A stretch of 64,000 nucleotides of DNA. Source: Candidatus Dadabacteria bacterium. GTDB lineage: Bacteria > Desulfobacterota_D > UBA1144 > Nemesobacterales > Nemesobacteraceae. The DNA is taken from contig OX638332.1 in the NCBI GenBank assembly GCA_951812735.1, positions 1,469,928 to 1,533,927 on the forward strand. Reading direction: 5' to 3'. The position numbers were made by a program, and so were the translations under genes. A model generated the notes under the pieces. It did not search any database, had not been told where the DNA came from, and worked only from the letters and a program-made list of their open reading frames with translations. This document shows, piece by piece, positions 1-64,000 of this stretch; position 1 is the first letter of the stretch, and each line of letters starts with the position of its first letter.

Positions 1-1
1 G

Positions 2-340
2 GACCGCTGGTCGCACGGAAGGGTGGTGCTTGTCGGAGACTCGGTTCATGCAATATTGCCAAACGCGGGTGCCGGCGTATCGATGGCGATGGAATCGGCC
101 GCTGTTTTGGCCGAGGAGCTCTGCAGGACCGATTCCGTGAATCTCCCTCATGCCTTCCGGCAGTATCAGTCAAGAAGAAAGGGCAGGGTGAACAAGGTTC
201 AGAACCAGTCAAGGATCATGGGGAAATTCATATATACCGAAAGCGGCGTTCTATCGTCGATCCGAGATTATCTCGTGAGGGCGTATTCAAGCCGCCAGCT
301 TTTCAGATACTGGGACAACATGCTGAAAGATCCACTGTGA
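2..340 (+). CDS. FAD-dependent monooxygenase, C-terminal fragment (gene starts upstream of window)
   Basis: Open frame runs to the window edge. 'GDSVHAILPNAGAGVSMAMESAAVLAEEL' matches the C-terminal FAD-contact region of UbiH/salicylate-hydroxylase-type flavin monooxygenases. Confidence 0.55.
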   Translation, partial: DRWSHGRVVLVGDSVHAILPNAGAGVSMAMESAAVLAEELCRTDSVNLPHAFRQYQSRRKGRVNKVQNQSRIMGKFIYTESGVLSSIRDYLVRAYSSRQLFRYWDNMLKDPL

Positions 341-391
341 AGTCGATGTCAGACGGTTTCTAAGATTGTTAATTCCGGAGTGTAAAATTTA

Positions 392-1789
392 ATGAAATTA
401 CTTAAGTATCTCATCTCCTTTGTCGTCGTAGCGGTGGTTTTCTCGTTTCTTCTATCAGAAGCCCTTTCCCACGGCCCCTCCGAGTCCATTTCCCCCACGG
501 TAGAACGTCTTACCCCCTCGGTCGTAAATATAAGCACGACAAACGTGATAAAAACTTCACCGTTTGCCTCGCCGTACCAGGATGAGCAGTTCAAGAAATT
601 TTTCGAAAAGTTTTTCTCCGATCAGGTTCCAGGAAGGGAATTCAGAAACAAGGGACTCGGTTCCGGCTTCGTAATGAGTTCCGACGGCTACATAATTACC
701 AATAACCATGTCGTAAGGAAAGCCGAAGAGATCGAGGTGATACTCGAAGGCGGCAGGAAATACAATGCCAAGATAGTGGGCACCGACCCCGTAACCGATC
801 TGGCGCTGCTGAAAATTGATCCCGAAGAGCCTCTTCCCGCGGTGGAAATGGGTGATTCCTCGGCCCTTCAGATAGGAGACGGGGTGTTTGCCATCGGAAA
901 CCCCTTCGGCCTGGGTCACACGGTTACCGCCGGAATAGTCAGCGCGAAGGGAAGGGCCCTTGGAATCGGGCGATACGACAACTTCATTCAGACCGACGCG
1001 GCTATTAATCCCGGAAACAGCGGAGGACCGCTTTTTGACTACGAGGGCAAGGTGGTGGGAGTGAACACCGCGGTTATGGCACGCGGCCAGGGCCTTGGTT
1101 TCGCCATACCGATAGACATGGCGAAAACTGTCGTTGAGCATCTCAAGGCTCATGGAAGGGTCATCAGGGGCTGGCTCGGAATAATGATTCAGGATATAAC
1201 CCCGGAAATCTCCGAGGCGCTCGATATTAACCGCGACAGGGGAGGGCTTGTATCCGAGGTCAAGGGCGGGAGCCCTGCGGACAAGGCGGGTATTCGAAGG
1301 GGGGACGTGATCGTTTCCGTTGAAGGCAAGGAGATTCCGGACGCCGCGACGCTTGCGAGAAAGCTTGCGCTTACCAAGCCCGGGGTCGATACGAAATTTG
1401 TCGTGCTTCGCGACGGGAAGGAGAAGACTTTCACCATAAAACTTATCGAGCATCCCGAGAACGAAAAAATCAAGGAATCCGAAGACAAGCTCAAAGCCGA
1501 GGAAGAGCTTGGCATTAAAGTGAGCGAGATAACGCAGCAGCTGAGAAACCGGTTCAAAATTCAGGCGTCGGGCGGAGTGATTGTCGTGAATGTTGCGCCG
1601 GGGAGCCTGGCCTCTGAATCGGGGTTCCGTCCGGGCGACGTTATACTTGAGGTAAACGGAGATTCCGTCGACGGGCTTGAAGACTATCAGGAAACTATTG
1701 AGGAGCACCGGTCAGGAAAAACCCTGCTCTTTCTGATTGAACGCGGGGGCAGGACCATCTATCTTGGCGTAAAAACGAGTCGCGACTGA
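392..1789 (+). CDS. htrA: periplasmic serine endoprotease HtrA/DegP/DegQ family (trypsin domain plus two PDZ)
   Basis: N-terminal signal peptide. Catalytic-triad context 'ITNNHVV', 'DLALLKI', 'GNSGGPLF'. Length 465 aa fits the two-PDZ architecture. Confidence 0.85.
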   Translation: MKLLKYLISFVVVAVVFSFLLSEALSHGPSESISPTVERLTPSVVNISTTNVIKTSPFASPYQDEQFKKFFEKFFSDQVPGREFRNKGLGSGFVMSSDGYIITNNHVVRKAEEIEVILEGGRKYNAKIVGTDPVTDLALLKIDPEEPLPAVEMGDSSALQIGDGVFAIGNPFGLGHTVTAGIVSAKGRALGIGRYDNFIQTDAAINPGNSGGPLFDYEGKVVGVNTAVMARGQGLGFAIPIDMAKTVVEHLKAHGRVIRGWLGIMIQDITPEISEALDINRDRGGLVSEVKGGSPADKAGIRRGDVIVSVEGKEIPDAATLARKLALTKPGVDTKFVVLRDGKEKTFTIKLIEHPENEKIKESEDKLKAEEELGIKVSEITQQLRNRFKIQASGGVIVVNVAPGSLASESGFRPGDVILEVNGDSVDGLEDYQETIEEHRSGKTLLFLIERGGRTIYLGVKTSRD

Positions 1790-2277
1790 TGATAGAGGAG
1801 AAACTCAGAGAACTTGGAATAAAGCTCGCCGAAGAAGTCCCGGCCCTAGGAAGCTACGTCCCCGCAACCGTGTCTGGCAACCTGATTTTTATATCGGGTC
1901 AGCTTCCCGTTGAGAACGGGGAGCTCCGCTTCACGGGCAAAGTGGGGTCCGACCTTACGGTTGAGCAGGGCTACGAGGCGGCTAGGCTTGCAGCGATAAA
2001 CGGCCTCTCCGTAATCAGCCATACTCTGGAAAATCTTCGGCAGCTTGGCAGAATCGTGAAAGTGACGGGTTACGTGGCAAGCGCTCCCGGTTTTACAGAG
2101 CAGCACAAGGTGGTTAACGGCGCCTCCGAGTTTTTCTCAGACGTACTCTCCGAGAACGGACGTCACGCCAGGGTCGCGGTGGGGGTTCCCGGACTTCCCA
2201 TGGACTCCCCGGTGGAAATTGAAATCATAGCCGAGTTCTCACCCGCTGCTGAAAGAGGCTCGGATATTTCCCCCTGA
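1789..2277 (+). CDS. RidA/YjgF/RutC family protein
   Basis: 162 aa with Rid-family pattern 'NLIFISGQLP...G' and a C-terminal 'VEIEIIAEF' strand. ATGA start overlaps the htrA stop. Confidence 0.7.
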   Translation: MIEEKLRELGIKLAEEVPALGSYVPATVSGNLIFISGQLPVENGELRFTGKVGSDLTVEQGYEAARLAAINGLSVISHTLENLRQLGRIVKVTGYVASAPGFTEQHKVVNGASEFFSDVLSENGRHARVAVGVPGLPMDSPVEIEIIAEFSPAAERGSDISP

Positions 2278-3029
2278 TGTTTCCAGTATTCCTTTATTCG
2301 GACAGTCCCCCGCAATCGCTCGTCATGGAAGACGTAACGGATTTTCTCACAAATCTCGGTCTTTCGGTTGAGTTTCGCGGAGATTTTTTAAGCTACCTGT
2401 CCCTTGAAGCCGAGGAAACGGCTGAACTTGAATCACTTTTACCGAGGGCGAGGGTATTTGACATTGAAAGGCCCGTTGATTTCTCCGAAATTCCTCCGGC
2501 GTCAGAACCGTTCGAAAAGAAGCTTTATGACGGTTTCTGGGTCCAGAGAATATTCTCGAGGTTTTTTCTTAGAAGGCATCCCGGCGAACTTGCGAAAAAC
2601 GGCTTCCATGCTGTTATCACGGGTAGGCTTCTTGGCACCTACGGATCCCGAAGATACCACGCGAGGGCTATTCTCTCGGGGCTTCCGTCCTTCGTTTCAA
2701 CCTCGGGAATGGTGGAAGGCCCCGCGAGACCCAGGGAGTATTATTTTCTCAAGGCGGAGTTTGTCCGGTCTGGAAAAGATCCCTCGGAGCTTGACGAGAT
2801 GTTCCGGGGGAAGTTCGTCGACTACGAAGACGAGAGGATGACGAAGATAGCTGGCGCGTACGTGCTTCAGCCTCTTTTGCATCATTTTTCGGGAAAAGAA
2901 TTCTGCGAAAACAGCAGATGTGCGCTTTTTAATTCGCACTGGCAGAGGGAAGTTCTTGATATCCAGTACTCAGGCTTTGTGTGCGCCGAGTGCGAAAGCG
3001 AGATAAGCAGGATAGCAAAAAGGCGGTAG
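2277..3029 (+). CDS. archaemetzincin-like (peptidase M54-like) protein with non-canonical zinc site
   Basis: C-terminal 'LLHHFSGKEFCENSRCALF...(20 aa)...CAEC' reproduces the Amz spacing G-x3-C-x4-C-x-[M/L]-x~17-C-x2-C. The HExxH position reads QPLLH instead. Confidence 0.4.
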   Translation: MFPVFLYSDSPPQSLVMEDVTDFLTNLGLSVEFRGDFLSYLSLEAEETAELESLLPRARVFDIERPVDFSEIPPASEPFEKKLYDGFWVQRIFSRFFLRRHPGELAKNGFHAVITGRLLGTYGSRRYHARAILSGLPSFVSTSGMVEGPARPREYYFLKAEFVRSGKDPSELDEMFRGKFVDYEDERMTKIAGAYVLQPLLHHFSGKEFCENSRCALFNSHWQREVLDIQYSGFVCAECESEISRIAKRR

Positions 3030-3055
3030 AAGCAACGCCGCGGCGCATGACAGAA

Positions 3056-3078
3056 AACAGGAGACCGCCGTGCGGTCT
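3056..3078. terminator. 7-bp GC hairpin (gagaccg-ccgtg-cggtctc) between convergent genes, probably a bidirectional terminator
   Basis: Perfect inverted repeat directly after the thi4 stop on the minus strand, followed on that strand by 'ctgttttctg'. Confidence 0.45.
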
Positions 3079-3888
3079 CTAGTCCATCTCATCAAGTATG
3101 TTTACCGCAACCTGGGCTACCTTTTTCCCTGAAAGCAGCATCCCACCGAAAGTGGGCCCCATTCTCGGAAGTCCGAAGGTGGTGTTAACGGACATTCCGC
3201 ACGCAAGCAGTCCGGGGTGTATTTCTCCTGTGTATTCAACGAGGGCTTCTTCTGATTTTTCTACCCACATCGATCCGTGGCCCGGAAGCTTTTTGTAAAG
3301 ACCCTGCTGGGAGAGCCTGGAAATGCAGTAGGCGTCATGGCCCGTGGCGTCTATTACCAGTTTTGATTCAATCGCTATGGGGTCAAGGCAGGTTATCTCT
3401 TTGGGCATGTTCGCAATGGGCGTCCAGTTGATTACTATTCCCGCGACCCTTCCGTTTTCCCTGTAAACCAGGTCGTCAAACAGTGTCATGTTCCTTACTT
3501 TCGCTCCGGCTTCGCACGCCGTCGCTATCAGCTTTGAACAGGCGTAGGGGCCGTCAGCGACGAAAAGCCCTTCTGACACTTCTTCATACGGCACTTCGAT
3601 TTCGTCCAGAACCGTCTGTCCCGGGGCGCGCACGGTGACCTTATTCATAAGGTATCCGCCGATCCAGAATCCGCCTCCAAGGTAGTTCATTCTTTCGACG
3701 AGCAGCACCTTGTACTTTTTCTTTGCTATGTCTTTTGCCGCCACGAGCCCGCTTGGCCCCGCGCCGACGATTATGACGTCACTTGTAATGTATTCGCTGA
3801 ACTCCTCTGAAAATCCCTCGACTATGGCCCGGGTGACCTCTTTTTCTCCCACCGGAGCGAATTGCGGGGTTTTTAAACTGTCTGACAT
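3079..3888 (-). CDS. thi4: thiazole synthase Thi4 family (thiamine biosynthesis), sulfide-dependent non-suicide type
   Basis: '[20 protein letters not shown]...[18 protein letters not shown]' Rossmann motif and '[16 protein letters not shown]' C-terminus typical of Thi4. The active-site region reads 'DATGHD' with no Cys at the position of the yeast suicide-donor Cys. Confidence 0.85.
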
Positions 3889-3932
3889 AGCGGTTTCCTC
3901 CGAGAAAATGCCAATAAGTTCCTAATTCTTTT

Positions 3933-4382
3933 CTACTCCTCTTCCTTCACGACGTTTACGGTTATCTGCGGGGTTACGTCCGTGTGAAGCTTCACCGCAA
4001 CCGAGTAAGTTCCAAGTGCTTTTATGGTACCGTCAAGCTCTATATCCCTTCTTGAGATCTCAAATCCTTTTTCCCCCAGCGCATCGGAAATGTTCTGCGA
4101 AGTGACTGATCCGAACAGCCGGTCTTCTTCCCCGGATTTGGCGGGTATGGTAATTTCAAGACCCTCGAGTTTTTCCGCAAACGCCTTGGCATTCTCAAGA
4201 ACTTCGGTTTTACGCAGTCTTATTGCCTCTATTCTGCTTTCCCAAGCCTTCAGGTTTGCTTCGGTAGCCTTTATCGCGAGCTTACGGGGAAAAAGATAGT
4301 TTCTCGCCATTCCGTTTTTTACGTCTTTTACGTCTCCGACGCTCCCTATGTTTTCCACGTCGGAAATCAGAATTACTTTCAT
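3933..4382 (-). CDS. rplI: 50S ribosomal protein L9
   Basis: 'MKVILISDVENIGSVGDVKDVKNGMARNYLFPRKLA' is a canonical L9 N-terminus. Confidence 0.9.
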   Translation of the reverse strand: MKVILISDVENIGSVGDVKDVKNGMARNYLFPRKLAIKATEANLKAWESRIEAIRLRKTEVLENAKAFAEKLEGLEITIPAKSGEEDRLFGSVTSQNISDALGEKGFEISRRDIELDGTIKALGTYSVAVKLHTDVTPQITVNVVKEEE

Positions 4383-4420
4383 TGTTTACCTCCGCGTATC
4401 GGTTAAGCGGTATTCGGGAA

Positions 4421-4675
4421 TCACTTGTGAGTTACCGTGTATGGCAAAAGCGCCATGAAACGGGCTCTTTTTATTGCGATGGCCACCTTCCTCTGTTCCT
4501 GCCTTGAAAGCCCGGTGTTTCTCCTGGGCAGTATCTTCTTTCTCTCGGTTATGAACTGCGAGAGAAGTTCGGTGTCCTTGTAATCTATCTGCTTGCCTTC
4601 CTTGGCAAGGTCTCTGGGTTTTTTTCTGCGCGAGTAGAACCTTCTGCCTCCCCCGCCCATTGGTCTTCTGCTCAT
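4421..4675 (-). CDS. rpsR: 30S ribosomal protein S18
   Basis: 'RRFYSRRKK...[50 protein letters not shown]' is the S18 signature. The overlapping 182-aa ORF in another frame is rejected. Confidence 0.9.
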
Positions 4676-5250
4676 GATTCGCTGCCTCCCTCGGTCTGTT
4701 TTTCATTTTCCTGGGGTTGTTCCTGACTTTCCTCGGTCCGCTCCTCGCTTTCCTGAGCTTGCTCTTTGGCCTCCTGGGGCTGCTCCTCAACCTCCTGAGG
4801 CTGCTCTTTGGCTTCCTGGGGTTGCTCTGCGGTTGTGCTGCCTTCGGCCTGACTCTCTCGTGTGGAGGGAGGACTCTGAAAAGCGCTCTGATCCTCTGGT
4901 TCAGATGCCTGCGGAGGAGCGCTGATCGCGGCATCCGCTGGTTTCTGATCCTCGATGTATTTTACGGTCATGAACCGCAGAACGTTGTTCTTTGAGAGGT
5001 TAAAATATCTTTCTATGTCGGTTACGGCACCGGGGTCAGACGCATAAACGGCTATGTAGTAGGTGCCTCTGGTGTAGTTCTCTATTCTGTACGCAAGATC
5101 CCGTTCCGCCCATTTTTCGAATTTTATCATCTCCCCACCGTTTCCGGCCACGCTCTGCTCGACCCTGTTCTGGATCGTAAGAAGATCTTCGGGGGATATG
5201 TCCGGTCTTACGAGATAAAGCGTTTCGTACTTCGTTGGCTCAATAGCCAT
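4672..5250 (-). CDS. rpsF: 30S ribosomal protein S6 with long acidic repetitive C-terminal extension
   Basis: N-terminal '[25 protein letters not shown]...[15 protein letters not shown]' is S6. About 70 aa of E/Q/P-rich tail follow. It overlaps the rpsR start by 4 nt and there is no ssb/priB between them. Confidence 0.85.
4690..4860 (-). repeat. imperfect 18-bp coding repeats encoding (E-Q-P-Q-E-A/V-K/E-E) units in the S6 tail
   Basis: Direct DNA repeats 'ctcctg[ag]ggctgctc...' are visible. The protein tail reads '[25 protein letters not shown]'. Confidence 0.5.
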
Positions 5251-5357
5251 GGTTAACTGCCTCCTGTTTTGGTCTTCGACCCCTGAATGTCGTCGCTTGT
5301 GACATCAGGAGCAACAGAAAAAGATACTATACTGGTTTTTGGAAATAGTGTAAATAC

Positions 5358-5379
5358 GGGCGGGGCTGTGACCCCGCCC
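5358..5379 (-). terminator. rho-independent terminator candidate downstream of hppA
   Basis: 8-bp GC stem 'gggcgggg-ctgtga-ccccgccc' 15 nt past the hppA stop. The minus-strand transcript continues 'guauuuacacuauuucc'. Confidence 0.5.
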
Positions 5380-5393
5380 GAAAAACTTACGTT

Positions 5394-7466
5394 TTATAGT
5401 ATGAGAAGAGGAGCTATGACAAGCGATACTATGGACATGAGCTTGATGAGAATATTCATCGCCGGCCCTGAAGTATCCTTAAACGGATCCCCTATCGTGT
5501 CTCCTACGACGGCGGCTTTATGCGCCTCCGACCCTTTTCCTCCCATGTTTCCTTCCTCTATGAATTTTTTCGCGTTATCCCAGGCTCCTCCCGAGTTCGC
5601 CATCATAAGTGCGAGCATCACTCCCGCCACGACGGCGCCGGCGAGAAAACCTCCGAGGGCTTCCTCTCCTAGGGCAAAACCTATTACGAGCGGTACCACT
5701 ACGGCGGTAACGCCCGGCAGTATCATCTCTCTTAAGGAAGAGTCGGTGCTTATCTGTACGCACCTTGCGTAGTCCGGGGTGCCGGTTCCTTCAAGAAGTC
5801 CGGTTATTTCCCTAAACTGCCTTCTCACTTCCTCCACCATCTGCTGCGCCGACCTTCCCACCGAACCCATGGTCAGGGCGCCTATCAGAAACGGGATCGT
5901 TCCGCCTATCAGCATTCCCGCCACCACCTTGGGCTGGGTAATGTCGATTGAGGTGAGCCCGACGGCGTTTGTGTATGCGGCGAAAAGCGCGAGAGCGGAA
6001 AGCGCCGCCGAACCGATTGCGAATCCTTTTCCTATGGCTGCAGTCGTGTTGCCGAGAGAATCAAGCTTGTCCGTGATCTTTCTCACGTCTGTGCCGAGTT
6101 CCGACATCTCCGCGATACCGCCCGCGTTATCCGCGACCGGGCCGTAGGCGTCAACCGACATCGTTATTCCTATGGTCGCCAGCATGCTGACCGCGGCTAT
6201 CCCTATTCCGTAAAGCCCCGTGAACCAGTAAGACAGCACTATGGCCGCCGCGATTATGATCACCGGGTAAACCGTGCTGTACATTCCCACAGCGATTCCC
6301 TCGATTATGTTGGTGGCAACGCCTGTCTCGGAGGCCTTTGCTATTTTCCTGATCGGGGGTCCCGAAGTGAAATGCTCTGTAACCTTGCCGATCAGTATTC
6401 CGGCGAGCAGGCCCGCTATGGAAGTGAGCCATATGCTTATGTATCCCTGTTTACCCATGGTGGACAGGCTCTCCACCTGCGCCAGCCCGTAAAGTGCCAG
6501 CAGGGAGATCGCGCAGTACACGACGGCTGCAAATATGGTGGATCTTTCAAGCACAGCGCTTGGTTCTCCTTCCCTCAGCCATCCTACCGCTTTGGATCCA
6601 ACGAGAGAGGAGAGGCTTCCTACTACGATGAGTATCATCGGTACCGACATCATGGCGAGCTGGTTTGTCGCCATGCTGGCTGCAATTACTACGGTAGCGA
6701 TTACGGCTCCCACGTAGGATTCGAAAAGGTCGGCACCCATTCCCGCCACGTCTCCGACGTTATCTCCGACGTTATCGGCGATCGTGGCCGGATTCCTGGG
6801 ATCATCCTCGGGTATTCCGGCTTCCACTTTTCCGACAAGGTCGGCTCCGACGTCAGCGGCCTTGGTGAATATACCTCCGCCTATCCTTGCGAAAAGGGCT
6901 ACGGTGCTGGCTCCCATTGCGAATCCGCCTATCATTCCTCCGAATTCTTTTAAGAACGCCGTGAAAAGGGTGCTGTCTTCAGGCTTTGTCTGAAGGTCGA
7001 GTCCCAGAAGAAAAACGACTGAGAGTCCCAGAAGACCCAGACCTGCGACCGAAAGCCCCATCACGTTCCCGCCCCGAAAAGCCACCTCAAGGGCTTTTCC
7101 CTGTCCCTCGGTTGCTGCCGCCTGTGCTGTTCTCACGTTAGCTTTCGTGGCTGACTTCATGCCGAAAAACCCGGCTATAAGCGAACAGATCGCCCCGCCG
7201 AGATAAGCGGTCCCGGTTTCAATTCCAAGAAACACCGAGAGCAGAACGAAAACAATCGCAGCGAAAAGGCCGATTATTCTGTATTCCCTTTTCAAAAACA
7301 CCATCGCTCCCTCGTGAATCGCAGAAGCGATGTGCTTCATTTTGTCGGTTCCTTCAGGAAGCTTGGTTATCCCCCTGTATACAAATAACGCGTATAGGAG
7401 CACGATAAGACCTACCACGATTCCCACAAGTCCCACGTTGCCCGCTAGTACTTCACCCATACCCAT
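5394..7466 (-). CDS. hppA: membrane-bound proton-translocating pyrophosphatase (H+-PPase), predicted K+-dependent subtype
   Basis: 690-aa polytopic protein with '[18 protein letters not shown]' and 'DNVGDNVGD' motifs. The Ala in GNTTAA (rather than Lys) is the established marker of K+-stimulated enzymes. A good AGGAGG RBS follows 34 nt after pth. Confidence 0.9.
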
Positions 7467-7500
7467 TGGTAAATTCCTCCTAGTAGAGAATTAATTTGTT

Positions 7501-8073
7501 TCAGTTAAGTCGACTGTTAAACCTGTTCATCGCCGAGTCCACTCCCCGGCTTATTATCTCAAATGTTGCTTCGACCGCCGCCTCGACCATCTCGGTTGCC
7601 GTGTCCCTCTCATCCGCGGCGAATTGTGAGAGGACATGATCCTTTGCCTCTTTTTTCCCGCGAGGCTTGCCTATGCCGATTCTCACCCTGCAGAATTCCT
7701 CTGATCCGAGAGAGGTTATTATGGATCTTATTCCGTTGTGTCCGGCCGAGCCTCCTCCCCTGTTTACCCTTATGTTTCCCAGGGCGAGATCAAGTTCGTC
7801 GTAAACCACGATTATCCGCTCAAGCTCTATCCTGTAGAATTCCTTAGCTTCGCGAACCGCTTCGCCGCTTACGTTCATGAAGGTCTGGGGCTTTATTATC
7901 AGCAGCTTCTCATCCGAGTAAATCGCTTCTGTGCAGAGGCTTCTGAACTTTTTCCTCCCGATTTTTGAGCCGAGGCGCTCCGCCGCGCGCTCCGCCGCGC
8001 GAAACCCTATGTTGTGTCTAGTATTTTCGTAAGCGGAACCGGGGTTTCCCAGGCCTGCAATCATATATCGCAT
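7501..8073 (-). CDS. pth: peptidyl-tRNA hydrolase
   Basis: 'MRYMIAGLGNPGSAYENTRHNIGF' is a canonical Pth N-terminus. Confidence 0.9.
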   Translation of the reverse strand: MRYMIAGLGNPGSAYENTRHNIGFRAAERAAERLGSKIGRKKFRSLCTEAIYSDEKLLIIKPQTFMNVSGEAVREAKEFYRIELERIIVVYDELDLALGNIRVNRGGGSAGHNGIRSIITSLGSEEFCRVRIGIGKPRGKKEAKDHVLSQFAADERDTATEMVEAAVEATFEIISRGVDSAMNRFNSRLN

Positions 8074-8085
8074 GGATTCGGTTAC

Positions 8086-8721
8086 TTATTCCTGGGCCTC
8101 GGTTTCCTGTTCTTCCTCTTCCTCGGCCGTCGCCGTCGCCTCTTCCTCCTCTGTTGCGCGCTGCGCGATCACATGGACGACTTTTTCGCTCCCGTCTCTA
8201 ACCGGCCGTACTCCCTCGCCGAGTGAAAGACCCGCTATGTCCACGAAATCTCCTAAGGCGAGGTCGGTTACGTCTATTTCTATTGAATCGGGGATATCGC
8301 CCGGCAGGCATTCAAGATCGATGGTTCTCATCAGCTTTTCGAGCCTGGCACCCCTTCTCTCTCCCTCGGATCTTCCCAAGGTGTTTACCGGGACCTTTAC
8401 CGTAATGGTTTTCTGCATGTCGATGGCCAGAAAATCAAGGTGAATCACCCTGTCCTTAATGGGGTCTTTCTGGATTTCCTTAACCATCGAAAACTTTTTC
8501 GCCGGGGCTTCGGAATCGTCTATTTCGAGTTCCAGGACGGTGTTCAGTCCGGCGCTGTTTGTAAGCGCCCGCCTAAGTTCGTCGGGCTGTACGACAAGCG
8601 GCACGGGATCCTCTCCCCGCCCGTAAAGTATGGCGGGTATGTTTCCTTCCCTTCTTACTTCCCTTGCCCCGCTTTTACCGATTCTTTTTCTGGGTTTTAC
8701 CCGAAGTGAACTTTGTACCAT
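8086..8721 (-). CDS. rplY: 50S ribosomal protein L25 / general stress protein Ctc
   Basis: 'KRIGKSGAREVRREGNIPAILYG' plus an acidic C-terminal tail, in the conserved prs-rplY-pth arrangement. Confidence 0.85.
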   Translation of the reverse strand: MVQSSLRVKPRKRIGKSGAREVRREGNIPAILYGRGEDPVPLVVQPDELRRALTNSAGLNTVLELEIDDSEAPAKKFSMVKEIQKDPIKDRVIHLDFLAIDMQKTITVKVPVNTLGRSEGERRGARLEKLMRTIDLECLPGDIPDSIEIDVTDLALGDFVDIAGLSLGEGVRPVRDGSEKVVHVIAQRATEEEEATATAEEEEEQETEAQE

Positions 8722-8740
8722 GTTTCTCTCCTGGAGTCGT

Positions 8741-9700
8741 TTAAGTGAAAAGCGCGCTTATTGATTCCCCGAGCGCCGTTCTCCTTATGGCTTCACCGAT
8801 GAGGTCGGCGATGCTGAGCACGGTGATTTTCGCGCTTTGTTCTTGGTTTTCCTGCTGGGGAATGGTGTTCGTGATTATTACCTCGTCAATGTCCGAGTTG
8901 TTTATCCTGTCAAGTGCGGGTCCCGAGAGCACGCCGTGGGTACAGCAGAGCGATATGCTTCTCGCTCCCCTCTCGAGAAGCACCTTGGCGGCTTCGGTGG
9001 CGGTTCCCGCCGTGTCCACGAGATCGTCCACTATTATGGCGTGCTTGTCCTCCACGTCGCCAATTATGTTGCTTATCCGCGCGACGTTGGGCGCGGGTCT
9101 TCTCTTATAGCAGATGGCGATTTCTGAGTGGGTCCTGTTTGCGAATTCGGTCGCCCTCTCAACCCCTCCTGCGTCCGGAGAAACCACTACGGTTTCGCCG
9201 TCGCGGTATTTTTCTCTCAGATAGTTGGTTATCACGGGCGCGGCGTAGAGATGGGTCACAGGAACGTCGAAAAACCCCTGTATCTGGCCGGCGTGAAGGT
9301 CCATGGTCACTATCTTGCTTGCCCCCGCAACGACTATCAGGTCGGCGGCCAGCTTGGCGCTTATAGGGGCGCGGGGCTGAACCTTGCGGTCCTGCCTTGC
9401 GTACCCGTAATACGGTATGACGGCGGTTATGACCTTAGCCGAGGCCCGCTTGAGCGCATCTATGATCACGAGAAGCTCCATAATGTTCTCGTTTACCGGG
9501 GGGCACGTGGACTGGATGATAAAGACGTTAGACCCCCTCACGCTTTCCCTTATGTCGACAAAAATCTCACCGTCGCTGAAACGGTTTATCTCCATCTCTC
9601 CGGGAGAAACCTCGAGATAGTCGCACACGTCTCCGAACAGAGGGTGATTTGACGTGCCGCTGAATATTTTTGCGTCCTGCATTTCCATGGCGAACCTCAA
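8741..9700 (-). CDS. prs: ribose-phosphate pyrophosphokinase (PRPP synthetase)
   Basis: 'KIFSGTSNHPLFGDV', the PRPP-binding loop 'IIVDDLVDTAGT' and overall length. The true start may be an internal Met (MEMQDAK or MQDAK). Confidence 0.9.
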   Translation of the reverse strand: MRFAMEMQDAKIFSGTSNHPLFGDVCDYLEVSPGEMEINRFSDGEIFVDIRESVRGSNVFIIQSTCPPVNENIMELLVIIDALKRASAKVITAVIPYYGYARQDRKVQPRAPISAKLAADLIVVAGASKIVTMDLHAGQIQGFFDVPVTHLYAAPVITNYLREKYRDGETVVVSPDAGGVERATEFANRTHSEIAICYKRRPAPNVARISNIIGDVEDKHAIIVDDLVDTAGTATEAAKVLLERGARSISLCCTHGVLSGPALDRINNSDIDEVIITNTIPQQENQEQSAKITVLSIADLIGEAIRRTALGESISALFT

Positions 9701-10061
9701 AATATGAAACCCTGTATTATAGAGTAAAGTTTCGATAATTCAAGCGCCGGGGACACAGTCAGGCATTCACGCTTATATGATTTTGGGATTTGGTTTCCGT
9801 AATGAGAATGGGGTCAAGCGGCATCAGCCCGTATTCCAGCAATCTGACAGCCAGATTGCCTGACTCACACGGGATACGGCGCTGATTCCTGCAGAGTTGC
9901 CGACCGGTGGACGCAATAATGCTTTCGGGGTTATTCACCGCTGAAATTGTTTTGCCTGGACGACAGCATAATGGACAGGAAACGAATACAAAGACGGCGT
10001 CCTGCATCTCACCCTGCCGAGAAAGCAGGATGAACCTTCAGGGAAAACAGAAGTGAACTGA

Positions 10062-10096
10062 TCAAAAAAAGGGGGAGCGCCAAGCGACGCTCCCTC
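10062..10096 (-). terminator. rho-independent terminator of paralog P1
   Basis: Minus-strand RNA 'GGGAGCGUCGCUUGGCGCUCCC' followed by 'CCUUUUUUUGAU', about 90 nt past the P1 stop. Confidence 0.6.
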
Positions 10097-10184
10097 TTCA
10101 CTTGTTTTGGCTAAAACACCAGTCCGCTCGAGCCGGGGAAATATCCCCGAGGCGGCGGTACCTTAGTCAGAAAATATCTTGGAA

Positions 10185-11237
10185 CTAAGACCGAACACCG
10201 TTCTGTCTGTCAATCGCACGCCTTCTGAACGATATGGTGAAAAACAGTGCGGACACTATCAATAGCAGATTAAACATGGTACCCCGAGGCGCATTGTCGC
10301 TTCCCGCCACAATTGCACAACCTCCGCCACTGACAGCTTTAGTCTCGCCGGCCGTATCACCCATGTCGTCCATGTCATCCATGTCGTCCATGTCATCCCC
10401 GTCGTCCATGTCATCCCCGTCACCAGCCATTCCGTCCCCGTCACATCCTGGCGGTGGGTTGCCCGTTTTCGGATAGATGCCGGAACCAAAGATAATACCC
10501 GGAGAAGGGGAGAGCGCCGCCGCTCCCAAGTACACAAATGGGTTTATAACGTAGCTAGTTTTCCAAGAGTCGCCAGGGGCCTTTCCAGGAATGGAATTCC
10601 CATTCGAATCGACTATTTCGTCATCCGGTACATCCGGATCATCCCAGCAATACTCAACAATGCCGTTGCTGCTGGGACTTCGTGCCTCGCCAATAATTAA
10701 CCCAGGGACATCCCGGCCGCCCTCGTCCTCGGCAACCAGCTCCACCCCCTCAATACTTTGATCAACTCCGCTAAAAAGCATCTCTCCTTGATCATCTATG
10801 ACGAAAAGATACACGGAACCCGACTTCCAATCTCCGTCTTCCCTGCCAAACACCTGATGAAAGGGGAGGTCAAAATTGCACGCTTCGTTTTCATCTATAT
10901 CCGCCCTAGTCAGTTGTACAGTAGAAAACAGCTTAATAAGTGGTTTTATCTCTTCTACCGTAAGAGTTGAAAGATCAGGAATTTGGTCTTGGAAAGGATC
11001 GAGTTTAGGAATTTTGCTAAAATCACAAGTCTCTTTTATAATCTTATTTATGTAATACTCGTCAACCGCTTCCTCTACGAATTGTTTAAGGTCCGCTTCG
11101 GTCTGTACCTCGCTTGCTGTTATGGCATGCACGGAAGCCGTAGTACCGGGAAAGACGCCCCCAAGCGCCAGCAGACATAAAAAAAGACCCGCAAGAGCCC
11201 CAGTCTTAAAGACCGTATTTCGCATCAAAATTCTCAT
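10185..11237 (-). CDS. secreted Cache-like (sCache_2-type) domain protein P1 with acidic DDM repeat and conserved C-terminal Cys-motif/TM/RRR anchor
   Basis: Signal peptide 'ALAGLFLCLLALGG'. Cache-like 'YLFVIDDQGEMLFSG' and 'VEYCWDDPDVPDD...SYVINPF...IIFGSGIYP'. C-terminus 'GGGCAIVAGS...MFNLLLIVSALFFTISFRRRA'. Confidence 0.6.
   Translation of the reverse strand: MRILMRNTVFKTGALAGLFLCLLALGGVFPGTTASVHAITASEVQTEADLKQFVEEAVDEYYINKIIKETCDFSKIPKLDPFQDQIPDLSTLTVEEIKPLIKLFSTVQLTRADIDENEACNFDLPFHQVFGREDGDWKSGSVYLFVIDDQGEMLFSGVDQSIEGVELVAEDEGGRDVPGLIIGEARSPSSNGIVEYCWDDPDVPDDEIVDSNGNSIPGKAPGDSWKTSYVINPFVYLGAAALSPSPGIIFGSGIYPKTGNPPPGCDGDGMAGDGDDMDDGDDMDDMDDMDDMGDTAGETKAVSGGGCAIVAGSDNAPRGTMFNLLLIVSALFFTISFRRRAIDRQNGVRS
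10362..10424. repeat. tandem 9-bp repeat (catgtc[ag]tc, about 7 units) inside P1, encoding D-D-M/G-D units
   Basis: Directly visible 'ccatgtcgtccatgtcatccatgtcgtccatgtcatccccgtcgtccatgtcatcc'. The protein reads 'DGDDMDDGDDMDDMDDMDDMGD'. Confidence 0.7.
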
Positions 11238-11519
11238 TATATCCTCCTTATTGATTCAACAAGATTAAACCCCAAAAACCCGACCTCTCGCCGGGTCATC
11301 GATCGGATTTATCATTCTTGTCTGTTCCGATAAAAATGAACACCGATTCCGGTGCTGGCCGGAACATACATTCCTATAATTAAAACAAAAAAATAAAAAG
11401 ACTGTCAAGCACTTTCAGGGGAAAATCGCGTATAAATCCCTTTGCGCCATGTCTATCATAATTTTGTCCGCAAGTTTCTCTGTAAAAAAGCTTCACAACT
11501 GTGGAGTCGAGGAGGCGGG

Positions 11520-12311
11520 CTACTTTCTGTAGGGCGAGAAATCAGGCGGTCTTTTCTCCACAAACGCATCGGTCCCCTCGGCGGCTTCGTCCGTGGTCTT
11601 GAAAAGATCGAGCGATGCCTTTCCCATGCTTGAGATTCCGAAAAGACCGTCGGTTTCGGAGTTAAAGGAGTATTTGGCAAGCTTAAGGGCGGTCGGGCTT
11701 TTCGAGAGCAGTTCCTCGCACCAGCGCTCTACTTCTGAGTCAAATTCCTCTGCGGGAACGACCCTGTTTACAAGTCCCATCTCAAGGGCTTCTTTGGCCG
11801 AGTACTGCCTGCAGAGATACCACATCTCTCTTGCTTTTCTCTCCCCGATTAGCCTTGAGAGATAAGCCGTTCCAAAACCCGGGTCAACGCTTCCGACCTT
11901 GGGTCCCACCTGCCCGAAGGTGGAATCCTCAGAGGCGATCGCAAGATCGCACATGAACTGCAGTATGTTCCCCCCGCCTATGGCGTAGCCCCTGACTGCC
12001 GCTATGACCGGCTTCGGTATGTTTCTTATAAGGTAGTGAAGATGAGAGACGTAATCCCCGACTCCGAGGAAGCCGTCCTCTCCGCCGGACCCCTTTTTTT
12101 TCTTCTTGAGGTCTCCTCCGCTGCAAAAAGCCTTCCCGCCCGCGCCCCGGAGAACCACAACGCCGACCCCGGCATCTCCCCACGCGTCGGTAAAGGCCGT
12201 GATCATCTCGCGGAGCGTCACGTCCCGAAAGGCGTTGCGCGTTTTGGGGCGGTTTATGGTTATAAAGGCCACCCCGCCCGTTTTTTCGTAGATTATGTCC
12301 TTGAAGTTCAT
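11520..12311 (-). CDS. menB: 1,4-dihydroxy-2-naphthoyl-CoA synthase-like crotonase (MenB family)
   Basis: 'FCSGGD...IRNIPKPVIAAVRGYAIGGGNILQFMCDLAIA' closely follows the MenB core. It contains an in-frame K5 run encoded by an A9 homopolymer. Confidence 0.7.
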   Translation of the reverse strand: MNFKDIIYEKTGGVAFITINRPKTRNAFRDVTLREMITAFTDAWGDAGVGVVVLRGAGGKAFCSGGDLKKKKKGSGGEDGFLGVGDYVSHLHYLIRNIPKPVIAAVRGYAIGGGNILQFMCDLAIASEDSTFGQVGPKVGSVDPGFGTAYLSRLIGERKAREMWYLCRQYSAKEALEMGLVNRVVPAEEFDSEVERWCEELLSKSPTALKLAKYSFNSETDGLFGISSMGKASLDLFKTTDEAAEGTDAFVEKRPPDFSPYRK

Positions 12312-12314
12312 CGG

Positions 12315-13790
12315 CTACCCTTGGTACCACTTCCCGGTGCTTTCCCCGGTAAAGATGTTAACGCACTTGGTCTCAAGGTAGTTGTCTATTCCTTCGGCTC
12401 CGAGTTCCTTTCCGATTCCGCTCTGTTTAAAGCCCCCGTATGGGGTTTCGGGGATTATCCCCCCGTAGGTGTTAACCCAGAGATATCCGGCCTCAACGGC
12501 CTTTGCGACTCGGAGTGCCCGGTTTATGTCCTGTGTCCAGATTCCTCCGGCAAGTCCGTACTCAACGTCGTTTGCCATCGTGATTGCCTCTTCCTCGGTC
12601 TTAAACGGCATGACGCAGACCACCGGTCCGAAAACCTCCTCGCGCGCGAGGGTAGAGCCGGGAGGGACGTCCTCCAAAACTGTGGGCGCTATGTAGTAGC
12701 CCTTCTCGAATCCCTCGGGGCGGTCTCCGCCCGCGATCACTCGCGCTCCTTCTGAGACGCCTTTTTCTATGTAGTTCATTACGCTCTCGTAGTGCTCTTT
12801 TGAGATCACGGTCCCGAATTCGGTTTCGGGGTCTTCGGGGTCCCCGATTCTTATCCTCGAGATCCTGTCTAGGTAAGCCGATAAAAACTCGTCGTATATC
12901 TCTTCGTGGAGCATGAGCCTGGTCACGGCGGTGCAGTTCTCCCCCTGATTAAAGAAACCTCCACGAAGACATGCCTCGACGGCTCCCTCGACGTTTGCGT
13001 CGGGAAAAATCATGCAAGGGGCCTTGCCGCCTAGCTCAAGCGATACCCTTTTTATCTCTCCCGCCGCCGTCCTCATGACGTTTTTTCCGACTTCCGTGGA
13101 ACCAGTAAACGCTATCTTGGCCACATCGGGGTGTTCTGTGAGCGCCTGACCGGCTACTGATCCTTCGCCGGGCACGACGTTGAGCACCCCGTCTGGAAGT
13201 CCTGCCTCTGAGCAGAGTTTCGCCACCTCGAAGATCCCGCATGAGGTAAGTTCAGCGGGTTTTATGACCACGGTGCATCCGGCAACGAGTGCGGGGGCTA
13301 TTTTCCAGAAGGAAAGAAGAAGGGGGAAATTCCACGGGATTATGTGGGCCGCTACGCCCACGGGTTCTTTTATGGTCAGGGATATCTGGTTTTCGTTTAC
13401 CTGCAGGGTTTCTCCGTTAAGACGGGTGTGAGCTCCTGAGTAATACTCAAGCGTTCTCACGGAACCGCCTATCTCAACCTCAGCGCTCTCGCGTATGGGC
13501 TTTCCCGTCTCGCGGGTGTTTACAAGGGCAATCTTATCTCTGTTGTCAGATAGTACCTGGGCGATCCGAAGAAGGTACTTGGCGCGCTCGGATGCAGGGA
13601 GACGAGACCACCCGGGAAAAGCGCGCTCGGCGGCCCGAACTGCTGCGTCGATGTCTTCTGACCCTCCCTGGGCGACCTCCGCCAGGGGTTTTTCCGTTGC
13701 GGGGTTTTCCCTTACGGAGTAAGCGCCGCTTTGCGGCTCCCTTTCCCCGCCGTCAATGAAAAGATCGCACTTTATTTCCGTACTGGCCAT
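12315..13790 (-). CDS. NAD(P)-dependent aldehyde dehydrogenase
   Basis: ALDH signatures 'FTGSTEVGKNVM', 'ELGGKAPCMIF' and the catalytic Cys context 'FFNQGENCTAVTRL'. Confidence 0.85.
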   Translation of the reverse strand: MASTEIKCDLFIDGGEREPQSGAYSVRENPATEKPLAEVAQGGSEDIDAAVRAAERAFPGWSRLPASERAKYLLRIAQVLSDNRDKIALVNTRETGKPIRESAEVEIGGSVRTLEYYSGAHTRLNGETLQVNENQISLTIKEPVGVAAHIIPWNFPLLLSFWKIAPALVAGCTVVIKPAELTSCGIFEVAKLCSEAGLPDGVLNVVPGEGSVAGQALTEHPDVAKIAFTGSTEVGKNVMRTAAGEIKRVSLELGGKAPCMIFPDANVEGAVEACLRGGFFNQGENCTAVTRLMLHEEIYDEFLSAYLDRISRIRIGDPEDPETEFGTVISKEHYESVMNYIEKGVSEGARVIAGGDRPEGFEKGYYIAPTVLEDVPPGSTLAREEVFGPVVCVMPFKTEEEAITMANDVEYGLAGGIWTQDINRALRVAKAVEAGYLWVNTYGGIIPETPYGGFKQSGIGKELGAEGIDNYLETKCVNIFTGESTGKWYQG

Positions 13791-13895
13791 AACTTGAAAA
13801 TTATAACAGACAGTTCCTTATACGTATCCGCCTAGGCACAACTCGGCATTTTGCTGCCTTGTTTCGGAGTCAGTAATAAGGTGCGTTCAAATGCC

Positions 13896-13929
13896 GAGAA
13901 AAACAAGGGCAGTTTCAAGACTGCCCTTG
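13896..13929 (-). terminator. rho-independent terminator of paralog P2
   Basis: 9-bp stem 'caagggcag/ctgcccttg'. The minus-strand transcript ends with a UUUUUCUC tract. Confidence 0.6.
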
Positions 13930-13986
13930 TTAGATCAACTGTTACCGCCAGTTTCAGAAAACTGCCGATATTGCAAGAAAGTCTCT

Positions 13987-15348
13987 CTACGCACGTCTTC
14001 TCAGGAAAACGACCGAGAGTAGGACGGACGCTACCAGAAACAGGTTAAGCAATGCGCCTTGAGACGTATTGCTGGCTCCGGCGATGGTGCACGCTCCGTC
14101 GTTGCCGTCTGCCGGCGTGCTTTCAGGATAAACCCCGGAACCGAAAATGAAGAGCCATTCACCGGGGTGTGGCACAATCTGCGCGTTTAAGTCCGCTACC
14201 TCGATGTAGCTTGTCTTGGGTGACATGCCGGGAACCATCCTATCTTCGAACCACATTGCAGTTGGTGTATCTCCCGGTTTTAACCAGTGATATTCGACTG
14301 TGGCGGAAGCTCCGACTTCTACGGCCCCTAATTTTTCGTGAAACAGTCTCGCTATGTTCCGTTCACCTTCCAACAGATTATCATTCAAGTCAAGGTTATA
14401 GCCATTTAGGTCAAAGCTGGCTCCGTTCACAAGCACTGTGGACTGTGCTGGGTCTGCGTCCATTACGAAAGCATATATGCTTCCATACTTGAAATCCTCG
14501 CTTCCGAAACAAAAAAGCCGCTCTTGAATTCTTAAGGTTATGGGGCCCTGAACAAGGGCTGCCAGCGTCTGCCTGTCGTCTAAATTACTAATTGGGTCTA
14601 GAGATGGATTTGCGGCTAGCGCTTTGACAGCTTCTTCCTGTGATATCTTTGCTACGTCTTTTTGAACCGCGTCTATAACACTTTGTACGTAAGCTTGAAG
14701 CTTCGTGTGGTCCTCCTCAACTTGCGCAGCGGTAGTGGCAAGCTCGAGACCTTCACAGCCAGGAGGAACAAAGGCGGAGTCGTCTACCGCATGACGAAGA
14801 CCTACTATGTTTGTTACAGGGCTACCAGCAACGGTTTCCTCCACTTTGGCTGCACAGGCCACCCTTTCATTGTTCGGGCCGTAATCCACGCACACCGGAG
14901 GAGCCCCAATCGCAAGATCTTCATGGTCGAGTAAAGCTTTTAAAGTAGCTGCAACCGCCGAATCCATGGCATCCGGATTAAACCTGTATCCTATTCTTAC
15001 GGGATATCCCGCGTGATTCGTTACAATATTCCTGTCCGTTATGCCTATTGCGTAGATATCACCGTGCTTATAGTCTCCGCCATCTTGCCTGATGTTTCTG
15101 GCGAATATTGTCAGTTCTCTGATCAGCGCGGCGCGGTCATCCATGTTGTCGGTTCTAACATGTTCATAGTAATCCACAATACGATTAACAAAATCCGTCA
15201 TCTTCTGTTCATTCCCAGGATCGTCCGCTACATCTTGCGCGGTTATCGTACTGTCTCCGTGAGTGCCGGACGCATCAATGGCGAATGAAAAAACAAGCCC
15301 CAGCGCGAAAAACAGGCTCAACAGTATTCCGTGTGTTTTGAATTTCAT
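13987..15348 (-). CDS. secreted tandem Cache-like domain protein P2 with C-terminal Cys-motif/TM/RRR anchor
   Basis: Signal peptide 'ILLSLFFALGLVFSFAIDA'. 'IYAFVMDADPAQSTVLVNGASFDLNGYNLD' and 'VEYHWLKPGD...KTSYIEVADL...LFIFGSGVYPE' match the sCache_2 pattern. C-terminus 'GNDGACTIAGAS...LLNLFLVASVLLSVVFLRRRA'. Confidence 0.6.
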   Translation of the reverse strand: MKFKTHGILLSLFFALGLVFSFAIDASGTHGDSTITAQDVADDPGNEQKMTDFVNRIVDYYEHVRTDNMDDRAALIRELTIFARNIRQDGGDYKHGDIYAIGITDRNIVTNHAGYPVRIGYRFNPDAMDSAVAATLKALLDHEDLAIGAPPVCVDYGPNNERVACAAKVEETVAGSPVTNIVGLRHAVDDSAFVPPGCEGLELATTAAQVEEDHTKLQAYVQSVIDAVQKDVAKISQEEAVKALAANPSLDPISNLDDRQTLAALVQGPITLRIQERLFCFGSEDFKYGSIYAFVMDADPAQSTVLVNGASFDLNGYNLDLNDNLLEGERNIARLFHEKLGAVEVGASATVEYHWLKPGDTPTAMWFEDRMVPGMSPKTSYIEVADLNAQIVPHPGEWLFIFGSGVYPESTPADGNDGACTIAGASNTSQGALLNLFLVASVLLSVVFLRRRA

Positions 15349-15939
15349 TCTGATTACTCCTCACTGTGATTTTTGTTGTACCAATATTATAGTGCAAAAT
15401 TAATACTTTTCCGCATTAAATCATAATTCAAGGTAGTTATCCCTATAACTAGTCACTTGCTCCATCATATTATTAAGGAATTATTCTTTTAGGTTGACAG
15501 ATTACCGATTGAGCATCGCAGGCTGTGAAAGCTCCATACATCCTAGGGAGGATTGTATTCTATTGCTTAACTGCTTGTCAAGTAAAGGTTAAGTTGTTTC
15601 AGGGCAATACGGAACATCCAATCCTAGCAAGTCCTCCTCTCCATTCGGGTGAATGGAACTCTCAAACTTCCCCAACATGAATTCAGCCGATGAATTGCCC
15701 GCTTCCACGGGAAGCAAAGATGTCGCTGGGACGGGATGGCTCTGGGAATTTAAAGCACTACACTGCGGGTTCAAGGAGGCGATACGGGGTTTGTAGGGCT
15801 TGTAAACTTAAATCTGTACCCCTTCCTCAATCATTAGATCCAAAAACACTTGAATATTATACAAAAAACACTAGGGAGAGTGCCGTCCTCCAGCAACCTC
15901 CCTCCCTCATCTTACTTCTGGCTGGTTATAGGGGCAGTT

Positions 15940-16095
15940 ACCAAAAAAATCTATGTGGTAAATCCCTCAGGATTCTTGGAAGAGTGTCAGGATTTTTACT
16001 GCGGGCGGGTCCTGCCTCTCGTGTTTGATTTCCGGAGTCAACAAGAGGGTCGCGCTTTGCTGTTTTCCAGATCAGGCAGACAGCGCTTTTGTTGA
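15940..16095 (+). pseudogene. remnant of nucleoside 2-deoxyribosyltransferase-like gene (N-terminal fragment only; ATG replaced by ACC)
   Basis: 'KKIYVVNPSGFLEECQDFYCGRVLPLV' is paralogous to the N-terminus of the 17814..18275 gene. The reading frame terminates after about 50 aa and the remaining space is too short for a full gene. Confidence 0.35.
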
Positions 16096-16143
16096 TTCTT
16101 TTACTTTCTTGCTTTGAAGAGGATTAAGGTGTTTCGTAATGTC

Positions 16144-16204
16144 GAAAAAAAACTGGTTATCAAGGGCGACATCAACTCGTTTGTGAAAACCGCCCTTGAT
16201 AACC
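16144..16204 (-). terminator. rho-independent terminator of paralog P3
   Basis: 14-bp stem 'ggttatcaagggcg...cgcccttgataacc', followed on the minus strand by 'aguuuuuuuuc'. Confidence 0.6.
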
Positions 16205-16250
16205 AGCTATAAGTTCCGGAAAAAGCTTCCGGAAAAATTTTTGTTCCCAC

Positions 16251-17657
16251 CTATACGCGTCTTCTCAGAAAAACAACCGAGAACAGAACGGACATTGTCA
16301 GGAACAGGTTAAGCAACGTGCTCTGAGGCATATGTCCCGTCCCCGCGATTGCGCATCCGTCACCACCATCTCCTGTTGTCATCTCCGGCATCATCTCATC
16401 CTCAGGATAAGTTCCGGAACCAAAGATGTAGAGAAAATCAGGAAACATGCTATATCTAGGGTCCAGTTTCAAGACCTCGGTTATGTTCGCAACCTCAATG
16501 TAGCTTGTCTTAGGCGAACTGCCGGGAACCGATCCCATTTCAAACCAGCCGGGAATGCCATCGTCCGGATCATCGGGGTCGTCCCAGCGGTAGCTGACGG
16601 TAGCGGATTGTCCAGCTTGATAGGTTCCACTTCCGCCTGTCAATTCGTCGCGAAACAGGCTCACTATACTATCGTCAGTCCTTCCCAATTCATCGTCATT
16701 CACTTGAAGGTCAAGGCCGTTCAGGTCGAAGTTGTTTCCGTTCATAAGTACGGTGCCGGCCATATCCGTACTCATGATGAAAGCGTATATGTTCTTATGC
16801 TTGAAGTCCCCGCTTGCAAAACAAGCGATTGTGTCGAAAACTCTTTCGAATATTTTTGTTTGAAATTCGCCTGCCGCAGCTAACCCATCTGGATCTTGCG
16901 GATTAGTAAGTAGCACAAAAGACCGAGCCAAGAGACTAGCATTATCTGGATCATTAAATGCAGCATCAGTTGAATCTACCAGTAGCTGTTGAGCAGCCCC
17001 GATAATACCTTTTACGTAATCTTTAAGCTTATCGTGGTCGTTATAAACTTGCTCAGCGGTAGTATCAAGCATGAAATTGTTGCAGGCATCGGGAAGAGCA
17101 AAAGCAGCATCGTCTTCCGCGTGATGAAGGCCTGCTATGACTGTTATAATTCCGGAAAGGCTCCTTACTTTTGTCGCGCAGGCTACATTGTCCTGACCGT
17201 CATAATTTTCTTCACAATGTGCCATGTCGACATCTGAACCGTCGATTAAAGCTTGTATGGTACTCGCAATAGGTGTCCCGGGATCCGATTTAAGCTGGTG
17301 ACCGAGTAACGATCGGGAATATATAGCGTGATTCGTTACATATCCCCTTGAGTTTAAGGCCATTGAGTACATGTTGTTTTGGGTGTTTTTATAGGGCCCT
17401 TCTTCCCTGAGCCGCCTTCCATATATTGTAATTTCCCTGTTCTGCGCATCCGGGGCGCTATCGGCAATAACCTGATCGTAGTAATCTATTATATGACCAA
17501 GAAAGGCTTCCACTTCCGCTTTACTTGTAGGGTCGACGTCTCCCGCGGCTGTGCCTGTACCGTCCCCGTGACTGGCGGACGCCTCAATGCCGAACGAAAA
17601 AACAAGCCCGAGCGCAAAAAACAGGCTCAAAACCATTCCGTATGTTCTAAGTCTCAT
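16251..17657 (-). CDS. secreted tandem Cache-like domain protein P3 with C-terminal Cys-motif/TM/RRR anchor
   Basis: Signal peptide nearly identical to P2 ('MVLSLFFALGLVFSFGIEA'). 'NIYAFIMSTDMAGTVLMNGNNFDLNGLDLQ' and 'VSYRWDDPDDPDD...KTSYIEVANI...LYIFGSGTYPE'. C-terminus 'GDGGDGCAIAGTG...LLNLFLTMSVLFSVVFLRRRV'. Confidence 0.6.
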   Translation of the reverse strand: MRLRTYGMVLSLFFALGLVFSFGIEASASHGDGTGTAAGDVDPTSKAEVEAFLGHIIDYYDQVIADSAPDAQNREITIYGRRLREEGPYKNTQNNMYSMALNSRGYVTNHAIYSRSLLGHQLKSDPGTPIASTIQALIDGSDVDMAHCEENYDGQDNVACATKVRSLSGIITVIAGLHHAEDDAAFALPDACNNFMLDTTAEQVYNDHDKLKDYVKGIIGAAQQLLVDSTDAAFNDPDNASLLARSFVLLTNPQDPDGLAAAGEFQTKIFERVFDTIACFASGDFKHKNIYAFIMSTDMAGTVLMNGNNFDLNGLDLQVNDDELGRTDDSIVSLFRDELTGGSGTYQAGQSATVSYRWDDPDDPDDGIPGWFEMGSVPGSSPKTSYIEVANITEVLKLDPRYSMFPDFLYIFGSGTYPEDEMMPEMTTGDGGDGCAIAGTGHMPQSTLLNLFLTMSVLFSVVFLRRRV

Positions 17658-17813
17658 CCTGATAATTCCTCCCGTAAAAATTTTTGTTGTATTGTAACTG
17701 CATAGTAATGTAAAATCAGTACCTCTTTGTGTTGAACCATAACTTTAAACCAAATTGCAAGAGCAAAAGCAGGTCTTGGCGCAGTATTCGCTCCGGTGCC
17801 GCTAAAGCGTAAA

Positions 17814-18275
17814 ATGAAAAAATCCATGTAGCAGGTCCGCCTGGGTTCTCGGAAGCGTGCCGGGATTTTTACTGCGGGCGGCTTCTGCCTCTTGTTAGAG
17901 AACCCGGTTTTGAGATACCAGACTCGTGGGATGCGGGCATCGAGATTCCCGTTCCCGAAGCGAAAAAAACAGTTATGGGATAGCTTCAGCATGCTCGTCG
18001 GAGAAAAAAACAGAGAGGCGATAGAATCCTCAGGCAGGATGCTCGCCGTTTTGGACGGCACTGACGTCGACAGCGGCACCGCTTCAGAGACAGGCTGCGC
18101 GTTCGCCCTCGGAAAGAAGATTCTCGGCTGCAGGGGGGATTTTCGTCTCACGGGAGATAACCCAGGCAGCACCGTTAACCTCCAGGTCAAATATTTCATA
18201 CGAAAAAGCGGCGGCGGGATAGTGCGCTCCGTTGAGGATCTGGTTGACGCGCTTTCGGATGTTTTCTCCGACTGA
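17814..18275 (+). pseudogene. nucleoside 2-deoxyribosyltransferase-like gene disrupted by two single-base indels in poly-A runs
   Basis: Three frame pieces join to 'MKKIHVAGPPGFSEACRDFYCGRLL...EAKK|QLWDSFSMLVGEKN...LAVLDGTDVDSGTASETGCAFALGKKILG...', matching the PF05014-type motif. The frame breaks lie in A6 (17817-17822) and A7 (17963-17969). Confidence 0.55.
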
Positions 18276-18497
18276 TCTGCCTATCGTCCGCGGGTGGCTT
18301 CGTTTGACAACCCCGCCCGGTTCTGTAATCTAGATTCCCCTAGACTTTAAGACTCCGAGGCAACCAAAATAGATATTCTTGACGTCGTTTCCGAAAAACT
18401 TCTGGAAAAAGAAGAAGACATAACCTTCGAGGATGCCCTCGCGCTCTCAAAACTTCCAGCCGAGCGCCTATCGGAACTTATATCGCTTGCGAGAAAG

Positions 18498-19358
18498 GTG
18501 ACTCTCAAGTACAAGGGCGACGGGGTGTTTCTTCGCTCGATAATAAGCGCACAGACCGGAAACTGTCCAGAGGACTGCTCATTCTGCTCACAGTCGGCCC
18601 ATTTCGATACCGAGGTTGAGGCTCACCCGCTAATGGCGGCGGAGAGGATACTAGGGGCCGCGAGGCAGGCTGAGAAGATGGGCGCCATGGATTTCTGCAT
18701 AGTCATAAGCGCCAAGGGCCCGACGCCCAGGATATTCAAAAAGGTTCTCGAAGCCGTTGATCTTCTCTGCGCGGAAACTAACCTCAAGGTCGGCTGCTCC
18801 CTGGGGGATCTCACGAGGGAACAGGCCTATGAGCTCAGGGACCACGGGGTGTGGAGATACAACCACAACATCGAGACCTGCAGGAGCCATTTTCCCAGCA
18901 TATGCACAACCCACAGCTACGACGACAGGCTCAAGACCGCTCTTCTGGTGAAGGAAACCGGCATGAATCTCTGCTCGGGCGGCATACTCGGCATGGGGGA
19001 GACCATGCGCCAGAGAATGGAGTTCGCTTTCGAGATAAGGGACCTTAACCCCACGTGGGTTCCGATAAATTTCCTTGACCCGAGACCCGGAACCCCGTTT
19101 GAGAACCTTGAGACCATACAGCCGCTTGAAGCCGTAAGAACCATCTCGATTTACAGGCTCGCGCTTCCGGACAAGATAATAATGACTGCAGGGGGAAGGG
19201 AAGTTACGCTTCGCGACCTCCAGGCGATGGGTCTTGTGGCGGGGGCAAACGCCATGATCCTCGGCAACTACCTTACCACTCCCGGGCGCTCGCCTCGAGA
19301 CGACCTCCGGATGCTTGATGACCTGCAGATGCCGGTCAGGAAGGAAATCCTGAACTAG
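18498..19358 (+). CDS. bioB: biotin synthase (radical SAM)
   Basis: 'TGNCPEDCSFCSQSAHF' CxxxCxxC radical-SAM motif in a BioB-like fold. The annotated GTG start has no usable RBS and leaves the N-terminus short. The in-frame region back to GTG 18294 encodes a BioB-like N-terminus. Confidence 0.85.
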   Translation: MTLKYKGDGVFLRSIISAQTGNCPEDCSFCSQSAHFDTEVEAHPLMAAERILGAARQAEKMGAMDFCIVISAKGPTPRIFKKVLEAVDLLCAETNLKVGCSLGDLTREQAYELRDHGVWRYNHNIETCRSHFPSICTTHSYDDRLKTALLVKETGMNLCSGGILGMGETMRQRMEFAFEIRDLNPTWVPINFLDPRPGTPFENLETIQPLEAVRTISIYRLALPDKIIMTAGGREVTLRDLQAMGLVAGANAMILGNYLTTPGRSPRDDLRMLDDLQMPVRKEILN

Positions 19359-19429
19359 CCTCGTCCCCGCGATTTCGTTATATTCTTCCCACTAGGGGCC
19401 TCTTTCAAAACGGTTCCAGACAAACCAAG

Positions 19430-20788
19430 ATGAGTGACAGATCAAAACAGATAGGATCCTACGACAGGGAATTCGTCTGGCATCCGTTTACCCAGATGAA
19501 GGATTACGCGCGCACAGATCCCATAGTGATCGAGCGCGCTGAGGGCTCCTACCTAATAGATTCCGAGGGAAAAAGGTATATAGACGGCGTCTCCTCCCTT
19601 TGGGTAAACATCCACGGCCACGCGGTGCCCGAGATCGACGGAGCCATAAAAAAACAGCTTGAGCTTGTAAGCCACAGCACTCTCCTCGGCATAACCAACC
19701 CTCCGGCCGCCGAGCTTGCCAAGGAGCTTGTGGAAATCTGTCCCCCGGGACTCAAGAAGGTCTTTTACTCGGGCGACGGGGCAAGCGCCGTCGAGGTTGC
19801 GCTCAAGATGGCGTTTCAGTACTGGTCCCACAAGGGCAGGCCGGAGAAAAAGGCGTTTTTGTGTCTTGATAACGGTTACCACGGCGATACGCTTGGGGCC
19901 GTCTCGGTCGGGGGAATCGACATTTTCCACAAGGCTTTCTCCCCGCTTCTGTTCAAGACCTTAAGGGCTCCTTCCTATTACTGCTACAGGTGTCCGCTTG
20001 GAGAGACTTGGCCTGGATGCGGGATTGCGTGCGCGGATGAGATGGGGGAGATACTGAGGGAGAACCACGAGGAAATAGCCGCCGTCATACTTGAGCCGTG
20101 CGTTCAAGCCGCGGGCGGGATGGTGGTGGCTCCAGACGGCTATCTCGCGAAAGTGAGAGAGTACTGCACTCGCTACGACGTGCTCATGATAGTTGACGAG
20201 GTGGCTACGGGTTTCGGCAGAACGGGGAAGATGTTCGCGTGCGAACATGACGGGGTAACGCCCGACATGATGGTTTTGGGAAAGGGGATGACGGGGGGAT
20301 ACCTTCCGCTCTCAGCGACTCTGACGACCGACGAGATATACGAGGAGTTCCTTGGAGACTATGAGGAATTTAAGACTTTCTTTCACGGCCACAGCTACTC
20401 GGGCAACCCTCTTTCATGCGCGGCCGCGATGGGAAATCTCGAGGCTTTTAGAAATAACGACACACTGGACTCCCTTTCGGAAAAAACGGAGTTCCTAGAG
20501 AACGAGCTTCGTGAATTCGAGGGTCTCTCCCACGTCGGGAACGTGAGAAACAAGGGGCTTATGGTCGGAATCGAGCTTGTGAGCGACAAGAAAACGAAAA
20601 AGTCCTACGAGGCGGCTGAGAGAATGGGGTGGCGGGTCTCCGAAGAAGCTCTTTCGCACGAGGTTCTCATAAGACCGCTTGGGGACGTGGTAGTGCTTAT
20701 GCCTCCCGTGGGAATCGGGATGGACGATCTCGCGAAGCTTCTGCGGGCGACCTATCTCTCCATAAAAAAAATTACTGAAGAGGGTTAG
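19430..20788 (+). CDS. bioA: adenosylmethionine-8-amino-7-oxononanoate aminotransferase
   Basis: PLP aminotransferase class III with BioA-typical 'FVWHPFTQM', 'YSGDGASAVEVALKMA' and 'DEVATGFGRTG'. Confidence 0.9.
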   Translation: MSDRSKQIGSYDREFVWHPFTQMKDYARTDPIVIERAEGSYLIDSEGKRYIDGVSSLWVNIHGHAVPEIDGAIKKQLELVSHSTLLGITNPPAAELAKELVEICPPGLKKVFYSGDGASAVEVALKMAFQYWSHKGRPEKKAFLCLDNGYHGDTLGAVSVGGIDIFHKAFSPLLFKTLRAPSYYCYRCPLGETWPGCGIACADEMGEILRENHEEIAAVILEPCVQAAGGMVVAPDGYLAKVREYCTRYDVLMIVDEVATGFGRTGKMFACEHDGVTPDMMVLGKGMTGGYLPLSATLTTDEIYEEFLGDYEEFKTFFHGHSYSGNPLSCAAAMGNLEAFRNNDTLDSLSEKTEFLENELREFEGLSHVGNVRNKGLMVGIELVSDKKTKKSYEAAERMGWRVSEEALSHEVLIRPLGDVVVLMPPVGIGMDDLAKLLRATYLSIKKITEEG

Positions 20789-21984
20789 TGCGGATGGAAG
20801 CCCCCGATTCTCTTGAGTGGATAGAAGATGAGTTAAGGGCCATCCGGGGAAAGAATCTTTTCAGGACGCTTACGGAAATCTCCTCGGGCCAGTCCCCCGA
20901 AATACTGATCGGCGGGAAAAAGCACATACTCCTTGCCTCCAATAACTACCTGGGTCTTTCAACCGACCCGAGGGTGATGGAGGCGGCTGCCCAGGCCCTT
21001 TCAAAATACGGAACGGGCTCCGGAGGTTCAAGGCTCGTAAGCGGAAGCTCAGACCTTCACGCAGAGCTTGAGAGGAGGATAGCGGAGTTCAAATCAACCG
21101 AGTCAGCGATTCTTTTCTCAAGCGGCTATCTAGCGAATGTGGGAACGATCGCCGCGCTTGTCGGGGAAGGGGACACCGTGTTCAGCGACGAGCTTAACCA
21201 CGCTTCCATAATAGACGGCTGCAGGCTGTCGCGGGCCACGGTAGAGGTCTATCCCCATCTTGACACAGACGGCCTCAATCGCATGGTTTCCCGAAGTCAA
21301 GGTAGCGGAAAGAAACTCATAGTCACGGACACGGTGTTCAGCATGGACGGGGATCTTACGGACCTCGGGGAGATCTGCTCGATCTCAGAGCGCTACGGCT
21401 GCATGCTAATGGTGGATGAGGCCCACGCCATGGGAGTTCTCGGGGAAAAGGGAAGCGGGGCTACCGAGCATTTCGGGGTCGAGGACAGGGTTCCCGTGGT
21501 CATGGGCACCCTTTCAAAAGCCGTAGGTTCCGTGGGCGGATACGTGGCCGGCAGCCGAAGCCTAGTCGACTTCATCCGAAACAGGGTGAGAAGCTACATT
21601 TTCGATACGTCCCTTCCCGCGGCCTCTCTTGCCGCTTCAATCGAGGCGATCGGCATCATAGAGGGCGAACCGCAGAGAAGAAAGCATCTGATGGATCTTG
21701 TGGATACGTTCAAGGCGGGACTTTCCGACATTGGGTATAACGTGCTTCCGTCCCAAAGCGCGATCGTGCCCGTGTTGACGGGGGAACCGGAAGCTACACT
21801 AGAGCTGGCCTCGGCGCTTCGCGAGCGGGGAATCTACACTCCGGCCGTAAGGCCTCCCTCGGTTCCCGCCGGAAAATGCAGGATAAGGGCGTCGCTTATG
21901 GCTACCCACACGGAAGATCACATATCGCGGGTGCTTTCGGGGTTCAGGGCAGCGAGTTCGCTTGTGAGCAGCTCTAGTATCTGA
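20788..21984 (+). CDS. bioF: 8-amino-7-oxononanoate synthase
   Basis: 'LLASNNYLGLSTDP' and PLP-lysine context 'GTLSKAVGSVGGYVAG'. Overlaps the bioA stop. Confidence 0.85.
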   Translation: MRMEAPDSLEWIEDELRAIRGKNLFRTLTEISSGQSPEILIGGKKHILLASNNYLGLSTDPRVMEAAAQALSKYGTGSGGSRLVSGSSDLHAELERRIAEFKSTESAILFSSGYLANVGTIAALVGEGDTVFSDELNHASIIDGCRLSRATVEVYPHLDTDGLNRMVSRSQGSGKKLIVTDTVFSMDGDLTDLGEICSISERYGCMLMVDEAHAMGVLGEKGSGATEHFGVEDRVPVVMGTLSKAVGSVGGYVAGSRSLVDFIRNRVRSYIFDTSLPAASLAASIEAIGIIEGEPQRRKHLMDLVDTFKAGLSDIGYNVLPSQSAIVPVLTGEPEATLELASALRERGIYTPAVRPPSVPAGKCRIRASLMATHTEDHISRVLSGFRAASSLVSSSSI

Positions 21985-23073
21985 GGTTGTAGGTCTGCGG
22001 TTCCCGACAACCTTTAACGGGAACGGTCGGGACATCAAACAGGTTACGGACTATGAAGGCCTTTGGAGCTTCGATCAGTTCCCTGATGTCGTCTACAAAT
22101 CCTCCCGAAGTGGCGTAGCCCACTCCGTCGTTTGCAAGGTCGTGGTTTACGGTCCCGCCTGAAAACTCGCCGTCCCTCTGGGCCTTGACGATGTTGTAAA
22201 CGGCCGTGTCCACCCTTTTAAGCATCGAGGTCAGTATGTATTCCCGCACGGGTTCATCCGCGGTATTGTACTGGTCCGAGTCGACGCCTATGGCCCAGAC
22301 CTTGGAATTGCCTTGCTGCTCGCTGAATTCCCTGGCCGCCTCGAAAAGCCCCGCTCCCGAACTCCCGGAGGCGTGAAAAACGATATCCGAACCACCGCTG
22401 AACATGCCTTCCGCCACTTCCTTGGCCTTGTCCGGGCTGAAGAAGCCGCTCATGTCGGGTGGTTCGTCAGGATTCTGCGGGTCGGAGAACTGGGAGAGAT
22501 ATGCCGTTTCGACCTCAATATTCCTGTTAATCCCTTTTACCATTGCTAAAACGCCTGAGACGAATCCGGCCTCGAACTTTTCAATGAGCCTGTCCGGGGT
22601 GCCGCATCCCCCTCCTATGAAGCCCACTTTTCTTGTTCCGGTTACAAGAGCGGCCGCGACGCCCACGAGAAAGGAGCCCTCGGCCTCGTTAAAGACCAGG
22701 CTTGCGAAATTCTCTGGCGCGTTCTCTCCCCGCAGGATGTTTATACCCGAAAAATTGGTGTCAGGGTTGGCGGCCGCGATTTTCTTTATTGAATCCTCAA
22801 ATGAAAATCCGACAGCTATTACCAGATCATTGTCATCGGCCAGAGACTGAAGCAATTCCTCGCGGTCTGTTTCCGTTCCGTCGATCGTTTTTCGCTTACC
22901 ACAGCTCCGAGTTCCTCCTTGGCTCTTTTAATGCCCTCATAGGCAGAATCGTTGAATGATCCGTCACCTTTTCCCACGGTGTCATAGACAATTCCGACCC
23001 TGGGAACGCTCTTGTCTCCGGAACCGTCCTCATCGCCGCACGAGAGAAGTGCAAAAGACAGAAACAGTGCCAA
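21974..23073 (-). pseudogene. BMP-family (Med/PnrA-like) ABC transporter substrate-binding lipoprotein, frameshifted in a T3/A3 homopolymer near 22878-22880
   Basis: The N-terminal ORF (lipobox 'LSFALLSCG', 'VGIVYDTVGKGDGSFNDSAYEGIKRAKEELG') and the C-terminal ORF ('DLVIAVGFSFEDSI...') are contiguous BMP-family sequence. Adding one A restores '...VVSEKRSTERKTDREELLQSLADD...'. Confidence 0.7.
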
Positions 23074-23375
23074 GGGCGCGATAAGTGCGAAGGTGTTTAA
23101 TCTCGGGGTTCATCTTACGGTTTTTCCGGTCATTTTTTCCTCCGATCAGGTTCTTGAAAAAAGATTGCGCTGGCGCTGCCGCCGCGAAAGCTGCTCCCGC
23201 AGCGAAGACATGGAACGGGGACAATTATATATGAGGACAAAGAGGATTACACCCAAGAGCGGGGAAAAACCCATACGGCATTTAAAGCCCCCTGTCTTGC
23301 TTCAGGACGTGTTTGACATGCGGCTGGTATTACTCTAGAGTTTAGCGAAACGGCAATTGGAGGATATCTGTTCTG

Positions 23376-24173
23376 ATGGATTGGGGCATGAAAAACAGGA
23401 TGGCCCGTATTATAAGGCCAGATACCGGGAGGGCGGTCATGCTCGCCCTTGACCACGGCTACTTCCTTGGCCCAACCCACCGCCTCGAGGTCCCCGAGGA
23501 AACCATAACCCCCCTTCTTCCTTACGCGGACACCATAATGCTCACAAGAGGAGTGCTGAGAACCTCGGTCGATCCCGACTCGGGAGCCAACGTGGTGCTG
23601 AGGGTCTCCGGGGGAACGAGCGTCGCGGGCCCGCACCTTGAGGACGAGGGCATTACCGTAGATTTCGAGGAGGCGATAAGGCTTAATGTCGCGGGAGTAG
23701 GGCTCTCTGTTTTTGTCGGAACAGAATTTGAGAGACAAACGCTTCTGGGGCTCTCAGAGCTTGTGAATCAGGGGGAGAAGTACGGAATTCCGGTTCTCGG
23801 GATAACGGCTGTCGGAAAAGAGCTTGAGAAAAGGGACTCAAGATATCTCGCGCTTTGCTGCAGGATATGCGCTGAGCTAGGGGCGCGCATTGTTAAGACC
23901 TATTACTGCGAGGATTTCGAGAAAGTGACCACCAGTTGTCCGGTTCCCATAGTAATCGCGGGCGGTCCGAAGCTTGACACCGAAATGGATGTTTTCAACA
24001 TGACTCACGAGGCGATATCAAGGGGCGCTGCGGGAGTGGACATGGGAAGAAACATATGGCAGCGCGACAACCCGGTCGCGATTATGAGGGCGATCCGCGG
24101 TATCGTTCACGAGAACATGACCCCGAAGCAGGCCCACGAGCTTTTCACGGAACTAAAAGAACAAAGTTCCTAA
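23376..24173 (+). CDS. class I aldolase of the DhnA/FbaB/ADH-synthase family
   Basis: 'AVMLALDHGYFLGP' and 'IVKTYY' Schiff-base lysine context typical of DhnA-type TIM-barrel aldolases. Confidence 0.65.
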   Translation: MDWGMKNRMARIIRPDTGRAVMLALDHGYFLGPTHRLEVPEETITPLLPYADTIMLTRGVLRTSVDPDSGANVVLRVSGGTSVAGPHLEDEGITVDFEEAIRLNVAGVGLSVFVGTEFERQTLLGLSELVNQGEKYGIPVLGITAVGKELEKRDSRYLALCCRICAELGARIVKTYYCEDFEKVTTSCPVPIVIAGGPKLDTEMDVFNMTHEAISRGAAGVDMGRNIWQRDNPVAIMRAIRGIVHENMTPKQAHELFTELKEQSS

Positions 24174-24174
24174 C

Positions 24175-25194
24175 ATGCTTGCCGCAGTCTACCACACAAA
24201 CAGTGACGTAAGGATTGAGGAATTTCCCCGCCCCGAGCCGGGCGAGGGAGAGATACTGATCAGGATAAGAGCAAGCGGAATCTGCGGAAGCGATCTTATG
24301 GAGTGGTACAGGGTGCCGAAGGCTCCTTTGGTGCTGGGTCACGAGATTGCCGGGGAAGTGGTCGAAACAGGGCCGGGGGTGGGCAGATTCCGGGCGGGCG
24401 ACAGGGTCATAGCCACCCATCACGTTCCCTGTGGGGAGTGCCGTTACTGCCTTACCGACAGGCACACTAACTGTCCCATGATAAGGAAGTCGGGGTTTAA
24501 CCCTGGCGGCTTTTCAGAGTACCTGTGTGTAGCGCCGCCAAACGTTGAGCGGGGCGTTTTTCATCTTCCGGAAAATGTTTCCTTTGAGGAAGGGTCGTTC
24601 ACAGAACCTCTTGGCTGCGTTACGAGAGCGGTCCGGGCGGTAGGGCTGAGGCCTGGGGAGAGCGTAACAATTCTCGGAAGCGGCACGGCAGGGCTTTTGT
24701 GTCTCCAGTATGTTCTTCATCTTGGCGCCGGGCCGGTCTTTGCGACCGATTCAAATGAATTCAAGCTTCGCAAGGCCATTGAGTTCGGGGCCACTTTAGC
24801 TTTTGACTCCGGCAAGGACATCGCTTCGCTTGTAAGAGAGAACAACTCGGGATATCTCTCTGACATGGTGATAGTTTGTACCGGGGCCCAGGCTGCGATC
24901 AAAAGCGCTTTCGAACTTGTTTCTCCGTCTGGGAAAATCCTTTTTTTCGCTCCTTCCGATCCGGAATTTACCCTTGATTTCCCCTTTAACGAATACTGGT
25001 GGTCGGGAGTGCGGGTCGTAAGTTCCTACGCGGCGGCTCCCGGGGACCTGCAAGACGCCCTCTCTCTAATAGAAAAAGGGGCTATTGACGTAGGGAAGAT
25101 GATTACCCACAGGTTTTCCTTGGAGGATATACAGAAAGGCTTCACCCTTGCCGAGAATCCCGAGGAAAGTCTCAAGATCATGATAAACCCCTGA
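24175..25194 (+). CDS. zinc-dependent medium-chain dehydrogenase (threonine/sorbitol dehydrogenase-like)
   Basis: 'GICGSDLMEWY', 'GHEIAGEV' and the structural-Zn cysteines 'CGECRYCLTDRHTNC'. Confidence 0.75.
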   Translation: MLAAVYHTNSDVRIEEFPRPEPGEGEILIRIRASGICGSDLMEWYRVPKAPLVLGHEIAGEVVETGPGVGRFRAGDRVIATHHVPCGECRYCLTDRHTNCPMIRKSGFNPGGFSEYLCVAPPNVERGVFHLPENVSFEEGSFTEPLGCVTRAVRAVGLRPGESVTILGSGTAGLLCLQYVLHLGAGPVFATDSNEFKLRKAIEFGATLAFDSGKDIASLVRENNSGYLSDMVIVCTGAQAAIKSAFELVSPSGKILFFAPSDPEFTLDFPFNEYWWSGVRVVSSYAAAPGDLQDALSLIEKGAIDVGKMITHRFSLEDIQKGFTLAENPEESLKIMINP

Positions 25195-25263
25195 TGGTGT
25201 ATCCTGCGCGCTTGCAATTATTTTAAGCCGTATATAATATGGCAAACTGCGAGGAGGCTTATC

Positions 25264-25506
25264 ATGTCTGCCAAAGGATCGGTTTTCAAAAACAACGGAA
25301 CTCAAACTGTCATGCTTTCCGATGAAGCGCGTTTTCCGGATAACGTCAAAGAAGTCATCGTACGAGTAGTCGGTCCTGACCGGGTGCTGTCGCCCGTTAA
25401 TCGCACTTGGGATGCGTTTTTTCTGTCGCAAGAGTGCGTAACGGATGATTTCATGGCTGAGAGAGATAGCCAGAAACAACAGGAAAGGGAACCGTTTGAT
25501 TCCTGA
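25264..25506 (+). CDS. vapB: VagC/VapB-type antitoxin (AbrB/SpoVT fold), apparently orphan
   Basis: 'SVFKNNGTQTVMLSDEARFPDNVKEVIVRVVGPDRVLSPVNRTWDAFF...DDFMAERDSQ' aligns with VagC from its N-terminus to the C-terminal FMAER motif. No PIN-domain ORF follows. Confidence 0.65.
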   Translation: MSAKGSVFKNNGTQTVMLSDEARFPDNVKEVIVRVVGPDRVLSPVNRTWDAFFLSQECVTDDFMAERDSQKQQEREPFDS

Positions 25507-25596
25507 AGTATTTATGTGAGCAATTCCAGCGGGCTTGGCGGTTGTTTAAGGCTTACGCTTGGATGAAGGGGTCAAAAGCACTTAAGATTGGTAATT

Positions 25597-26793
25597 CTAT
25601 CCGTTCTCTATTTCCTTTATCCTGTCAAGAATTTTGTTTGCAAGTTCGAACTTGCTCATGAGCGGAAGTTCTTCGATTCTCTCTCTGTCCACTAACCACG
25701 CGATATTGGTATCTTCCCCGAAGCCTGCCTGCGGGGCCGTAACGTCGTTTGCCACTATGAGGTCGAGATTCTTTTCGTCGAGCTTCTTTTTGGAGTTGTT
25801 GACGAGGTTTTCGGTTTCGGCGGCGAACCCCACCAGAATTCTGTCTTTTTTATCCTCCCCGAGCGATTTTAGTATGTCCCGGGTTTTCTTAAGGGGAATA
25901 GAGAGCTCTTTTTTCGATTTCTTTATCTTCTGCTCTGATTTCTCACAGGGCGAGTAGTCGCTTACGGCCGCCGATTTTATCACTATACCAGACCCCTCGA
26001 AGCGCTCGTGGATTCGCTCGTACATATCATCACAATCCGTTACCCGCACCACTTCCACTCCGTGGGGGTCAGGAAGGGAAGAGTGTGCCGAGACCAGGGT
26101 CGCCCGGGCTCCGCGAAGCCACCCCGCCCGGGCTATCGAGTAGCCCATCTTGCCGGTCGAGGGGTTGGATATGAATCTCACGGGATCTATGTGCTCCCTA
26201 GTCGCCCCGGCGCTCACCAGTATGTTCTCTCCCGCGTAGTCCTGCGGAGTGACCGCCTTCTGGACCTCAAGAGCGATAACGTCCGTTTCGGCAAGCCTCC
26301 CTCTGCCGGTCCACCCGCAGGCGAGATCTCCCTCGCCGGGTTCCACTATGGTGAATCCGTGGTGCCTCAGTTTTTCCATGTTTTCCTGAACTATTGAGTT
26401 TGAGTACATGTTCGAGTTCATGGCCGGGCAGATGATTACGGGAGCTTTTGTTGCCAGTATGACGGTTGCGAGCAGGCTGTCGGCTATTCCCGAAGCGATT
26501 TTGCCTATGAAGGACGCACTTGCGGGCGCGACCACTACTACATCGGCCTCGTCAGCGATTTTTATGTGACCTATCTCGGATTCTGAAGTCAGGTCAAAGA
26601 GGTTTGAGGCAACCTTGTTTCCCGAAAGAGTCTGGAGGGTTAGGGGGGTTATGAAGCGCTCGGCGTTTTTGGTCATTGCGCACCGCACCTCCGCCCCGTC
26701 TCTAACGAGAGATCTCACAAGTTCGCAGGACTTGTAGGCGGAGATGCCACCCGTTATTCCCACTACGACGTTTTTTCCACGAAGCAGTTCCAT
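25597..26793 (-). CDS. coaBC: bifunctional phosphopantothenoylcysteine decarboxylase/phosphopantothenate-cysteine ligase
   Basis: Flavoprotein N-domain 'GKNVVVGITGGISAYKS' and a CoaB C-domain, 398 aa. Confidence 0.9.
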   Translation of the reverse strand: MELLRGKNVVVGITGGISAYKSCELVRSLVRDGAEVRCAMTKNAERFITPLTLQTLSGNKVASNLFDLTSESEIGHIKIADEADVVVVAPASASFIGKIASGIADSLLATVILATKAPVIICPAMNSNMYSNSIVQENMEKLRHHGFTIVEPGEGDLACGWTGRGRLAETDVIALEVQKAVTPQDYAGENILVSAGATREHIDPVRFISNPSTGKMGYSIARAGWLRGARATLVSAHSSLPDPHGVEVVRVTDCDDMYERIHERFEGSGIVIKSAAVSDYSPCEKSEQKIKKSKKELSIPLKKTRDILKSLGEDKKDRILVGFAAETENLVNNSKKKLDEKNLDLIVANDVTAPQAGFGEDTNIAWLVDRERIEELPLMSKFELANKILDRIKEIENG

Positions 26794-26844
26794 AAAATAA
26801 AGTATATTGCCGCCTCGGAAATAGGCAATACGCAGGCCTCGGTC

Positions 26845-28548
26845 CTAGACCCCGTCGGTTACGGCCCCTTGGGAAGCGGAGGAGACAAGCCTTGAGTATT
26901 TTGCCAGCACGCCGGTTTCTTCCCTAGCCGCCGGTTTCTTCCAGGTTTTCTTTCTCCTTCCAAGCTCTTTTTTCGGCACGTTAAGAGTTATTTCCCTGCT
27001 TTCTGCGTCAATAGTGATCTCGTCCCCGTTCTTTATGAGCGCTAGGGTGCCGCCGTCAATTGCCTCTGGAGTTATGTGTCCTACAACAAAGCCGTGGGTT
27101 CCGCCTGAGAAACGCCCGTCTGTTATAAGCGCCACGTCTCCTCCCAGGCCCTTGCCCATTACAGCTGCGGTGGGCGCAAGCATCTCCCTCATCCCAGGTC
27201 CGCCCTTTGGGCCCTCGTACCTTACCACTATCACGTGTCCTTTTTTAACCCTGCCGTCTAGAATCGCCTTAAGACTCTGCTCCTCGGAGTTAAACACTAT
27301 CGCTTTTCCGGTAAAGGAGTTGCCTTCCTTGCCCGTTATCTTCGCCACCGCTCCTTCAGGCGCGATATTTCCCTTTAGAATAACTATATGGGCCGATTCT
27401 TTTATCGGGCTCTTTACCGGGTGAACTATTTTCTGTCCCCTGGGGTATCTTTTCACTCCCCGAAGGTTCTGCTTTAGGGTTTTTCCGGTCACCGTCATGC
27501 AGTCGCCGTGGAGAAATCCCTCGTCAAGGAGGATTCTAAGCAGGGGGGTGAGTCCCCCTATCTTGCAGAAATCAGACATCATGTACTGCCCGCTCGGCTT
27601 GAGATCGGCTAGAACAGGAACTTTTTTCCCGACTCTGGTGAAATCGTCTATGGTGAGTTTTACCCCCGCGGCGTTTGCCATGGCGAGCAGGTGAAGGACC
27701 GAGTTTGTTGAGCCTCCGAGCGCGACGACTACTGTTATGGCGTTTAGGAAGGCTTTTTTCGTCATTATGTCCCTGGGCGTTATGTTCTCCCTTATGAGGT
27801 TCACAACTGCCGCCCCTGCGTTTTTACAGTCAGCCACCTTGTCTTTTGAAACTGCCGCCTGGGCGGAGCTGTTCGGAAGACTCATCCCGAGGGCCTCTAT
27901 TGCCGAAGCCATGGTGTTCGCGGTGTACATCCCCCCGCAGGAACCGGCTCCGGGAATGGCGCAGGACTCAATCTCCTTTAATTCAGAATCGGTAATATCA
28001 TTGTTTGAGTGCGCTCCCACGGCTTCAAACACCGAGACGATGTCCACGTCCTTTCCCCTGTAGTTGCCCGGAAGTATCGTTCCGCCGTAGACGAACACAG
28101 AAGGTCTGTTGAGCCTTGCCATCGCCATGAGGCATCCGGGCATGTTCTTGTCGCATCCCCCTATGGCCACGATTCCGTCAAACCCTTCTCCTGCGGTCAC
28201 CGTTTCGATCGAGTCGGCGATGACTTCTCTGGATACGAGGGAGTATCTCATTCCCGGAGTCCCCATGGATATTCCGTCGGACACGGTAATGGTGTTAAAG
28301 ATTATGGACTTGCCCCCGGCCTTGTTCGCCCCCGCGGCCCCGTGTCTTGCAAGCTGGTCTATGTGCATGTTGCAGGGTGTTACCATGCTCCAGGTTGACG
28401 CTATTCCTACTACGGGTTTCTTAAAGTCTCTGTCGGTAAAGCCCACGGCCCTCAGCATGGAGCGGCTGGGTGCTCTGTGCGCCCCTTCCACGTAGATTGA
28501 AGAGTATTTTCTGGGGGTTTCTTTTTTCTTAGCGGTTTTCGTTGCCAA
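26845..28548 (-). CDS. ilvD: dihydroxy-acid dehydratase
   Basis: IlvD/EDD family with the Fe-S cysteine contexts 'CDKNMPG' and '[15 protein letters not shown]'. Confidence 0.9.
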
Positions 28549-28816
28549 TAGAGTATTCCTCCTTGTGTTGACCGTGCCGAGTTCAGCTGATCGATTATTC
28601 CGGTAAATTCTAACTTAAAATACACTTTCGCGCGATAACAGAAGGTCGGGGTCTTTCCCAGACTTATCCGGCACTTGCGATCAAGTCATTTGAGATATTC
28701 CGGCCGAAACCGAATACAGAAGAAATCAAGTTCCAAGAAAGTATTTAGCACTTAGCAGGAAAATACGGAATTAGTGATATTCGGTATGTTGCAATTCCAA
28801 ACCGTCGAAGTCGGAA

Positions 28817-29946
28817 CGACTTTACTCACGATCAGCGAATGGGCGCTGCATACAAAAGCCCCCCTGCTTTCCAGGAAGCGTTAAGCCCTCTTTCAAGTGC
28901 TAGAGGAGTCTTGGGCCCCAGATGCCTTTCGAATATTTCCCCGTAGTTGCCTACGGCTGAAATTGCGTTAACGGCCCACTTTTTGTCAAGACCGAGCATT
29001 TCGCCCATGCTGCCTTCGGTGCCTAGAAAACGGTTCATACCCGGATTATTTCCAGGCTTCTTAGCGAGTTCCTTGACGTTTTTCTGGGTGATGCCCATCT
29101 CTTCTGCGATAATCAGCGCGTTGACCACCCACTTTCCGATATCAGCCCAACGGTCATCTCCGTGGCGCACCGCGCCGCCCAGGGGTTCTTTTGAAATGAT
29201 TTCGGGAAGAATCACATGCTCTGAAGGATTTTTCAGCGCCGCTCGCGTAGAGGCTAAAGCCGACGCGTCGGTTGTGTACACGTCGCATCTTCTGCTTTCA
29301 TACATGATGATGCTCTCTGCGTTGGTTCCGGTATTGAGATGCTCGTACTCCATTTTGTTGAATCTGAAGTAATCCGACAAGTTAAGTTCCGTGGTGGTGC
29401 CGACCTGGACGCATACTGAAGCCCCGGCCAGCTGTTTTGCCGACGTTACCCCAAGACTCCTGCGGATTAAAAAGCCCTGACCATCATAGTAGTTAACGGG
29501 TAGGAAGGTCAGTTTCAGGTCAGCGTCACGACTCAGCGTTTCGGTGGTGTTGCGGAAGAGTATGTCGCCTTCGCCAGCATTTAGCTGGGCAAAACGCGTT
29601 CTATTCGTAGACGGTACGAAATTTACCTTGTCCCCGCTTCCCAGCACGGCAGCGGCTACGGCGCGACAGAAATCGACATCAAAACCCTGCCAGCCGCCTT
29701 TTCCGTCCGGAGATGCGAATCCGGCCAAGCCCGATGAAACAATACAGTTGAGCTTGCCTCGCGCTTTGACATCCTCAAGGGTGCCGGCATCAGCCATGGC
29801 TGTGAATGAAAACAGTACGGCAATAATTGCCAGAAGCTTCGTTACTCTCATACCTACTATTTTCTTAAGCAGGATGAACCGTCTTGAATTTAAGGATGAA
29901 ATCAGATTTCTGCCCCCTCTCTTATGTAAAATAATCATATTTTCCA
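28817..29946. repeat. duplicated segment A (aapJ copy 1 plus about 15 nt 3' and about 95 nt 5' flank)
   Basis: Near-identical to 33077..34200, including the post-stop 'gtttactcacgatcagcgaatgggcgctgc' and the upstream 'cttgaatttaagga' element. Confidence 0.75.
28832..29851 (-). CDS. aapJ: general L-amino-acid ABC transporter substrate-binding protein, copy 1 (start at internal Met preceding the signal peptide)
   Basis: Signal peptide 'MRVTKLLAIIAVLFSFTAMA', then 'GKLNCIVSSGLAGFASPDGKGGWQGFDVDFCRAVAAAVLG' typical of the AapJ/BztA family. About 93% nucleotide identity to the 33093..34112 copy. Confidence 0.8.
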   Translation of the reverse strand: MRVTKLLAIIAVLFSFTAMADAGTLEDVKARGKLNCIVSSGLAGFASPDGKGGWQGFDVDFCRAVAAAVLGSGDKVNFVPSTNRTRFAQLNAGEGDILFRNTTETLSRDADLKLTFLPVNYYDGQGFLIRRSLGVTSAKQLAGASVCVQVGTTTELNLSDYFRFNKMEYEHLNTGTNAESIIMYESRRCDVYTTDASALASTRAALKNPSEHVILPEIISKEPLGGAVRHGDDRWADIGKWVVNALIIAEEMGITQKNVKELAKKPGNNPGMNRFLGTEGSMGEMLGLDKKWAVNAISAVGNYGEIFERHLGPKTPLALERGLNASWKAGGLLYAAPIR

Positions 29947-30741
29947 TCAGTGATTCAGTATCTGGCTTAAAAACAGCTTCGTTCTTTCATGCTGCGGGTT
30001 CAGGAAAAAGTCGTCGGGGTTGTTCTCCTCAATTATTTCTCCGTTGTCCATGAAGATGACGCGGTCGCCGACAGTTCTTGCGAATCCCATTTCATGGGTC
30101 ACGCATATCATGGTGATCCCTTCGCTTGCCAGCTGAATCATCACATCCAGCACTTCCTTGATCATTTCGGGGTCAAGTGCCGATGTGGGTTCGTCAAACA
30201 GCAGTATCCGGGGTTTCATGCAGAGACTTCGCGCTATCGCCACGCGCTGCTGCTGGCCCCCGGAGAGCTGACCCGGGTACTTGTCCGCCTGCTCGGGAAT
30301 CTTGACTCTTTCCAGGTATTGCATGGCAATTGCGTTTGCCTCCGCAAGAGGCATTTTGCGGACCCATATGGGGGCAAGGGTACAGTTCTCAAGCACCGTC
30401 AGATGCGGAAACAGGTTGAAGTGCTGAAAGACCATGCCCACCTCGCGCCGAATGATCTCGATGTTCTTGATGTCATGGGACAGTTCTATTCCCTCAACGG
30501 TGATTTCTCCCTGCTGGTGTTCCTCCAGCCGGTTGATGCATCTGATTAATGTTGATTTCCCCGAACCCGATGGGCCGCATATAACGATTTTTTCCCCGAC
30601 TTCGACATTAAGATTGATGTTTTTAAGCGCATGGAACTTGCCGTACCATTTGTGCACATCCCGCATTGTTACCGCATATTTCCCCGCGGCCGATTTTGTT
30701 TCCTCATTCACTGATTCAGGTTTTTGGGTCATTTGCGCCAT
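29947..30741 (-). CDS. aapP: amino-acid ABC transporter ATP-binding protein
   Basis: Walker A 'GPSGSGKST', signature '[15 protein letters not shown]', Walker B '[12 protein letters not shown]'. Confidence 0.85.
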
Positions 30742-30746
30742 GCTCC

Positions 30747-31856
30747 TTATCTTTTATGATCGGTTTCCAGTTTGTTTTCAAGGTGCTGTGAATATCTTGC
30801 CATACCAAAACAGGAGATAAAAAAGAATATTGCCACGAACAGATAAACCTCGGTTGAGAGCCCCGTCCACTTTGTATCTGCGAGAGATGCCCTGCCTATT
30901 CCAAGCGGATCCAGAAGCCCGATAATAATTACCAGCGTTGTATCCTTGTATAGTCCGATAAAAGTATTCACTATGCCGGGTATGGAAATCTTCATCGCCT
31001 GGGGCAATACGATCAGCCTCATGGCGGACCAGTAATGCAGCCCCATTGAATCCGCGGCTTCGAACTGTCCTTTCGGTATTGCCTGCAGACCTCCACGGAT
31101 AACTTCCGCCATGTATGCCGACGCGAAAAGGGTAACCATAATCAGTACGCGCAGCAGAAGATCGAAAGTCACTCCTGGAGGGAGGAAATAATTAAGCATC
31201 GTTGAAGCTACGAACAGAAGAGTAATCAACGGTACTCCGCGGATAAACTCAATGAAGCCTATTGAAAATATCTGTATTGCGGGGAGCTTCGACTGACGAC
31301 CCAGAGCCAGCAGAATCCCGATCGGTAATGAAAACCCGATGCCGGTTATCCCGATGACCAGGGTAAGCATGAAACCGCCGAACTGGTCGGTTTCGACAGG
31401 GGTAAGACCCAGTCCTCCGACCAGAAGCCATGCGGTGACGAATGGGAAGGCGACCGCGATATGAAGAGCGTATTTGCGATAAGGCACTTTTTCAAAGAGT
31501 ATCGGAAAGAGAGTGAAAATCAGCAGGACAAGTGAAAGATTCACCCGCCAGCGCTCAGCGGCTGGGTAAAAACCATAGGTGAACAGGTTAAGACGTTCAC
31601 CTATAACTGCCCAGCACGCACCGCCAGCCTTGGCGCTGCATTCATCTCTGCTTCCCCCGGTAAATGCCGCGTCAAGAAACAGCCAGTCCACAAGCGCGGG
31701 AACGGTTTCAATCAGGAACCAGAACGCCAGAAGCGTTAAAACTATGTTTGTGGCACTTGAGAAAAAATTTTTTCTTGTCCAGGCGTAGATCCCTATTACG
31801 TTACGAGGCGGCGGAAGATCGGGATGCTCTCCAACTTTGTAGTTTTTTTGGTTTAT
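30747..31856 (-). CDS. aapM: amino-acid ABC transporter permease (AapM-like); start is probably a non-ATG codon upstream of the ORF-track Met
   Basis: The frame is open from just after the aapQ stop. The extension '[45 protein letters not shown]' looks like a genuine permease N-terminus. An AGGAGG RBS lies 8 nt before an in-frame ATA codon at 31856-31854. Confidence 0.7.
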
Positions 31857-31868
31857 AACTATTTCCTC

Positions 31869-33044
31869 CTAACGTTCAACCAGCCTGATTCGTTTGTTGT
31901 AGATGTTCATCGCGAAGGATATCAGCAGGGATAACGAGAGATACAGCAATAGCACGATAATCATGCATTCCATTTCCCTGCCCGTCTGGTTAAGCGTAAT
32001 GCCACCGATGGTGGCGACTATATCCATGTAGCCGATCGCGATGGCTAGAGATGAATTCTTGGCAAGGTTAAGATATTGCGAGGTAAGCGGTGGTACTATC
32101 ACTCTCAGCGCCTGGGGAATCACGACTAGGTTAAGCGTTCTGCCGTGGTTTATCCCAAGGGCCAGGGACGCTTCGGTCTGCCCGTAATTGACGGAGATGA
32201 TACCGGCCCTTACTATCTCGGCTATAAACGCGGCTGTATACAGGGAAAGTGCAATCCAAAGTGCGGTGAATTCAGGCCTGATCACCATGCCTCCGCTAAA
32301 GTTAAATCCCGTCAGCGCGGGTATCTCAAAGGTGATCGGACCACCTATCAGAAAATAGGAGACAAACGGAATTCCCAGTATGGCCCCCAGCGATATCCAG
32401 AACACCGGGTAGTGCTCTCCCGTTTTTCTCTGTATGTCCGCCGCATATCTGCGGAACCATATTGTGAAAACAATCCCTGCGGTGAACAAGCCCAGAATCA
32501 CCAGAAACAGAGGTTCGAAAATTGGTTTGGGAAGAAAAAAGCCGCGATTAGTCAGAAACGCGATATCGCCGAGACTTTGCGCTTCTCTGGGCACGGGAAG
32601 CGTATTAACTATGATCCCGTATACAAGTAGTATGTGGAGCAGTACGGGTACATTCCTTACGTAATCAATATAGATGTGGGCAAGCTTGTTTGCCAGCAGG
32701 TTTTTCGACAGCCGCAGAACACCCAGCGAGAATCCAAGAACCGTTGCCAGAACTATGCCGCTTACCGCCACCAGAAGGGTGTTCAGAATTCCCACCAGCA
32801 TTGCGCGGAAGTGAGTGGAACGGGACGTGTATTCTATTAGATGCTGATTTATATCATAGCTTGCGGGCTCCTGCAGATAGCCGAAACTAAACCCTTTGCC
32901 TATTGCTTCAAGGTTGACAATGGCATTTCTTACTAGGTAGGCGAACAAGCCGAAGATCAGCACGACTGCGAGGACCTGAATAATAACGGATCGGGAATGT
33001 TCATCCCTCCACAATCGAGACAGAGAAACTTTTGGATCCATCAC
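31869..33044 (-). CDS. aapQ: amino-acid ABC transporter permease (AapQ-like)
   Basis: Polytopic permease with EAA-loop context 'EASLALGINHGRTLNLVVIPQALR'. Confidence 0.8.
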   Translation of the reverse strand: MMDPKVSLSRLWRDEHSRSVIIQVLAVVLIFGLFAYLVRNAIVNLEAIGKGFSFGYLQEPASYDINQHLIEYTSRSTHFRAMLVGILNTLLVAVSGIVLATVLGFSLGVLRLSKNLLANKLAHIYIDYVRNVPVLLHILLVYGIIVNTLPVPREAQSLGDIAFLTNRGFFLPKPIFEPLFLVILGLFTAGIVFTIWFRRYAADIQRKTGEHYPVFWISLGAILGIPFVSYFLIGGPITFEIPALTGFNFSGGMVIRPEFTALWIALSLYTAAFIAEIVRAGIISVNYGQTEASLALGINHGRTLNLVVIPQALRVIVPPLTSQYLNLAKNSSLAIAIGYMDIVATIGGITLNQTGREMECMIIVLLLYLSLSLLISFAMNIYNKRIRLVER

Positions 33045-33076
33045 ATTCGTGCTGCGGCTTCGGTTTGAATCATTAT

Positions 33077-34200
33077 TGACGTTTACTCACGATCAGCGAA
33101 TGGGCGCTGCGTACAAAATCCCCCCTGCTTTCCAGGAAGCATTAAGCCCCCTTTCAAGCGCTAGAGGAGTCTTGGGCCCCAGATGCCTTTCGAATATTTC
33201 CCCGTAGTTGCCTACGGCTGAAATTGCGTTAACGGCCCACTTTTTGTCAAGACCGAGCATTTCGCCCATGCTGCCTTCGGTGCCTAGAAAACGGTTCATA
33301 CCCGGATTATTTCCAGGCTTCTTAGCGAGTTCCTTGATGTTTTTCTGGGTGATGCCCATCTCTTCTGCGATAATCAGCGCGTTGACCACCCACTTTCCGA
33401 TATCAGCCCAACGGTCATCTCCGTGGCGCACCGCGCCGCCCAGGGGTTCCTTTGAAATGATTTCGGGAAGAATCACATGCTCTGAAGGTTTTTTCAGCGC
33501 CGCTCGCGTAGAGGCTAAAGCCGATGCGTCGGTTGTGTACACGTCGCATCTTTTGCTTTCATATGCGACGATGCTTTCTTCATTTGTTTCGGTATTGACA
33601 GGCTCGTACTTCATTTTGTTGGCTCTGAAGTAATCCGCCAGGTTAAGTTCCGTGGTGGTACCGGTCTGGATGCACACTGAAGCTCCGGCCAACTGTGTTG
33701 CTGACGTTACCCCAAGACTTTTGCGGATTAAAAAGCCCTGACCATCATAGTAGTTAACGGGCAGGAAGGTCAGTTTCAGGTCAGCGTCACGACTCAGTGT
33801 TTCGGTGGTGTTGCGGAAGAGTATGTCGCCTTCGCCAGCATTTAGCTGGGTAAAACGCGTTTTATTCGTAGTCGGTACAAATTTCACTTTGTCCCCGCTT
33901 CCCAGCACGGCAGCGGCTACGGCGCGGCAGAAATCGACATCAAAGCCCTGCCAGTTGCCTTTTTCATCCGGAGAGGCGAATCCGGCCAAGCCCGATGAAA
34001 CAATACAGTTGAGCTTGCCTCGTGCTTTCACATTTTCAAGGGTGCCGGCATCAGCCATGACTGTGAATGAAAACAGTACGGCAATAATTACCAAAAAATT
34101 TGTCACTCTCATACCAAGTACCTCCTTAGAGTAGGGTCTTTTGAATTTAAGGACGGAATCAAACATTTGAAAAACTCTCCTTATTCTAATTTTAAATGCA
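33077..34200. repeat. duplicated segment B (aapJ copy 2 with flanks)
   Basis: See 28817..29946. The 3' roughly 450 bp and the 5' roughly 250 bp of the genes are almost identical. Confidence 0.75.
33093..34112 (-). CDS. aapJ: general L-amino-acid ABC transporter substrate-binding protein, copy 2 (start at internal Met with strong RBS)
   Basis: Signal peptide 'MRVTNFLVIIAVLFSFTVMA'. 'taaggaggtacttggtATG' RBS. Differs from copy 1 mainly in a central block. Confidence 0.8.
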   Translation of the reverse strand: MRVTNFLVIIAVLFSFTVMADAGTLENVKARGKLNCIVSSGLAGFASPDEKGNWQGFDVDFCRAVAAAVLGSGDKVKFVPTTNKTRFTQLNAGEGDILFRNTTETLSRDADLKLTFLPVNYYDGQGFLIRKSLGVTSATQLAGASVCIQTGTTTELNLADYFRANKMKYEPVNTETNEESIVAYESKRCDVYTTDASALASTRAALKKPSEHVILPEIISKEPLGGAVRHGDDRWADIGKWVVNALIIAEEMGITQKNIKELAKKPGNNPGMNRFLGTEGSMGEMLGLDKKWAVNAISAVGNYGEIFERHLGPKTPLALERGLNASWKAGGILYAAPIR

Positions 34201-34368
34201 ATCATATTCTCCGGCGTTTTGCAATTAGGAATATCAGGGACGGAAGGAAAAATTTTTGCGAATTCAGAAATCAAAACGCGAGAAAAACAAGCAAGTCATT
34301 ATGACACACAGAGAACCGGTTGGCATTTGATAAACCAGAGATGGGATTTTAGAGGCGGACGAAGGAGT

Positions 34369-35904
34369 TTATTCGTCTTTGTCCGTTATTCTCGAGAAAA
34401 GGTTCTCTCCTTTTTTTATAGCCGTTCGGGGTTTCGTACCTCCCCAGTCTGTGTCTTCGGCGTCGACCTCGGTAGGGAGGCCGATTTTCTCCCGCATCTT
34501 GCGAGCGGTTTCCGGTAGAAACGGGTAGATGAGAAGGGAAATCACCCTGATGCTTTCGGCAAGCGTCCAGAGCACCACCTTGAGTCGTTCTCTCTGTTCT
34601 TCCTGTTTCGCGAGTTTCCAGGGCGCCGTGTTATCGACATACCTGTTTACAAGCGCTATAAATTCCCATATGCGGGAAAGCGCCCTGTTAAAAGCGAGTT
34701 CCTCAAGATCAGAGCGGACCTGTTGCGCCGTCTCTCGGTAGAAATCCCCTATTTTCTCCTCGCTTTCCGATAACTCAGCGGGCTCTGGAACGACACCCCC
34801 GAGGTATCTCTCTATCATCCCGAGCGAACGGCTCACAAGATTTCCGAGTCCGTTCACGAGCTCCCCGTTCACGCGGCTTACAAGCGATTTCCTGGAGTAA
34901 TCCCCGTCCTGTCCGAAAGGTATTTCACGAAGCAGAAAATAGCGGAAGATCTCGGAACCGAATTCCTCCACCACCTGATAGGGGTCAACCACGTTCCCCA
35001 GGGATTTCGACATCTTCTCCCCTTCGACAGTCCACCACCCGTGGGCGAAGACGGTTTTCGGTAGTGGGAGTCCCGCTGACATTAAAAACGCGGGCCAGTA
35101 GACAGCGTGGAACCTGAGTATGTCTTTTCCGACAAGATGAATGTCAGCCGGCCAGAACGCCTCGAAATCTCCGGTTTTCCGGGGGAAACCCAGTGACGTC
35201 AGGTAATTCGTCAGGGCGTCAAACCACACGTAGACCACGTGCCCTTCGGAGTCGGGAACAGGTATTCCCCATGAGAAGTTCGTCCTGCTTACGCTCAGGT
35301 CCCTCAGGCCTCCCTCAACGAAGCTTACGACTTCGTTTCTTCTGTAATCGGGTTTTATGAATTCTGGGTGTTCGCTGTAGTGACGAAGAAGAGGCTCCTG
35401 GTATTCCGAGAGCCTGAAGAAGTAGCTTTCCTCTTTTATTTTTTCAAGGCGAGGGCGGTTTTTCTCTGGAAGCTTCATTATCTCTTCAACCTGGGTTTCG
35501 GTTATGAAAGCCTCGTTTCTTACGTCGTACCACCCCTCGTACTCATCAAGGTATATATCCCCGTTTTTCTCTACGAGCCTCCAGATCTCGGAGACCGCCT
35601 CGTGGTGGCGCGATTCCGTAGTTCTTATGAAATCGGTGTTTGAGATGCCCAGAACTTTCCACAGATCCTGGAACTTTACTACCACCCTGTCGGCAAGTTC
35701 TATGGGAGTCTCTCCGCCCGTTTGGGCGGTCTGCTCTATTTTTCTTCCGTGCTCATCAGTTCCCGTTAGAAAGTAGACTTCGTGTCCCGAGGCGGCCTTG
35801 TATCTTGCTATCGTATCGGCCGCTATGGTCGTGTAGGCGTGGCCTATGTGCGGCACATCGTTTACATAGTAGATTGGCGTTGTTACATAGAACTGCTTTT
35901 TCAT
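34369..35904 (-). CDS. metG: methionine--tRNA ligase (short form without C-terminal EMAP domain)
   Basis: HIGH motif 'PHIGHAYTTIAADTIARY', KMSKS 'KMSKSLGNVV', zinc knuckle absent or short, 511 aa. Confidence 0.9.
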   Translation of the reverse strand: MKKQFYVTTPIYYVNDVPHIGHAYTTIAADTIARYKAASGHEVYFLTGTDEHGRKIEQTAQTGGETPIELADRVVVKFQDLWKVLGISNTDFIRTTESRHHEAVSEIWRLVEKNGDIYLDEYEGWYDVRNEAFITETQVEEIMKLPEKNRPRLEKIKEESYFFRLSEYQEPLLRHYSEHPEFIKPDYRRNEVVSFVEGGLRDLSVSRTNFSWGIPVPDSEGHVVYVWFDALTNYLTSLGFPRKTGDFEAFWPADIHLVGKDILRFHAVYWPAFLMSAGLPLPKTVFAHGWWTVEGEKMSKSLGNVVDPYQVVEEFGSEIFRYFLLREIPFGQDGDYSRKSLVSRVNGELVNGLGNLVSRSLGMIERYLGGVVPEPAELSESEEKIGDFYRETAQQVRSDLEELAFNRALSRIWEFIALVNRYVDNTAPWKLAKQEEQRERLKVVLWTLAESIRVISLLIYPFLPETARKMREKIGLPTEVDAEDTDWGGTKPRTAIKKGENLFSRITDKDE

Positions 35905-35989
35905 AATTTCAGTTTCCCGGATGAAGAGTATCCGGGTTTCGGATTAATAAAACACAATAAAGCGGCATTTCAATCTTCTAAAGGCTATT

Positions 35990-36985
35990 TTACTGCGATA
36001 ATCTAAGCAGAAGGTTTTCAAGAGAAACCTCGACATTCGCGTTATTCTCCGAAATCCTTGCCATTGTTTCCTCAAGAGCGGCGAATTTGCCCAGAAGTTC
36101 GGATACGTCCCTTTTCCCCGAGTATTCGCTTAACTGCTCAAGCAGGTCGGTATTCACTATCTCTTCTTTTTCCCCGGAAGTTTTGAGAATCACCGAATCC
36201 CGAAGCCATGTAGAGAGAATGTCAAAAACCGTTTTCAGTTCTTCCGGTCCGCCGCCTTTTACGTCTTTCTGTATTCTCTCCACGGAATCAAAAAGGGTAA
36301 GCGGCTTTTTACTGTCGACGGCTATTACGCAGTCTACGTATTCGGTTCTTTTGCGAAGGTACTCTTCATCGGTATTAAGCGCTCTTGAGATGCTGCCTCC
36401 GGATATTCTCGAGACAAGCTCCGGGTCATTGCCCTCCGGTTTTTCCTTTTCCAGAAAACTTTTTACCTGCTCCGTCTCAAGGGGCTGGAACACGACAGAC
36501 TGGCATCTTGATCTTATGGTAGGCATGAGCAGGTCTGCAAGCGTTGTTATAAGGATTATGACTGAGTTCGGCGGCGGTTCTTCAAGGGTCTTTAGAAACG
36601 CGTTCTGAGCGTTGAAGTTCATTCTCTGCGCGCCGTCGATTATGAAGACCTTGTATGGATTCTCATAGGGCGCCAGGTGAATCAAACGCTCTATGTCCTG
36701 TCTTACGTGGTCCACTTTTATCGTTTTCTCGCCCGGATATCCGAACACGAGAACATCGGGGTTAAGGCCTTTTTCTGTCTTCACGCACGAGATGCATTCG
36801 CACTCGGGGTTCTCTGCTCCGCCCTCGGAGCAGTTTATGAGTTTCGCGAAACCGATGGCGACCAGTTTTTTCCCTACGCCCTCGGGTCCTGAGAAAAGGT
36901 AGGCGTGCGAGATCCGGTTTTTATGGACCGAGTTCCGAAGAAATTCCTTCTGGGGTTCGTGTCCTATGATCTGCGGAAATCCCAT
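35990..36985 (-). CDS. holB: DNA polymerase III subunit delta'
   Basis: AAA+ clamp-loader fold with 'HAYLFSGPEGVGKK', the zinc module 'CSEGGAENPECECISC' and SRC-like 'TIRSRCQ'. Confidence 0.8.
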   Translation of the reverse strand: MGFPQIIGHEPQKEFLRNSVHKNRISHAYLFSGPEGVGKKLVAIGFAKLINCSEGGAENPECECISCVKTEKGLNPDVLVFGYPGEKTIKVDHVRQDIERLIHLAPYENPYKVFIIDGAQRMNFNAQNAFLKTLEEPPPNSVIILITTLADLLMPTIRSRCQSVVFQPLETEQVKSFLEKEKPEGNDPELVSRISGGSISRALNTDEEYLRKRTEYVDCVIAVDSKKPLTLFDSVERIQKDVKGGGPEELKTVFDILSTWLRDSVILKTSGEKEEIVNTDLLEQLSEYSGKRDVSELLGKFAALEETMARISENNANVEVSLENLLLRLSQ

Positions 36986-37036
36986 GGGGTTTTATCTTAC
37001 CGGTAAGCGCGGGCGTCTTCTATGCTCGGGAGGCGG

Positions 37037-39910
37037 TTATTTTGGGTTTTTAGCCGATATGGATTCTTCAAGGAGCAGGGCTACGTGAACCGGGGTTGCT
37101 TCCGTGAAATGGGATACCTGCTCGAGGCAGGAAATACCCGTTACGCAGACCCTCTCCGATTCTCCGAGGTCCCTTATTTTCGGGAAAAGGCCGCACTCTC
37201 CCATGGCTTTTGATATCTCGTAGTGCTCTTTTTCGTAACCGAAGCTCCCCGCCATCCCGCAGCACCCGGCGTCGCTAGGCTTCGCATTGTAGCCGAGGTC
37301 CCCGAGAAGCGAGAGGGTTTTTCCGAACTCCCCCACGGATCTCTCGTGACAGTGTCCGTGGACGAGTATTTCTTCCCGTTTTTGCCTCCCTGAGTTCTCC
37401 GCGCGGAGATTCTCCACTTGGGCGCAGACGAATTCGCAGACCGAGTGGATATTCGGAAGGAGCGCGCCCAGGGACTTGTTCCCCGGAAGAAGGTCTGTGT
37501 ATTCGTCTCGAAACGCGGAAAGGCAGCTTGGTTCCGAGAAAACCACAGGTATGTTCCTTTGAGCGTAAGAGGAGAGAATGTTTACGTTGTGAATAGCGTT
37601 TTTCCTCGCTTCCTCTACCATGCCGGTACTCAGCATCGGTCGCCCGCAGCATTTTCTTTGCCTCTCCAAAAGCACACAGAAACCGAGACTCTCAAGCACC
37701 CCCGTGACGGCTTTTCCTATCTCGGGGTAGAAAAACTCAGACCATGTGTCATGAAAATAGACCACTTGTCTTCCGTTTTCGAAACCCTCCTTTCTTTTGC
37801 GAAACCACCTGCTGAAAGTATCTTCGGCCATCGGAGGAAGGGATCTTCTTCGTGAAATTCCCGCGAGTGATAGCAGCCTTTGGGGAAAAGAACTCTCAAG
37901 TGCCCGGTTAAAAAAGCGAGGGAGGGCGCTACGCGCAGAGCTTATCTCGTGCACGCGGGCAAACAGTATGTCCCTTGCCGTAAATCCCGTTTTGTCTTTG
38001 TAGCGGGCGAGAAACTCGGTTTTCATCTTGCCCGCGTCAACCCCGGAAGGACATTCGCTCCGACACGCCTTGCATCCCACGCAGAGGTCGAAAACATCGT
38101 AGAATCCTTTTTCGTAGATCATCTCCTCGTCCATGTTTCCATGCAGAACTTCCCTAAGCAGGTTGGCGCGCGCTCTTGTGGTATCGCCTTCATCAAGGGT
38201 TGCTCTGTAGGAGGGACACATTACTCCCTCGGCGGTCTTTCTGCAGACCCCCTGGCCGTTGCACATAGCGGCTGCCGCTGCAAGACCTCCTTCCCGGGAC
38301 CAGTCAAGAAAAGTCGAAATACTCCCTGCGGCCCCGCTTGTTCTCAGGTTCGAGGAAGAAGTGGCCCCCTGGACTACTTTTCCGGGGTTTAGTATTCCCC
38401 GCGGGTCAAAAATGTCTTTGAGCCTTTTCATTACGGAGTAAAGCTCCTCTCCGAAGAGCTTTTCGTTAAGATAGCTTCTCTGGAGACCGTCTCCGTGCTC
38501 TCCGCTCATTACCCCCGAGTAGCGGAGAGCGAGTTCGAGGGTGCGCTCGGAGAGCGCCACCATGTCGGACACCCCTTTTTGCTCCCGAAGGTCAATAAGG
38601 GGCCTTATGTGCAGGCATCCGGCGCTTGCGTGACCGTAAAAAGCGGCCTTGAGACCGAACTCGTCGAGAAGTGAAATCACATCTTTTGTGTAGCGGGCGA
38701 GGTTTTCTGCGGGAACAGAGACATCCTCTATGCACGGCACCGGTTTCTGGCTGCCCCTGTCGCTCATCAGGATGCCGAGCCCTGCCTTTCTTATGTCCCA
38801 GATTTTTTTCTGCTCCTCCCGTCCTAGTACCGAAAACGCGGTCGCGCCCGCAACCGCTGACTCAACGGACTTTGCGAGGCTTTCTGCCCTCTCGCCGCTC
38901 TGTCTCTGGTCGTCTCCCTGAAATTCGACTACAAGGATGGCCCCGGGGTTTCCGTCAATAAAGGAGAAGACGTGGGAGAACTCTTTTTTTCTCCTGGCAA
39001 GATCTATAAGCGTTCCGTCGATGAGCTCGATTGCCGAAGGGCCGCGGGGGAGAATTTCGCAAACCGAATCCATTGCCTCTGGAATTTCTCGAAACGAGAT
39101 GACGCAAAGCGCGCTTGAGAGGGGTTTTTCCACGAGGTTAAGCTCAAAATCGGTTGAAACCGCTAGGGTGCCTTCCGAAGATGCTAGAAGTTTTGCAGGG
39201 TTGAACTTCTGGTCCAGAAAATAGTTAAGCGAGTACCCCGAAGCCCTTCTCCAGTGTCTTGGGAAATCGTTTTTTACAAGCTCTCTGTTTTGCTTTATAA
39301 GCGCGGCGAGTTTTTCGAAGAGATTCCCCGCGGTGCCGTTTCCTGCCCCGCGCCTTTCGTAGTTTTCCCGGGAAAGCTCGATGGAAGACCCGTCAGCCAG
39401 CACGACGTTTGAGGAGATAACGTGATCTCCCGCCATTCCGTACAATATGGAGTGTGCTCCCGTGGCGTTGTTAGCGACAGCTCCCCCGACGGTGGCGACG
39501 CTTGCGCTTGAGGGATCCGGTCCGAACATGAGTCCCAGGGGCGCGAGGGTTCTGTTCAGGCCGTCAATTGAGATTCCGGGCTCAACCCTGACCCTCTTCC
39601 CTGCGGTGTCCACGTCAATCACCTCGTTCATGTACTTTGAGAGATCGAGGATTATACCTTCTCCCACGGCCTGTCCCGCGAGGCTTGTCCCGGCTCCCCG
39701 CACCGTGACCGGGATATCTCGGGCGGAGGCTTCGGAGACGGTGATTCGAACGTCTTGGCGGTCCCTCGGGATTACGACTGCTTGTGGGAGAATTCTGTAG
39801 TTGCTTGCGTCCGTGCTGTAGATTGCCCGGTCAACGAGGCTTTTTCTTACTTCACCCCGTATTTGCCCGCCAAGCGTCCTGCTCAGCTCTTCGATTCTTG
39901 ATTTTTCCAT
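37037..39910 (-). CDS. FAD-binding (GlcD/PCMH-type) oxidoreductase fused to Fe-S/CCG (GlcF-like) domains, D-lactate/2-hydroxyacid dehydrogenase-like
   Basis: N-terminal FAD_binding_4 'VVIPRDRQDVRITVSEASARDIPVTVRGAGTSLAGQAVG'. 4Fe-4S 'CVGCKACRSECPSG'. C-terminal CCG repeats 'GHCHERS...GCCGMAGSFG'. Confidence 0.8.
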   Translation of the reverse strand: MEKSRIEELSRTLGGQIRGEVRKSLVDRAIYSTDASNYRILPQAVVIPRDRQDVRITVSEASARDIPVTVRGAGTSLAGQAVGEGIILDLSKYMNEVIDVDTAGKRVRVEPGISIDGLNRTLAPLGLMFGPDPSSASVATVGGAVANNATGAHSILYGMAGDHVISSNVVLADGSSIELSRENYERRGAGNGTAGNLFEKLAALIKQNRELVKNDFPRHWRRASGYSLNYFLDQKFNPAKLLASSEGTLAVSTDFELNLVEKPLSSALCVISFREIPEAMDSVCEILPRGPSAIELIDGTLIDLARRKKEFSHVFSFIDGNPGAILVVEFQGDDQRQSGERAESLAKSVESAVAGATAFSVLGREEQKKIWDIRKAGLGILMSDRGSQKPVPCIEDVSVPAENLARYTKDVISLLDEFGLKAAFYGHASAGCLHIRPLIDLREQKGVSDMVALSERTLELALRYSGVMSGEHGDGLQRSYLNEKLFGEELYSVMKRLKDIFDPRGILNPGKVVQGATSSSNLRTSGAAGSISTFLDWSREGGLAAAAAMCNGQGVCRKTAEGVMCPSYRATLDEGDTTRARANLLREVLHGNMDEEMIYEKGFYDVFDLCVGCKACRSECPSGVDAGKMKTEFLARYKDKTGFTARDILFARVHEISSARSALPRFFNRALESSFPQRLLSLAGISRRRSLPPMAEDTFSRWFRKRKEGFENGRQVVYFHDTWSEFFYPEIGKAVTGVLESLGFCVLLERQRKCCGRPMLSTGMVEEARKNAIHNVNILSSYAQRNIPVVFSEPSCLSAFRDEYTDLLPGNKSLGALLPNIHSVCEFVCAQVENLRAENSGRQKREEILVHGHCHERSVGEFGKTLSLLGDLGYNAKPSDAGCCGMAGSFGYEKEHYEISKAMGECGLFPKIRDLGESERVCVTGISCLEQVSHFTEATPVHVALLLEESISAKNPK

Positions 39911-39970
39911 GGGAACCGATGCCGGCCGGAACGTTTCAGGATAAAAGATGGCGCGTGAGGAGAAAAGTCT

Positions 39971-41170
39971 TCAGGCCTCACCGTTTTCAAAAGTTCTGAG
40001 TATCCCGTAGGTCGTGTCACGTTCGGCTGGGATTCTGCCTATTTCTCTGGTGAGTTTTCTGAATTCCTCGGGCGGGAAATACTGTCCGTAACTTGCGCCG
40101 GCAAAGCGGGATATCTGCTCTTCCATGAGCGTTCCCCCGAAATCGTTTGCCCCGGCGGTGAGAGAGAACTGCGCAAACTCGGGTCCCTGCTTGACCCAAG
40201 AAACCTGTATGTTGTTTATCCATCCCCGCAGCATCATCCGGGAGACCGCGTACATCTTCAACTGGTCAAGGTCGGTCGGCCCCTTCCTCACCTTTCCCTT
40301 GGAGTGAATGAACAGTCTGGTGTTCCAGGGAATGAACCGAAGCGGCACGAATTCCGTGAACCCTCCCGTCTCTTTCTGGATGTCTCTCAGGATCCCCAGG
40401 TGTATGGCCCAGTGATGGCGCTTGTCGAGGTGTCCGTACATTATGGTCGAGGTAGTTCTCATCCCTTCCTTGTGGGCTTTTTTCACCACCCTTATCCACA
40501 CCTCGGTCGGGATCTTCCTGGGAGCGATTACCTTTCTTACCTCTTCAACCAGAACCTCAGCCGCGGTGCCGGGGAAGGTGTTGTGGCCGACGTCCTTCAG
40601 TTTCCTTATGAATTCCTCTTCCTCTATGCCGAGGGTCTTGGCGCCGTAGTAGATTTCGTAGGGAGAAAAGGCGTGGGTGTGCATCTCGGGCACGGCCTTT
40701 TTAACTGCCTTAATAAGCTCGACGTAGAAATTGCCGTCTATCTCGGGATGCATGCCTCCCTGCATGCATACTTCCGTCGCGCCTATTTCCCAGGCCTCCA
40801 CTGTCCTCTCGGCGACTTCGTCCATCGAGAGAAAATACGCCCTCTCATCCCCCTCGTCCGCCATAAAATTGCAGAACCCGCAGTAAACATCGCATATGTT
40901 CGTGAAGTTTATGTTCCTGTTAACGACGTAGGTGACCACGTCCCCAACGTCTTCCTTTCTTATCTGGTCGGCGGCGAGCGCAAGGGCGGATATCTCGTCT
41001 GTATCCTCTATGTTGAAGAGATGAATCCCGTCCTCAACCGAGATCTCCTTTCCCGAAAGCGCGTCTTCGATTATCCGGCCCGTCGTGCCGTTTATGCGCG
41101 ACATAACTCCGTCGACGCCTATGGGCCTTCTCTGCTCTATAGAGTCTATTATTTTGTTTATGTCTTCCAT
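39971..41170 (-). CDS. cofH: 7,8-didemethyl-8-hydroxy-5-deazariboflavin (FO) synthase subunit CofH (radical SAM)
   Basis: 'CDVYCGFCNF' CxxxCxxC and CofH-specific context. Confidence 0.8.
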   Translation of the reverse strand: MEDINKIIDSIEQRRPIGVDGVMSRINGTTGRIIEDALSGKEISVEDGIHLFNIEDTDEISALALAADQIRKEDVGDVVTYVVNRNINFTNICDVYCGFCNFMADEGDERAYFLSMDEVAERTVEAWEIGATEVCMQGGMHPEIDGNFYVELIKAVKKAVPEMHTHAFSPYEIYYGAKTLGIEEEEFIRKLKDVGHNTFPGTAAEVLVEEVRKVIAPRKIPTEVWIRVVKKAHKEGMRTTSTIMYGHLDKRHHWAIHLGILRDIQKETGGFTEFVPLRFIPWNTRLFIHSKGKVRKGPTDLDQLKMYAVSRMMLRGWINNIQVSWVKQGPEFAQFSLTAGANDFGGTLMEEQISRFAGASYGQYFPPEEFRKLTREIGRIPAERDTTYGILRTFENGEA

Positions 41171-41175
41171 TTTCT

Positions 41176-42435
41176 TCAGTTTACGGGAACGTACCCGTTT
41201 TCATCAACGTGCTCCCTTACCTTGCCCAGAACGTAGGGATCTATCCACTGCTCGTCTATATATTCGGGATAGACGGGAAGTCTTTCCCTAAGCTCGTAAC
41301 CCAGTGCGCTTACCTCCCTCTCCATTCTCTCAACCTGCGGCCACGGGGCCTCGGGGTTAACGTAGTCTATTGTAAGGGGCGACACGCCGCCGAGATCATT
41401 TATGCCGGCTGTGAGGTAGAAGGTGAAGTTCCTGTTGTTAAGGTTAGGCGGTATCTGTATGTTCATCTCCCCTCCGAATATGAGCCTTGAGATGGCGACG
41501 GTCTTGAGCATCTCGAGAAAATCGGCGGGAGGATACTCCTCCATTCTTATTCCTTCCTTGGGGTTAAAGTTCTGAATTATTATCTCCTGCAGGTGACCGT
41601 GGCGGCGGGAGAGTTCCAAAAGGGCGTAGAGCGAGTCGATTCTTTCCTCAAAGGTTTCCCCTATTCCTACCAGTATGCCGCTTGTCCAGGGAATACTGAG
41701 GTCGCCCGCATACTCCATGGTCTCCATCCTGAGTTTCGGGACCTTGTCCGCGCAGCCGTGGTGGGCGTTTCCCCGCTTAAGCAGCCTCTCGCTTATGTTC
41801 TCAAGCATGAGGCCCATGCTTGGGTTGCTTTTTCTGAACTCAGAGAGTTCTTCCGGGGTCGAGAGCCCGAGGTTTGTGTGGGGAAAGATTCCGTGCTCAA
41901 GCCCGGTTTTTCCCATGTCGATCAGATACTCCGCTGTCGTTTGGTAACCGATTTCCCCGAGGGCGTCTCTGTATACCTGGTAGGCGAGTTCCGGCTTGTC
42001 ACCCGTAACGAAAAGAAGTTCCGTGCACCCGGCCTTCGCCCCTTTTTTCGCCATGTCGACGACCTCTTCGGGGGTCATGAACAGAGCTCCCTCTCCCGGC
42101 TCTATCTTGAACGTGCAGTATCCGCAGCGGTCTCTGCAGAGCTGGGTCAGGGGTACGAAAACGTTTTTGGAGTAAGTTATTGTTTTTCCCTTTGAACGGT
42201 TCCTGACAGCCGACGCTGCCAGAAGAAGAAAAGGAATTTCCCTGGGGAAAAGCTCGGTAAGGTAGAGGGCGTCTTCACGCGTGACGCTTTCTTCCTCGAT
42301 TGCTTTTGATATTACTTTCTCAAGTTTCGGGGAGGGGCGAAGCTCCGAGAAGTCTCTCGCGCTGAATGTTTCAAGCAGCATGGAGCTTTCGTTTTCGCCG
42401 AATGTTTTTTCCCAAGTCTCAGCTAAAAGGGTCAT
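41176..42435 (-). CDS. cofG: FO synthase subunit CofG (radical SAM); start set at internal Met 'MTLLAETWEK'
   Basis: 'CRDRCGYCTF' radical-SAM motif and CofG-like length from Met122 of the 540-aa ORF. The upstream 121 codons overlap the divergent P4 region and are rejected. Confidence 0.8.
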   Translation of the reverse strand: MTLLAETWEKTFGENESSMLLETFSARDFSELRPSPKLEKVISKAIEEESVTREDALYLTELFPREIPFLLLAASAVRNRSKGKTITYSKNVFVPLTQLCRDRCGYCTFKIEPGEGALFMTPEEVVDMAKKGAKAGCTELLFVTGDKPELAYQVYRDALGEIGYQTTAEYLIDMGKTGLEHGIFPHTNLGLSTPEELSEFRKSNPSMGLMLENISERLLKRGNAHHGCADKVPKLRMETMEYAGDLSIPWTSGILVGIGETFEERIDSLYALLELSRRHGHLQEIIIQNFNPKEGIRMEEYPPADFLEMLKTVAISRLIFGGEMNIQIPPNLNNRNFTFYLTAGINDLGGVSPLTIDYVNPEAPWPQVERMEREVSALGYELRERLPVYPEYIDEQWIDPYVLGKVREHVDENGYVPVN

Positions 42436-42677
42436 ATACAGAAACCACCCGTTCCTTTTTCCGCGCGGAAATAATTTTAACGCCACCAACCCCGCCTGTA
42501 AGTATCTTATACTGGGGGCGTTTTTGTCAAGGAATGTATGCAGGATTGGAGGAACCGCGTCCTTGTTCGAAAATGTGCAGAATAGGTGGTACCATTTCAC
42601 CTGAAATGACTCTGCTGAAGTTTTACAAACTGCCGGGTCCGTCCGTTCCGCTACGCCGGGACGATATTCGCGCACGG

Positions 42678-44417
42678 ATGTGCACCTGTCTCCTGCGCCT
42701 CTCCCGTAGTTCCGCCCAGGCCGCAACGGGTCTTCTTCTCCTTCTTGCCGTCGTACTCGGCGCGCAGCCGGAGCCGGCCCACGCGCAGACCACAGCAACT
42801 TACACGGTAACGTTTGAAGGCAACTGGAACACCGACAGCACGCCCGGCGGGGTTGTGGGCGGCGCGCATTTCACGACGCTAATCGGCGCCGTGCATAACA
42901 GCGATGTGAGCTTCTGGGCACCGGGCGGCACGGCCACCGCCGGCGTTGAGGGGGTGGCGGAACTTGGCGCTACGGGCACGTTCAGGTTGGAAATCACCGC
43001 CGCCGGGGCAAACGTAAAATCCACCGTCCAGGAGAGTGGGACCGGCGCCACGGGCACGAGCACGTTCGAAGTCGAATTCAGCCGTACCCATCCCCTACTT
43101 ACCCTCTTGTCCATGATCGGCCCCAGCCCGGACTGGTTCGTGGGTGTCTCCGGTCTGTCTATGCTTGATGGATCGGATGCCTGGCGATCCTCTCACACGG
43201 TAGACCTGTTTCCTTACGACGCCGGCACGGAGGACGGTGAAGAATTTTCGCTGAACAATACCGCAACCAGCCCCCGGGGAACCATCACCAGCCTCGGGGG
43301 ACAAGGGAAATTCTCCGACACGCGCATGGCGAGGCTGAGTTTCACGCTTAAGACACCTTTGCCACCCCCCCCCACGCCTCCGTCTCCCCCTGAAGAAGAG
43401 ATATGCGTCGTTTCCGAAGTGACCGATGACCGGAGCCTCAGCAGATTCGTTGAGTGCGCGGCGGAGAACATAGAGGACTCTGTCACCTTTGAGGAGACAC
43501 TTAGCCTCCTTGACGAGTTCAGAAATGACGAAGGAGACTGGAATGACGGTTCCACTTACTTTGTTCTTCTCACCAAAGGAGGTGGGGTGTACTTCCACGC
43601 CCACGCCCCCGACAGGGAAGCGGAAGACCGGAGATGGTCAGGGACTGTCTTCTGTGACGAGGAGGGAGGAGACGTGCTTAACCTGCAAGCGGGAGATGGA
43701 TGCGCCATAGAGGGCGGCGGCTACGCCCATTCGTTCTCCGCTTCCCATGTTCCCCTGACCCGCGCCGGGGACGAATTCGTCCTGCTGGGCGGTTTCGACG
43801 AAACTCCCGAGGGGGAACCTTTCACGGAGATGATTGACGGACCCTCAACGGAAGCCGGGAATGTGGATACCGAAGAAGATCTGATGAAATTCGTGGGAGA
43901 GGCGGTGAAAGCCCTCAGGAAAACCGTAGGGGATCCTCTGATTGACCCCGTGCAGCTGCGGGGAGTTCTGAGACAGGAGCCGTGGAGAGAGGGGGAAGTG
44001 TATGTTTACATCATGGATGAGACTGGAAGGGTGATATTCGACGGCGGGGACAGGAGCAAGGAGCAGAAGCTAACGGATGATTCCGGAAGGGAATACGTCG
44101 TGGGGGAGCTTATAGCGGAGGGTGAAGAAGAAGTGGGGCACGTGGAAGGCGATTTCTGGATTTACGCTGAAAAGGTAGAAGAGGACAGTCGAATATACAT
44201 CGTGGGTTCGGGGTACCAGCCCGAGCCGGGTGAAAGCGGCGACGGAGGCGGGGGCTGCGCTGTCGGAGGGAGCGGTAGCGACGGCACATTCGGCCTGTCT
44301 CTTATAGCGTTGGCGCTGCTTCTAATAGTCTTGCTTAAAGACACTCGGCGTCAGGCAAGACGTATTGAGTTGAGGCGGGGTGTTGTCGCTTGTAACCGCT
44401 TAAGAGAAACGGAATAG
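42678..44417 (+). CDS. secreted Spondin_N + Cache-like domain protein P4 with C-terminal Cys-motif/TM/basic anchor
   Basis: Signal peptide 'LLLLLAVVLGAQPEPAHA'. Spondin_N hallmarks 'AHFTTLIGAVHNSDVSFW' and 'GPSPDWFVGVSGL...YDAGTEDGEEF'. Pro-rich linker. Cache-like 'VYVYIMDETGRVIFDGG'. C-terminus 'GDGGGGCAVGGSG...LSLIALALLLIVLLKDTRRQARR'. Start assigned to Met105 of the ORF. Confidence 0.65.
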   Translation: MCTCLLRLSRSSAQAATGLLLLLAVVLGAQPEPAHAQTTATYTVTFEGNWNTDSTPGGVVGGAHFTTLIGAVHNSDVSFWAPGGTATAGVEGVAELGATGTFRLEITAAGANVKSTVQESGTGATGTSTFEVEFSRTHPLLTLLSMIGPSPDWFVGVSGLSMLDGSDAWRSSHTVDLFPYDAGTEDGEEFSLNNTATSPRGTITSLGGQGKFSDTRMARLSFTLKTPLPPPPTPPSPPEEEICVVSEVTDDRSLSRFVECAAENIEDSVTFEETLSLLDEFRNDEGDWNDGSTYFVLLTKGGGVYFHAHAPDREAEDRRWSGTVFCDEEGGDVLNLQAGDGCAIEGGGYAHSFSASHVPLTRAGDEFVLLGGFDETPEGEPFTEMIDGPSTEAGNVDTEEDLMKFVGEAVKALRKTVGDPLIDPVQLRGVLRQEPWREGEVYVYIMDETGRVIFDGGDRSKEQKLTDDSGREYVVGELIAEGEEEVGHVEGDFWIYAEKVEEDSRIYIVGSGYQPEPGESGDGGGGCAVGGSGSDGTFGLSLIALALLLIVLLKDTRRQARRIELRRGVVACNRLRETE

Positions 44418-44433
44418 GCAATCCGGTTTTTAT

Positions 44434-44447
44434 GGTGAATATTCACC
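44434..44447. promoter_or_regulatory. perfect 14-bp palindrome GGTGAATATTCACC next to a TATAAT hexamer upstream of acs; candidate operator
   Basis: Seen directly: 'atGGTGAATATTCACCgcatggtgTATAATtaag', about 130 nt upstream of the acs ATG. Confidence 0.3.
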
Positions 44448-44581
44448 GCATGGTGTATAATTAAGCCTGAAACTCAATATCATTCGGTCCTGTTTTTAAA
44501 GTTCTTCGCGGGTTCTGTATCCGGCAGGGTTTAAAGACTCGAAAGGATTTGCCAACCAAGTTTTTAAGGAACCAATAATCC

Positions 44582-46531
<1,950 letters not shown>

Positions 46532-46676
46532 ATCTTGCCAATGGTCCGATATTCCGGTTTTCAGACTGGCGGCTTAGCAGAAGGCAATAAAAACTTTACA
46601 AATCCGGAGCTGCGTTCCATGATTGTAAACGTATATGGTAGGGCGAACGGTTGAGAACGAAATCTCGGCATTTCAT

Positions 46677-47432
46677 ATGAGGCTTAACAGATTTCTTTCC
46701 GAGTGCGGAATAACATCAAGAAGAAAAGCGGATAACCTTATAAAGGCGGGACGGATAACTATAAACGGAGAGGTAGTCCGTACTCTCGGTTCCGTGGTGG
46801 ACGAAACTGCCGACACGGTTGCGCTTGACGGAAAACCCGTTCATAAGGAGAGGAAAAGATACGTAATGCTTAACAAGCCCCCTTTTTATCTTACTTCCCT
46901 TAAGTCAATGGAAGACGGAAAGAAAACGATAACGTTATTCCTGGGAGACATAGAGCAGAGGGTTTACCCCGTCGGCAGGCTTGACTACGACTCCGAGGGA
47001 CTTCTGATTCTCACAAACGACGGAGAGCTCGCGAACAGGATACATCACCCCAGCTACAAGGTGGTAAAAACTTATCTGGCCGAGATTTCGGGAGAGATAC
47101 CGGATGATCTCGAAGCGGTGCTTGGAGAAGGAGCAGAGATCGAAGAACGCTTTGCAAAGCCGGATTCCGTTAACGTTCTTCAAGCGTCCGCAGGGCGTGC
47201 GCGGGCAAGCATTTCATTTCACGAGGGAAGGAAGCATCTCGTGAAAAAGTACTTCGAGGCCTTCGGGCTTCGGGTTAGCAGGCTTAAGAGAATTTCGTGC
47301 GGCAACGTGCGTCTCGGCGAGCTTGAGAGGGGAGCATGGCGCGACCTTAACCCTGGAGAACTGAGGAGCCTTCGGAAGATGACGGGACTTTTGCCCCGCG
47401 GCGAGAAGAAAACGCCTGGAGGTGCCCCATGA
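46677..47432 (+). CDS. RsuA/RluB-family pseudouridine synthase with S4 domain
   Basis: 'MRLNRFLSECGITSRRKADNLIKAGRITINGEVV' S4 N-terminus and the catalytic 'VGRLDYDSEGLLILTNDGELANR'. Confidence 0.75.
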   Translation: MRLNRFLSECGITSRRKADNLIKAGRITINGEVVRTLGSVVDETADTVALDGKPVHKERKRYVMLNKPPFYLTSLKSMEDGKKTITLFLGDIEQRVYPVGRLDYDSEGLLILTNDGELANRIHHPSYKVVKTYLAEISGEIPDDLEAVLGEGAEIEERFAKPDSVNVLQASAGRARASISFHEGRKHLVKKYFEAFGLRVSRLKRISCGNVRLGELERGAWRDLNPGELRSLRKMTGLLPRGEKKTPGGAP

Positions 47433-48037
47433 GCAGGTTTATCACGTTTGAGGGGATAGACGGAAGCGGCAAGTCGACCCAGGCTAAGCTCCTTGCCGAT
47501 TACCTCTCTGGCAAGGGAGAGGAGGTGTTTTTCACCAAGGAACCGGGCGAGGGGAAGCTCGGCGAGGCGATAAGAAACGAAATTCTCGATCGAAGGGACA
47601 TCGATATTGAACCCTACGCCGAGCTTTGTCTCTTCTGCGCGGACAGGGCCCAGCACGTAAGGGAGCTTATAGTGCCGAAGCTCAAAGACGGCTGCACGGT
47701 CATCTGCGACCGCTACTACGATTCGACACTGGCTTATCAGGGCTTTGGAAGAGGGCTTGATCCCAACTTGGTTTCCCACATGGCCATGGCCTCGAGTCTG
47801 GGGGTTGAACCCGACATTACGTTTTTTCTCTCGATACCGGTTGAGCAGGCGCTCCTAAGGCTCAAAGACCGCGAGAAGGAGAGAAACAAAATGGACGAGG
47901 AACCGTTTGAGTTCCACAGCCGGGTAGATAGGGGCTACAGGGTACTGATTGAAAAAAGCATCCCAAGGATCAAGGTAATAGAAGCGTCTACTTCCCCAGA
48001 GGAGATTCACACGGAAATAAAGAGCTTTTTTGAGTGA
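47429..48037 (+). CDS. tmk: thymidylate kinase
   Basis: 'FITFEGIDGSGKSTQ' P-loop and the DRY-like 'CDRYYDST'. Confidence 0.9.
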   Translation: MSRFITFEGIDGSGKSTQAKLLADYLSGKGEEVFFTKEPGEGKLGEAIRNEILDRRDIDIEPYAELCLFCADRAQHVRELIVPKLKDGCTVICDRYYDSTLAYQGFGRGLDPNLVSHMAMASSLGVEPDITFFLSIPVEQALLRLKDREKERNKMDEEPFEFHSRVDRGYRVLIEKSIPRIKVIEASTSPEEIHTEIKSFFE

Positions 48038-48046
48038 ATCCGCCGC

Positions 48047-48532
48047 TCAGATAGAGTTTCTCGTGCTCTCGACGATCTGCTCCACTCTCGGATACATGTA
48101 GATGTGCAGGATGATTCCTACGACCGAGAAAGGAATCGCGTCTTCGGGGTTTTTGCTTAGAAACGCAAGCACGAACCCGAGCAGCACCACGCTCTCGTTT
48201 ATTCCCCAGGGGACCACGTGCGGGAGCAGAAGACGATTTGAGAATTCCTCAAGCCTCTTTTCCGGTTTCTGGCCTTCTGTGGCGAGGAATTTCTTTCGAA
48301 GGGATTTTTCAGAAAGGGTAAACCTGTATATGAGAAGGGAAATTGCCCCAAGGGCCACCCCTCCAATCAGAAAAGCGGCTTTCACGTTTTCTGCGACACT
48401 TGGAGGCTCGGGCGATTTGAAGACGAAAACCACCGCCGTGTAGGCGAACATGGCGAGCAGCAAGGCGAGCCAGACTATTTTCAGGGCGCTTTGGTTCTTT
48501 GCTACGGATGAGGCCCTGTTTTTCCTGTCCAT
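48047..48532 (-). CDS. hypothetical integral membrane protein (about 4 TM)
   Basis: Hydrophobic segments 'IVWLALLLAMFAYTAVVFVF', 'FLIGGVALGAISLLIY' and 'VVLLGFVLAFL'. No recognisable family. Confidence 0.4.
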   Translation of the reverse strand: MDRKNRASSVAKNQSALKIVWLALLLAMFAYTAVVFVFKSPEPPSVAENVKAAFLIGGVALGAISLLIYRFTLSEKSLRKKFLATEGQKPEKRLEEFSNRLLLPHVVPWGINESVVLLGFVLAFLSKNPEDAIPFSVVGIILHIYMYPRVEQIVESTRNSI

Positions 48533-48560
48533 GGTTCTGGATGGGAGCGGAACTGTGTGC

Positions 48561-48788
48561 TCAGGATGTGATCTTGGCGAAGATCACGCTCAGGATTATG
48601 AGCGCTACCAGAATTCCCATCATGTAAAAAGGCACGCTTGGGTTATATCCCTTCTCTATGTTGGGAACCCTCTTCTGGGACCAGATTATTGGGGCGGGTT
48701 CGGCACTTTCATCCGGTGTTTCGGTTTCCTGTACGGAGGATTCCTGCTCCGCCGTTTCTTCCGCTCTCTGTTCTTCTGTTTCCGGCAT
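48561..48788 (-). CDS. small acidic protein with C-terminal TM helix (start at Met149 of longer ORF)
   Basis: 'MPETEEQRAEETAEQESS...' followed by 'FYMMGILVALIILSVIFAKITS'. The upstream part of the ORF overlaps the divergent lipoprotein gene and is rejected. Confidence 0.35.
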   Translation of the reverse strand: MPETEEQRAEETAEQESSVQETETPDESAEPAPIIWSQKRVPNIEKGYNPSVPFYMMGILVALIILSVIFAKITS

Positions 48789-49041
48789 TTTGAGATTTCC
48801 TGGTACTGCGCGTACTCGGAAATTATCACGCAACCCTCCTCGAAAATCAAGTTTTCTGGTGCGTTGCGACTGTCTTTGGGCACTTCCTACATTCAAATAG
48901 ATCATTTGACCAAGAAAAAGAGGGGAGATAGAATAGGGTAGTAGGCATAAACGGACAGTTCTAGTGAGCAACATGGGAGGGAAGTTTAGGATTCTGTTAT
49001 TCGGGAGCATTGCAAGGACTTCCATCCTTACTTTCTGTGGA

Positions 49042-52023
49042 ATGAGATCAGCCGCGATGTCGTTTTTTATTGCTGGCGTGCTTGTCCTCGTTCTGGTCGG
49101 GTGTGACAGTGGCACCACACCTTCCGAATCTCCCGATCCTGACAATCCCGCGCACGGAAGCCCCGACCCCGATGTCCCACCGCCAATGGACACCGACCCC
49201 AGGGATCCCGCACTCCAACCCCTGATATACACAACACGACTGGGTCAGCCCATCGCCTTTAACATACAGGATGGTGACCCTCTGAATGCCCGGATTCTTA
49301 GGCAACCCCAGCAAGCAATGGTGATTTTGAATGCCGACGGCTCCGTTACCTACTCGCCCGCACCCGGGGCTGTTGGAGAAGACAGCTTCGAAATTGAAAT
49401 TAACGGAAGCCCGCGGGAGATCACCATTGACAACAACCTCGCTTATGAAGGCCAGATTGAGGGTGGAATGAACTCCTTCGGCAACGTTGAAGTGCTGTTG
49501 ACGGGGGATGGAGTATTGGAAACCGCGTCGCCGGACGCTTCCGGCGGGTTCAAGTTCTACGGGTTGCCGGACGGCGACTATGTTGTCAAGGTGCGGAAAG
49601 CGGGCTATACGTCATCGCTTGCCCGAGCGTTCAGCCTGGATATCGGGCAGTATGATCCTTTGCGTGATGGGATCGACCGATTTGTTCTGGAAGCGCTCGA
49701 TTCAGATACCTTTGTTTATCACTGGGAGGAAGATCAGAGTGCGGCTGGCTATGATTATGCGGCTCATGTGAACCAACCCGTAGTCGTGGAGTTTTTGGAT
49801 GAACAGGTTGAGGTGGTCGATGAAGTGTCAGCCAGCCAACTCCATCACGACTACAACATTTTGCTGGTTGATTCGGAAAGCGGTTCATGGACACAAGAGC
49901 ATGCCTATCGCCTTCTGGAAACCATGAAGTCCATCCCGCAGAAGCTGCGGGACCCCTATAAGGAACAGAACCTTCCCGCAAGCAAGTGGCTCATCACTTC
50001 CGACCACCTGGAGGACGACATCCGGATTACGCATCATGAAGAAGACTACAGGGCCGTTCTCATTTCCGAAGATGCCTTCGTCAATGCCAGCCCCCGGATC
50101 GCCAGAGTTGAAGGCAAGCGAGGCGTCTACTACTCACAACGTCTACACCACGCGCTGGTGCGCTTCGTTACGGATAACGGTAAGGATAAAGCTACGTACG
50201 AAGGGATTTTCCAGTCGCGTTACGGCGTCACGACCCGCATACCGGATTATACCCAGCTCACCAGCTCCACCACTGGCGAGTCCGCGTCGCGCTTTCAGGA
50301 ATTCCATCCCGAGGAAATAGTCCAATTGATCAATATGTTTGAGGAAATGCCCAAGGGGATGCACAAACTGCCTGAGCTGCGGTATCTGGTGCGGCGCTTG
50401 GACGGCACGCCGCACCCTATATATCCTGGTGCGCCTGCGGTGGCTTGGACCGATTATGGCTATATCGAATTCATGGAAAGCGGGTTCAGCGGGTTTTCCG
50501 CCGCCTATGTCCATCGCCTCATCATTCACGAAAAGGCACATTTCCTGTGGGCCCATCGGTTCGACGAGCAACTCAAGCAGGACTGGATCGAATTAGGCGG
50601 CTGGTACCACGACTCGGAAAGCTCCAGTCTCTGGTCGACGAGCAAACAGACGGAATTTGTCTCCGCCTACGCCCACTCAGAAAATCCAGAAGAGGACATG
50701 GCCGAGTCCATCGCCTACTTCATCGTGAATCCGGACAAACTGAAATCCCGAGCCATTGGCAAGTATGAGTTCATCCGCGACCGCATCATGCAAGGCAACA
50801 TCTACATCTCCACCATCCGAGAAGACCTGACCTTTGAGGTGTATAACCTGTATCCGGACTACGTCTTTCCGGGAAAGATCCGGCGAGTGGATATTGTGGT
50901 CGAGGGGGAGCCGGAGGACGACAAAACAATCCATGTGGAAATGGAGCTGCATGCTCTGGATGAGGAGTCGGAAGGAGCGGCAAAAGCCTATATGCGCATT
51001 TTCAGCGAGATCGGTACCTCTGTGGACCTGTACCTCTACCCCATGGATGTAAACGGCAACCAACTGACTCAAGGTACGGTGCTCAAAGGCAGATTTGCTC
51101 TCAGCAAGTACGTCAAAGCCGGTTACTGGCGGCCGAACCAGATTGTTATCACAGATGCGGTTGGCAACGAGCGGTTCGAAGGGGTAAATGACTTCGGGTG
51201 GAAACTCTACGTCGGCAACCTAGTGGAGGATCTCACCGCTCCTGGGTATGTGGGCAATACGGCGTCACTGAGCAAGAGCGTGACGAGCTTGGAAGGCCGG
51301 GAGGTTCAGTTGATTCATGCAACCTGGGAGGTGGATGAGGACACGGCAATGAGGGGGCAAGAACCCTGTTATGCCAGCCTGAATGATGATTTTCTGCAAA
51401 CCTACAGATATGATGCGTGGGGTTGGTATGACTCAGCCAGCAGGTTGTGTCAGGTGGACTTTATTATGCCCCACTATATGCCGAGTTCCACCTACAGGAT
51501 GAACTACATCAGCATGATCGACGAGGCACTGAATGTAAAGGGAGTTTACTTCACCCATCCTGGGAGTCTTCTGCATCCGGAGGAAAGTGTCGTGGATGAA
51601 ACGCCCCAGCAAATTGAACTGATAACCAACAATCCAGACCTTGAACCCCCTGAGTTGGATATCAACGACATCCAGATCAGTGCCAAGCCCACCTATCCGG
51701 AAGCGCCAAATGGCGAAACCCTGGTGACGATCACCTTTCGTGTCAGGGATAACATATCTGGTTACAAGATCGCAAGTGTGGAGCTACGCGATCCCCAAGG
51801 CATCGAGCATGAAGGCCGTCACTATCATGCAGGTCGCTCCCGACTATTCCCCGAAGGTGATCCCACCCATTGGACCACTCACACCCGAACGGTGCTTCTG
51901 CCACCGGGTTCTGCACCCGGTACTTGGGGACTGGCTGAGATGACGATTGAGGACCGGGCGGGCAATTTCCAGCGCTACGATTTCACCGAGATCATCTATT
52001 TCGATGTATTAAGCGGGGGTTGA
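49042..52023 (+). CDS. large lipoprotein with Ig/cadherin-like and carboxypeptidase-regulatory-like domains and an HExxH zinc-metallopeptidase-like core
   Basis: Lipobox 'LVLVLVGCDSG'. 'GSVTYSPAPGAVGEDSFEIEI' (Ig-like). 'SGGFKFYGLPDGDYVVKVRKAGY' (CarboxypepD_reg-like). 'YVHRLIIHEKAHFLWAHRFDE' (HExxH followed by an acidic residue). Codon usage looks ctg/ctc-rich relative to neighbours. Confidence 0.55.
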   Translation: MRSAAMSFFIAGVLVLVLVGCDSGTTPSESPDPDNPAHGSPDPDVPPPMDTDPRDPALQPLIYTTRLGQPIAFNIQDGDPLNARILRQPQQAMVILNADGSVTYSPAPGAVGEDSFEIEINGSPREITIDNNLAYEGQIEGGMNSFGNVEVLLTGDGVLETASPDASGGFKFYGLPDGDYVVKVRKAGYTSSLARAFSLDIGQYDPLRDGIDRFVLEALDSDTFVYHWEEDQSAAGYDYAAHVNQPVVVEFLDEQVEVVDEVSASQLHHDYNILLVDSESGSWTQEHAYRLLETMKSIPQKLRDPYKEQNLPASKWLITSDHLEDDIRITHHEEDYRAVLISEDAFVNASPRIARVEGKRGVYYSQRLHHALVRFVTDNGKDKATYEGIFQSRYGVTTRIPDYTQLTSSTTGESASRFQEFHPEEIVQLINMFEEMPKGMHKLPELRYLVRRLDGTPHPIYPGAPAVAWTDYGYIEFMESGFSGFSAAYVHRLIIHEKAHFLWAHRFDEQLKQDWIELGGWYHDSESSSLWSTSKQTEFVSAYAHSENPEEDMAESIAYFIVNPDKLKSRAIGKYEFIRDRIMQGNIYISTIREDLTFEVYNLYPDYVFPGKIRRVDIVVEGEPEDDKTIHVEMELHALDEESEGAAKAYMRIFSEIGTSVDLYLYPMDVNGNQLTQGTVLKGRFALSKYVKAGYWRPNQIVITDAVGNERFEGVNDFGWKLYVGNLVEDLTAPGYVGNTASLSKSVTSLEGREVQLIHATWEVDEDTAMRGQEPCYASLNDDFLQTYRYDAWGWYDSASRLCQVDFIMPHYMPSSTYRMNYISMIDEALNVKGVYFTHPGSLLHPEESVVDETPQQIELITNNPDLEPPELDINDIQISAKPTYPEAPNGETLVTITFRVRDNISGYKIASVELRDPQGIEHEGRHYHAGRSRLFPEGDPTHWTTHTRTVLLPPGSAPGTWGLAEMTIEDRAGNFQRYDFTEIIYFDVLSGG

Positions 52024-52273
52024 ATAACTTACCATCACGTCGCTCGCGTGCGCCGACGGCGACTGCCCTTGACCGTCAGCATGGCGTGCAGCCGTATAGA
52101 GAGTAATTTATACGAGAATACGAAAATATATGAGTCTGATATGATCTGACCTGTCAATTCAACTCGCTTCCTATATACTTAGGTGCTTCCTTGAAAACCT
52201 GGCTCCGTATATTTATAATTAGTCAAATACAGTAAAAGGCTGTGCAACGCACGGCTGAACGGAGGTTTTACAC

Positions 52274-53116
52274 ATGGCGGATTACGCGAACCCGGACGTT
52301 CTTGTGAGCACGGACTGGGTAGAGGAGCATATTGACGATCCCGATATAGTTATTGTGGAATCGGATGAAGACATACTGCTCTATGAAATAGGTCACATAA
52401 GAAATTCAGTAAAATTCGACTGGCAGACCGAGCTTCAGGACCAGCTTGTAAGGGATTACGTAAGCAGGGAAAACTTCGAGACGCTGCTTTCCGAAAAAGG
52501 CATTTCCAACGACCACGCGGTGGTTTTCTACGGTGACAGGAGCAACTGGTGGGCGTGCTACGCCTTCTGGACTTTTAAGGTTCTCGGACACGAAAAGTGC
52601 CTTATAATGGACGGCGGCAGGCAGAAATGGGTTGATGAGGGAAGAGAGTTCGTAAAAGATGTTCCCGAACGACCCAAAACAGATTACAAGGTATCGGCGG
52701 TCGATGAGTCGATAAGGGCTTTTCGCGATGACGTGCTGGAGCACATGGGCTCCAGCAAGCCGCTTGTGGACGTCCGTTCCCCGAAGGAGTATTCGGGAGA
52801 ACTTCTTCACATGGAGGCTTATCCCCAGGAAGGAGCGCTCCGCGGAGGGCATATTCCAGGCGCGGTAAATGTTCCCTGGGCCACGGCGGCAAACGAGGAC
52901 GGAACTTTCCGCTCGGCCGATGAGCTTGCCGATATATACGAGAAAGGACAGGGGCTTAGCAAGGACCAGGACGTGATTGCCTACTGCAGGATAGGGGAGC
53001 GCTCTTCTCACACCTGGTTTGTCCTGACCTATCTTCTTGGGTTTGCAAACGTCAGGAATTACGACGGTTCGTGGACCGAGTGGGGAAACCTTGTAAGGGC
53101 TCCGATAGAGAGATAA
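52274..53116 (+). CDS. sseA: thiosulfate/3-mercaptopyruvate sulfurtransferase (tandem rhodanese)
   Basis: Two rhodanese domains with the active-site loop '[12 protein letters not shown]'. Confidence 0.8.
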
Positions 53117-53198
53117 AAGGAGAGGCGTTTTTTATACGAAGAAAAAGGATGTGGTCTTGCGGGTCCGCATCCTTTTTTTTTTTGAAACTGCGGGAAAC

Positions 53199-53624
53199 AT
53201 GGCAAGCATAGAAGAGATAGTCAGAGAATTTCAAGGGGCGGACCGCCAAGGAATGATAGAGCTCCTGATAGATTATTCGGAAGGTCTTCCTGAAATTCCC
53301 AGAAGATTTGCCGAGCTTGCGGACAGGGATCTCAACAAGGTGCACGAGTGCGAAACTCCGGTCTTTATCTGGGTCGAAGTAAAAGACGGGAAGGCAAACA
53401 TATTTGCCGACGTCCCCGAACCGTTTCCGACTGTGAGGGGGCTTGTGTCGATTCTCGTAAGCGCTTTTGACGGACTCAGCCCGGAGGAGATCGAATCCGC
53501 ACCGGTGGACTTCATCTCCCGCCTCGGAATAGCCCAGAAGCTCGGGATAAGAAGGGTCAGGGGTCTCAGCGCGGTTTACGCGAGGATAAAAAGCGAGGTA
53601 AGAAGGCACGGCGCGGTCACATGA
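53199..53624 (+). CDS. sufE: SufE-like cysteine desulfuration (sulfur acceptor) protein
   Basis: 'VHECETPVFIWVEV' matches the SufE 'CQSxVWL'-type active-site region. Start placed at 'MASIEEIV'. Confidence 0.75.
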   Translation: MASIEEIVREFQGADRQGMIELLIDYSEGLPEIPRRFAELADRDLNKVHECETPVFIWVEVKDGKANIFADVPEPFPTVRGLVSILVSAFDGLSPEEIESAPVDFISRLGIAQKLGIRRVRGLSAVYARIKSEVRRHGAVT

Positions 53625-54010
53625 TTGAAGAAGACAGAATGAAGATGATCATGGATCATTACGAGAACCCGAGAAATTTCGGCCCGCTTGAGCATCCCAC
53701 CGTGACGCTCAGGGGCGGCAATCCCAATTGCGGCGACACCTTGAATATCTATATACGCACAGACGGCGGAAACGTTATAGAAGATATAAGCTTTGACGGG
53801 GAGGGCTGTACGATAAGTCAGGCCGCGGCTTCCCTTCTTACTGAATTTGCAAAGGGAAAGACCGTCGAGCGGGTAGGGGAACTCGATTCTGATTACCTCA
53901 GGGATATTCTGGGCAAAGACATTATGGTAACCCGCCCGAAGTGCAGCCGTCTTGCCCTTGAAACCCTTAAATCCTGGGTAAGGAATTTCGAAAGGGGAAA
54001 AACCGCCTGA
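53621..54010 (+). CDS. sufU: SufU/IscU/NifU-N-type Fe-S scaffold protein
   Basis: Three conserved Cys contexts 'GNPNCGDTL', 'GEGCTISQAAAS' and 'RPKCSRLALETL'. ATGA overlap with sufE. Confidence 0.75.
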   Translation: MIEEDRMKMIMDHYENPRNFGPLEHPTVTLRGGNPNCGDTLNIYIRTDGGNVIEDISFDGEGCTISQAAASLLTEFAKGKTVERVGELDSDYLRDILGKDIMVTRPKCSRLALETLKSWVRNFERGKTA

Positions 54011-54062
54011 TTTTTGGTATAATTCACGCTAACACTCAAGCAGACCAAAGGAGATTCAAGCA

Positions 54063-55397
54063 ATGAAAAACGGCAAACTCGACAAAACAATTCTGAGCGA
54101 GAGGATTGAAGAGGCGCTTAAATACCCTCTTTTCGATTCCATATTCAACAGGCGCTCAAGAAGGTTCGGCCTTGGAATGGAGCTTAAGGACAGCACCCTT
54201 GAGTTCAAATCGAATTATGATCCCGTACCTCTGAACGAGATCGAGGAAGCCCTCTTGGTGTGGGCGGGGACGGGGCTCACGGGGCTTTGCCTTGCTGACC
54301 TGCCTCCTGAGAACGGGATAGACCTTCTCTGCCAGTGGACGGGAAGGACCTGGCCTTCTGCGTGCAACAACCACGGAACGGAACTTTTTTTCACAAATGA
54401 CGACGGGCTCTATCATGTGGACGTGAAGAACATGCTTCCAAAGGAACACGAACTCGATCTGTTTTTCCAGATGTCCCGCGAGGAGAAAGCCGCGAGAATT
54501 CTTGAACTTTACAGGGAAAGCCTCAACAAGCTTGAAGACGGAAGGGCCGACATGCCCGACAAGATGCCGGGGCTTTTTGAGTTTAATCAGTGGAATGCCA
54601 ACAAGCCCGGCACCACGCTTTTTGTCCCCGTAACGGACGTGACAGAGGAGTACCTGAATCTTCTCACCCTTTACTGCGCTAACAGCTACGGATTCACGAT
54701 TATCGACGATCTTACCGGAAAGCCCGCGGGTGTTGAGAAGTGGGTGAAAAAAGGCAGGCTCAAGGGTGAAATCAAGCTCTCCCTGTTTGATCTTGAGGTA
54801 AGAATTCTTACGGGGCTTAACGTGGAGCAGGCGTTTATTACGCAGAACATGGCGCTTGCCCTCCAGCCCCTGGGGCTTGCGGGATGGGCGTTTACGGGCT
54901 TCATACCGAGATTCGCAATGGGCGCCGCTCCGAATCTGTTCAAGGGTCTTGGATTCCGGTTCATCCAGCCGAAAAAGGGTACGATTGATCCTCCTACCAC
55001 GGTTCCCGTAGGGAAGGACGGGGTTTTTGAAGCCTACTGTCCGCCTTACTATGAGAACATGGACGACGCGATCGATCACTTCCTGGCCCACAAGTGGAAA
55101 GCCTGGGAATCAGACAAGCCTTTCCCGTACACCGAACCTGATAGGCACCTTATGAAGGCCCCGAGGCCCACGGAGACCACCATGCAGATCGTAAGGGACG
55201 TTGCGAACTACATTTACGACACTTACGGCAGATTTCCCGCGTTTGTGGATCCCATGTACATGAGACTTGTTTTTCAGGCGATGCATATAGATCCGGATTT
55301 TTATGACCAGTACTACCCGAAAGGTTCTTATTCGGACAGGCATCTCCAGGCTTTTCTTGAGAATCATCCGGACCAGAGAGAGCGGTTCGAAAAGTAA
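54063..55397 (+). CDS. nitroreductase-superfamily protein resembling SagB/ThcOx-type dehydrogenases
   Basis: 'NRRSRRFGLG', 'PVPLNEIEEALLVWAGTGLTG', 'RTWPSACNNHGTELFFTNDDGLYHVD' and the C-terminal 'ITQNMALALQPLGLAGWAFTGF' follow the SagB-type pattern. TATAAT and AAAGGAG lie upstream. Confidence 0.55.
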   Translation: MKNGKLDKTILSERIEEALKYPLFDSIFNRRSRRFGLGMELKDSTLEFKSNYDPVPLNEIEEALLVWAGTGLTGLCLADLPPENGIDLLCQWTGRTWPSACNNHGTELFFTNDDGLYHVDVKNMLPKEHELDLFFQMSREEKAARILELYRESLNKLEDGRADMPDKMPGLFEFNQWNANKPGTTLFVPVTDVTEEYLNLLTLYCANSYGFTIIDDLTGKPAGVEKWVKKGRLKGEIKLSLFDLEVRILTGLNVEQAFITQNMALALQPLGLAGWAFTGFIPRFAMGAAPNLFKGLGFRFIQPKKGTIDPPTTVPVGKDGVFEAYCPPYYENMDDAIDHFLAHKWKAWESDKPFPYTEPDRHLMKAPRPTETTMQIVRDVANYIYDTYGRFPAFVDPMYMRLVFQAMHIDPDFYDQYYPKGSYSDRHLQAFLENHPDQRERFEK

Positions 55398-55426
55398 AAT
55401 CTCCCCGACCGGGGATCAAGATCGCT

Positions 55427-56725
55427 TTGCGGTCAGGGAGGAAACCAGTCATGCGCGTAGCTATTATAGGAAATGGGGTGACCGGGGTTGCAGCCGCCCT
55501 GAGTATACGCAGGCTCAAGCCCGAGTGGGAAATCCTCATGATCTCAGGGGAATCATCCTTCCACTATTCCCGCCCGGCGCTCATGTACATATTCATGGGC
55601 CACATGAGCTACAAGGACACTAAGCCCTACGAGGACAGTTTCTGGCGGAAAAACCGCATTGATCTCCTGCGGGGCTGGGTTACGGAAATTGATACCGCCG
55701 GGAAAAAGCTCATTATGCACGAAAAAGATCCCGTTTCGTTTGATAAGCTGCTTATCGCCACGGGATCAAAGTCAAACAAGTTCGGGTGGCCCGGTCAGGA
55801 CCTCGATGGAGTCCAGGGTCTCTACAGCCTGATGGATCTGAGGCTTCTTTACGAAAACGTAAAGGGCGCCCGAAGCGCCGTTATAGTCGGGGGAGGACTC
55901 ATTGGAATTGAGTTCGCCGAGATGCTTCACTCGCGCAATATCCACGTCACTTTTCTGGTGAGAGAGAACTCCTACTGGACGAACGTTCTTCCGATGGAAG
56001 AGTCGCGGATGATAAACCGGGTGATCACCGAACAGGGAATTGACCTCAAGCTCACCACTGAACTTAAGGAAATAGTCGGGGACGATTCGGGAAGGGTGCG
56101 GGGAGTTATGACCAACAAAGAGGAATTTATAGAATGCGAAATCGTCGGACTCACAGCCGGGGTAAGTCCCAACATCGCCCTTGCCAAGGCAAGCGGCATA
56201 AAAACGGGAAGGGGAATCCTGGTTGACTGGAGCTTCAGAACAGATATGCCTGACGTGTTTGCCGCCGGGGACTGCGCCGAGATAGTCACCGAAGGGGAGG
56301 GGAGAAACCTTATTCAGCAGGTCTGGTACACGGGCAAAAGCCAGGGGAGGGTCGCCGGAGAGGTCTTGGCCGGCCAGCAGAGCGTGTATGATCCCGGGAT
56401 ATGGTATAACTCAGCCAAGTTCTTCGATCTTGAGTACCAGACTTACGGTACTGTGAGTAATGCCCCCGTTGAGGGGGAAAGCAATCTTTACTGGGAGCAC
56501 CCCGATCACAGCCGTTCGATAAGAATCGTTACGAGAGACGGTGCGGTTTGCGGCATAAACGTCATGGGCCTTCGCTACAGTCACAGGGTCTGCGAGAGCT
56601 GGGTAGCGGAGAAAAGGTCTCTTGACTACGTGCTCGATCATCTCGGGGATGCCAATTTCGACCCCGAGTTCTACGAAAAATGCGAAGCGGAAATAATAAG
56701 GGAGATAAGGAAACAGGCCGCCTGA
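55427..56725 (+). CDS. FAD/NAD(P)-binding pyridine nucleotide-disulfide oxidoreductase family protein
   Basis: 'MRVAIIGNGVTGVAAA' and 'AVIVGGGLIGIEFAEML' dinucleotide folds, plus 'DVFAAGDCAEI'. Confidence 0.7.
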   Translation: MRSGRKPVMRVAIIGNGVTGVAAALSIRRLKPEWEILMISGESSFHYSRPALMYIFMGHMSYKDTKPYEDSFWRKNRIDLLRGWVTEIDTAGKKLIMHEKDPVSFDKLLIATGSKSNKFGWPGQDLDGVQGLYSLMDLRLLYENVKGARSAVIVGGGLIGIEFAEMLHSRNIHVTFLVRENSYWTNVLPMEESRMINRVITEQGIDLKLTTELKEIVGDDSGRVRGVMTNKEEFIECEIVGLTAGVSPNIALAKASGIKTGRGILVDWSFRTDMPDVFAAGDCAEIVTEGEGRNLIQQVWYTGKSQGRVAGEVLAGQQSVYDPGIWYNSAKFFDLEYQTYGTVSNAPVEGESNLYWEHPDHSRSIRIVTRDGAVCGINVMGLRYSHRVCESWVAEKRSLDYVLDHLGDANFDPEFYEKCEAEIIREIRKQAA

Positions 56726-58119
56726 TGGAACAGAACACGATAAATTACGATTTTGACGAAGAAACCCTGGGTTTTGAGGAACCGGAGAAGGCCCCGGCCA
56801 AACCCCTTGGAACCGGAGAAAAGCTTTCTCTCGCCGTCTTGGGATTCGGGATACTGATGTTTGCGCTTCAGGCCATGGGCATGCCTCCGGGCGGCACCTG
56901 GGCCGGATTCCTTCTGGTATTACTTCCTGTCTTCTTCGGTACGGCGTCCTACTTCTACCTTGATTTCAAAGGCACGGTTCCGGGTATCAAGCACGATAAC
57001 ATCTACTTCAGGGGACTGACTTCCAGGGGGATTCTGGGCTGGCTTGTCGGCATCGTGTTTACCGGTTTCTACGTAGCTCTTTACTGGTTCCCCGAATATC
57101 TGGCGGGGGGAATAAAAATCGTAAACCCGCTTTCGATGGCCCTCTCAGGTTCTCCGGCCAACAACTGGTTTTTCTACGGCTTTCTTTACACCGTGGCTGT
57201 CTTCGTTTTCGGCGTGAGAATGTTCATGAAATACAGGAATAACCGCTACCAGAAGATAAGAACGGCTTCGGTTATGTTCTTCCAGCTCGGCTTTGCCTTT
57301 CTTATCCCCAACATACTTATGCTGTTTAACCAGCCCGAGTTTTATCTCAGCTACTTCTGGCCGCTTAAACCCGAATACCTGTTCCCGGGCACTTTAAGCT
57401 ATTTTGTGAATCATCCCGGCGGGCTGGGAATGTTCCTTGTTTTCTGGGGAGCCGTAATGACTTTTGTTGGCACTCCGCTTCTTACCTACTATTTTGGCAA
57501 GAGGTGGTACTGTTCCTGGGTGTGCGGCTGCGGAGGGCTTGCGGAAACCATGGGGGATCCGTTTAGACAGCTTTCTGACAAATCGAAAAAGGCGTGGCGC
57601 ATAGAACGCTGGCTCGTTCATTCCGTACTGGTGTTTATAGTCATTACAACAGTTCTTCTCTGGGTTAACTCCGCGACTTCGGGAGCGGTGTTCGGAGAAG
57701 CGTCGATGTCTCTTAAGAAGTGGTACGGGTTTTACATCGGCGCCATTTTCTCGGGGGTTATAGGCGTAGGGTTTTATCCCATAATGGGAAGCAGGGTGTG
57801 GTGTCGGTTCGGTTGTCCCATGGCGGCTGTTCTCGGGATTTTCCAGAGGTATCTTTCAAGATTCAGGATTACCACAAACGGCGACCAGTGCATGTCATGC
57901 GGAAACTGTTCCACGTACTGCGAGATGGGCATAGACGTCAGAGCTTACGCCCAGAAAGGCGAGAACATAGTGAGAGCGTCATGCGTCGGATGCGGTGTAT
58001 GCTCGGCTGTGTGTCCCAGGGGAGTGCTTAAGCTTGAAAACGGGGGAACTTTCAAGGACAGGTTCTCCGGGTCGGACAAGCCGCTTGGGGCGCTTGTTGA
58101 TTCGCTGAAACATGTCTAG
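56725..58119 (+). CDS. NapH/MauN-like membrane polyferredoxin (4Fe-4S) with C-terminal 2x[4Fe-4S] ferredoxin domain
   Basis: TM helices, then 'GKRWYCSWVCGCG' and 'RVWCRFGCPMAAVLG' NapH-type motifs, then 'CMSCGNCSTYCEMG' and 'CVGCGVCSAVCPRG'. The start overlaps the upstream stop (TGATG). Confidence 0.7.
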   Translation: MEQNTINYDFDEETLGFEEPEKAPAKPLGTGEKLSLAVLGFGILMFALQAMGMPPGGTWAGFLLVLLPVFFGTASYFYLDFKGTVPGIKHDNIYFRGLTSRGILGWLVGIVFTGFYVALYWFPEYLAGGIKIVNPLSMALSGSPANNWFFYGFLYTVAVFVFGVRMFMKYRNNRYQKIRTASVMFFQLGFAFLIPNILMLFNQPEFYLSYFWPLKPEYLFPGTLSYFVNHPGGLGMFLVFWGAVMTFVGTPLLTYYFGKRWYCSWVCGCGGLAETMGDPFRQLSDKSKKAWRIERWLVHSVLVFIVITTVLLWVNSATSGAVFGEASMSLKKWYGFYIGAIFSGVIGVGFYPIMGSRVWCRFGCPMAAVLGIFQRYLSRFRITTNGDQCMSCGNCSTYCEMGIDVRAYAQKGENIVRASCVGCGVCSAVCPRGVLKLENGGTFKDRFSGSDKPLGALVDSLKHV

Positions 58120-58211
58120 TTCCGGCGCATAGAATCCTTGGACTGCGGATTCTAGCGGCAATTCCGAGAGCAGTATAATTCCCCGGTCTTTACACTGACC
58201 GGGTGGAACAT

Positions 58212-58667
58212 TCAGATATTGAGGAATTCAACGGATTCCATGCTTTCCTTTTTTCCCCGGTCAAATCTTTCCACTACCTCGCCGCTTTTTATGTCAAAGA
58301 TGAAGCAGGATATCCCGGAAAGTATTTCCATATTGAACTCCAGGAAATTGTTTACGTAAATCTTGGAGTCTTCAATAGTTTCCTTGGGATCGGCTTTATC
58401 CGGTTTTCTTACGAGAATAAAATACGCGCACAGAAAGTCCGGGAGGTCGGCATTATGGGCGAATACTGCTTTTGAATCGTATTTGAGGATCACGTTATCG
58501 TTGAAATAGCGCTGATACCCGGCGATTAGTGGCTGGTTCAGATGAGACAGGGCGTAAACGATCGCGCAGGCGATTTTGTTCTGATTCTCAATCATGAAAT
58601 CAAGCGCTTCCTTGTTGAACTGCTCAAGTGTTTTTTCTGGTTTTTCCTTCTCTCGTGGTTCTCGCAT
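58212..58667 (-). CDS. hypothetical cytoplasmic protein encoded in a low-GC island downstream of rny
   Basis: Strong RBS 'aaaggagaaagaaATG'. The region is AT-rich compared with its neighbours. No recognisable domain. Confidence 0.45.
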   Translation of the reverse strand: MREPREKEKPEKTLEQFNKEALDFMIENQNKIACAIVYALSHLNQPLIAGYQRYFNDNVILKYDSKAVFAHNADLPDFLCAYFILVRKPDKADPKETIEDSKIYVNNFLEFNMEILSGISCFIFDIKSGEVVERFDRGKKESMESVEFLNI

Positions 58668-58755
58668 TTCTTTCTCCTTTAGCAGCTCCCGCTTCCCGGT
58701 CTGTTTTTAAGTTCCGGTGTAATATACCACAAAGATCCCGCGTTTGGCTTGTTTT

Positions 58756-60312
58756 CTATGAAGCGTATGCGGTAGCCCTGCTTTCCCTTATGACCATGAT
58801 TTTTATCTGTCCCGGATAAACGACCTCTTTTTCTATCTTCTTGGCTATTTCATGCGAGAGAATCGCTCCTTCCTCATCGCTTACCTGATCGCTTTCCACT
58901 ATTACCCTTACCTCTCTTCCGGCCTGGATAGCGTAGCATCTCTCAACGCCTGGAAAAGAACTCGCGACGCCTTCTATGCTCTCGATTCTTTTCACGTAGT
59001 TTTCATACGTTTCGCGCCTCGCGCCGGGGCGGGCAGCGGAAATGGCGTCAGCAGCCTGGACGAGAAGCGGCAGAACTCCCTGGGGCTGAGGATCATGAGT
59101 TTTTTCAAGCGCGTCGATTATCTCCGGGGGCTCACCGTATTTTTTGACGATATTCGTGCCTATGTCCACGTGGGAGCCTTCCATCTCGTGATCAACGGCT
59201 TTTCCTATGTCGTGGAGCAGGCCTGCTCTTTTCGCGAGTTTTTCGTTGTAGCCGATTTCAGAGGCAAGCATTCCGCAGATGAAGCCTACTTCAATCGAGT
59301 GATTGAGTATGTTCTGCGAATAGCTTGTTCTGTATTTAAGCATCCCGAGCTTGTTTATCAGATCCGGATGCATACCGCTTATTCCGAGATCAAAAAGCGC
59401 CTTCTCCCCTTCTTTCTGTATCTCTTTCTCTACTTCCTTTTCAACCTCGGTCACTACCTCCTCGATCCTTGCGGGGTGAATTCTCCCGTCAGCTATCAGT
59501 CGCTCAAGCGAAATTTTCGCCACTTCCCGCCTGATGGGATTAAAGCACGAAATCACTACCGTCTCGGGCGTGTCGTCGATAATGATGTCCACCCCCGTGC
59601 GAAGTTCTATGGAGCGTATATTCCGTCCTTCGCGCCCGATGATTCTCCCTTTCACATCGTCGCTTGGAAGATTCACTACCGACACCGTTTTCTCGCTCGT
59701 GTATCTGCCGGAATATCTCTGGATGGCGAGAGATATTATGTCCTTTGCCCTCCGCTCGGCAGAGGAGTTGCAATCTTCCTCTATTTGCTTGAGCCTTCTC
59801 GCCGCCTCGTGTCTCGCCTCGTTCTCTACTAGGCTTACGAGTTCCGCTCTTGCCGCTTCGCGGGTAAGGCCTGATATCTCCTCTATTTTCCCCTTTATCT
59901 CTTCGATATTCTCATCAAGAATCTTCTGCCTCTGTTCGGCAGCCAGGTTTTTACTCTCAAGTTCCGCATGGATCTTTTCAAGTTCCGACTCTTTTTCGTT
60001 GATTTGCTCGTATTTTTTGCTCAGTCCCTCTTCCTTTGCTTTTATCTTCTTTTCGGTGGCGGAAAATTCCTTGCGCTTTTCGCTCGACATCCTCTGCATT
60101 TGGGAGTTTTTGTCCTTGACCAGTTTTTTCGCCCTGTTCTCCGCCCTGTTTTTTATCTCTTCTGCCTGTTTTTCCGCCCTTTCAATCATAGCCCGGGCCT
60201 GCTGCCTGTTTTGGTTGATTTTGTTTTTCTCCATAATCATCCTGTAGATGAAATGGGCTGCGAATCCAAGCCCGAAGAGCAGCAAAAACAATAGTATTGA
60301 TTGTGCTTGCAT
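58756..60312 (-). CDS. rny: ribonuclease Y
   Basis: N-terminal TM 'ILLFLLLFGLGFAAHFIY', coiled coil, KH domain 'GRIIGREGRNIRSIE' and HD domain 'HSIEV...LLHDIGKA'. Start placed at Met11. Confidence 0.85.
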   Translation of the reverse strand: MQAQSILLFLLLFGLGFAAHFIYRMIMEKNKINQNRQQARAMIERAEKQAEEIKNRAENRAKKLVKDKNSQMQRMSSEKRKEFSATEKKIKAKEEGLSKKYEQINEKESELEKIHAELESKNLAAEQRQKILDENIEEIKGKIEEISGLTREAARAELVSLVENEARHEAARRLKQIEEDCNSSAERRAKDIISLAIQRYSGRYTSEKTVSVVNLPSDDVKGRIIGREGRNIRSIELRTGVDIIIDDTPETVVISCFNPIRREVAKISLERLIADGRIHPARIEEVVTEVEKEVEKEIQKEGEKALFDLGISGMHPDLINKLGMLKYRTSYSQNILNHSIEVGFICGMLASEIGYNEKLAKRAGLLHDIGKAVDHEMEGSHVDIGTNIVKKYGEPPEIIDALEKTHDPQPQGVLPLLVQAADAISAARPGARRETYENYVKRIESIEGVASSFPGVERCYAIQAGREVRVIVESDQVSDEEGAILSHEIAKKIEKEVVYPGQIKIMVIRESRATAYAS

Positions 60313-60313
60313 T

Positions 60314-60892
60314 TCAGTCTCCCTCTTCCCCCAGACAGTCAATGGCTCCGTCCTCCGTGATTATGCGACCCGTCTTCACGTCGGTTTCGTGTGAAGGGAC
60401 GTTTTCCAGTACCTGGAAACGGTAGGCCAGTCCGAAGCGGATATGTCTGGGTATATCTTTTAAAAATCTGTCGTAAAAACCTTTTCCGTACCCGATTCTG
60501 TTTCCGGATAAATCAAAGGCCACCCCAGGAACGAGCACCAGGTCAAGTTCATCGCTGCGGGCGCATTCGGCGTCCGCCGGGGGCTCGGGGATGAAGAAGG
60601 TTCCGGGGGTAAGCTCCTCTATGTTTCTTGCTCTTAGGAAAACAAGATCAGAACCTCGGGTTTTCGGAAAAAAAACTTTTTTTTCAAGTTCAACGCATTT
60701 TCTGAATATTTCGCGGGTGTCGACTTCGCCGTTTATGGGAAAGTAAAGAGCGACGCTCGATGCATTGGCAAAAGCCTCTTCTGAAAGAAGAATCTTGAGA
60801 ATCAAGTCGGATTTTTCCTGTTGGACGGGTTGCGGAAGAGTTCTTCTTTTCTCGAGAAGATCTCTTCTCAGCCTGGTTTTTTTCTCAAGGAT
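60314..60892 (-). CDS. ygfA: 5-formyltetrahydrofolate cyclo-ligase (YgfA/MTHFS); 5' end uncertain, no in-frame ATG/GTG/TTG after the zapA stop
   Basis: C-terminal hallmark 'LVLVPGVAFDLSGNRIGYGKGFYDRFL' and a family-like N-terminus 'KKTRLRRDLLEKRRTLPQ...VALYFP'. The ORF-track version overlaps zapA by 180 nt. Confidence 0.65.
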   Translation of the reverse strand: MLEKKTRLRRDLLEKRRTLPQPVQQEKSDLILKILLSEEAFANASSVALYFPINGEVDTREIFRKCVELEKKVFFPKTRGSDLVFLRARNIEELTPGTFFIPEPPADAECARSDELDLVLVPGVAFDLSGNRIGYGKGFYDRFLKDIPRHIRFGLAYRFQVLENVPSHETDVKTGRIITEDGAIDCLGEEGD

Positions 60893-60950
60893 GGAGTCCC
60901 GCGGGTTTGTTTCCCGGGAACCGTTTGCGGATGTGGAATCGGAACGGGTC

Positions 60951-61301
60951 TCAGAAGTTGTTTCCTCTTGATCTGAAAGGGTCTTTGGGGCTTTCTTCAA
61001 CAAGGAGGGGTTTTTCTTCTTGGATTCCGGGTGATTCGAGCAATCCGACCAGTTCTTCTGTTTTTCTTTCCGTGGTTCTCTTGAATTCATCAAATTCCCT
61101 CTGTAAGGCGAAGAAATCATCGACGATCTCAAGAGAAGCCAGAAAAACGGGAGGGGAGACTGTTATCACTGGGTCGTCTCCAGCTGCCTCGGTAATTTTT
61201 TGTTCAAGATAATTTACAATTTTCATGAGGTAATCTTTTTCGGCATCCGTAACGACGGAATACTCTCTCCCAAAAAAAACTACTTTTATCCTGTCTTTCA
61301 T
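60951..61301 (-). CDS. zapA: cell division protein ZapA
   Basis: 'IKVVFFGREYSVVTDAEKDYLMKIVNYLEQKI' is a ZapA N-terminus, in zapA-ygfA synteny. Confidence 0.8.
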   Translation of the reverse strand: MKDRIKVVFFGREYSVVTDAEKDYLMKIVNYLEQKITEAAGDDPVITVSPPVFLASLEIVDDFFALQREFDEFKRTTERKTEELVGLLESPGIQEEKPLLVEESPKDPFRSRGNNF

Positions 61302-61531
61302 ACCGACTCTTCGCCAAGATGCTGCTCGATTATCCGTATCATGTTGTCAACGCGTGTTCTGAGGCGCCCCTTTTCGGCTTCAAGCGAAGCCACGTTTTCT
61401 CTGAGCACCTTAATTTCTTCAAGCAATCCGTTGTGTTCTTCAGCCGCCTTGGCGTTTTTGTCTGCAAACTCTCTGATTTTTCTCTCAAGAATCTCCAATG
61501 ATTCCATAATAGACGTAAATTGTATCACCAT
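61298..61531 (-). CDS. zapB: ZapB-like coiled-coil cell division protein
   Basis: 77-aa all-helical protein 'LEILERKIREF...LLEEIKVLRENVASLEAEKGRL' directly upstream of zapA with a 4-nt overlap. Confidence 0.5.
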   Translation of the reverse strand: MVIQFTSIMESLEILERKIREFADKNAKAAEEHNGLLEEIKVLRENVASLEAEKGRLRTRVDNMIRIIEQHLGEESV

Positions 61532-61630
61532 GATAAAATTATTACAAGAATTACCCCTGAAACGTGCTTGCGCAGGGTTCCGAAGACGATTTCTTTACGT
61601 TTTGAAAACTTTTAGTCTATAATTCCTGCC

Positions 61631-62719
61631 ATGCAGGCAAGTCCCGTTGAAGACAAAAAGCTGTTTGAAAAACTTGAGGAGCTTGAGCGTAAGTTCTTTG
61701 AACTCGAGAGAGCGCTCGGCGACCCGGACATCTCCGCGCAGCAGAGAATCAGGTGCTCCAAGGAACGTGCGGAGCTTGAGGACGTGGTTTCCGTCTACGC
61801 GCAGCTAAAGGAGGTCGCCGCGGCGATTGGGGAAAACAGCAAACTGCTTGACGACAAGGAACTCGCGTCTCTTGCCCGCGAGGAGATCGATGAACTCTCC
61901 GAGGAGAAAAGTGAGCTTGAGGGAAGGCTCAGAAAGCTTCTTCTGCCCAAAGATCCGAATATTGGGAAAAACGTTTTCCTCGAGATAAGAGCCGGAGCTG
62001 GAGGAGATGAGGCGGCGCTTTTTGCGGCTGATCTCCTCAGGATGTACTCAAGGTACTGCGAGGACCGCCGCTGGAAGGTCGAAACCATAACCATGAACGA
62101 AACCGGGATCGGGGGAATAAAAGAGCTCGTGGTAAAAATTGAAGGACGGGATGTCTACGGCAAGCTGAGGTATGAAAGCGGGGTTCACAGGGTCCAGCGA
62201 ATACCTTCGACTGAGGCTGGCGGGAGAATACATACGTCCACGGCGACCGTCGCCGTGCTGCCGGAGGCTGATGAGGTTGATGTGGAAGTAGACGATAGGG
62301 AACTCAAGGTGGATACTTTCAGGTCTTCCGGCCCTGGGGGCCAGCACGTAAACAAGACGGATTCTGCTATAAGGATAACCCATCTTCCAACGGGAATCGT
62401 TGTACAGTGTCAAGATGACCGATCGCAGCAGAAAAACAGGGCCCACGCCATGAGCATGCTCCGCGCGAAACTCTATGAAATCGAGGAGAGCAAGCGCGCA
62501 AGCGAGATCTCGCGCACCAGAAAGACCCAGGTTGGAAGCGGGGATAGAAGCGAGAAGATAAGAACTTACAATTTCCCTCAGGGAAGAATAACCGACCACA
62601 GAATAGGCCTCACTGTTCACAAGATCGAGGCGGTGCTGGGAGGAGATCTCGAACCTCTGCTCGAACCGCTCGCGTCTCATTTTCAAGCGGAAAGTCTTAG
62701 GAATATTTCGGAGGGCTGA
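61631..62719 (+). CDS. prfA: peptide chain release factor 1
   Basis: 'GGQHVNKTDSAIRITHLPTG' GGQ loop and the RF1-type P-x-T tripeptide region 'RIPSTEAGGRIHTS'. Uninterrupted frame. Confidence 0.9.
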   Translation: MQASPVEDKKLFEKLEELERKFFELERALGDPDISAQQRIRCSKERAELEDVVSVYAQLKEVAAAIGENSKLLDDKELASLAREEIDELSEEKSELEGRLRKLLLPKDPNIGKNVFLEIRAGAGGDEAALFAADLLRMYSRYCEDRRWKVETITMNETGIGGIKELVVKIEGRDVYGKLRYESGVHRVQRIPSTEAGGRIHTSTATVAVLPEADEVDVEVDDRELKVDTFRSSGPGGQHVNKTDSAIRITHLPTGIVVQCQDDRSQQKNRAHAMSMLRAKLYEIEESKRASEISRTRKTQVGSGDRSEKIRTYNFPQGRITDHRIGLTVHKIEAVLGGDLEPLLEPLASHFQAESLRNISEG

Positions 62720-62770
62720 CGGCCTCTTCCGACTTGTATTTGCCGGCCTTCGCAATACAATATACCTTCA

Positions 62771-63574
62771 ATGAAGGTTATCTATCTCATTTCCGCCCTT
62801 TACCTGCTTTCATCCCTTATTTATGGAACGTACCTTTGGTCGCAGAGAAGAAAAATCTCTAGGGCGGGGGTTTATTTCGCCGTTGCCGGGGTGCTTGTTC
62901 ATACCGCGTTGCTTGTTGTTTTCCTCGTGCGCGGGGATATACTGGCCGGAAGCACGTCAAGGCCTCTTTTTATCTTCTCGTGGCTTATAGCGCTTGTCTT
63001 CTTAGTCTCGCAGTTAAGATTCAAGACCCCGGTGCTCGGCGCGTTTGTGCTCCCTGTGGCTTTTCTTGGGACCTTACCCTACGTGATCATTCCTGACGGG
63101 ATGATTACCCAGGACCCTACGCTTGGCAACCCATGGGTACTTGCACACATACTGTCCATTTTTCTTGGAGAGGCGTTTTTTGCGATATCTTTTCTCGCGG
63201 GTGTGCTCTACATATTTCAGGAAAACCAGCTCAAGTCTAAGAAAATTGGGAGTCACCTCAAAAAGCTTCCTTCCCTGATAACCCTCGACAGGATAAATCA
63301 CCTGAGCCTGCTGCTCGGGTTTCCCCTTCTGACTGTGAGCCTCATAATCGGTTTCATACTGGCAAGGGAGATATGGAGCGAGGGATGGATGTGGGGGGCC
63401 AAGGAGACGTGGTCTACGGTTACGTGGCTTCTCTACGCTTTTTTGATAAACGGACGTCTCTCACTTGGATGGAGGGGCAGAAGGGCGGCGCTTGGGGCGG
63501 TAGTCGGATTCTGCATCGTGGTGGTGACGTTCGTGGTTGGATATGTATTCCCGGGACAGCATAGGTTTGAGTGA
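62771..63574 (+). CDS. cytochrome c assembly family membrane protein (CcsA/YpjD-like)
   Basis: Multi-TM protein with the Trp-rich segment 'WMWGAKETWSTVTWLLYAFL'. Confidence 0.65.
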   Translation: MKVIYLISALYLLSSLIYGTYLWSQRRKISRAGVYFAVAGVLVHTALLVVFLVRGDILAGSTSRPLFIFSWLIALVFLVSQLRFKTPVLGAFVLPVAFLGTLPYVIIPDGMITQDPTLGNPWVLAHILSIFLGEAFFAISFLAGVLYIFQENQLKSKKIGSHLKKLPSLITLDRINHLSLLLGFPLLTVSLIIGFILAREIWSEGWMWGAKETWSTVTWLLYAFLINGRLSLGWRGRRAALGAVVGFCIVVVTFVVGYVFPGQHRFE

Positions 63575-63677
63575 TGCTACCTGGGGCTTTCCGAGGCGCC
63601 GGTTTACAAAAATTCGGAAATATGCGTTATAATTATGCTCTGAATTACGCTAAAAAACTGTTATAAGGAGGATTGCG

Positions 63678-63881
63678 ATGGCTGTAGCTAGAGTGACAGA
63701 AGTGATAGGATCATCCGATAAGTCATGGGATGACGCTGTGCAGGAGGCTCTTGACAGAGCGAACAAGACGATAAGGGGACTTACCGGAATCGAGATAACT
63801 AAGATGAACGCCCACATAGAGGATGGGAAGATTACCGAGTACCGCTCCCACGTCAGAATCACCTTCATTCTGGAGGATTAG
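63678..63881 (+). CDS. dodecin family flavin-binding protein
   Basis: 67 aa. 'RVTEVIGSSDKSWDDAVQEALDRANKTIRGLTGIEI...HVRITFILED' matches the dodecin fold signature. 'aaggagg' RBS. Confidence 0.75.
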   Translation: MAVARVTEVIGSSDKSWDDAVQEALDRANKTIRGLTGIEITKMNAHIEDGKITEYRSHVRITFILED

Positions 63882-63923
63882 TATCTTCTTCCGGAATGTT
63901 TTCCCAAAGCTGAAGACAACGTG

Positions 63924-64000
63924 ATGAATTGCTTTGTAAAATCACATGGGTTGGGAAATGATTATATTGTCTTAGACAGCGCTGAGATAGATTTTGAACT
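63924..64000 (+). CDS. dapF: diaminopimelate epimerase, N-terminal fragment (continues past window)
   Basis: 'MNCFVKSHGLGNDYIVLDSAEIDFE' matches the DapF N-terminus 'FxKMHGLGNDF'. Confidence 0.6.
   Translation, partial: MNCFVKSHGLGNDYIVLDSAEIDFE

Follow-up and report, generated by a model that had tools for sequence, protein, structure and literature searches.

Four secreted proteins encoded in a single stretch of a Candidatus Dadabacteria chromosome end in the same tripartite tail, which we interpret as a lineage-specific relative of the myxobacterial surface-sorting signal MYXO-CTERM, processed by a myxosortase-like CPBP protease encoded on the same chromosome (probability about 0.7). We observed the tail architecture, the homology of tail and enzyme, the modularity of the tail, its selective constraint, and the presence of both parts in the same genomes. 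The new element is a lineage-specific variant, with tail and enzyme as a rule below curated thresholds. Because three of the four tails and the enzyme score below curated cutoffs, we do not assign formal family membership.

Cache-type cargo and its shared tail

The analyzed window comprises 64,000 nucleotides, and all four open reading frames named in a preliminary description of it were recovered with the same boundaries and strands. P1 (10185..11237, minus strand, 350 aa) is a secreted sCache-like protein with an acidic DDM-repeat linker before its C-terminal tail. P2 (13987..15348, minus strand, 453 aa) and P3 (16251..17657, minus strand, 468 aa) are secreted tandem Cache-like proteins that share 43% identity. 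P4 (42678..44417, plus strand) has 579 aa from the originally chosen ATG, although its frame is open from 42366, upstream of that codon. It combines a spondin_N domain (Pfam Spond_N 127.8 bits, NCBIfam spondin domain 95 bits) with a Cache-like region and a divergent tail. Taking either a Pfam sCache_2 or dCache_2 match or a Cache fold as the criterion, the cargo is of Cache type by the Pfam score of the P1 body (sCache_2, 26.6 bits, cutoff 25) and by the AlphaFold model of P3. This model (pLDDT 85) contains two alpha/beta modules, a disordered segment at residues 427–448, and a terminal helix at 446–467. In a fold search with it, only 4K08 matched significantly (E 2.3e-4); 4EXO and 2QHK came next (E ~4e-3), and all three are sCache chemoreceptor sensor domains. 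The window cargo consists of Cache-type ligand-binding modules without a signalling output domain. All four proteins share a common layout: a hydrophobic, signal peptide-like N-terminus, a Cache-like body, a disordered acidic/Gly linker, a Cys motif, a polar spacer, one transmembrane (TM) helix, and an Arg cluster.

Three of the tails lie on the minus strand. The P1 tail (10188..10343; SGGGC307AIVAG-SDNAPR-GTMFNLLLIVSALFFTISF-RRR-AIDRQNGVRS) has its Cys307 codon at 10317–10319, the TM helix at 10227–10283, and RRR at 10218–10226, followed by 10–12 residues. In the P2 tail (13990..14115; NDGAC420TIAG-ASNTSQ-GALLNLFLVASVLLSVVFL-RRRA), the Cys420 codon is at 14089–14091, the helix at 14002–14058, and RRR at 13993–14001, with one residue before the stop. 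The P3 tail (16254..16379; GDGC435AIAG-TGHMPQ-STLLNLFLTMSVLFSVVFL-RRRV) is arranged alike, with the Cys435 codon at 16353–16355, the helix at 16266–16322, RRR at 16257–16265, and one residue before the stop. The P4 tail (44232..44414, plus strand; GGGGC527AVGG-SGS-DGTFGLSLIALALLLIVLL-KDT-RRQARR...) has the Cys527 codon at 44256–44258, the helix at 44280–44336, the first Arg pair at 44346–44351, and a longer basic C-terminal extension.

The tripartite, sorting signal-like layout with an essentially invariant Cys, as originally proposed, is borne out. The shared Cys core of the proposed motif also stands, but taken literally as G-D-G-x-C-[AT]-[IV]-x-G it is too narrow: P1 reads GGGC, with one more residue ahead of the Gly, and P2 reads DGAC. 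What the four tails have in common is G-x(0,1)-C-[AT]-[IV]-x(1,2)-G. A hidden Markov model (HMM) of the tail, built solely from homologs outside the window and leaving out the window sequences, picked out only P1–P4 among 330 window ORFs (E-values of 1.9e-25 for P3, 6e-25 for P2, 8.6e-12 for P1, and 1e-4 for P4; best other ORF 0.08). A six-frame regex scan of the window found no fifth copy. The pattern in the four tails is far beyond chance.

Known sorting signals and the candidate protease

The motif had been thought to match none of the named sorting signals, which we found to be incorrect. The P4 tail alone scored 21.1 bits on MYXO-CTERM (TIGR03901.2, cutoff 20 bits), compared with 15.1 for full-length P4 and 13.8 for the P2 tail; the P1 and P3 tails had no MYXO-CTERM match in the NCBIfam search. 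Across the family, 24 of 88 tails matched MYXO-CTERM and 14 of 88 matched JDVT-CTERM at E<=1 (best JDVT-CTERM match 1.6e-4), and these were the only sorting-signal models with recurrent NCBIfam matches. P4 reached 8.8 bits on JDVT-CTERM (NF033191) against a cutoff of 27. PEP-CTERM, GlyGly-CTERM, and PGF-CTERM had no matches among the tails, and the two LPXTG matches among the 88 tails (E 0.049) are at chance level. Both recurrent models describe Cys-containing sorting signals, and the four described Cys-containing CTERM classes all pair with Mrt-type CPBPs (Haft 2023).

The Dadabacteria tail most resembles MYXO-CTERM. Both are tripartite: a disordered linker leads to a Gly-rich motif that contains the Cys, an uncharged TM helix follows, and an Arg cluster sits at the very end of the chain. 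Many surface- or adhesin-type cargos share one CPBP enzyme without operon linkage in the MYXO-CTERM system and probably do so in Dadabacteria, and sequence similarity to the MYXO-CTERM/myxosortase system is detectable for both the Dadabacteria tail and the enzyme. However, MYXO-CTERM often contains a second Cys (GCGC), whereas a single Cys (GCAIAG) occurs throughout the Dadabacteria tails. Their conserved polar spacer (xGHTSQS) is also longer, and their helix is sequence-specific, with an Asn that is conserved. This helix occasionally contains Pro (LFPVVF), unlike the MYXO-CTERM helix, which is defined as free of charged residues and Pro. Most Dadabacteria tails score below the MYXO-CTERM cutoff, and the host lies outside the published range of MYXO-CTERM and its myxosortases (MrtX, MrtC, and MrtP), which covers only Myxococcota and Bradymonadales.

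JDVT-CTERM, the MrtJ-associated signal of Pseudomonadota, is similar in its single Cys, its length, weak HMM similarity, and a small CPBP enzyme. It differs in a nearly invariant Asp-Pro nine residues past the Cys, found in no Dadabacteria tail, and in substrates that almost always adjoin mrtJ, whereas Dadabacteria genomes encode several substrates with the enzyme distant. The other two Cys-containing classes are likewise tripartite and paired with Mrt-type CPBPs, but the Dadabacteria tail had no HMM match to them and lacks their invariant helix Pro and the Gly-Pro after the Cys.

The candidate enzyme is a small membrane protein of 201 aa with seven helices in a CPBP/Rce1 fold, a match to PF02517, and the motifs EExxxR, FxxxH, and HxxxN. 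It is annotated as "CPBP family intramembrane metalloprotease", and named substrate homologs are annotated as "hypothetical protein". Its best curated matches are myxosortase models, with 72.7 bits on the core model (NF040914) against a cutoff of 100. Four orthologs from the Dadabacteria clade and the L030 seed scored 63.7–73.7 bits on this model (E ~1e-20), also below cutoff, and it was the best or second-best model for each; the outgroup protein P0353 passed it with 106.6 bits. MrtS was the third-best model (60–67 bits), and MrtJ gave 38–41 bits against a cutoff of 75. Members of the myxosortase family are expected to exceed 40% identity to one another over the protease core. Core identity of the enzyme to four Mrt-like proteins, a set that excludes the reference MrtX, MrtC, and MrtP, was 30.8–45.1%, and the four share 38–56% with each other. 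In contrast to MrtX, MrtC, and MrtP, the enzyme is minimal, without extra N-terminal or central domains. The type II CAAX proteases Rce1 and MmRce1 and the CPBP-fold proteins SpdC/LyrA are 16% identical to it; Rce1 differs further in having an eighth helix and in acting on prenylated cytosolic CAAX proteins, not exported ones.

The preliminary description had suggested looking for co-occurrence with a CPBP- or MrtX-like enzyme, and such an enzyme is indeed present. P3 and the CPBP P0258 occur on one contig (ena:ERZ18545484:ptg000997l, 1,683,879 bp), with the CPBP gene ~680 kb from the window's tail genes on the same chromosome. Counting contigs that carry both partners, 11 further large contigs (12 in all), matched by their lengths, have tail proteins and CPBP, and no large contig is listed more than once among the CPBP matches. 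The idea that the tail marks substrates of a membrane protease gains a concrete candidate, and cleavage would be expected by analogy. The protease class itself, presented as undescribed, is not, since myxosortases were described in 2023–2025.

Processing by the same-chromosome CPBP is most likely, judging by analogy. Alternatively, the tail could be processed by another enzyme (a rhombosortase, an exosortase/archaeosortase-like protein, a CPBP paralog, or something unknown) and the 201-aa CPBP have an unrelated housekeeping role. The CPBP gene does lie in a housekeeping neighborhood, without operon linkage to any substrate gene (the 8-kb enzyme-substrate proximity in L030 reflects an insertion absent from the window's genome). 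The enzyme is also below all Mrt cutoffs, and a sister-lineage ortholog adjoins an IPTL-CTERM protein, not a Cys-type tail. We nevertheless consider this unlikely, given the lack of PEP-CTERM and GlyGly-CTERM matches, the chance-level LPXTG matches, the uniform pairing of Cys-containing classes with Mrt-type CPBPs, and the fact that the best matches of the CPBP are exactly the Mrt models. Moreover, tail and CPBP are both highly conserved (73–93% identity across the lineage for the enzyme) and confined to the same lineage.

Spread and constraint of the tail

When 1.84 billion cluster representatives were searched exhaustively with a tail profile, ~149 matched. Named homologs were from Ca. Dadabacteria, and tail hosts were Ca. 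Dadabacteria or MAGs labelled Thermodesulfobacteriota. The window's genome encodes at least four tail substrates, and a 1.92-Mb chromosome at least five. About 40 of the 149 matches had a body unrelated to P1–P4. It is very improbable that the tail is a non-portable C-terminus inherited by Cache paralogs, a reading already largely refuted: P1–P4 and 31 of 36 tail-bearing ORFs (from the first 25 loci and the window) do belong to one Cache-like family, but the tail also ends adhesin-like LRR/fn3, Calx-beta/PKD, and SRCR proteins without detectable similarity to P1–P4, one Calx-beta protein (P0186) shares the 1.92-Mb Dadabacteria chromosome with Cache-type cargo, and P4 carries the unrelated spondin_N domain.

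The tail is constrained far more than its cargo. About 106 of 120 P3 homologs end in ...GCAIAG-x-GHTSQS-x-LLNLFLIASVLFSVVFLRRR[AV]-stop, despite bodies that are only 40–55% identical. In the TM and RRR codons, 30% of pairs differed synonymously and 18% non-synonymously, compared with 18% and 54% for body codons, so that the non-synonymous/synonymous ratio of the tail is ~5-fold lower. The constraint is peptide-level selection rather than gene conversion, and it is stronger than a plain anchor needs. The Cys, invariant in the P1–P4 alignment, is not so family-wide, being replaced by Tyr in one cluster of 31 sequences (P0030; L021).

This variant would fit a tail that serves merely as an uncleaved inner-membrane anchor with a structural or redox Cys motif, and a signal peptide, a C-terminal TM helix, and a positive-inside Arg cluster would suffice for bitopic anchoring. 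We regard this as slightly less probable still than processing by another enzyme. A generic anchor does not need a residue-specific helix (LLNLFL, VLFSVVFL) preserved over such divergent bodies, and the low substitution ratio, the unrelated cargo, the homology to processed sorting signals, and the co-occurrence with a myxosortase-like protease all argue against it. Because the tail occurs on unrelated surface-type bodies, is constrained far above its cargo, and is restricted to ~149 representatives, it behaves like a sorting tag.

Putative processing and significance

Under processing by the myxosortase-like CPBP, the precursor would be exported by Sec via its N-terminal signal peptide, and its C-terminal helix would keep it in the inner membrane, the Arg cluster facing the cytoplasm. 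The G-C-A-I-A-G motif would then lie immediately beyond the membrane, where the disordered acidic/Gly linker ends. By analogy with MrtX and TraA, a separate enzyme may modify the Cys, probably with a lipid. The single housekeeping 201-aa CPBP, a putative glutamic intramembrane protease from the myxosortase family, would recognize the sequence-specific helix (LLNLFLIASVLFSVVFL) together with the motif and cut away both helix and Arg cluster. After this cut, the mature protein would remain tethered via its modified C-terminal Cys and could move to the cell surface. Cleavage of MYXO-CTERM by MrtX is Cys-dependent, in E. coli as well (PMC11980579).

The Ca. Dadabacteria variant widens the range of the myxosortase-type mechanism. 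Computational descriptions cover Myxococcota, Bradymonadales, some Pseudomonadota, Synergistetes, and Thermococcales, and to our knowledge experimental proof of this type of sorting is confined to Myxococcus. Whether the tail and the 201-aa protease are a fifth Cys-containing CTERM/Mrt system in their own right ("Dada-CTERM/MrtD") that displays orphan Cache modules on the surface is, in our judgment, an even bet; if so, myxosortase-type surface sorting reaches an uncultured phylum. The minimal, core-only enzyme could be a convenient model for substrate recognition. The tail also allows the surface proteome of this uncultured sponge- and ocean-associated phylum to be predicted; an expanded family of Cache-domain proteins without an output domain belongs to it, as do LRR and Calx-beta adhesins. 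A lineage-specific pair of HMMs for tail and enzyme would improve annotation of Dadabacteria genomes.

Variation in the enzyme was also observed within and beyond the lineage. One genome encodes a divergent enzyme (P0333, 54% identity) together with a divergent tail variant, ALVNLL[FL]MVSVLFSVVFLK[RK]R. We know of no sorting enzyme assigned so far to IPTL-CTERM. In the sister clade, the gene for the protease P0347 (51% core identity) lies ~580 bp downstream of an IPTL-CTERM protein gene, and therefore this clade may, more speculatively, sort IPTL-CTERM proteins.

A conserved tail related to known sorting signals

Four secreted proteins in the window, P1 (10185-11237, minus strand), P2 (13987-15348, minus), P3 (16251-17657, minus) and P4 (42678-44417, plus), are built in the same order: a hydrophobic signal sequence at the N-terminus, a body, a linker rich in acidic residues and Gly, a Cys motif, a short polar spacer, a hydrophobic helix and an Arg cluster. 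A conserved IFGSGxYP block closes the body of all four. An HMM of the tail, made from homologs from elsewhere only and without window sequences, matched the four at E values of 1.9e-25 (P3), 6e-25 (P2), 8.6e-12 (P1) and 1e-4 (P4), while the runner-up among 330 window ORFs stood at 0.08; a six-frame scan found no fifth tail copy in the window. The preliminary description had reported four ORFs sharing a tripartite tail, and these are present as described, separated by the tail HMM from other window ORFs. Its structural reading of the tail was sound. Its literal motif (GDGxC[AT][IV]xG) was too strict, as P1 (GGGCAIVAG) and P2 (DGACTIAG) deviate from it; the core common to all four is G-x(0,1)-C-[AT]-[IV]-x(1,2)-G.

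Directly before the Cys motif, P1 carries an acidic repeat, DGDDMDDGDDMDDMDDMDDMGD, at residues about 270-296 (window 10350-10430). P3 homologs have EMMPE/DDDD repeats at the equivalent position, in a region predicted to be disordered. The disordered linker reported to adjoin MYXO-CTERM resembles this acidic region.

Among the sorting-signal models of NCBIfam (June 2026), only MYXO-CTERM and JDVT-CTERM gave recurrent matches to the tails, so the earlier claim that the tail matches no named signal was wrong. At E<=1, MYXO-CTERM was matched by 24 and JDVT-CTERM by 14 of 88 non-redundant family tails. None of the 88 matched PEP-CTERM or GlyGly-CTERM, and the two that matched LPXTG did so at chance level (E 0.049). 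Within the window, P4 scored 21.1 bits against MYXO-CTERM with the tail alone (cutoff 20) and 15.1 as a full protein, P2 scored 13.8 bits, and P1 and P3 gave no match to this model. Four Cys-containing tripartite signals have been described, each paired with a myxosortase-group CPBP protease, with the range of MYXO-CTERM limited to Myxococcota and Bradymonadales (Haft, bioRxiv 10.1101/2023.06.07.544157). Neither that preprint nor literature text searches yielded anything tying Dadabacteria to such a Cys-signal/CPBP system. Judged by its sequence, the tail is a recognisable relative of a known class, though it escapes the curated models.

A myxosortase-like protease accompanying the tail

In the window and the first 25 loci fetched around tail genes, a CPBP motif regex and an inventory of proteins with at least four TM segments found no candidate protease; the proteins inventoried were only H+-PPase, ABC permeases, transporters and a cytochrome c assembly-like protein. 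A 201-aa PF02517 protein came to light near a Calx-beta cargo gene of a 1,919,453-bp chromosome. Its NCBI name is generic (CPBP metalloprotease only). Its top NCBIfam models were MrtP (76.1 bits), Mrt_core (72.7), MrtS (60), MrtC (56.5), MrtX (41.9) and MrtJ (40.9), all under cutoff; the lower-scoring non-Mrt CPBP models, our control for a generic CPBP protein, reached at most 38 bits, and orthologs show the same score pattern. The remotest sequence relatives of this CPBP are myxosortase-family proteins (core identity 31-45%), and the remote relative P0353 clears the core cutoff at 106.6 bits. Searches against PDB sequences (phmmer) and plasmids (tblastn) returned nothing. The PEExFFRG, FxxxH and HxxxN catalytic motifs do not vary, nor does an FFPS block. 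The predicted structure (pLDDT 91) shows seven helices, as many as have been reported for MrtX. Cleavage of MYXO-CTERM by MrtX is Cys-dependent, in E. coli too (Guo, Haft and Wall, PMC11980579).

The preliminary description had proposed asking whether the tail co-varies with a particular membrane protease, a sound test whose outcome was positive co-occurrence. An ortholog in the window's genome, P0258 (93% identical to the first-found CPBP), lies on the window's contig at 899,276-899,881, with the window about 680 kb away. Scored as contigs where both parts are present, identified by same-size contigs in both match lists, tail proteins and CPBP occur together on another 11 large contigs (1,919,453; 2,441,076; 1,904,368; 1,523,597; 1,555,729; 2,275,767; 2,386,527; 1,920,574; 1,876,031; 1,719,171; and 2,085,568 bp). 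CPBP identity across the lineage is 73-93%, with one entry per large contig in the CPBP match list, and in the sole genome where the CPBP diverges (54% identity), the tail variant is divergent as well. That a different enzyme acts on the tail, in place of this CPBP, seems to us unlikely. The tail and the CPBP protease are a real, undescribed, lineage-specific variant of the MYXO-CTERM/myxosortase kind.

The CPBP gene lies 8 kb from Calx-beta cargo in locus L030, but this proximity was discounted as an insertion absent from the window's genome. A divergently transcribed BPL/LplA/LipB gene was set aside as a Cys-modifying partner, since orthologs of less than about 50% identity do not keep the pairing. 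An FG-GAP/ASPIC gene upstream of CPBP (L034-L037), being tailless, was set aside as a linked substrate.

In a sister lineage (JGI metagenomes 3300041079 and 3300041080, loci L036 and L037), the CPBP protein P0347 (L036:6001-6606) has 39% overall and 51% core identity to the enzyme of the window's genome. About 580 bp upstream is the gene of a 190-aa secreted Cys-rich protein (L036:4845-5417, plus strand; also in L037) that ends in IPTL-CTERM (TIGR04174, 23.8 bits, cutoff 20.5). This locus has no tail of the Dadabacteria type. The neighbourhood may be a lead to an IPTL-CTERM sorting enzyme, or a coincidence.

Constraint, cargo and a putative pathway

About 106 of 120 P3 homologs terminate in ...GCAIAG-x-GHTSQS-x-LLNLFLIASVLFSVVFLRRR[AV]-stop, with bodies just 40-55% identical. 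Across 20 genes, helix-plus-Arg codon pairs differed synonymously in 30% and non-synonymously in 18%, against 18% and 54% in the body; therefore, conservation of the tail reflects peptide-level selection, not gene conversion. By these comparisons of sequence, the constraint exceeds the need of a plain anchor. A tail that only anchors the protein is disfavoured by this residue-specific constraint, by the homology to processed signals and by the presence of an enzyme.

Searched exhaustively with the tail profile, 1.84 billion representatives yielded 149 tail proteins, about 40 of which have bodies without similarity to P1-P4, including LRR, fn3, Calx-beta, PKD and SRCR domains; P4 additionally has a spondin_N domain. 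A family-specific C-terminus is refuted, since the cargo bodies are unrelated. The P3 model (pLDDT 85) has two alpha/beta modules, then a disordered segment with the Cys motif and a terminal helix. Its single significant fold match was 4K08, an sCache chemoreceptor sensor domain; 4EXO and 2QHK, domains of this type too, ranked next. The window cargo is thus an output-less ligand-binding module.

For a processed tail of the MYXO-CTERM kind, we propose a pathway modelled on the published one. The precursor would be exported by Sec and held by its C-terminal helix, its Arg cluster remaining in the cytoplasm. A separate enzyme may modify the Cys, the Mrt-like CPBP would cut the precursor, and the modified Cys would tether the protein, with transfer to the surface.

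Several tails depart from the standard form. In P0030 (a 31-sequence cluster) and L021:8768-10084, Tyr replaces the otherwise invariant Cys (GAYAIAG) and the remaining tail is intact; this variant occurs in the 1,719,171-bp genome, which has CPBP as well. It may represent a decoy that escapes processing, a copy in decay or a sign that Cys is not strictly required. A sub-class (represented by P0121, P0160, P0163, P0176 and P0183, among others) has W[KR][KN][NR]... and a longer basic extension instead of LRRR[AV]-stop (for example ...VLFSAVSWKNRS... and ...WRNRSTR), and the same genome also has the standard form. P0121 (891 aa; L029:10001-12676, on the 1,919,453-bp chromosome) holds two complete tails in one ORF, at residues 396-432 and 848-888, each preceded by a Cache-like body, and therefore looks like a fused tandem pair. 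P0122, P0127 and P0167 share this layout. Some 5 kb separate the P0121 gene from ftsZ, beyond which lie ftsA and ftsQ; MXAN_5598, with an internal MYXO-CTERM, is likewise encoded beside ftsA and ftsZ (mBio 2025).

Organism range and genomic setting

Named P3 homologs come from Candidatus Dadabacteria. In reference genomes, scanned with a tight 12-sequence tail alignment, tail loci were on closed MAG chromosomes, about 1.5-2.4 Mb in size, that carry the label Thermodesulfobacteriota or Ca. Dadabacteria. One contig with a typical Dadabacteria-type tail protein (L017, CAYSDX010000033.1, 21.5 kb) sits in a bin named 'uncultured Spirochaetia bacterium'; this probably reflects misbinning rather than a second phylum. 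TonB/ExbBD and porin genes in related loci indicate an envelope with two membranes.

P3 lies at about 1.58 Mb on the window's contig (ena:ERZ18545484:ptg000997l, 1,683,879 bp), and the P1-P3 region is syntenic throughout the lineage. The neighbours of P1-P4 are housekeeping genes for PRPP synthetase, enoyl-CoA hydratase, aldehyde dehydrogenase, a biotin-synthase-like radical SAM enzyme, CofH-like radical SAM enzymes and acetyl-CoA synthetase. Those recurring at P2/P3 loci (aldehyde dehydrogenase, enoyl-CoA hydratase and PPase) were rejected as partners, being housekeeping genes held by synteny. Gene-poor stretches at 15349-16250 (about 900 bp) and 17658-18497 (about 840 bp) flank P3 and hold no convincing gene; a 181-aa ORF at 17654-18199 has no Pfam match and looks spurious. 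No Rfam families were found in the window.

In sample ERZ25067264, tail cargo with Calx-beta/PKD (L026:435-2522) and LRR/fn3 domains (L027:10001-12529) is encoded beside F-type conjugation genes (TraU, TrbC, TraF, TraH and TraG), with transposases too in L027; therefore, some cargo may travel on conjugative elements.

Follow-up and report, generated by a model that had tools for sequence, protein, structure and literature searches.

The two neighbouring genes P2 and P3, which code for secreted Cache proteins in the window (the whole stretch of 64,000 nucleotides analysed, from a Candidatus Dadabacteria bacterium), are the product of an old tandem duplication that took place before the divergence of the species compared. 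This single event, together with a stub of the adjacent nucleoside 2-deoxyribosyltransferase gene (NDT) left at its junction, a chimeric contraction in some genomes, the loss of NDT and the insertion of a non-coding module, would explain the locus as a whole, a reading to which we give a probability of about 85%. The history is one of ordinary gene-family evolution, resolved unusually well.

In the ancestor of a Dadabacteria group, the locus would have had the order bioA-bioB-NDT and, divergent from NDT, Cache-aldehyde dehydrogenase-ECH. One tandem duplication of a segment of about 1.8 kb, starting inside NDT (some 80-100 nt from its ATG), would have copied the 5′ part of NDT, the promoter region between the divergent genes and the Cache gene in full, ending approximately 57 nt short of the aldehyde dehydrogenase start, with the outcome of two Cache genes, the second having its own intergenic copy and a non-coding NDT 5′ stub. 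The copies would then have become separate orthologous lineages, P3-type and P2-type, both of which kept the signal peptide and the Cys-containing sorting tail, and the array would have remained dynamic, with recombination between the conserved tails giving one chimeric gene in some genomes; duplication and contraction alike would have occurred by unequal recombination. NDT would have been dispensable in the clade and eroded repeatedly. In the lineage of the window, single-base changes of the slippage type in each of two poly-A runs would have inactivated it, with relaxed constraint thereafter, and in the strain group of the window the region upstream of P2 would have been rebuilt by a 510-nt module with a strong outward promoter, the ATG of the stub being removed.

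The duplicated Cache genes

The P2 ORF (13987-15348, minus strand) codes for 453 aa; its product is secreted, has a signal peptide and a Cache fold, and carries at the C-terminus a Cys-containing tail (CTIAG, a hydrophobic helix and RRRA). P3 (16251-17657, minus strand) codes for a 468-aa secreted protein with two Cache/PAS-like modules. The two paralogues are collinear and share 43% amino-acid identity from end to end (BLASTP E 9e-101), a value well exceeded in the signal peptide and the tail. A preliminary description had proposed their tandem duplication, to be checked by a self dot-plot; a sensitive self-blastn of 13000-19000 bears it out, giving extended collinear diagonals beyond short motifs, in the leader and signal peptide (15248-15380 against 17557-17691, 80.9% over 136 nt, E 1.8e-30) and in the Cache genes (14662-14816 against 16989-17146, 71.5%, E 1.9e-17; 13994-14253 against 16258-16547, 66%, E 2.8e-15; 14330-14512 against 16642-16824, 68%, E 2.2e-10). 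Transferase sequence was likewise rightly placed inside the duplicated segment, as a 79-nt fragment matches the NDT 5′ end at about 80% (15944-16022 against 17817-17895, 79.7%, E 9.9e-15). The units are offset by 2264-2327 nt in the Cache genes and by 1873 nt in the transferase fragment, and a repeat search returned the same families.

The flanks of the genes are also related. The P2 leader (15349-15432, minus strand; nhmmer profile positions 217-392), a conserved 5′ UTR with a GGAGGA-type ribosome-binding site and a TATAAT-like box, is homologous to that of P3 (81% identity to 17557-17691), in agreement with the conserved leader described earlier, and the divergent P3/NDT intergenic region (17658-17813), in a profile alignment with L002, L007 and L014, is the ancestral form of the duplicated upstream region. 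Downstream, P2 has an intrinsic-terminator hairpin (13902-13931, minus strand), seen as an inverted repeat in the self-blastn and read directly in the sequence, with a T run after it on the minus strand. The spacer downstream of P3 (16098-16250, minus strand; nhmmer profile positions 1-198) is the homologue of the initial ~140 nt of the spacer between P2 and the aldehyde dehydrogenase gene, and contains the P3 terminator, an inverted repeat (16153-16168/16191-16206, minus strand) with a 16-bp perfect stem and then T8 on the minus strand. P1 (10185-11237, minus strand; 350 aa) is a third, distant paralogue that shares the tail and matches sCache_2 weakly; it is conserved in synteny and lies outside the tandem unit.

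An sCache_2-like fold is confirmed by structure prediction; a Pfam search gave no match to either P2 or P3, and the named members of the family are “Candidatus Dadabacteria” hypothetical proteins. The diversification of the Cache genes after the duplication, also proposed at the outset, finds support in their dN/dS of 0.34-0.49, compared with 0.01-0.10 in nearby housekeeping genes.

The synteny bioA-bioB-[NDT]-Cache(1-2)-Aldh-ECH is present in about 20 species representatives, and a midpoint-rooted NJ tree, which carries no bootstrap support, separates a P3-type clade, with the NDT-proximal copy, from a P2-type clade, with the promoter-distal copy, in which P2 clusters with the second copies of L004, L008, L013 and L021. 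In L004, L008 and L013 the first copies are nearest to P3 and the second nearest to P2. An intact single-copy arrangement, whose search in related genomes had been recommended, does exist (one Cache gene and an intact NDT, in L002/L003 and L014), but it is secondary and not ancestral: the single gene of L002 joins a P3 body (88-94% identity) to the tail and downstream region of P2 (88-94%, including the DNA corresponding to the terminator region 13902-13931), and this chimeric 3′ end, together with the tree, identifies the single-copy state as a contraction. Between the window and L002, dS is 0.57 for NDT and 0.18-0.35 for the flanking genes, an excess that speaks for recombination at the locus and makes the timing less sharp, and the dS of P3 is a mosaic within the gene.

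The transferase stub and the upstream module

The first of the two transferase sequences, copy A (15943-16028, plus strand; NDT nt 4 to ~85), which was delimited by tblastn to residues 2-28 of the intact NDT and by nhmmer profile positions 63-148, is probably, judging from the sequence comparisons, a stub formed at the duplication junction that was never a whole gene. It reads TKKIYVVNPSGFLEECQDFYCGRVLPLV..., is non-coding and keeps the ancestral A7 run. Its description as a copy without ATG that stops after about 50 codons stands in that ACC occupies the ATG position and a stop follows 51 codons, but the likeness to NDT ends at about 27-28 codons (15943-16028). The junction itself comprises ~70 nt assignable to neither flank (16029-16097), between the end of the stub match and the end of the downstream-spacer profile match (position 198), and the sequence beyond the stub has its homologue in the spacer 3′ of the last Cache gene.

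Both breakpoints are common to nine genomes (L004, L007, L008, L012, L013, L017, L021, L034 and the window). At the first, each second copy has the intergenic region and an NDT stub with the same boundary (~NDT nt 78-100), the left edge lying at profile positions 49-76; at the second, ~57 nt before the aldehyde dehydrogenase gene, the spacers 3′ of the first and last Cache copies match only up to profile positions 171-199. The stubs are interrupted by stops and frameshifts and lack codon periodicity. It is the constant boundary, with downstream-spacer DNA beyond it, that points to a junction stub. The view that both transferase copies had decayed holds for copy B and fails here for the same reasons. 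If complete Cache/NDT units had been duplicated and copy A were what progressive decay left of a full-length second NDT, the non-coding state and the missing ATG would be expected, and the somewhat longer stubs of L008, L012 and L034 (~NDT nt 100-130) do imply some trimming after the event; yet a near-identical boundary in nine genomes, no NDT sequence past ~codon 43, the match beyond the stub to the spacer 3′ of the last Cache gene, as for a direct junction, and the removal of the window ATG by a replacement rather than by point decay make this history unlikely. Alternatively, a second NDT that had once been complete may have been deleted early, before the species radiation.

That replacement is a 510-nt non-coding module (15433-15942), seen as a gap in the profile alignment, in place of 68 nt of the ancestral intergenic region that included the ATG of the stub and the old −35 region; the ATG was thus not lost by decay, as had been supposed. 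The module has no significant fold and no Rfam match, and homologues of it precede other genes for secreted proteins in L034, L033, L015 and L049. A promoter scan found in it a near-consensus sigma-70 promoter facing P2 (TTGACA-N18-TACAAT, 15581-15552, minus strand, 11/12 matches), which would be strong, directed outward and active on P2.

As regards the preservation of the stubs, their identity to the NDT 5′ end of the same genome is 75-80% (window, L004, L007, L021), although the dS between P2 and P3 is ~0.97. This is above the neutral expectation for the time since an old duplication and counts against the simple model; the stubs also change about half as fast as the adjoining intergenic DNA, so that some constraint or past gene conversion is needed on top of that model.

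Could ongoing gene conversion between the units, rather than descent and constraint, account for the likeness of stub, leader and signal peptide? The 5′ end (80-83%) and the tail are far more alike than the gene bodies (66-71%), L002 shows recombination between the paralogue tails, and the window/L002 mosaic of dS within P3 has the same tenor. The stubs, however, carry derived bases common to different species, which argues against recent conversion: second-copy stubs and leaders have the derived bases of the second copies of other species, not those of their own first copy, and mean stub identity is 73% between A copies and 69% between A and B. The signal peptide and tail, moreover, are near-invariant family-wide, as expected for sorting signals under selection. 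Ongoing conversion is for these reasons improbable, and descent with constraint is preferred.

The transferase pseudogene

Copy B (17814-18275, plus strand) is a true pseudogene of full-length NDT, as seen by three-frame translation, alignment to four intact orthologues and the PF05014 match of its reconstruction. Its ATG is at 17814-17816, a correction to the preliminary description, which was right that the gene is full length and broken twice. A protein of 153-154 aa is obtained only by changing frame twice (from 1 to 3 and back to 1), and the sequence so reconstructed is recognised by Pfam PF05014 over a stretch that spans the two shifts (E 6.2e-12, 46.1 bits, cutoff 28.8, residues 4-124); in an NCBIfam search no model matched NDT. 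The indels, positioned by alignment with the four intact orthologues, are (i) a 1-nt deletion, A7 to A6, at 17817-22 just after the ATG, which brings a TAG into frame at 17829-31, translation from the ATG being impossible past codon 5, and (ii) a 1-nt insertion that gives rise to the A7 run at 17963-69, 146 nt downstream of the first.

These frameshifts are real, because two independent assemblies from other samples, L047 and L048, carry both changes and align without gaps (99.35% identity to 15300-18520 and 15300-18159 of the window, respectively). Long-read consensus errors concentrate in homopolymer runs, both shifts lie inside A6/A7 runs, and the contig name, ptg000997l, is hifiasm-style, which indicates PacBio HiFi reads; but that the shifts are errors of assembly in an intact NDT is hardly credible and is contradicted by the same run lengths in the scaffold L047 and in L048, a NODE contig of SPAdes style, with zero gaps over 2.9-3.2 kb. 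The independent gene call of L047, in addition, reduces NDT to a 94-aa fragment, three conserved Tyr have become Cys, and dN/dS is 0.19-0.22 between the window and intact genes against 0.08-0.12 among intact genes, approximately double.

Polymerase slippage rescues poly-A frameshifts in insect endosymbionts, and copy B could in principle be expressed at a low level by RNA polymerase or ribosome slippage on its A runs (−1 then +1), or be a phase-variation switch: the shifts compensate each other, which leaves the final 100 codons in frame with the ATG, and all three segments are still NDT-like, with 75-80% amino-acid identity to intact orthologues. Two independent slippage events on short A6 and A7 runs would nevertheless give a very small yield, run lengths fixed in three samples give no sign of switching, constraint is relaxed and many relatives have deleted NDT outright, all of which makes such expression very improbable. 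Across the clade, NDT is intact in four related genomes (L002/L003, L007, L014, L021), partial or degenerate in L008, L012, L016, L017, L019, L025, L034 and L037, and undetectable in L011, L013, L018, L020 and L022; that the transferase is being lost thus holds both here and clade-wide, with more than 12 genomes in which it is eroded or absent.

Comparison with known systems

The sCache_2/dCache sensors of chemoreceptors and histidine kinases (PDB 4K08, 4EXO/2QHK, 3UB6 TlpB) differ from P2 and P3, which have no transmitter module (MCP, kinase or GGDEF) and instead run from a signal peptide through two Cache/PAS-like modules and an acidic repeat linker to a C-terminal sorting tail; by this layout they look like surface-anchored binding proteins rather than transducers. 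The tail, in which a short motif around an almost invariant Cys (G-C-A/T-I-A-G) is followed by a hydrophobic helix and then by an RRR cluster, resembles MYXO-CTERM, although below the model threshold: P2 matches TIGR03901 weakly (E 0.04, 14.3 bits, cutoff 20), and P3 and P1 do not match it. C-terminal sorting signals of this tripartite, Cys-containing kind, MYXO-CTERM among them, are substrates of CPBP/Rce1-like myxosortases (Haft 2023, doi 10.1101/2023.06.07.544157; PMC11980579); there was no CPBP protease among the nine window ORFs scanned.

The intact 153-aa orthologues of NDT match PF05014 and, over residues 2-125 with E 8e-13, the solved NDTs (8PQP, 8QC0, 2A0K), from which the window copy differs in being split by two frameshifts, the Dadabacteria members being putative NDTs assigned by sequence. 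Both changes in copy B, ±1 within A runs six or seven long, are like those of homopolymer-slippage pseudogenes in reduced or host-associated bacterial genomes, as is the repeated loss of NDT in relatives with small genomes (1.5-2.4 Mb), though, unlike known rescue cases, copy B shows no evidence of rescue by slippage; a host association of the lineage is suggested, in the Dadabacteria literature, only by a sponge-metagenome paper (PMC12648040).

Finally, the junction stub, compared with non-coding DNA in general, is unusually well preserved, and, the event being old, no short repeat is identifiable at the breakpoints. In the rest, two collinear units, a partial neighbour gene right at the junction and breakpoints that hold across species are what tandem segmental duplication by unequal recombination produces, just as the chimeric gene of L002 is like a contraction through recombination between repeats.

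Two adjacent Cache units and their common breakpoints

The preliminary description had proposed a tandem duplication as the origin of P2 (13987-15348, minus strand) and P3 (16251-17657, minus strand), two secreted Cache-fold paralogues, and a sensitive self-comparison of positions 13000-19000 bears this out: five extended collinear diagonals run between the two units (E 2e-10 to 2e-30), with the Cache genes offset by 2264-2327 nt and the fragment of the nucleoside 2-deoxyribosyltransferase (NDT) gene by 1873 nt, and the two proteins are 43% identical in amino acids over their full length. The units are adjacent, in the same orientation and homologous throughout. Their near-identical signal peptides and C-termini and their conserved leader, already pointed out from the sequence, are confirmed by alignment, as the identity of the signal peptide and of the C-terminal tail lies far above that of the rest of the protein, and the leader, a 5′ UTR with a ribosome-binding site, is 81% identical over 136 nt, signal-peptide codons included. 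Each gene has its terminator, a hairpin with a T run, on its own minus strand, at 13902-13931 for P2 and at 16153-16206 for P3.

The breakpoints were located with two DNA profiles. The first, built from single-unit sequences, spans the intergenic region together with the 5′ ends of NDT and of the Cache gene; it matches upstream of every second copy (the P2-type Cache gene, next to the aldehyde dehydrogenase gene, Aldh), from the Cache start through the whole intergenic region and into NDT, and stops at positions 49-76, equivalent to NDT nucleotides ~78-100, in L004, L007, L008, L012, L013, L017, L021 and L034 (L numbers denote homologous loci from related genomes or metagenome contigs), while in the window this match is split by an insertion. 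The second profile, which runs from the final Cache codons across the spacer into the Aldh 5′ end, matches downstream of every first copy (the NDT-proximal, P3-type gene) only to positions 171-199, ~57 nt before the Aldh ATG, and the point at which it ends rules out a breakpoint within the Aldh 5′ end, which had been suspected by eye. At the junction, no more than ~70 nt separate the end of the spacer match (profile position ~198) from the NDT stub; in nine genomes, unit 2 follows directly on unit 1, and the flanking gene is present there in truncated form. Since both breakpoints are common to the genomes, a single event duplicated ~1.8 kb.

With regard to its age, in L004, L008 and L013 the first copy is nearest to P3 and the second nearest to P2, and the neighbor-joining tree separates a P3-type and a P2-type clade, each with one gene from these three loci and from the window. 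This tree, together with a dS of ~0.97 between P2 and P3 as against 0.2-0.6 between orthologues, implies that the duplication is older than the divergence of the species compared. As far as can be read from the sequences, it is one old event, common to many genomes.

The order bioA-bioB-[NDT]-Cache-(Cache)-Aldh-ECH is kept in ~20 genomes. An intact single-copy arrangement, such as the preliminary description looked for in relatives, does exist in L002, where an intact NDT stands beside a single Cache gene, but it is secondary and not ancestral, because this gene (85% identical to P3) lies inside the P3-type clade and is chimeric. Its body tracks P3 at 88-94% DNA identity and, from within the C-terminal tail on, through the terminator and the spacer, it tracks P2 at 88-94% (L002 9025-9625, mapped against window positions 16051-16650 for P3 and 13787-14386 for P2). 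A P3 body with a P2 tail implies that the stub and the P2 body would have been lost by recombination between the conserved tail sequences, and the locus shows what would be a contraction of the array inside the conserved sorting-tail sequence. The Cache gene that remains is, in the same tree, P3-type in L014 and L011 and P2-type in L019; an “intact single-copy” relative need not represent the ancestral state. In addition, the NDT dS between the window and L002 (0.57) is higher than that of the neighboring genes (0.18-0.35), and the dS of P3 is a mosaic, of ~0.03-0.13 in most 60-codon windows and of 0.63-0.73 at codons 300-360 and 420-480 (16251-17657 against L002 8019-9425), which together suggest recombination with more distant alleles across the locus.

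Two loci present other rearrangements. In L025 (6609-8107), NDT codon 32 almost abuts residue 71 of a P2-type Cache gene, and here a single deletion took out the 5′ part of NDT and, beyond it, the divergent promoter, all of the P3-type copy, the stub and the first part of P2. In L004 (388-936), which belongs to the MAG CAYSDX01, a fragment of a DUF772 (IS5-like transposase) gene sits between NDT and the P3-type gene; this MAG carries the NCBI label “uncultured Spirochaetia,” yet its locus shows clear synteny with the Dadabacteria genomes.

The transferase pseudogene and the stub between the paralogues

Copy B of the transferase gene (17814-18275, plus strand) gives a full NDT only with two frame changes. 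Once corrected, it matches PF05014 across both shifts (46.1 bits vs. a gathering cutoff of 28.8), and its intact L002 orthologue matches solved NDTs (E 8e-13). Uncorrected, it is not a full-length ORF, since codon 6 is a TAG (17829-31) and the middle segment is out of frame and has no start codon. Compared with the intact genes of L002, L007, L014 and L021, one A has been lost from the A7 run right after the ATG (17817-22) and one A has been gained at 17963-69, where GCG-[CG]A[GA]AA has become GCGAAAAAAA, two shifts that compensate each other in frame; the view that this copy is full length and broken twice is upheld by these −1 and +1 indels, set against four intact genes.

P3 is encoded on the 1.68-Mb ENA metagenome contig ERZ18545484:ptg000997l, whose name is typical of hifiasm, and we take the reads to be PacBio HiFi; given this name and the position of both shifts in A runs, an assembly artefact had to be excluded. 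Two independent assemblies from other samples rule out a HiFi homopolymer error, as both align with zero gaps at 99.35% identity: L047 (ERZ23495228, a scaffold) over window positions 15300-18520 and L048 (ERZ6126427, a SPAdes-style NODE contig) over 15300-18159. A practical lesson is that a frameshift in a poly-A run of a HiFi metagenome contig need not be an artefact. Constraint is also relaxed, with a pairwise Nei-Gojobori dN/dS of 0.19-0.22 between the corrected copy B and the intact genes vs. 0.08-0.12 among the latter, at similar dS, and a conserved Tyr has changed to Cys at three codons. To judge from these comparisons, copy B is a true pseudogene that was inactivated some time ago, before the 0.65% divergence among the three sampled strains. 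A 181-aa ORF antisense to it (17654-18199, minus strand), which overlaps the P3 start codon, is of low complexity and was judged spurious.

That the companion transferase is being lost, as had been proposed, holds true both here and in the clade, where the gene is intact (153 aa, mutual identity 87-100%) in L002/L003, L007 (= L009), L014 and L021, degenerate in L008 and L012, in pieces in L016, L017, L019, L025, L034 and L037, and without trace in L011, L013, L018, L020 and L022, a range of states that implies repeated loss. The genomes with an intact NDT have just one intact Cache gene in four out of four cases (Fisher's exact P ~0.1, calculated by hand, the genomes not being phylogenetically independent), from which no link between NDT and Cache copy number is claimed.

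Copy A, the NDT 5′ piece located between the paralogues (15943-16028, plus strand), reads KKIYVVNPSGFLEECQDFYCGRVLPLV, with no ATG and with a stop after 51 codons. Its earlier interpretation as a decayed transferase gene does not stand, since both breakpoints are common to nine genomes and the DNA on the far side is spacer; between the paralogues, NDT sequence past ~codon 43 was found in none of the genomes compared. Copy A is better read as a duplication-junction stub, and not as a decayed gene. Codon periodicity is absent from the stubs, and a small ORF within them is ruled out, because in most genomes they are interrupted by stops or frameshifts and just two keep an ATG.

In the nine genomes, the stub evolves at approximately half the rate of the adjacent intergenic DNA and of the synonymous sites of the flanking genes: its mean JC distance between species is 0.34 vs. 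0.62 for promoter-proximal intergenic DNA (the synonymous distances of the flanking genes being 0.56-0.64), and it is the slower of the two regions in 33 of 36 pairs, which are not independent of each other. Compared with the NDT 5′ end of its own genome, the stub has 75-80% identity where NDT is functional now or was so recently, and 57-63% where NDT is degenerate. Ongoing gene conversion as the main source of this 5′ similarity is unsupported, because the second-copy stubs have derived bases in common across species, which makes recent conversion unlikely. Possible reasons for a conservation above expectation are: (i) a cis-acting role; (ii) older conversion; (iii) and finally, a bias of the alignment toward the better-defined part of the profile. 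Where NDT is intact, the same putative cis-acting element may lie within the start of its coding sequence and would there act for the divergent Cache gene.

The stub has a conserved core, CGGGATTTTTAC..GGCGG..TCTGCCTC, in the window (15943-16028) and in L004, L007, L008, L012, L013, L017, L021 and L034. The stub of L021 (6765-7091, upstream of the second copy) keeps its ATG and has undergone an A7-to-A6 loss like that of copy B in the window (ATGAAAAAATCC); the two losses illustrate recurrent slippage at that run.

The 510-nt module upstream of P2

Between the P2 leader (to 15432) and the stub (from 15943), a non-coding module of 510 nt (15433-15942) occupies the place of 68 ancestral intergenic nt. 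The absence of an ATG in copy A had been noted correctly, although as a loss by the copy itself; the ATG was removed together with the 68-nt stretch that had held it. Over 461 nt, the module shares 71% identity with a stretch of L034 (4621-5102) that precedes another gene of the Cache family, parts of the module are found upstream of Cache-family genes in L033 (8504-8620) and L015 (6777-6933), and ~400 nt are present in the metagenome contig L049 (259-662), ahead of an unrelated, lipoprotein-like ORF, which amounts to copies or partial copies upstream of five different genes on five contigs. The conserved stretch, ~400-510 nt long, directly precedes several different genes for secreted proteins in Dadabacteria. 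Set against what a MITE or mobile promoter module would show, its terminal inverted repeats of 24 nt are imperfect (75% complementary), and a target-site duplication would not be expected because 68 nt were replaced. A predicted sigma-70-like promoter, TTGACA-N18-TACAAT (15581-15552, minus strand; 11 of 12 consensus matches), is directed at P2, and its hexamers are also conserved in L034.

The module presents stops in every frame and no substitution periodicity in tblastx against its L034 homologue, its fold is not significant on either strand (z-scores of −0.24 and −1.31), and Rfam gave zero matches at E ≤ 1 on both strands of 13000-19000, a range which covers the conserved leader as well as the module. 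The 24-mer pattern of the module recovered one contig, L049, in a metagenome scan, too few for covariation analysis. We infer that this would be a portable, promoter-bearing upstream module.

A Cache-fold family with a cysteine-containing tail

P3 has 199 homologues at E ≤ 1e-3; among the 120 listed, none has a precomputed Pfam domain, and the few that are named are “hypothetical protein, Candidatus Dadabacteria bacterium.” Among species-representative genomes, the carriers of the family are Dadabacteria MAGs with sizes of 1.5-2.4 Mb, and NCBI places many of these under Thermodesulfobacteriota. The dN/dS of the Cache genes is 0.34-0.49 vs. 0.01-0.10 for bioB, Aldh and ECH, so that by this measure the family evolves 5-20 times faster than its neighbors. 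P1, P2 and P3 are members of a Dadabacteria-specific, multi-copy, fast-evolving family of predicted surface-anchored Cache-fold proteins.

P1 (10185-11237, minus strand), the distant third paralogue, contains a DDMDD acidic repeat and the same Cys tail, which here continues for 9 further residues past RRR, and its synteny is conserved in L002 and L014. Six tandem copies of the family, with 25-33% identity to P1-P3, occupy L044 4164-12234 (genome OZ219814), and at least six dispersed copies are found in OZ242002, two of them identical (L026 and L027).

The C-terminal part of P2 and P3, as in other family members, contains a variable acidic repeat (MMPEE or GDD units) ahead of a tail composed of G-C-[AT]-I-A-G, a hydrophobic helix and RRR. 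Among 92 sequences, the cysteine of this tail (C435) is near-invariant, and the LLNLFL...FLRRR helix with its Arg cluster is kept. This Cys-containing tail, captured by no current model, could mark an undescribed sorting-signal subtype. The joint reading, in which the stub would have been long kept as a cis-acting element for the downstream Cache gene and the tail would be such a subtype, is a tentative one, to which we would give roughly three chances in ten.

Duplication, divergence and gene loss are routine processes, and the present case is a further instance of a well-known kind; its value lies in being a cleanly resolved example from an uncultured phylum, with both breakpoints mapped and the duplication dated relative to speciation. 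The preliminary description is right in most respects, once copy A is taken as a stub, the duplication as old and widely shared, and the single-copy relatives as derived. Of greater interest than the duplication itself may be the protein family. With respect to the Cache domain superfamily (sCache_2 and dCache_2), P2 and P3 agree in their modeled fold, in which a long helix at the N-terminus leads into a PAS-like alpha/beta fold that superposes on solved Cache sensor domains, but they miss the threshold of the sequence profiles: as whole proteins they have no Pfam match and no meaningful NCBIfam match, P1 passes sCache_2 narrowly (26.6 bits vs. a cutoff of 25), and dCache_2 gives weak matches in 18 of 92 family members (best E 1.4e-4). 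P2 and P3 contain no transmitter domain. As for the tail, MYXO-CTERM-type signals are defined by a tripartite C-terminus, with an invariant-Cys motif, a transmembrane helix and an Arg cluster (doi 10.1101/2023.06.07.544157). The tail of P2 falls below the cutoff of the MYXO-CTERM model TIGR03901 (14.3 vs. 20 bits, E 0.04), those of P3 and P1 do not match it, and the nine window ORFs scanned include no CPBP/Rce1-like protease; in its architecture, however, the tail of P2 and P3 matches the tripartite MYXO-CTERM arrangement. A secreted Cache fold with no transmitter, a MYXO-CTERM-like tail, many copies and fast evolution would together make this family a candidate, in Dadabacteria, for ligand binding at the surface or for interaction with a host.

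Follow-up and report, generated by a model that had tools for sequence, protein, structure and literature searches.

Candidate surface-anchored Cache proteins without signalling output in a fast-diversifying family of Candidatus Dadabacteria

Three paralogous proteins, B453, C468 and A350, are encoded in the window (the whole 64,000-nucleotide stretch of Candidatus Dadabacteria DNA analysed here, to which all coordinates refer). We consider the chances about even that they are Sec-exported, non-signalling, surface-anchored and fast-diversifying ligand binders of a Dadabacteria-specific family. The lack of a signalling part, the Cys-containing sorting tail and the fast evolution argue for lipid-anchored surface binders rather than classical sensors.

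Gene organization and tandem Cache modules

C468 (16251-17657, minus strand) is a complete ORF of 468 amino acids, which comprises a signal peptide, two sCache_2-like modules, an acidic linker and a Cys-type sorting tail. The signal peptide, read from the sequence as residues 1-29 (17571-17657, minus strand; MRLRTYGMVLSLFFALGLVFSFGIEASA|SH), has a basic n-region, a hydrophobic core of 15 residues and an A-S-A site, and its mean column conservation in the family alignment (0.78) is higher than that of the mature domains. The N-terminal module spans residues about 40-200 (17058-17540, minus strand) and the C-terminal module residues about 201-425 (16383-17057, minus strand); the latter is homologous to A350 and to relatives that score above the Pfam sCache_2/dCache_2 thresholds. 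The three-part sorting signal (16254-16370, minus strand) consists of GDGCAIAG, the membrane helix LLNLFLTMSVLFSVVFL and RRRV.

The paralog B453 (13987-15348, minus strand; complete ORF, 453 aa) has an identical architecture and shares 42.5% identity with C468 over the full length (E about 1e-100). Its N-terminal module (residues 43-206; 14731-15222), C-terminal module (residues 207-411; 14116-14730) and tail (13990-14109; GACTIAG, membrane helix, RRRA), all on the minus strand, score 200, 240 and 80 bits, respectively, on the family HMMs. The third paralog, A350 (10185-11237, minus strand; 350 aa), has a signal peptide, one sCache_2 module, an Asp/Met-rich linker and a like tail (tail HMM 59 bits, residues 302-341), and it aligns only with the C-terminal halves of B453 and C468, at 27-31% identity. 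A sequence-only reading had counted four paralogs; tblastn and motif scans found three in the window, and a Spondin_N protein (ORF 42366-44417) shares the tail type only.

The same reading had assigned the sCache_2 hallmark motifs to two modules per protein. The motifs do exist (IYAFVMD...TVLVNG or IYAFIMS...TVLMNG; VEYHW or VSYRW; KTSYIEV; FGSGVY or FGSGTY, B453 having IYAFVMD, VEYHW, KTSYIEV and FGSGVY), but each protein has them a single time, in its C-terminal module only. The N-terminal module contains only a degenerate counterpart, MYSMGIN..G.VTNHA, and the profile-profile comparison of the two halves gave a weak match (E 4.5e-3, probability 7.7%). The proposed sCache_2-type tandem was nevertheless borne out by predicted structure: an AF2 model (pLDDT 84.7, pTM 0.81) gave two Cache-like alpha/beta modules of PAS-like fold with long N-terminal helices, and the nearest solved structures of both halves are sCache_2 domains. 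Since the predicted-structure comparison aligned dCache targets with no more than one module (at most 149 residues), the arrangement is best described as single Cache modules in tandem rather than a dCache domain.

The profile searches bore out the reading in part. A350 scored 26.6 bits on Pfam sCache_2 (PF17200), above the gathering score of 25 bits, whereas B453 and C468 gave no significant Pfam Cache match and no PDB sequence match. Relatives collected with the family profile (E<=1e-19) reach 79.9 bits on sCache_2 (P0196; the L037 ORF and P0155 score 60.9 and 43.5 bits) and 88.7 bits on dCache_2. B453 and C468 can thus be placed in sCache_2 only transitively, by way of A350 and the relatives, which pass the Pfam profile. 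An identity with dCache_2 (PF08269), which its Pfam authors view as an sCache_2 duplication, was rejected: A350 scored 24.0 bits against a threshold of 26.5, B453 and C468 had no match, and the matches of the relatives cover only about positions 50-190 of the profile's 298, the equivalent of a single module. Moreover, unlike in dCache_2, each module here has N-terminal helices of its own.

Absence of output domains and a putative ligand pocket

Neither an output domain nor an enzymatic or other non-Cache domain was detected in B453, C468 or A350 (Pfam, NCBIfam). Output domains were likewise absent from 16 of the 16 family relatives scanned, in which nothing but additional Cache modules, fn3, He_PIG or LRR domains, and tails was found. 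The claim that these Cache proteins lack a signalling output domain thus holds for the window proteins and the family members examined. The Pfam models are defined in the context of a sensor placed between two receptor membrane helices and followed by a cytoplasmic output; this receptor-embedded context was rejected here, as the protein ends four residues after the helix. Indeed, in comparison with the sCache_2 (PF17200) domains of the chemoreceptors PscD (PscD-SD, 5G4Y), Adeh_3718 (4K08) and a V. parahaemolyticus MCP (4EXO/2QHK), B453 and C468 have neither the two flanking membrane helices nor HAMP/MCP or kinase modules. A cleavable signal peptide takes the place of TM1 and a Cys sorting tail that of TM2, the modules are in tandem, and both proteins fall below Pfam detection.

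B453 and C468 were predicted to be extracytoplasmic, as had been proposed. They begin with a signal-peptide-like segment with an A-x-A site, contain four Cys that are invariant in the family, and end in a hydrophobic helix followed by RRR, an Arg cluster in positive-inside orientation. An ABC or TRAP solute-binding protein identity was considered and rejected: there was no SBP family match, the fold is Cache, and no transporter genes are linked. The nearest ABC system (28832-34274) carries its own SBP_bac_3 proteins.

In PscD, Tyr90, His103, Lys156 and Tyr143 form hydrogen bonds with the ligand carboxylate, and Trp92 and Trp145 sandwich the ligand (PMC5062169). The C-terminal module of C468 has Y291, F293, N306, Y356, W358 and K383 at the places of Y90, W92, H103, Y143, W145 and K156, respectively, in a mapping by pairwise alignments of a relative and not by structural superposition; the His of the carboxylate triad is thus replaced by Asn. 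Among 87 family sequences, which are otherwise only 40% conserved, Y291, F293, Y356, W358 and K383 are invariant and N306 is 99% conserved. Such invariance of canonical pocket residues in otherwise divergent sequences points to a retained ligand site. With the residues by which PscD binds the carboxylate having invariant equivalents in the C-terminal module, the suggestion that these proteins are small-molecule binders appears plausible. The N-terminal module keeps only the equivalents of the Tyr and the His, Y97 and H110.

Stand-alone Cache modules without output have been described as highly unusual, with more than 90% of Cache modules fused to outputs, in a study of sCache_heme proteins (bioRxiv 10.64898/2026.02.01.703092). 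The Dadabacteria proteins resemble these in having no signalling output, and differ from them in the tandem modules, the C-terminal sorting signal, the confinement to one lineage and the lack of a CXXCH heme motif. A metal- or redox-active protein of this kind, using the mature N-terminal His, a GLHH..DD motif and the cysteines, might be envisaged, given that stand-alone Cache proteins with redox-type roles exist, that in all branches a near-invariant His lies 1-2 residues past the point where the signal peptide is predicted to be cleaved, and that H110, H179 and the four Cys are invariant in the family. With neither a CXXCH motif nor an enzymatic or cytochrome domain found, and the cysteines better read as disulfides of an exported protein, we regard this as very improbable.

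The genetic neighbourhood bears on a further possibility, namely that the proteins are ligand-loaded co-receptors which dock on a separate histidine kinase or chemoreceptor, in the manner of LuxP-LuxQ or of solute-binding proteins with Tar/Trg. Cache is the commonest extracytoplasmic sensor fold, with more than 90% of Cache domains wired to signalling modules, and solute-binding proteins that feed sensors are known (PMC8050422). However, the Cache genes have housekeeping neighbours (bioBAF, Aldedh, ECH, prs). Neither the window ORFs examined nor the syntenic locus include a kinase, MCP or GGDEF gene, and there the Cache genes are not linked to any gene for signalling or transport. Rapid divergence is also hard to square with a conserved docking partner, and motility and chemotaxis genes are reported to be distinctive of only one (hydrothermal) clade of marine Dadabacteria (PMC8115339), so that a co-receptor role seems improbable.

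Each Cache gene forms a transcription unit of its own, and the locus is conserved. A strong double-hairpin intrinsic terminator directly 3' of C468 (16144-16234, minus strand; fold energy -46.4 kcal/mol, z -8.07 against shuffles), with a U8 run after the hairpins, is kept at other Dadabacteria loci, and a terminator-like hairpin of 9 pairs, 7 of them GC, followed by a T-run lies 3' of A350 (10073-10094, minus strand). A consensus scan placed a promoter-like site (15552-15581, minus strand; TTGACA-18-TACAAT, 11/12) about 200 nt upstream of B453; this is weak evidence, as the count of such sites in the region matches the chance expectation.

A conserved C-terminal tail

The sequence-only reading had the proteins anchored by a C-terminal helix alone, which has to be revised. 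The family tail has three parts: GGCAIAG (consensus GGC[AT]I[AV]G), the helix LLNLFL.ASVLFSVVFL, and RRR[AV], directly before the stop codon. No other segment of the protein is as well conserved (0.82, with 0.45-0.62 in the mature domains); its Cys435 shows no variation in the tail alignment and has a conservation of 99% across the family. The tail also occurs on proteins without Cache modules: on a 1339-aa LRR/fn3_6 protein (L044) and a 979-aa protein (L043) of OZ240231.1, on a 504-aa protein (positions 19240-20754 of L024, not of the window) and on the Spondin_N protein of the window (Pfam Spondin_N 127 bits), where the order Cys, membrane helix, basic residues is found at 44241-44339 on the plus strand (GGGGCAVGGSGSDGTFGLSLIALALLLIVLLKDTRRQARR) with a weak tail-HMM match of 13 bits. 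The invariant Cys motif, the top conservation and the presence on unrelated proteins argue for a sorting signal and not a plain anchor. To judge from its sequence and by analogy, the tail appears to bear the marks of a MYXO-CTERM-type signal that is cleaved and lipidated.

MYXO-CTERM (TIGR03901) was the sole NCBIfam match of the tail. The family consensus tail scored 18.7 bits and the B453 tail 14.3 bits (E 0.04), both below the curated cut-off of 20 bits, and the tails of C468 and A350 had no match; according to Haft, lineage-specific forms of sorting signals call for custom models. [quoted passage not shown] As in MYXO-CTERM, an invariant Cys, a membrane helix and an Arg cluster stand at the extreme C-terminus, and the tail is common to unrelated exported proteins of one genome. 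Unlike MYXO-CTERM, whose known carriers are Myxococcota and Bradymonadales and which frequently has GCGC, the Dadabacteria tail has one Cys in GGCAIAG and a conserved polar GHTSQS between Cys and helix.

In Myxococcus xanthus, the CPBP protease MrtX cleaves MYXO-CTERM in a Cys-dependent manner and surface anchoring of TraA requires MYXO-CTERM (PMC11980579). Neither the window nor 43 sampled Dadabacteria loci (about 0.92 Mb, several genomes) yielded a gene for a CPBP/myxosortase-like protein (MrtX/MrtC/MrtP core, NF040914), a rhombosortase or an exosortase. The multi-TM ORFs of this sample were an H+-PPase, ABC permeases, a rhomboid, M50, Lgt, a PEMT/ICMT-like protein, TauE and others; the rhomboid was rejected as a rhombosortase (20 bits, against 84 for rhombosortase).

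That no sorting enzyme came to light in the window or the sampled loci would fit an uncleaved stop-transfer helix, by which the proteins would be inner-membrane, periplasm-facing tethered binders (scavengers) with neither lipidation nor surface export. The hydrophobic helix followed by RRR agrees with the positive-inside rule, the tail stays under the MYXO-CTERM cut-off, and fused double precursors would also function as multi-pass membrane proteins. However, a plain anchor needs no invariant Cys in a conserved GGCAIAG motif and would not be expected to surpass every other part of a fast-evolving protein in conservation, and a motif-bearing tail on unrelated proteins is the defining behaviour of sorting signals. 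A stop-transfer anchor is thus judged unlikely.

Rapid divergence and possible role of the family

The Cache family is confined to Candidatus Dadabacteria, where it forms 263 clusters at 50% identity. At the syntenic locus, present in at least 18 genomes, the flanking proteins are 81-99% identical to those of the window and the Cache proteins 33-76%; with similar dS, dN/dS is 0.34-0.58 for the Cache genes against 0.02-0.14 for the flanks. These gene-wide values stay below 1 and so give no proof of positive selection, as relaxed constraint would yield them equally. The helices of the C-terminal module (residues 201-285) are least conserved, with dN/dS of 0.55-1.07, and at L022 the allele has been replaced (dS 1.3-1.5) between nearly identical flanks. 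Moreover, relatives carry the Cache module and the tail behind five fn3 domains, He_PIG Ig domains or LRR arrays. This hypervariability, along with the LRR, fn3 and Ig fusions, speaks for an exposed surface role rather than for a co-receptor or scavenger.

The hypervariability next to conserved flanks, the allele replacement, the fast-changing helices and the array-bearing relatives would also suit polymorphic surface adhesins or proteins for recognition of host, kin or phage, with Cache serving mainly as a stalk or scaffold and only a vestige of small-molecule binding. The polymorphic receptor TraA, itself a MYXO-CTERM client and polymorphic like the Cache family, offers a precedent. Against this, the pocket residues are invariant across the 87 sequences and B453, C468 and A350 contain no adhesin-type repeats, and we rate this adhesin or recognition reading as somewhat less likely even than the stop-transfer anchor.

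For the preferred reading of lipid-anchored surface binders, we propose that the signal peptide is removed upon export and that the four invariant Cys form periplasmic disulfides, in pairs assigned from strand register alone. By the MYXO-CTERM analogy, the tail Cys would then be lipidated and an intramembrane sorting protease would cut off the helix and the Arg tail, so that the protein would be tethered by a C-terminal lipid, probably at the cell surface. The membrane-proximal C-terminal module may accommodate a small ligand with a carboxylate group in the canonical sCache_2 pocket, by Tyr291, Tyr356, Lys383, Trp358 and Phe293, with Asn306 instead of the usual His. The N-terminal pocket would be remodelled, with Tyr97 and His110 kept and, by strand register alone, Cys148-Cys160 at the places of Tyr and Lys. 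As no relay leads to an output domain, ligand binding would be an end in itself, serving surface capture, retention or recognition, and the exposed surfaces may be under diversifying pressure.

More tentatively, and with the odds against it, a lineage-specific, lipid-anchored and rapidly diversifying tandem Cache family might form the main clients of the tail and provide, with no signalling output, a polymorphic cell-surface interface that binds small carboxylates and faces outward to host, kin or phage in symbiont or streamlined genomes. The eukaryotic alpha2-delta calcium-channel subunits are likewise Cache-containing and extracellular, combining VWA and dCache as auxiliary subunits of an ion channel, with no sequence relationship to the present family detectable beyond the fold. 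If the proposal is true, the Dadabacteria proteins would be a prokaryotic counterpart of lipid-anchored Cache proteins of the alpha2-delta type.

Tandem Cache modules in exported proteins

Two complete open reading frames on the minus strand encode the paralogs B453 (453 aa, 13987-15348) and C468 (468 aa, 16251-17657), which are 42.5% identical over their full length (E about 1e-100). When the 64-kb window was scanned with tblastn and motifs, a further paralog emerged, A350 (350 aa, 10185-11237), which can be aligned solely to the C-terminal halves of B453 and C468 (27-31% identity). The sequence-only reading had counted four paralogs; the window holds three, and tblastn, motifs and spacer HMMs returned neither a fourth nor a decayed family copy in the spacers of the 64 kb. 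All three proteins start with a typical signal peptide (e.g., MRLRTYGMVLSLFFALGLVFSFGIEASA↓SH) and have at their C-terminus a Cys motif, followed by a hydrophobic helix and then RRR. Since a double-hairpin terminator of very high stability (-46.4 kcal/mol, z -8.1, U8 run) lies directly 3' of C468 and a separate promoter-like site belongs to B453, the two genes are separate transcription units. Between Cache module and tail, A350 carries a low-complexity Asp/Met/Gly linker (GDGDDMDDGDDMDDMDDMDDMGD, 10300-10390); the acidic linkers of B453 and C468 are shorter, and an acidic stalk ahead of the Cys motif is therefore a family feature.

Neither B453 nor C468 has a match in Pfam or NCBIfam, and A350 lies above the sCache_2 gathering score of Pfam (26.6 vs. 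25 bits). The AlphaFold2 model, calculated from a family alignment of 87 sequences drawn from 199 homologs (the named ones are all 'Candidatus Dadabacteria hypothetical protein'), is confident (pLDDT 84.7, pTM 0.81) and comprises two alpha/beta modules (residues about 40-200 and about 201-425), after which come a disordered acidic linker and a terminal helix. The top PDB match in Foldseek is 4EXO/2QHK (probability 1.0). As dCache structures superpose on a single module (≤149 residues), the proteins are tandems of single Cache modules and not dCache domains, each module having its own N-terminal helices in the predicted structure. Comparison of the N- and C-terminal modules (N-module and C-module) by hhalign gave a weak local match only (E 4.5e-3, probability 7.7%), therefore an internal duplication is supported by structure and not by sequence; a forced global alignment of the two was unsuccessful. 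The motifs quoted earlier for both modules are indeed present in the C-module, but are limited to it.

When 1.84 billion representative proteins were searched exhaustively with the family profile, just 263 clusters were obtained at E≤1e-3. Other family members are more easily recognized by Pfam (up to 79.9 bits for sCache_2 and 88.7 bits for dCache_2), which ties the family to Cache by sequence also. Neither C468 nor the family profile retrieved anything meaningful from the PDB by sequence; weak sCache_2 alignments in the PDB were obtained from one relative only and form the basis of the residue mapping described below. Fold and transitive sequence homology place B453 and C468 in the Cache superfamily, and the Cache-like character first suggested for them is borne out by the agreement of the AlphaFold2/Foldseek fold, the sCache_2 score of A350 and the Pfam scores of the relatives.

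Among extracytoplasmic sensor domains, Cache forms the largest family, first defined in receptors with outputs; signalling modules are fused to more than 90% of its known members (bioRxiv 10.64898/2026.02.01.703092), and output-less proteins are described in the Cache literature as unusual but known. Sensor Cache domains are flanked by two membrane helices and drive an output, an architecture not shared by B453 and C468. In function, the window proteins appear to resemble sCache_2 ligand-binding domains. The proposed lack of a signalling output domain holds throughout, with no signalling domain in the three window proteins or in 16 scanned family relatives. Longer relatives have additional Cache modules, and others contain 5x fn3, He_PIG Ig-like or LRR arrays, followed by one Cache module and the tail. 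A role as co-receptors serving a separate sensor would be in keeping with the usual place of Cache in receptors and is very unlikely here; genes for kinases, chemoreceptors or cyclases were absent among the annotated window ORFs and from the syntenic locus.

The C-terminal tail

The tail (consensus DGGCAIAGxGHTSQSxLLNLFLxASVLFSVVFLRRRA) and the signal peptide are the best-conserved parts of the family (0.82 and 0.78, respectively; mature domains 0.45-0.62). Its sole NCBIfam match is the sorting-signal model MYXO-CTERM (TIGR03901), which it seems to resemble in function but whose cut-off it does not reach (consensus 18.7, B453 14.3 vs. 20 bits). In Myxococcus, the MYXO-CTERM tail is cut in a Cys-dependent manner by the CPBP protease MrtX, and TraA, a polymorphic receptor, requires it to be displayed at the surface; the Cys has been proposed to be lipidated (PMC11980579). 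The known carriers are restricted to Myxococcota and Bradymonadales.

All 43 loci obtained by scanning GTDB genomes belong to Dadabacteria or to MAGs labelled 'Thermodesulfobacteriota bacterium' (in NCBI, Dadabacteria is a class within Thermodesulfobacteriota). At these loci the tail was found also on Cache-less proteins, namely a 1339-aa LRR/fn3_6 protein (L044, 6281-10300), a 979-aa protein with a PPDK_N match and a Thr/Pro linker (L043, 7262-10201) and a 504-aa protein without known domain (L024, 19240-20754), and a weaker version ends the Spondin_N protein of the window (42366-44417, plus strand; tail about 44241-44339). This distribution suggests that the tail is a sorting signal in general use among Dadabacteria. 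A search of a 5.8-billion-protein database with the tail profile returned only 7 short fragments, uninformative on other clients.

The sequence-only reading had regarded the C-terminus as a simple helix anchor. The hydrophobic helix is present, but it is accompanied by the Cys motif and RRR, is highly conserved and is shared with Cache-less proteins, as a sorting signal would be; an uncleaved anchor in the inner membrane is thus unlikely. A search by motif, and with Pfam/NCBIfam for 30 membrane ORFs, found no CPBP/myxosortase, rhombosortase or other sorting enzyme in the window and about 0.92 Mb of sampled loci. Membrane enzymes are encoded no more than a few kb from tail genes (L043 4989-5588; L044 12198-12956; L024 5969-6685 and 578-1444; L036 18388-19050/L039 17084-17746), namely a PEMT/ICMT-like methyltransferase, Lgt, a rhomboid (not rhombosortase), a prepilin peptidase and an M50 metalloprotease. 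The PEMT/ICMT-like protein scores 23.7 bits with the isoprenylcysteine methyltransferase model, far under the cut-off. These enzymes are putative partners at most, and their proximity may be due to chance.

Six genomes contain ORFs of ~870-900 aa that consist of two complete precursors fused (L031 9944-12613; L035 9914-12631; L036 8678-11308; L039 8690-11290; L040 8633-11293; L041 9833-12505), as do the relatives P0155, P0158, P0166 and P0196 from the profile search. Each begins with a signal peptide, two Cache modules and a Cys tail; a basic loop then leads to a second signal-peptide-like helix with an AxA↓H site, again followed by two Cache modules and a Cys tail. This layout suggests either a polyprotein that signal peptidase and a sorting protease would split or a multi-pass protein whose two ectodomains both lie outside.

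The ligand pocket and a proposed mode of action

PscD holds the carboxylate by hydrogen bonds from Tyr90, His103, Tyr143 and Lys156 and sandwiches it between Trp92 and Trp145, and Tyr, His and Lys were proposed as the sCache_2 carboxylate triad (PMC5062169). When a family member is aligned with PscD (5G4Y) and 2QHK, these residues map to the C-module of C468 as follows: Tyr90 to Tyr291, His103 to Asn306, Tyr143 to Tyr356, Lys156 to Lys383, Trp92 to Phe293 and Trp145 to Trp358. Because all six positions are 99-100% conserved in the 87 sequences, at a mean column identity of only 40%, we infer that the membrane-proximal C-module would still bind a small carboxylate-type ligand. In the N-module, Tyr97 and His110 (the Tyr and His equivalents) are invariant, and invariant Cys148 and Cys160 occupy the Tyr143 and Lys156 positions by strand register, for which a cross-strand disulfide and a remodelled site are the likeliest reading.

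We give about an even chance to an explanation in which B453, C468 and A350 would be exported by Sec, disulfides would then form, the tail would be processed Cys-dependently to yield a C-terminal lipid anchor, probably at the cell surface, and the conserved pocket would bind its ligand without signal transduction.

His30 of C468 (17568-17570) and its B453 equivalent are nearly invariant (92% in the main subfamily) and sit 1-2 residues past the predicted signal-peptide cleavage site, in the context EASA[SDTG]-H-G-D-G in B453/C468 and AVA↓HEG, AGA↓HENDH or SFA↓HDGDH in divergent branches (genes of L036, L037 and L039). A His at mature position 1 or 2 of an exported protein recalls Cu(II)-binding N-termini. 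A function as metal or redox proteins, to which such an N-terminus might be fitted, is scarcely credible, and a heme-Cache was ruled out, as there is no CXXCH motif.

A hypervariable island in a conserved locus

At least 18 genomes share the arrangement bioB-bioA-bioF, Nuc_deoxyrib_tr, Cache paralogs, Aldedh, ECH, prs, L25, pth and H+-PPase, with variable Cache copy number and sometimes an A350-type gene between ECH and prs; at least 3-5 family copies occur per genome. Amino-acid identity to the window proteins is 81-99% for the flanking genes and 33-76% for the Cache genes, which form a hypervariable island amid highly conserved housekeeping genes (10185-17657, compared with L001-L033). At comparable dS, dN/dS (Nei-Gojobori, against four genomes) is 0.02-0.14 for the flanks, 0.34-0.57 for C468 and 0.47-0.58 for B453, reaching 0.55-1.07 in the C-module helices (residues 201-285). 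In the genome of L022, the flanks are 97-99% identical (H+-PPase 99%) and the Cache genes 35-36% with dS of 1.3-1.5, which indicates replacement by a divergent allele; Aldedh and ECH, adjoining the island, are likewise less similar in this genome (87-90%), in line with what recombination tracts around the island would produce. Split or fragmentary family genes (N- or C-fragment ORFs, isolated tails; L001 11956-13147; L025 8101-11348; L029 9959-11370; L034 9977-10379) indicate frequent pseudogenisation and paralog turnover, or assembly frameshifts.

The pattern fits exposed proteins under diversifying pressure, and relaxed constraint is also compatible with it, since gene-wide dN/dS stays below 1. 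Polymorphic adhesins or recognition proteins would likewise vary in this way; they would have a vestigial pocket, to be set against the near-invariance of the six C-module positions, and we consider them quite unlikely.

The spacer between C468 and B453 (15349-16250) is unusually long (900 bp), and its C468-proximal 300 nt (15943-16248) are 80-84% identical to other genomes. A conserved non-coding RNA was rejected: there is no Rfam match and no covariation support (covariation term +1.69), and this identity is genome background (flanking genes 84-98% at the nucleotide level). The stretch consists of the C468 terminator and conserved sequence including a partial duplicate of the 5' end of neighbouring Nuc_deoxyrib_tr. 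Its 80-nt piece 15943-16023 recurs elsewhere ahead of the first paralog, where it forms part of the 5' end of the divergent Nuc_deoxyrib_tr, and a spacer ORF (15850-16095, plus strand) encodes a KKIYVVNPSGF... fragment. The spacer is probably the relic of a tandem duplication unit.

Database entries of the family are hypothetical proteins without domain annotation, and our literature search returned no paper connecting Dadabacteria with Cache domains or sorting signals. The parts are known and stand-alone Cache proteins have been described before; the family is real and coherent and yields testable hypotheses. Cache modules occur here as free-standing exported proteins, in several copies per genome of roughly 2 Mb, and keep a canonical ligand pocket while the remainder diversifies fast, which widens the range of Cache uses and offers ligand screens a set of natural variants with conserved pockets and variable surfaces. 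Outside Myxococcota and Bradymonadales, too, a MYXO-CTERM-like sorting signal with a Cys is now found, which gives a definite starting point for tracing the sorting protease and the lipid modification of an uncultured lineage.

Follow-up and report, generated by a model that had tools for sequence, protein, structure and literature searches.

We report that the locus at positions 17,814-18,275 of the window, by which we mean the whole 64,000-nucleotide stretch of DNA that was analysed, is most probably a genuine and fixed pseudogene of the PF05014 family that was broken by homopolymer indels in a clade that is repeatedly losing this gene (rough probability 0.86). On this reading, which is drawn from sequence comparison, the ancestor of the pseudogene is predicted to have been a salvage enzyme of the nucleoside 2-deoxyribosyltransferase (NDT) family, whose coding sequence started ATG AAA AAA ATC with an A7 tract. 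Replication slippage may have taken out one A of this tract and thereby left a stop after five codons; the loss of the active-site Tyr and four replacements at positions that are invariant in six intact Dadabacteria-clade orthologues date from before or around this first lesion. Later, in the lineage of the window, a G-to-A substitution appears to have made a second A-run at codons 51-53, which would then have gained one A, and the full-length enzyme is presumably not made. Sister lineages are losing the same gene independently, through different lesions.

Three frame segments make up the locus (Table 1). The frame that opens with the ATG at 17814 reads ATG AAA AAA TCC ATG TAG. The second segment lies one base back, reads ...KIHVAGPPGFSEACRDFYCGRLLPLVREPGFEIPDSWDAGIEIPVPEAKK and then TVMG before its own stop, and no canonical start codon is present in this frame, which carries residues 4-52. 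After the A7 run the original frame resumes with the third segment, QLWDSF...LDGTDVDSGTASETGCAFALGK...VFSD (in full QLWDSFSMLVGEKNREAIESSGRMLAVLDGTDVDSGTASETGCAFALGKKILGCRGDFRLTGDNPGSTVNLQVKYFIRKSGGGIVRSVEDLVDALSDVFSD), which terminates at 18273-18275. With the A6 run lengthened and the A7 run shortened by one A each, the locus gave a 153-aa ORF with zero internal stops and with MKKIHVAGPPGF and PEAKKQLWDSF as junction peptides, and homology was present in all three segments in a tblastn-type comparison. The initial annotation of this DNA had held that only two 1-nt homopolymer indels break the frame, and this proved correct, as the repaired ORF is clean; the clean PF05014 protein that it expected was likewise recovered, with a length of 153 aa in place of the approximately 154 aa given there. 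A single uninterrupted ORF able to yield a full PF05014 domain is absent, and the two frameshifts are found in independent assemblies too. The exact 94-aa product of the residual ATG ORF is on record in other assemblies, where it is annotated as PF05014, and relatives (P0022, P0024 and P0029) also have 94-aa gene calls.

Table 1. Features of the PF05014 locus and its surroundings, in window coordinates.
Feature	Position	Strand	Remarks
Nucleoside 2-deoxyribosyltransferase-family (PF05014) pseudogene	17814..18275	+	Three frame segments; 153-aa orthologue after correcting two 1-nt indels
A6 run	17817..17822	+	1-nt deletion from ancestral A7 (ATG AAA AAA ATC); creates TAG 17829-17831 in the ATG frame
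CAT (His) codon at the conserved active-site Tyr (CtNDT Y7)	17825..17827	+	Y5H; profile alignment to 8PQP
A7 run	17963..17969	+	1-nt insertion; leads to TAG stop 17981-17983
Residual 94-aa ATG ORF	17991..18275	+	C-terminal 61% of the protein; reported as the gene by gene callers
GAG codon of retained catalytic Glu E92 (= CtNDT E88)	18087..18089	+	In DVDSGTASETGC; alignment with 8PQP
Orphan copy of the first ~80 nt of the PF05014 gene	15944..16022	+	80% nt identity; reads KKIYVVNPSGFLEECQDFYCGRVLPLV; ACC for ATG; tblastn E=2e-9
468-aa protein, hydrophobic N-terminus	16251..17657	-	Divergently transcribed neighbour; paralogue of 13987-15348
bioB (radical SAM + BATS)	18372..19358	+	Conserved downstream neighbour; synteny in L001-L010
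bioA	19430-20788		Follows bioB
bioF	20788-21984		Follows bioA

The lesions were traced through related loci. Assemblies of the same lineage were found by exact-protein look-ups of the window BioB and of the residual 94-aa ORF, among them L089 (ERZ23495228, 98.3% identical to the window over 5.2 kb), L091 (ERZ23495260, 99.4% over 6.3 kb) and L092 (ERZ15614330, 99.9% over 4.1 kb, on a NODE_..._cov_14 contig with SPAdes-style naming). These three metagenome assemblies come from different samples and align to positions 17600-18500 with zero gaps and with the same A6 and A7 runs; they are 4 to 89 substitutions apart from the window and therefore are not copies of one assembly. More distant carriers of the same ATG-A6-...-TAG start are L081 and L080, together with L088, which matches L080 in the compared region; these species-level relatives, which differ from the window by about 10-13% across the gene, derive from JGI sponge metagenome sample 3300002734 (contig prefix 'PetF'). 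L088 was the sole contig returned by a metagenome DNA-pattern scan for 5'-region alleles and, being identical to L080 there, does not count as independent. The A6 tract is identical in all six of these loci, and the A7 form is present in the intact orthologues L001, L002 and L093. At the second site, alignment with 16 orthologous loci showed the window to be one base longer than the intact orthologues and L081, with the run again identical in L089, L091 and L092. L080 also has an extra base at this site, but as GGAAAAAGG, which is probably an independent event. The intact length in L081 and the different form in L080 indicate that the A7 insertion is specific to the lineage of the window, where a G-to-A change in the ancestral GGAAAAAC would have given A6, to which one more A was added.

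Pfam PF05014 matched the repaired translation at 45.7 bits, above its gathering score of 28.8 (E=8.3e-12; profile positions 1-116 of 117), and the C-terminal ORF alone scored 42.2 bits. In the same Pfam search (E<=1) PF15891 gave a sub-threshold match and the LOG family PF03641 gave none, while NCBIfam returned zero matches for the repaired protein and for its intact relative P0001. A collection of 5.8 billion proteins contained 2281 relatives of the repaired protein, the best of which, 153 aa long, match it over the full length at 71-83% identity (top match P0001, 83% identity, 100% coverage, E=4.9e-76); the best orthologues are intact and lie in MAG chromosomes of Dadabacteria or "Thermodesulfobacteriota". 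Together, the PF05014 match and the end-to-end 153-aa homology argue that the repaired ORF is not due to chance. The initial annotation had assigned the protein to PF05014, which both results uphold, and had added a SLOG/LOG-like label, for which no sequence-level support was obtained. It had also proposed a profile comparison of the repaired protein, and a profile built from 23 relatives matched the solved NDT of Chroococcidiopsis thermalis (CtNDT; 8PQP and related entries) at E=4e-19.

Alignment with this enzyme placed the window's residues in the active site. In CtNDT, E88 is the catalytic nucleophile, D111 stabilises the leaving nucleobase, and Y7 lies 2.8-2.9 Å from E88, which it is thought to polarise or position (PMC10913048). 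The Tyr at the Y7 position is conserved in at least 90% of the orthologue alignment, and the window has His. The nucleophile is retained as E92, flanked by the replacements I93T and Y95C, and D115 of the invariant DN motif is retained as the counterpart of D111. The second active-site Asp, D62 in CtNDT, aligns with N66, which is invariant across the whole subfamily including intact members and thus is a subfamily trait rather than a sign of decay. All 38 family-invariant residues, E92 and D115 among them, are kept in the repaired ORF with no extra stop, which counts against a dead gene.

Other measures of decay gave a mixed picture. The A6 clade has fixed second-position changes (L10P, D74G, I93T, Y95C and Y106C) at residues that are invariant in six intact Dadabacteria-clade orthologues, and all of these except D74G are common to both representatives of the 'PANK' contig group; P38S, N59S and E126K of the window fall in columns that are at least 90% conserved. 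The dN/dS is 0.04-0.12 between intact orthologues versus 0.24-0.34 within the A6 clade. On the window's own branch, residues 4-85, which span both frameshifts, show 6 synonymous and 14 non-synonymous codon changes, a neutral-like ratio, and in residues 86-153 all 3 changes are synonymous. Counting against a dead gene, the window and L081 differ by 23.5 synonymous and 23.5 non-synonymous changes where neutrality predicts about 1:3, and on its own branch L081, in which A6 is the sole lesion, has 11 synonymous against 7 non-synonymous changes. A disabling A6 inherited by the window, L080 and L081 from a common ancestor should give a pairwise dN/dS near 1, and about 0.3 was found. Divergence between the window and L081 is mosaic (1% over the first 87 nt, 18-26% in the middle and 3-9% at the 3' end), and A6 may thus have spread by recombination or arisen repeatedly, which makes the age of the lesion uncertain. 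The most economical explanation is that homologous recombination exchanged the 5' segment with A6, or that A6 recurred at a hot spot, and on either view the lesion would be younger than the lineages; recombination is also the likely cause of the residual dN/dS of about 0.2-0.3 among A6 carriers. The locus had been offered, as one option, as a very recent pseudogene: the pseudogene stands, but "very recent" does not fit an A6 shared at 10-13% divergence or the changes Y5H, L10P, I93T, Y95C and Y106C. Polymorphism within the lineage, where four of five variants in the gene lie at third codon positions, was discarded as a test of selection, as it is uninformative: the strains differ in a mosaic manner (2.2-2.7% in bioB, 0.1-1% in the flanks), a pattern that suggests recombination.

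Loss of the gene was seen repeatedly among the relatives. L080 carries a TGG-to-TGA stop besides A6 and its second-site insertion. L082, which shares about 91% identity with the intact HiFi-style contig L093, has A8 in the codon 2-4 tract and no other defect. L083-L087 (loci 'PANK22-1...'; Logan SRR18248206 / SRR18245564) have ACG for the start ATG and a 1-nt deletion in all, with an extra insertion in L083 and L084; they also have a new in-frame ATG five codons downstream (MVGRPGFSE...), which looks like a relocation of the start codon that preceded the later frameshifts. In L007 the start is lost, codon 2 is a stop and Lys replaces the catalytic Glu, and L008 is missing the first ~30 codons. 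The orthologues L001, L002, L005, L006, L009, L010 and L093 are in a single frame. By these alignments we count at least five independent routes of inactivation in the clade, two of them in the codon 2-4 poly-A tract, which we interpret as ongoing gene loss with this tract as a repeat target (A6 here, A8 in L082).

Both lesions are 1-nt length changes in A-runs, a classic error type of several platforms, and the ORF is clean once repaired, as would be the case if the gene were intact and functional and the indels had arisen in sequencing or assembly. This option, which had been weighed at the outset, does not sit with the gap-free recurrence of both run lengths in three other assemblies from different samples, SPAdes-style contigs included, nor with A6 in the divergent contigs L080, L088 and L081 or the replaced active-site Tyr. 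Moreover, the window contains 96 homopolymers of at least 6 nt, 77 of which lie inside long uninterrupted ORFs (these tile 89% of the window and contain A8, T8, C9 and T11 runs) and leave them intact; with 0 of 77 shifted elsewhere, the assembly is not prone to homopolymer errors. The corresponding figure for the PF05014 gene is 2 of 4 (p ~0.002 by a hypergeometric estimate), and on the sequence evidence we regard an artefact as extremely unlikely. A gene that is still expressed would have to overcome its frameshifts through RNA polymerase or tRNA-Lys slipping on the A-runs (-1 at A6, then +1 at A7), or its codon 2-4 tract would have to be phase-variable and sampled in the off state. Slippage of Lys-tRNA or polymerase could in principle restore the frame at both sites, but the orthologues are single-frame and therefore offer no conserved shift, two successive low-efficiency events would be required in the window, and the homopolymer tracts known to slip efficiently are longer than the 6-7 nt found here. 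The codon 2-4 tract is indeed A6, A7 or A8 depending on the lineage, yet A6 and A8 need opposite shifts, and tract lengths are constant in four same-lineage assemblies up to 1.7% divergence, which argues against fast switching. The retention of every invariant residue and a dN/dS of 0.24-0.34 rather than 1 among A6 carriers speak for expression; the added TGA stop of L080 and the removal of an active-site residue by Y5H speak against it, as does a search of 15300-18600 with Rfam in permissive E-value mode, which gave no known RNA element around the shifts or within the conserved leader. Continued expression is in our judgement very unlikely. A broader proposal, that in sponge-associated Dadabacteria the poly-A tract works as a reversible on/off switch or as a site rescued by slippage, would imply that the A6, A7 and A8 alleles interconvert and would explain both the purifying selection (dN/dS about 0.2-0.3) and the kept invariant residues in frameshifted copies; we give it very little credence.

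The C-terminal ORF, starting either at ATG 17991 (94 aa) or at TTG 17892 (127 aa), might itself be expressed and retained for a function, but we hold this to be highly improbable. The ORF is open and is called by gene callers in several lineages, but such a fragment would lack the first strand and helix and the active-site Tyr/Ser region of the Rossmann-like domain and, judged from the fold, is unlikely to fold alone; the PANK-type relatives, moreover, are frameshifted within this part. Its dN/dS in the A6 clade is about 0.2 versus 0.3-0.6 for the N-terminal part, and both the absence of non-synonymous changes from residues 86-153 of the window branch and the third-position polymorphisms noted above point in the same direction. 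These counts are tiny, however, the C-terminal half is the most conserved in intact orthologues as well, and the low density of changes there fits the recombination mosaic. A promoter and terminator scan of 17600-18520 gave nothing beyond shuffled expectation.

Several further observations concern reading frames in the window. An antisense ORF at 17654-18199 (181 aa) was considered as a gene and rejected, as the intact orthologues L001-L008 have 4-7 stops in its frame. Two same-strand ORFs that overlap, 4386-4934 and 4672-5250, were likewise considered as a frameshifted pair; no sign of a break was seen, and 4672-5250 encodes ribosomal protein S6 with a tail. Some of the listed long ORFs contain unusually long homopolymers, at 53173-53183 (T11), 43365-43373 (C9), 60668-60675 (A8) and 60677-60684 (T8). 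In ORF 53151-53624 the listed GTG start precedes the T11 run by 22 nt, and the true start may lie downstream of that run.

Upstream of the pseudogene, between two paralogous genes, lies an orphan copy of its 5' end that keeps the A7 form of the tract (15943-15949) and that is also present in L080, L082 and L091. As the repeat families D1 and D2 show, it is the remnant of an old tandem duplication that took in the upstream gene and the 5' end of the PF05014 gene. The two upstream paralogues, at 13987-15348 and 16251-17657 (both on the minus strand), are arranged in tandem, are about 450-470 aa long and have hydrophobic N-termini; neither matched Pfam or NCBIfam. Their proteins share 31-59% amino acid identity with those of relatives whose BioB is 91-99% identical, which indicates very fast evolution, and they may be surface or host-interaction proteins. 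Imperfect inverted repeats of 24 nt (15432-15455 and 15919-15942, 75% complementary) flank 463 nt of the intergenic region, which is about 436 nt longer than its paralogous counterpart at 17658-17813, and the segment could be a small MITE-like inserted element.

Downstream, the order NDT, bioB, bioA, bioF is kept in the closest MAG chromosomes. The 42 codons upstream of the listed bioB GTG at 18498 (IDILDVVSEKLLEKEEDITFEDALALSKLPAERLSELISLARKV) are conserved at the protein level in all 15 related loci, and the GTG itself (ORF 18498-19358) is not conserved, with GTT, GTA or GTC in several loci. The upstream stretch (18360-18500) contains no ATG, GTG or TTG, has stops just upstream, and has a conserved GAGG 8 nt before a conserved ATA (18372); bioB probably starts in this clade at a non-canonical ATA or ATT codon upstream of GTG 18498. 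Between the NDT stop and bioB, an element of about 60 nt (18300-18360; GACAACCCCGCC.GTTTCTGTAA.CTAGATT.CCCTAGACTTAAGACTCCGAGG) is conserved across species-level lineages and contains the short palindrome TCTAG...CTAGA; it has no Rfam match and could be a bio operator or leader. Over 18498-20788, differences between the window and L089, L090 and L091 amount to 2.2-2.7% for bioB and reach 3.9% for bioA, against 0.1-1% in the flanks, with all bioB differences from L089 synonymous, which looks like a recombination patch over the biotin genes among strains of the same lineage. Beside the bio genes, 21974-22855 (minus strand) encodes a Bmp/PnrA-like ABC substrate-binding protein of a nucleoside-binding family; its best Pfam match comes in two stretches and begins only at profile position 61 of 301, which may mean an N-terminally short or divergent gene.

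Among genome records, the closest are MAG chromosomes of 1.5-2.3 Mb that carry the label 'Thermodesulfobacteriota bacterium' or 'Candidatus Dadabacteria bacterium', and sample labels suggest that the host, an uncultured bacterium, is sponge-associated. A literature search on Dadabacteria pseudogenes in sponges found nothing relevant. For annotation, the locus should read PF05014 pseudogene and not 94-aa 'nucleoside 2-deoxyribosyltransferase', and the gene calls of several public assemblies give only the C-terminal stump. The favoured explanation, a decayed PF05014 gene, is an ordinary one that opens no new question; as a small, clean case of parallel loss of a single gene in an uncultured clade, with a short poly-A tract hit at least twice, it bears on the paring-down of nucleoside salvage in these lineages.

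Compared with CtNDT (PDB 8PQP), a PF05014 protein of about 155 aa, the window gene is alike in size and in the region matched by the profile (residues 2-131), and the N-terminal (I/L)Y(I/L)A(S/G)P.GF motif, the nucleophile Glu in D.(S/E)G...E.G and the Asp of the DN motif all align. It differs in that its frame is broken twice and that the Y7 equivalent is His. The Asn in place of D62 is found throughout the Dadabacteria/Rokubacteria subfamily, whose intact members may therefore differ from CtNDT in chemistry; one source labels a relative '2-deoxyribonucleoside glycosidase'.

Frame changes on A-runs that decode as Lys-Lys are shared with known cases of programmed frameshifting and transcriptional slippage, such as dnaX and the poly-A frameshift rescue of endosymbionts. 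By contrast, the window gene has short tracts, would need two opposite shifts and has orthologues in which no shift is conserved, and Rfam detected no stimulatory structure in 15300-18600. Another parallel is the erosion of host-associated genomes, for example that of Buchnera, in which genes are inactivated by single-base indels in poly-A/T runs. The window differs from that pattern in its GC content of 52%, which is not AT-rich, in a host association that comes from sample and contig labels only, and in that the rest of the 64 kb is densely coding and intact and so gives no sign of general erosion there. What the two have in common is that the lesions are 1-nt changes in A-runs, that the gene was hit independently in related lineages, that the genomes of the relatives are small, and that the pseudogene persists with few further lesions.
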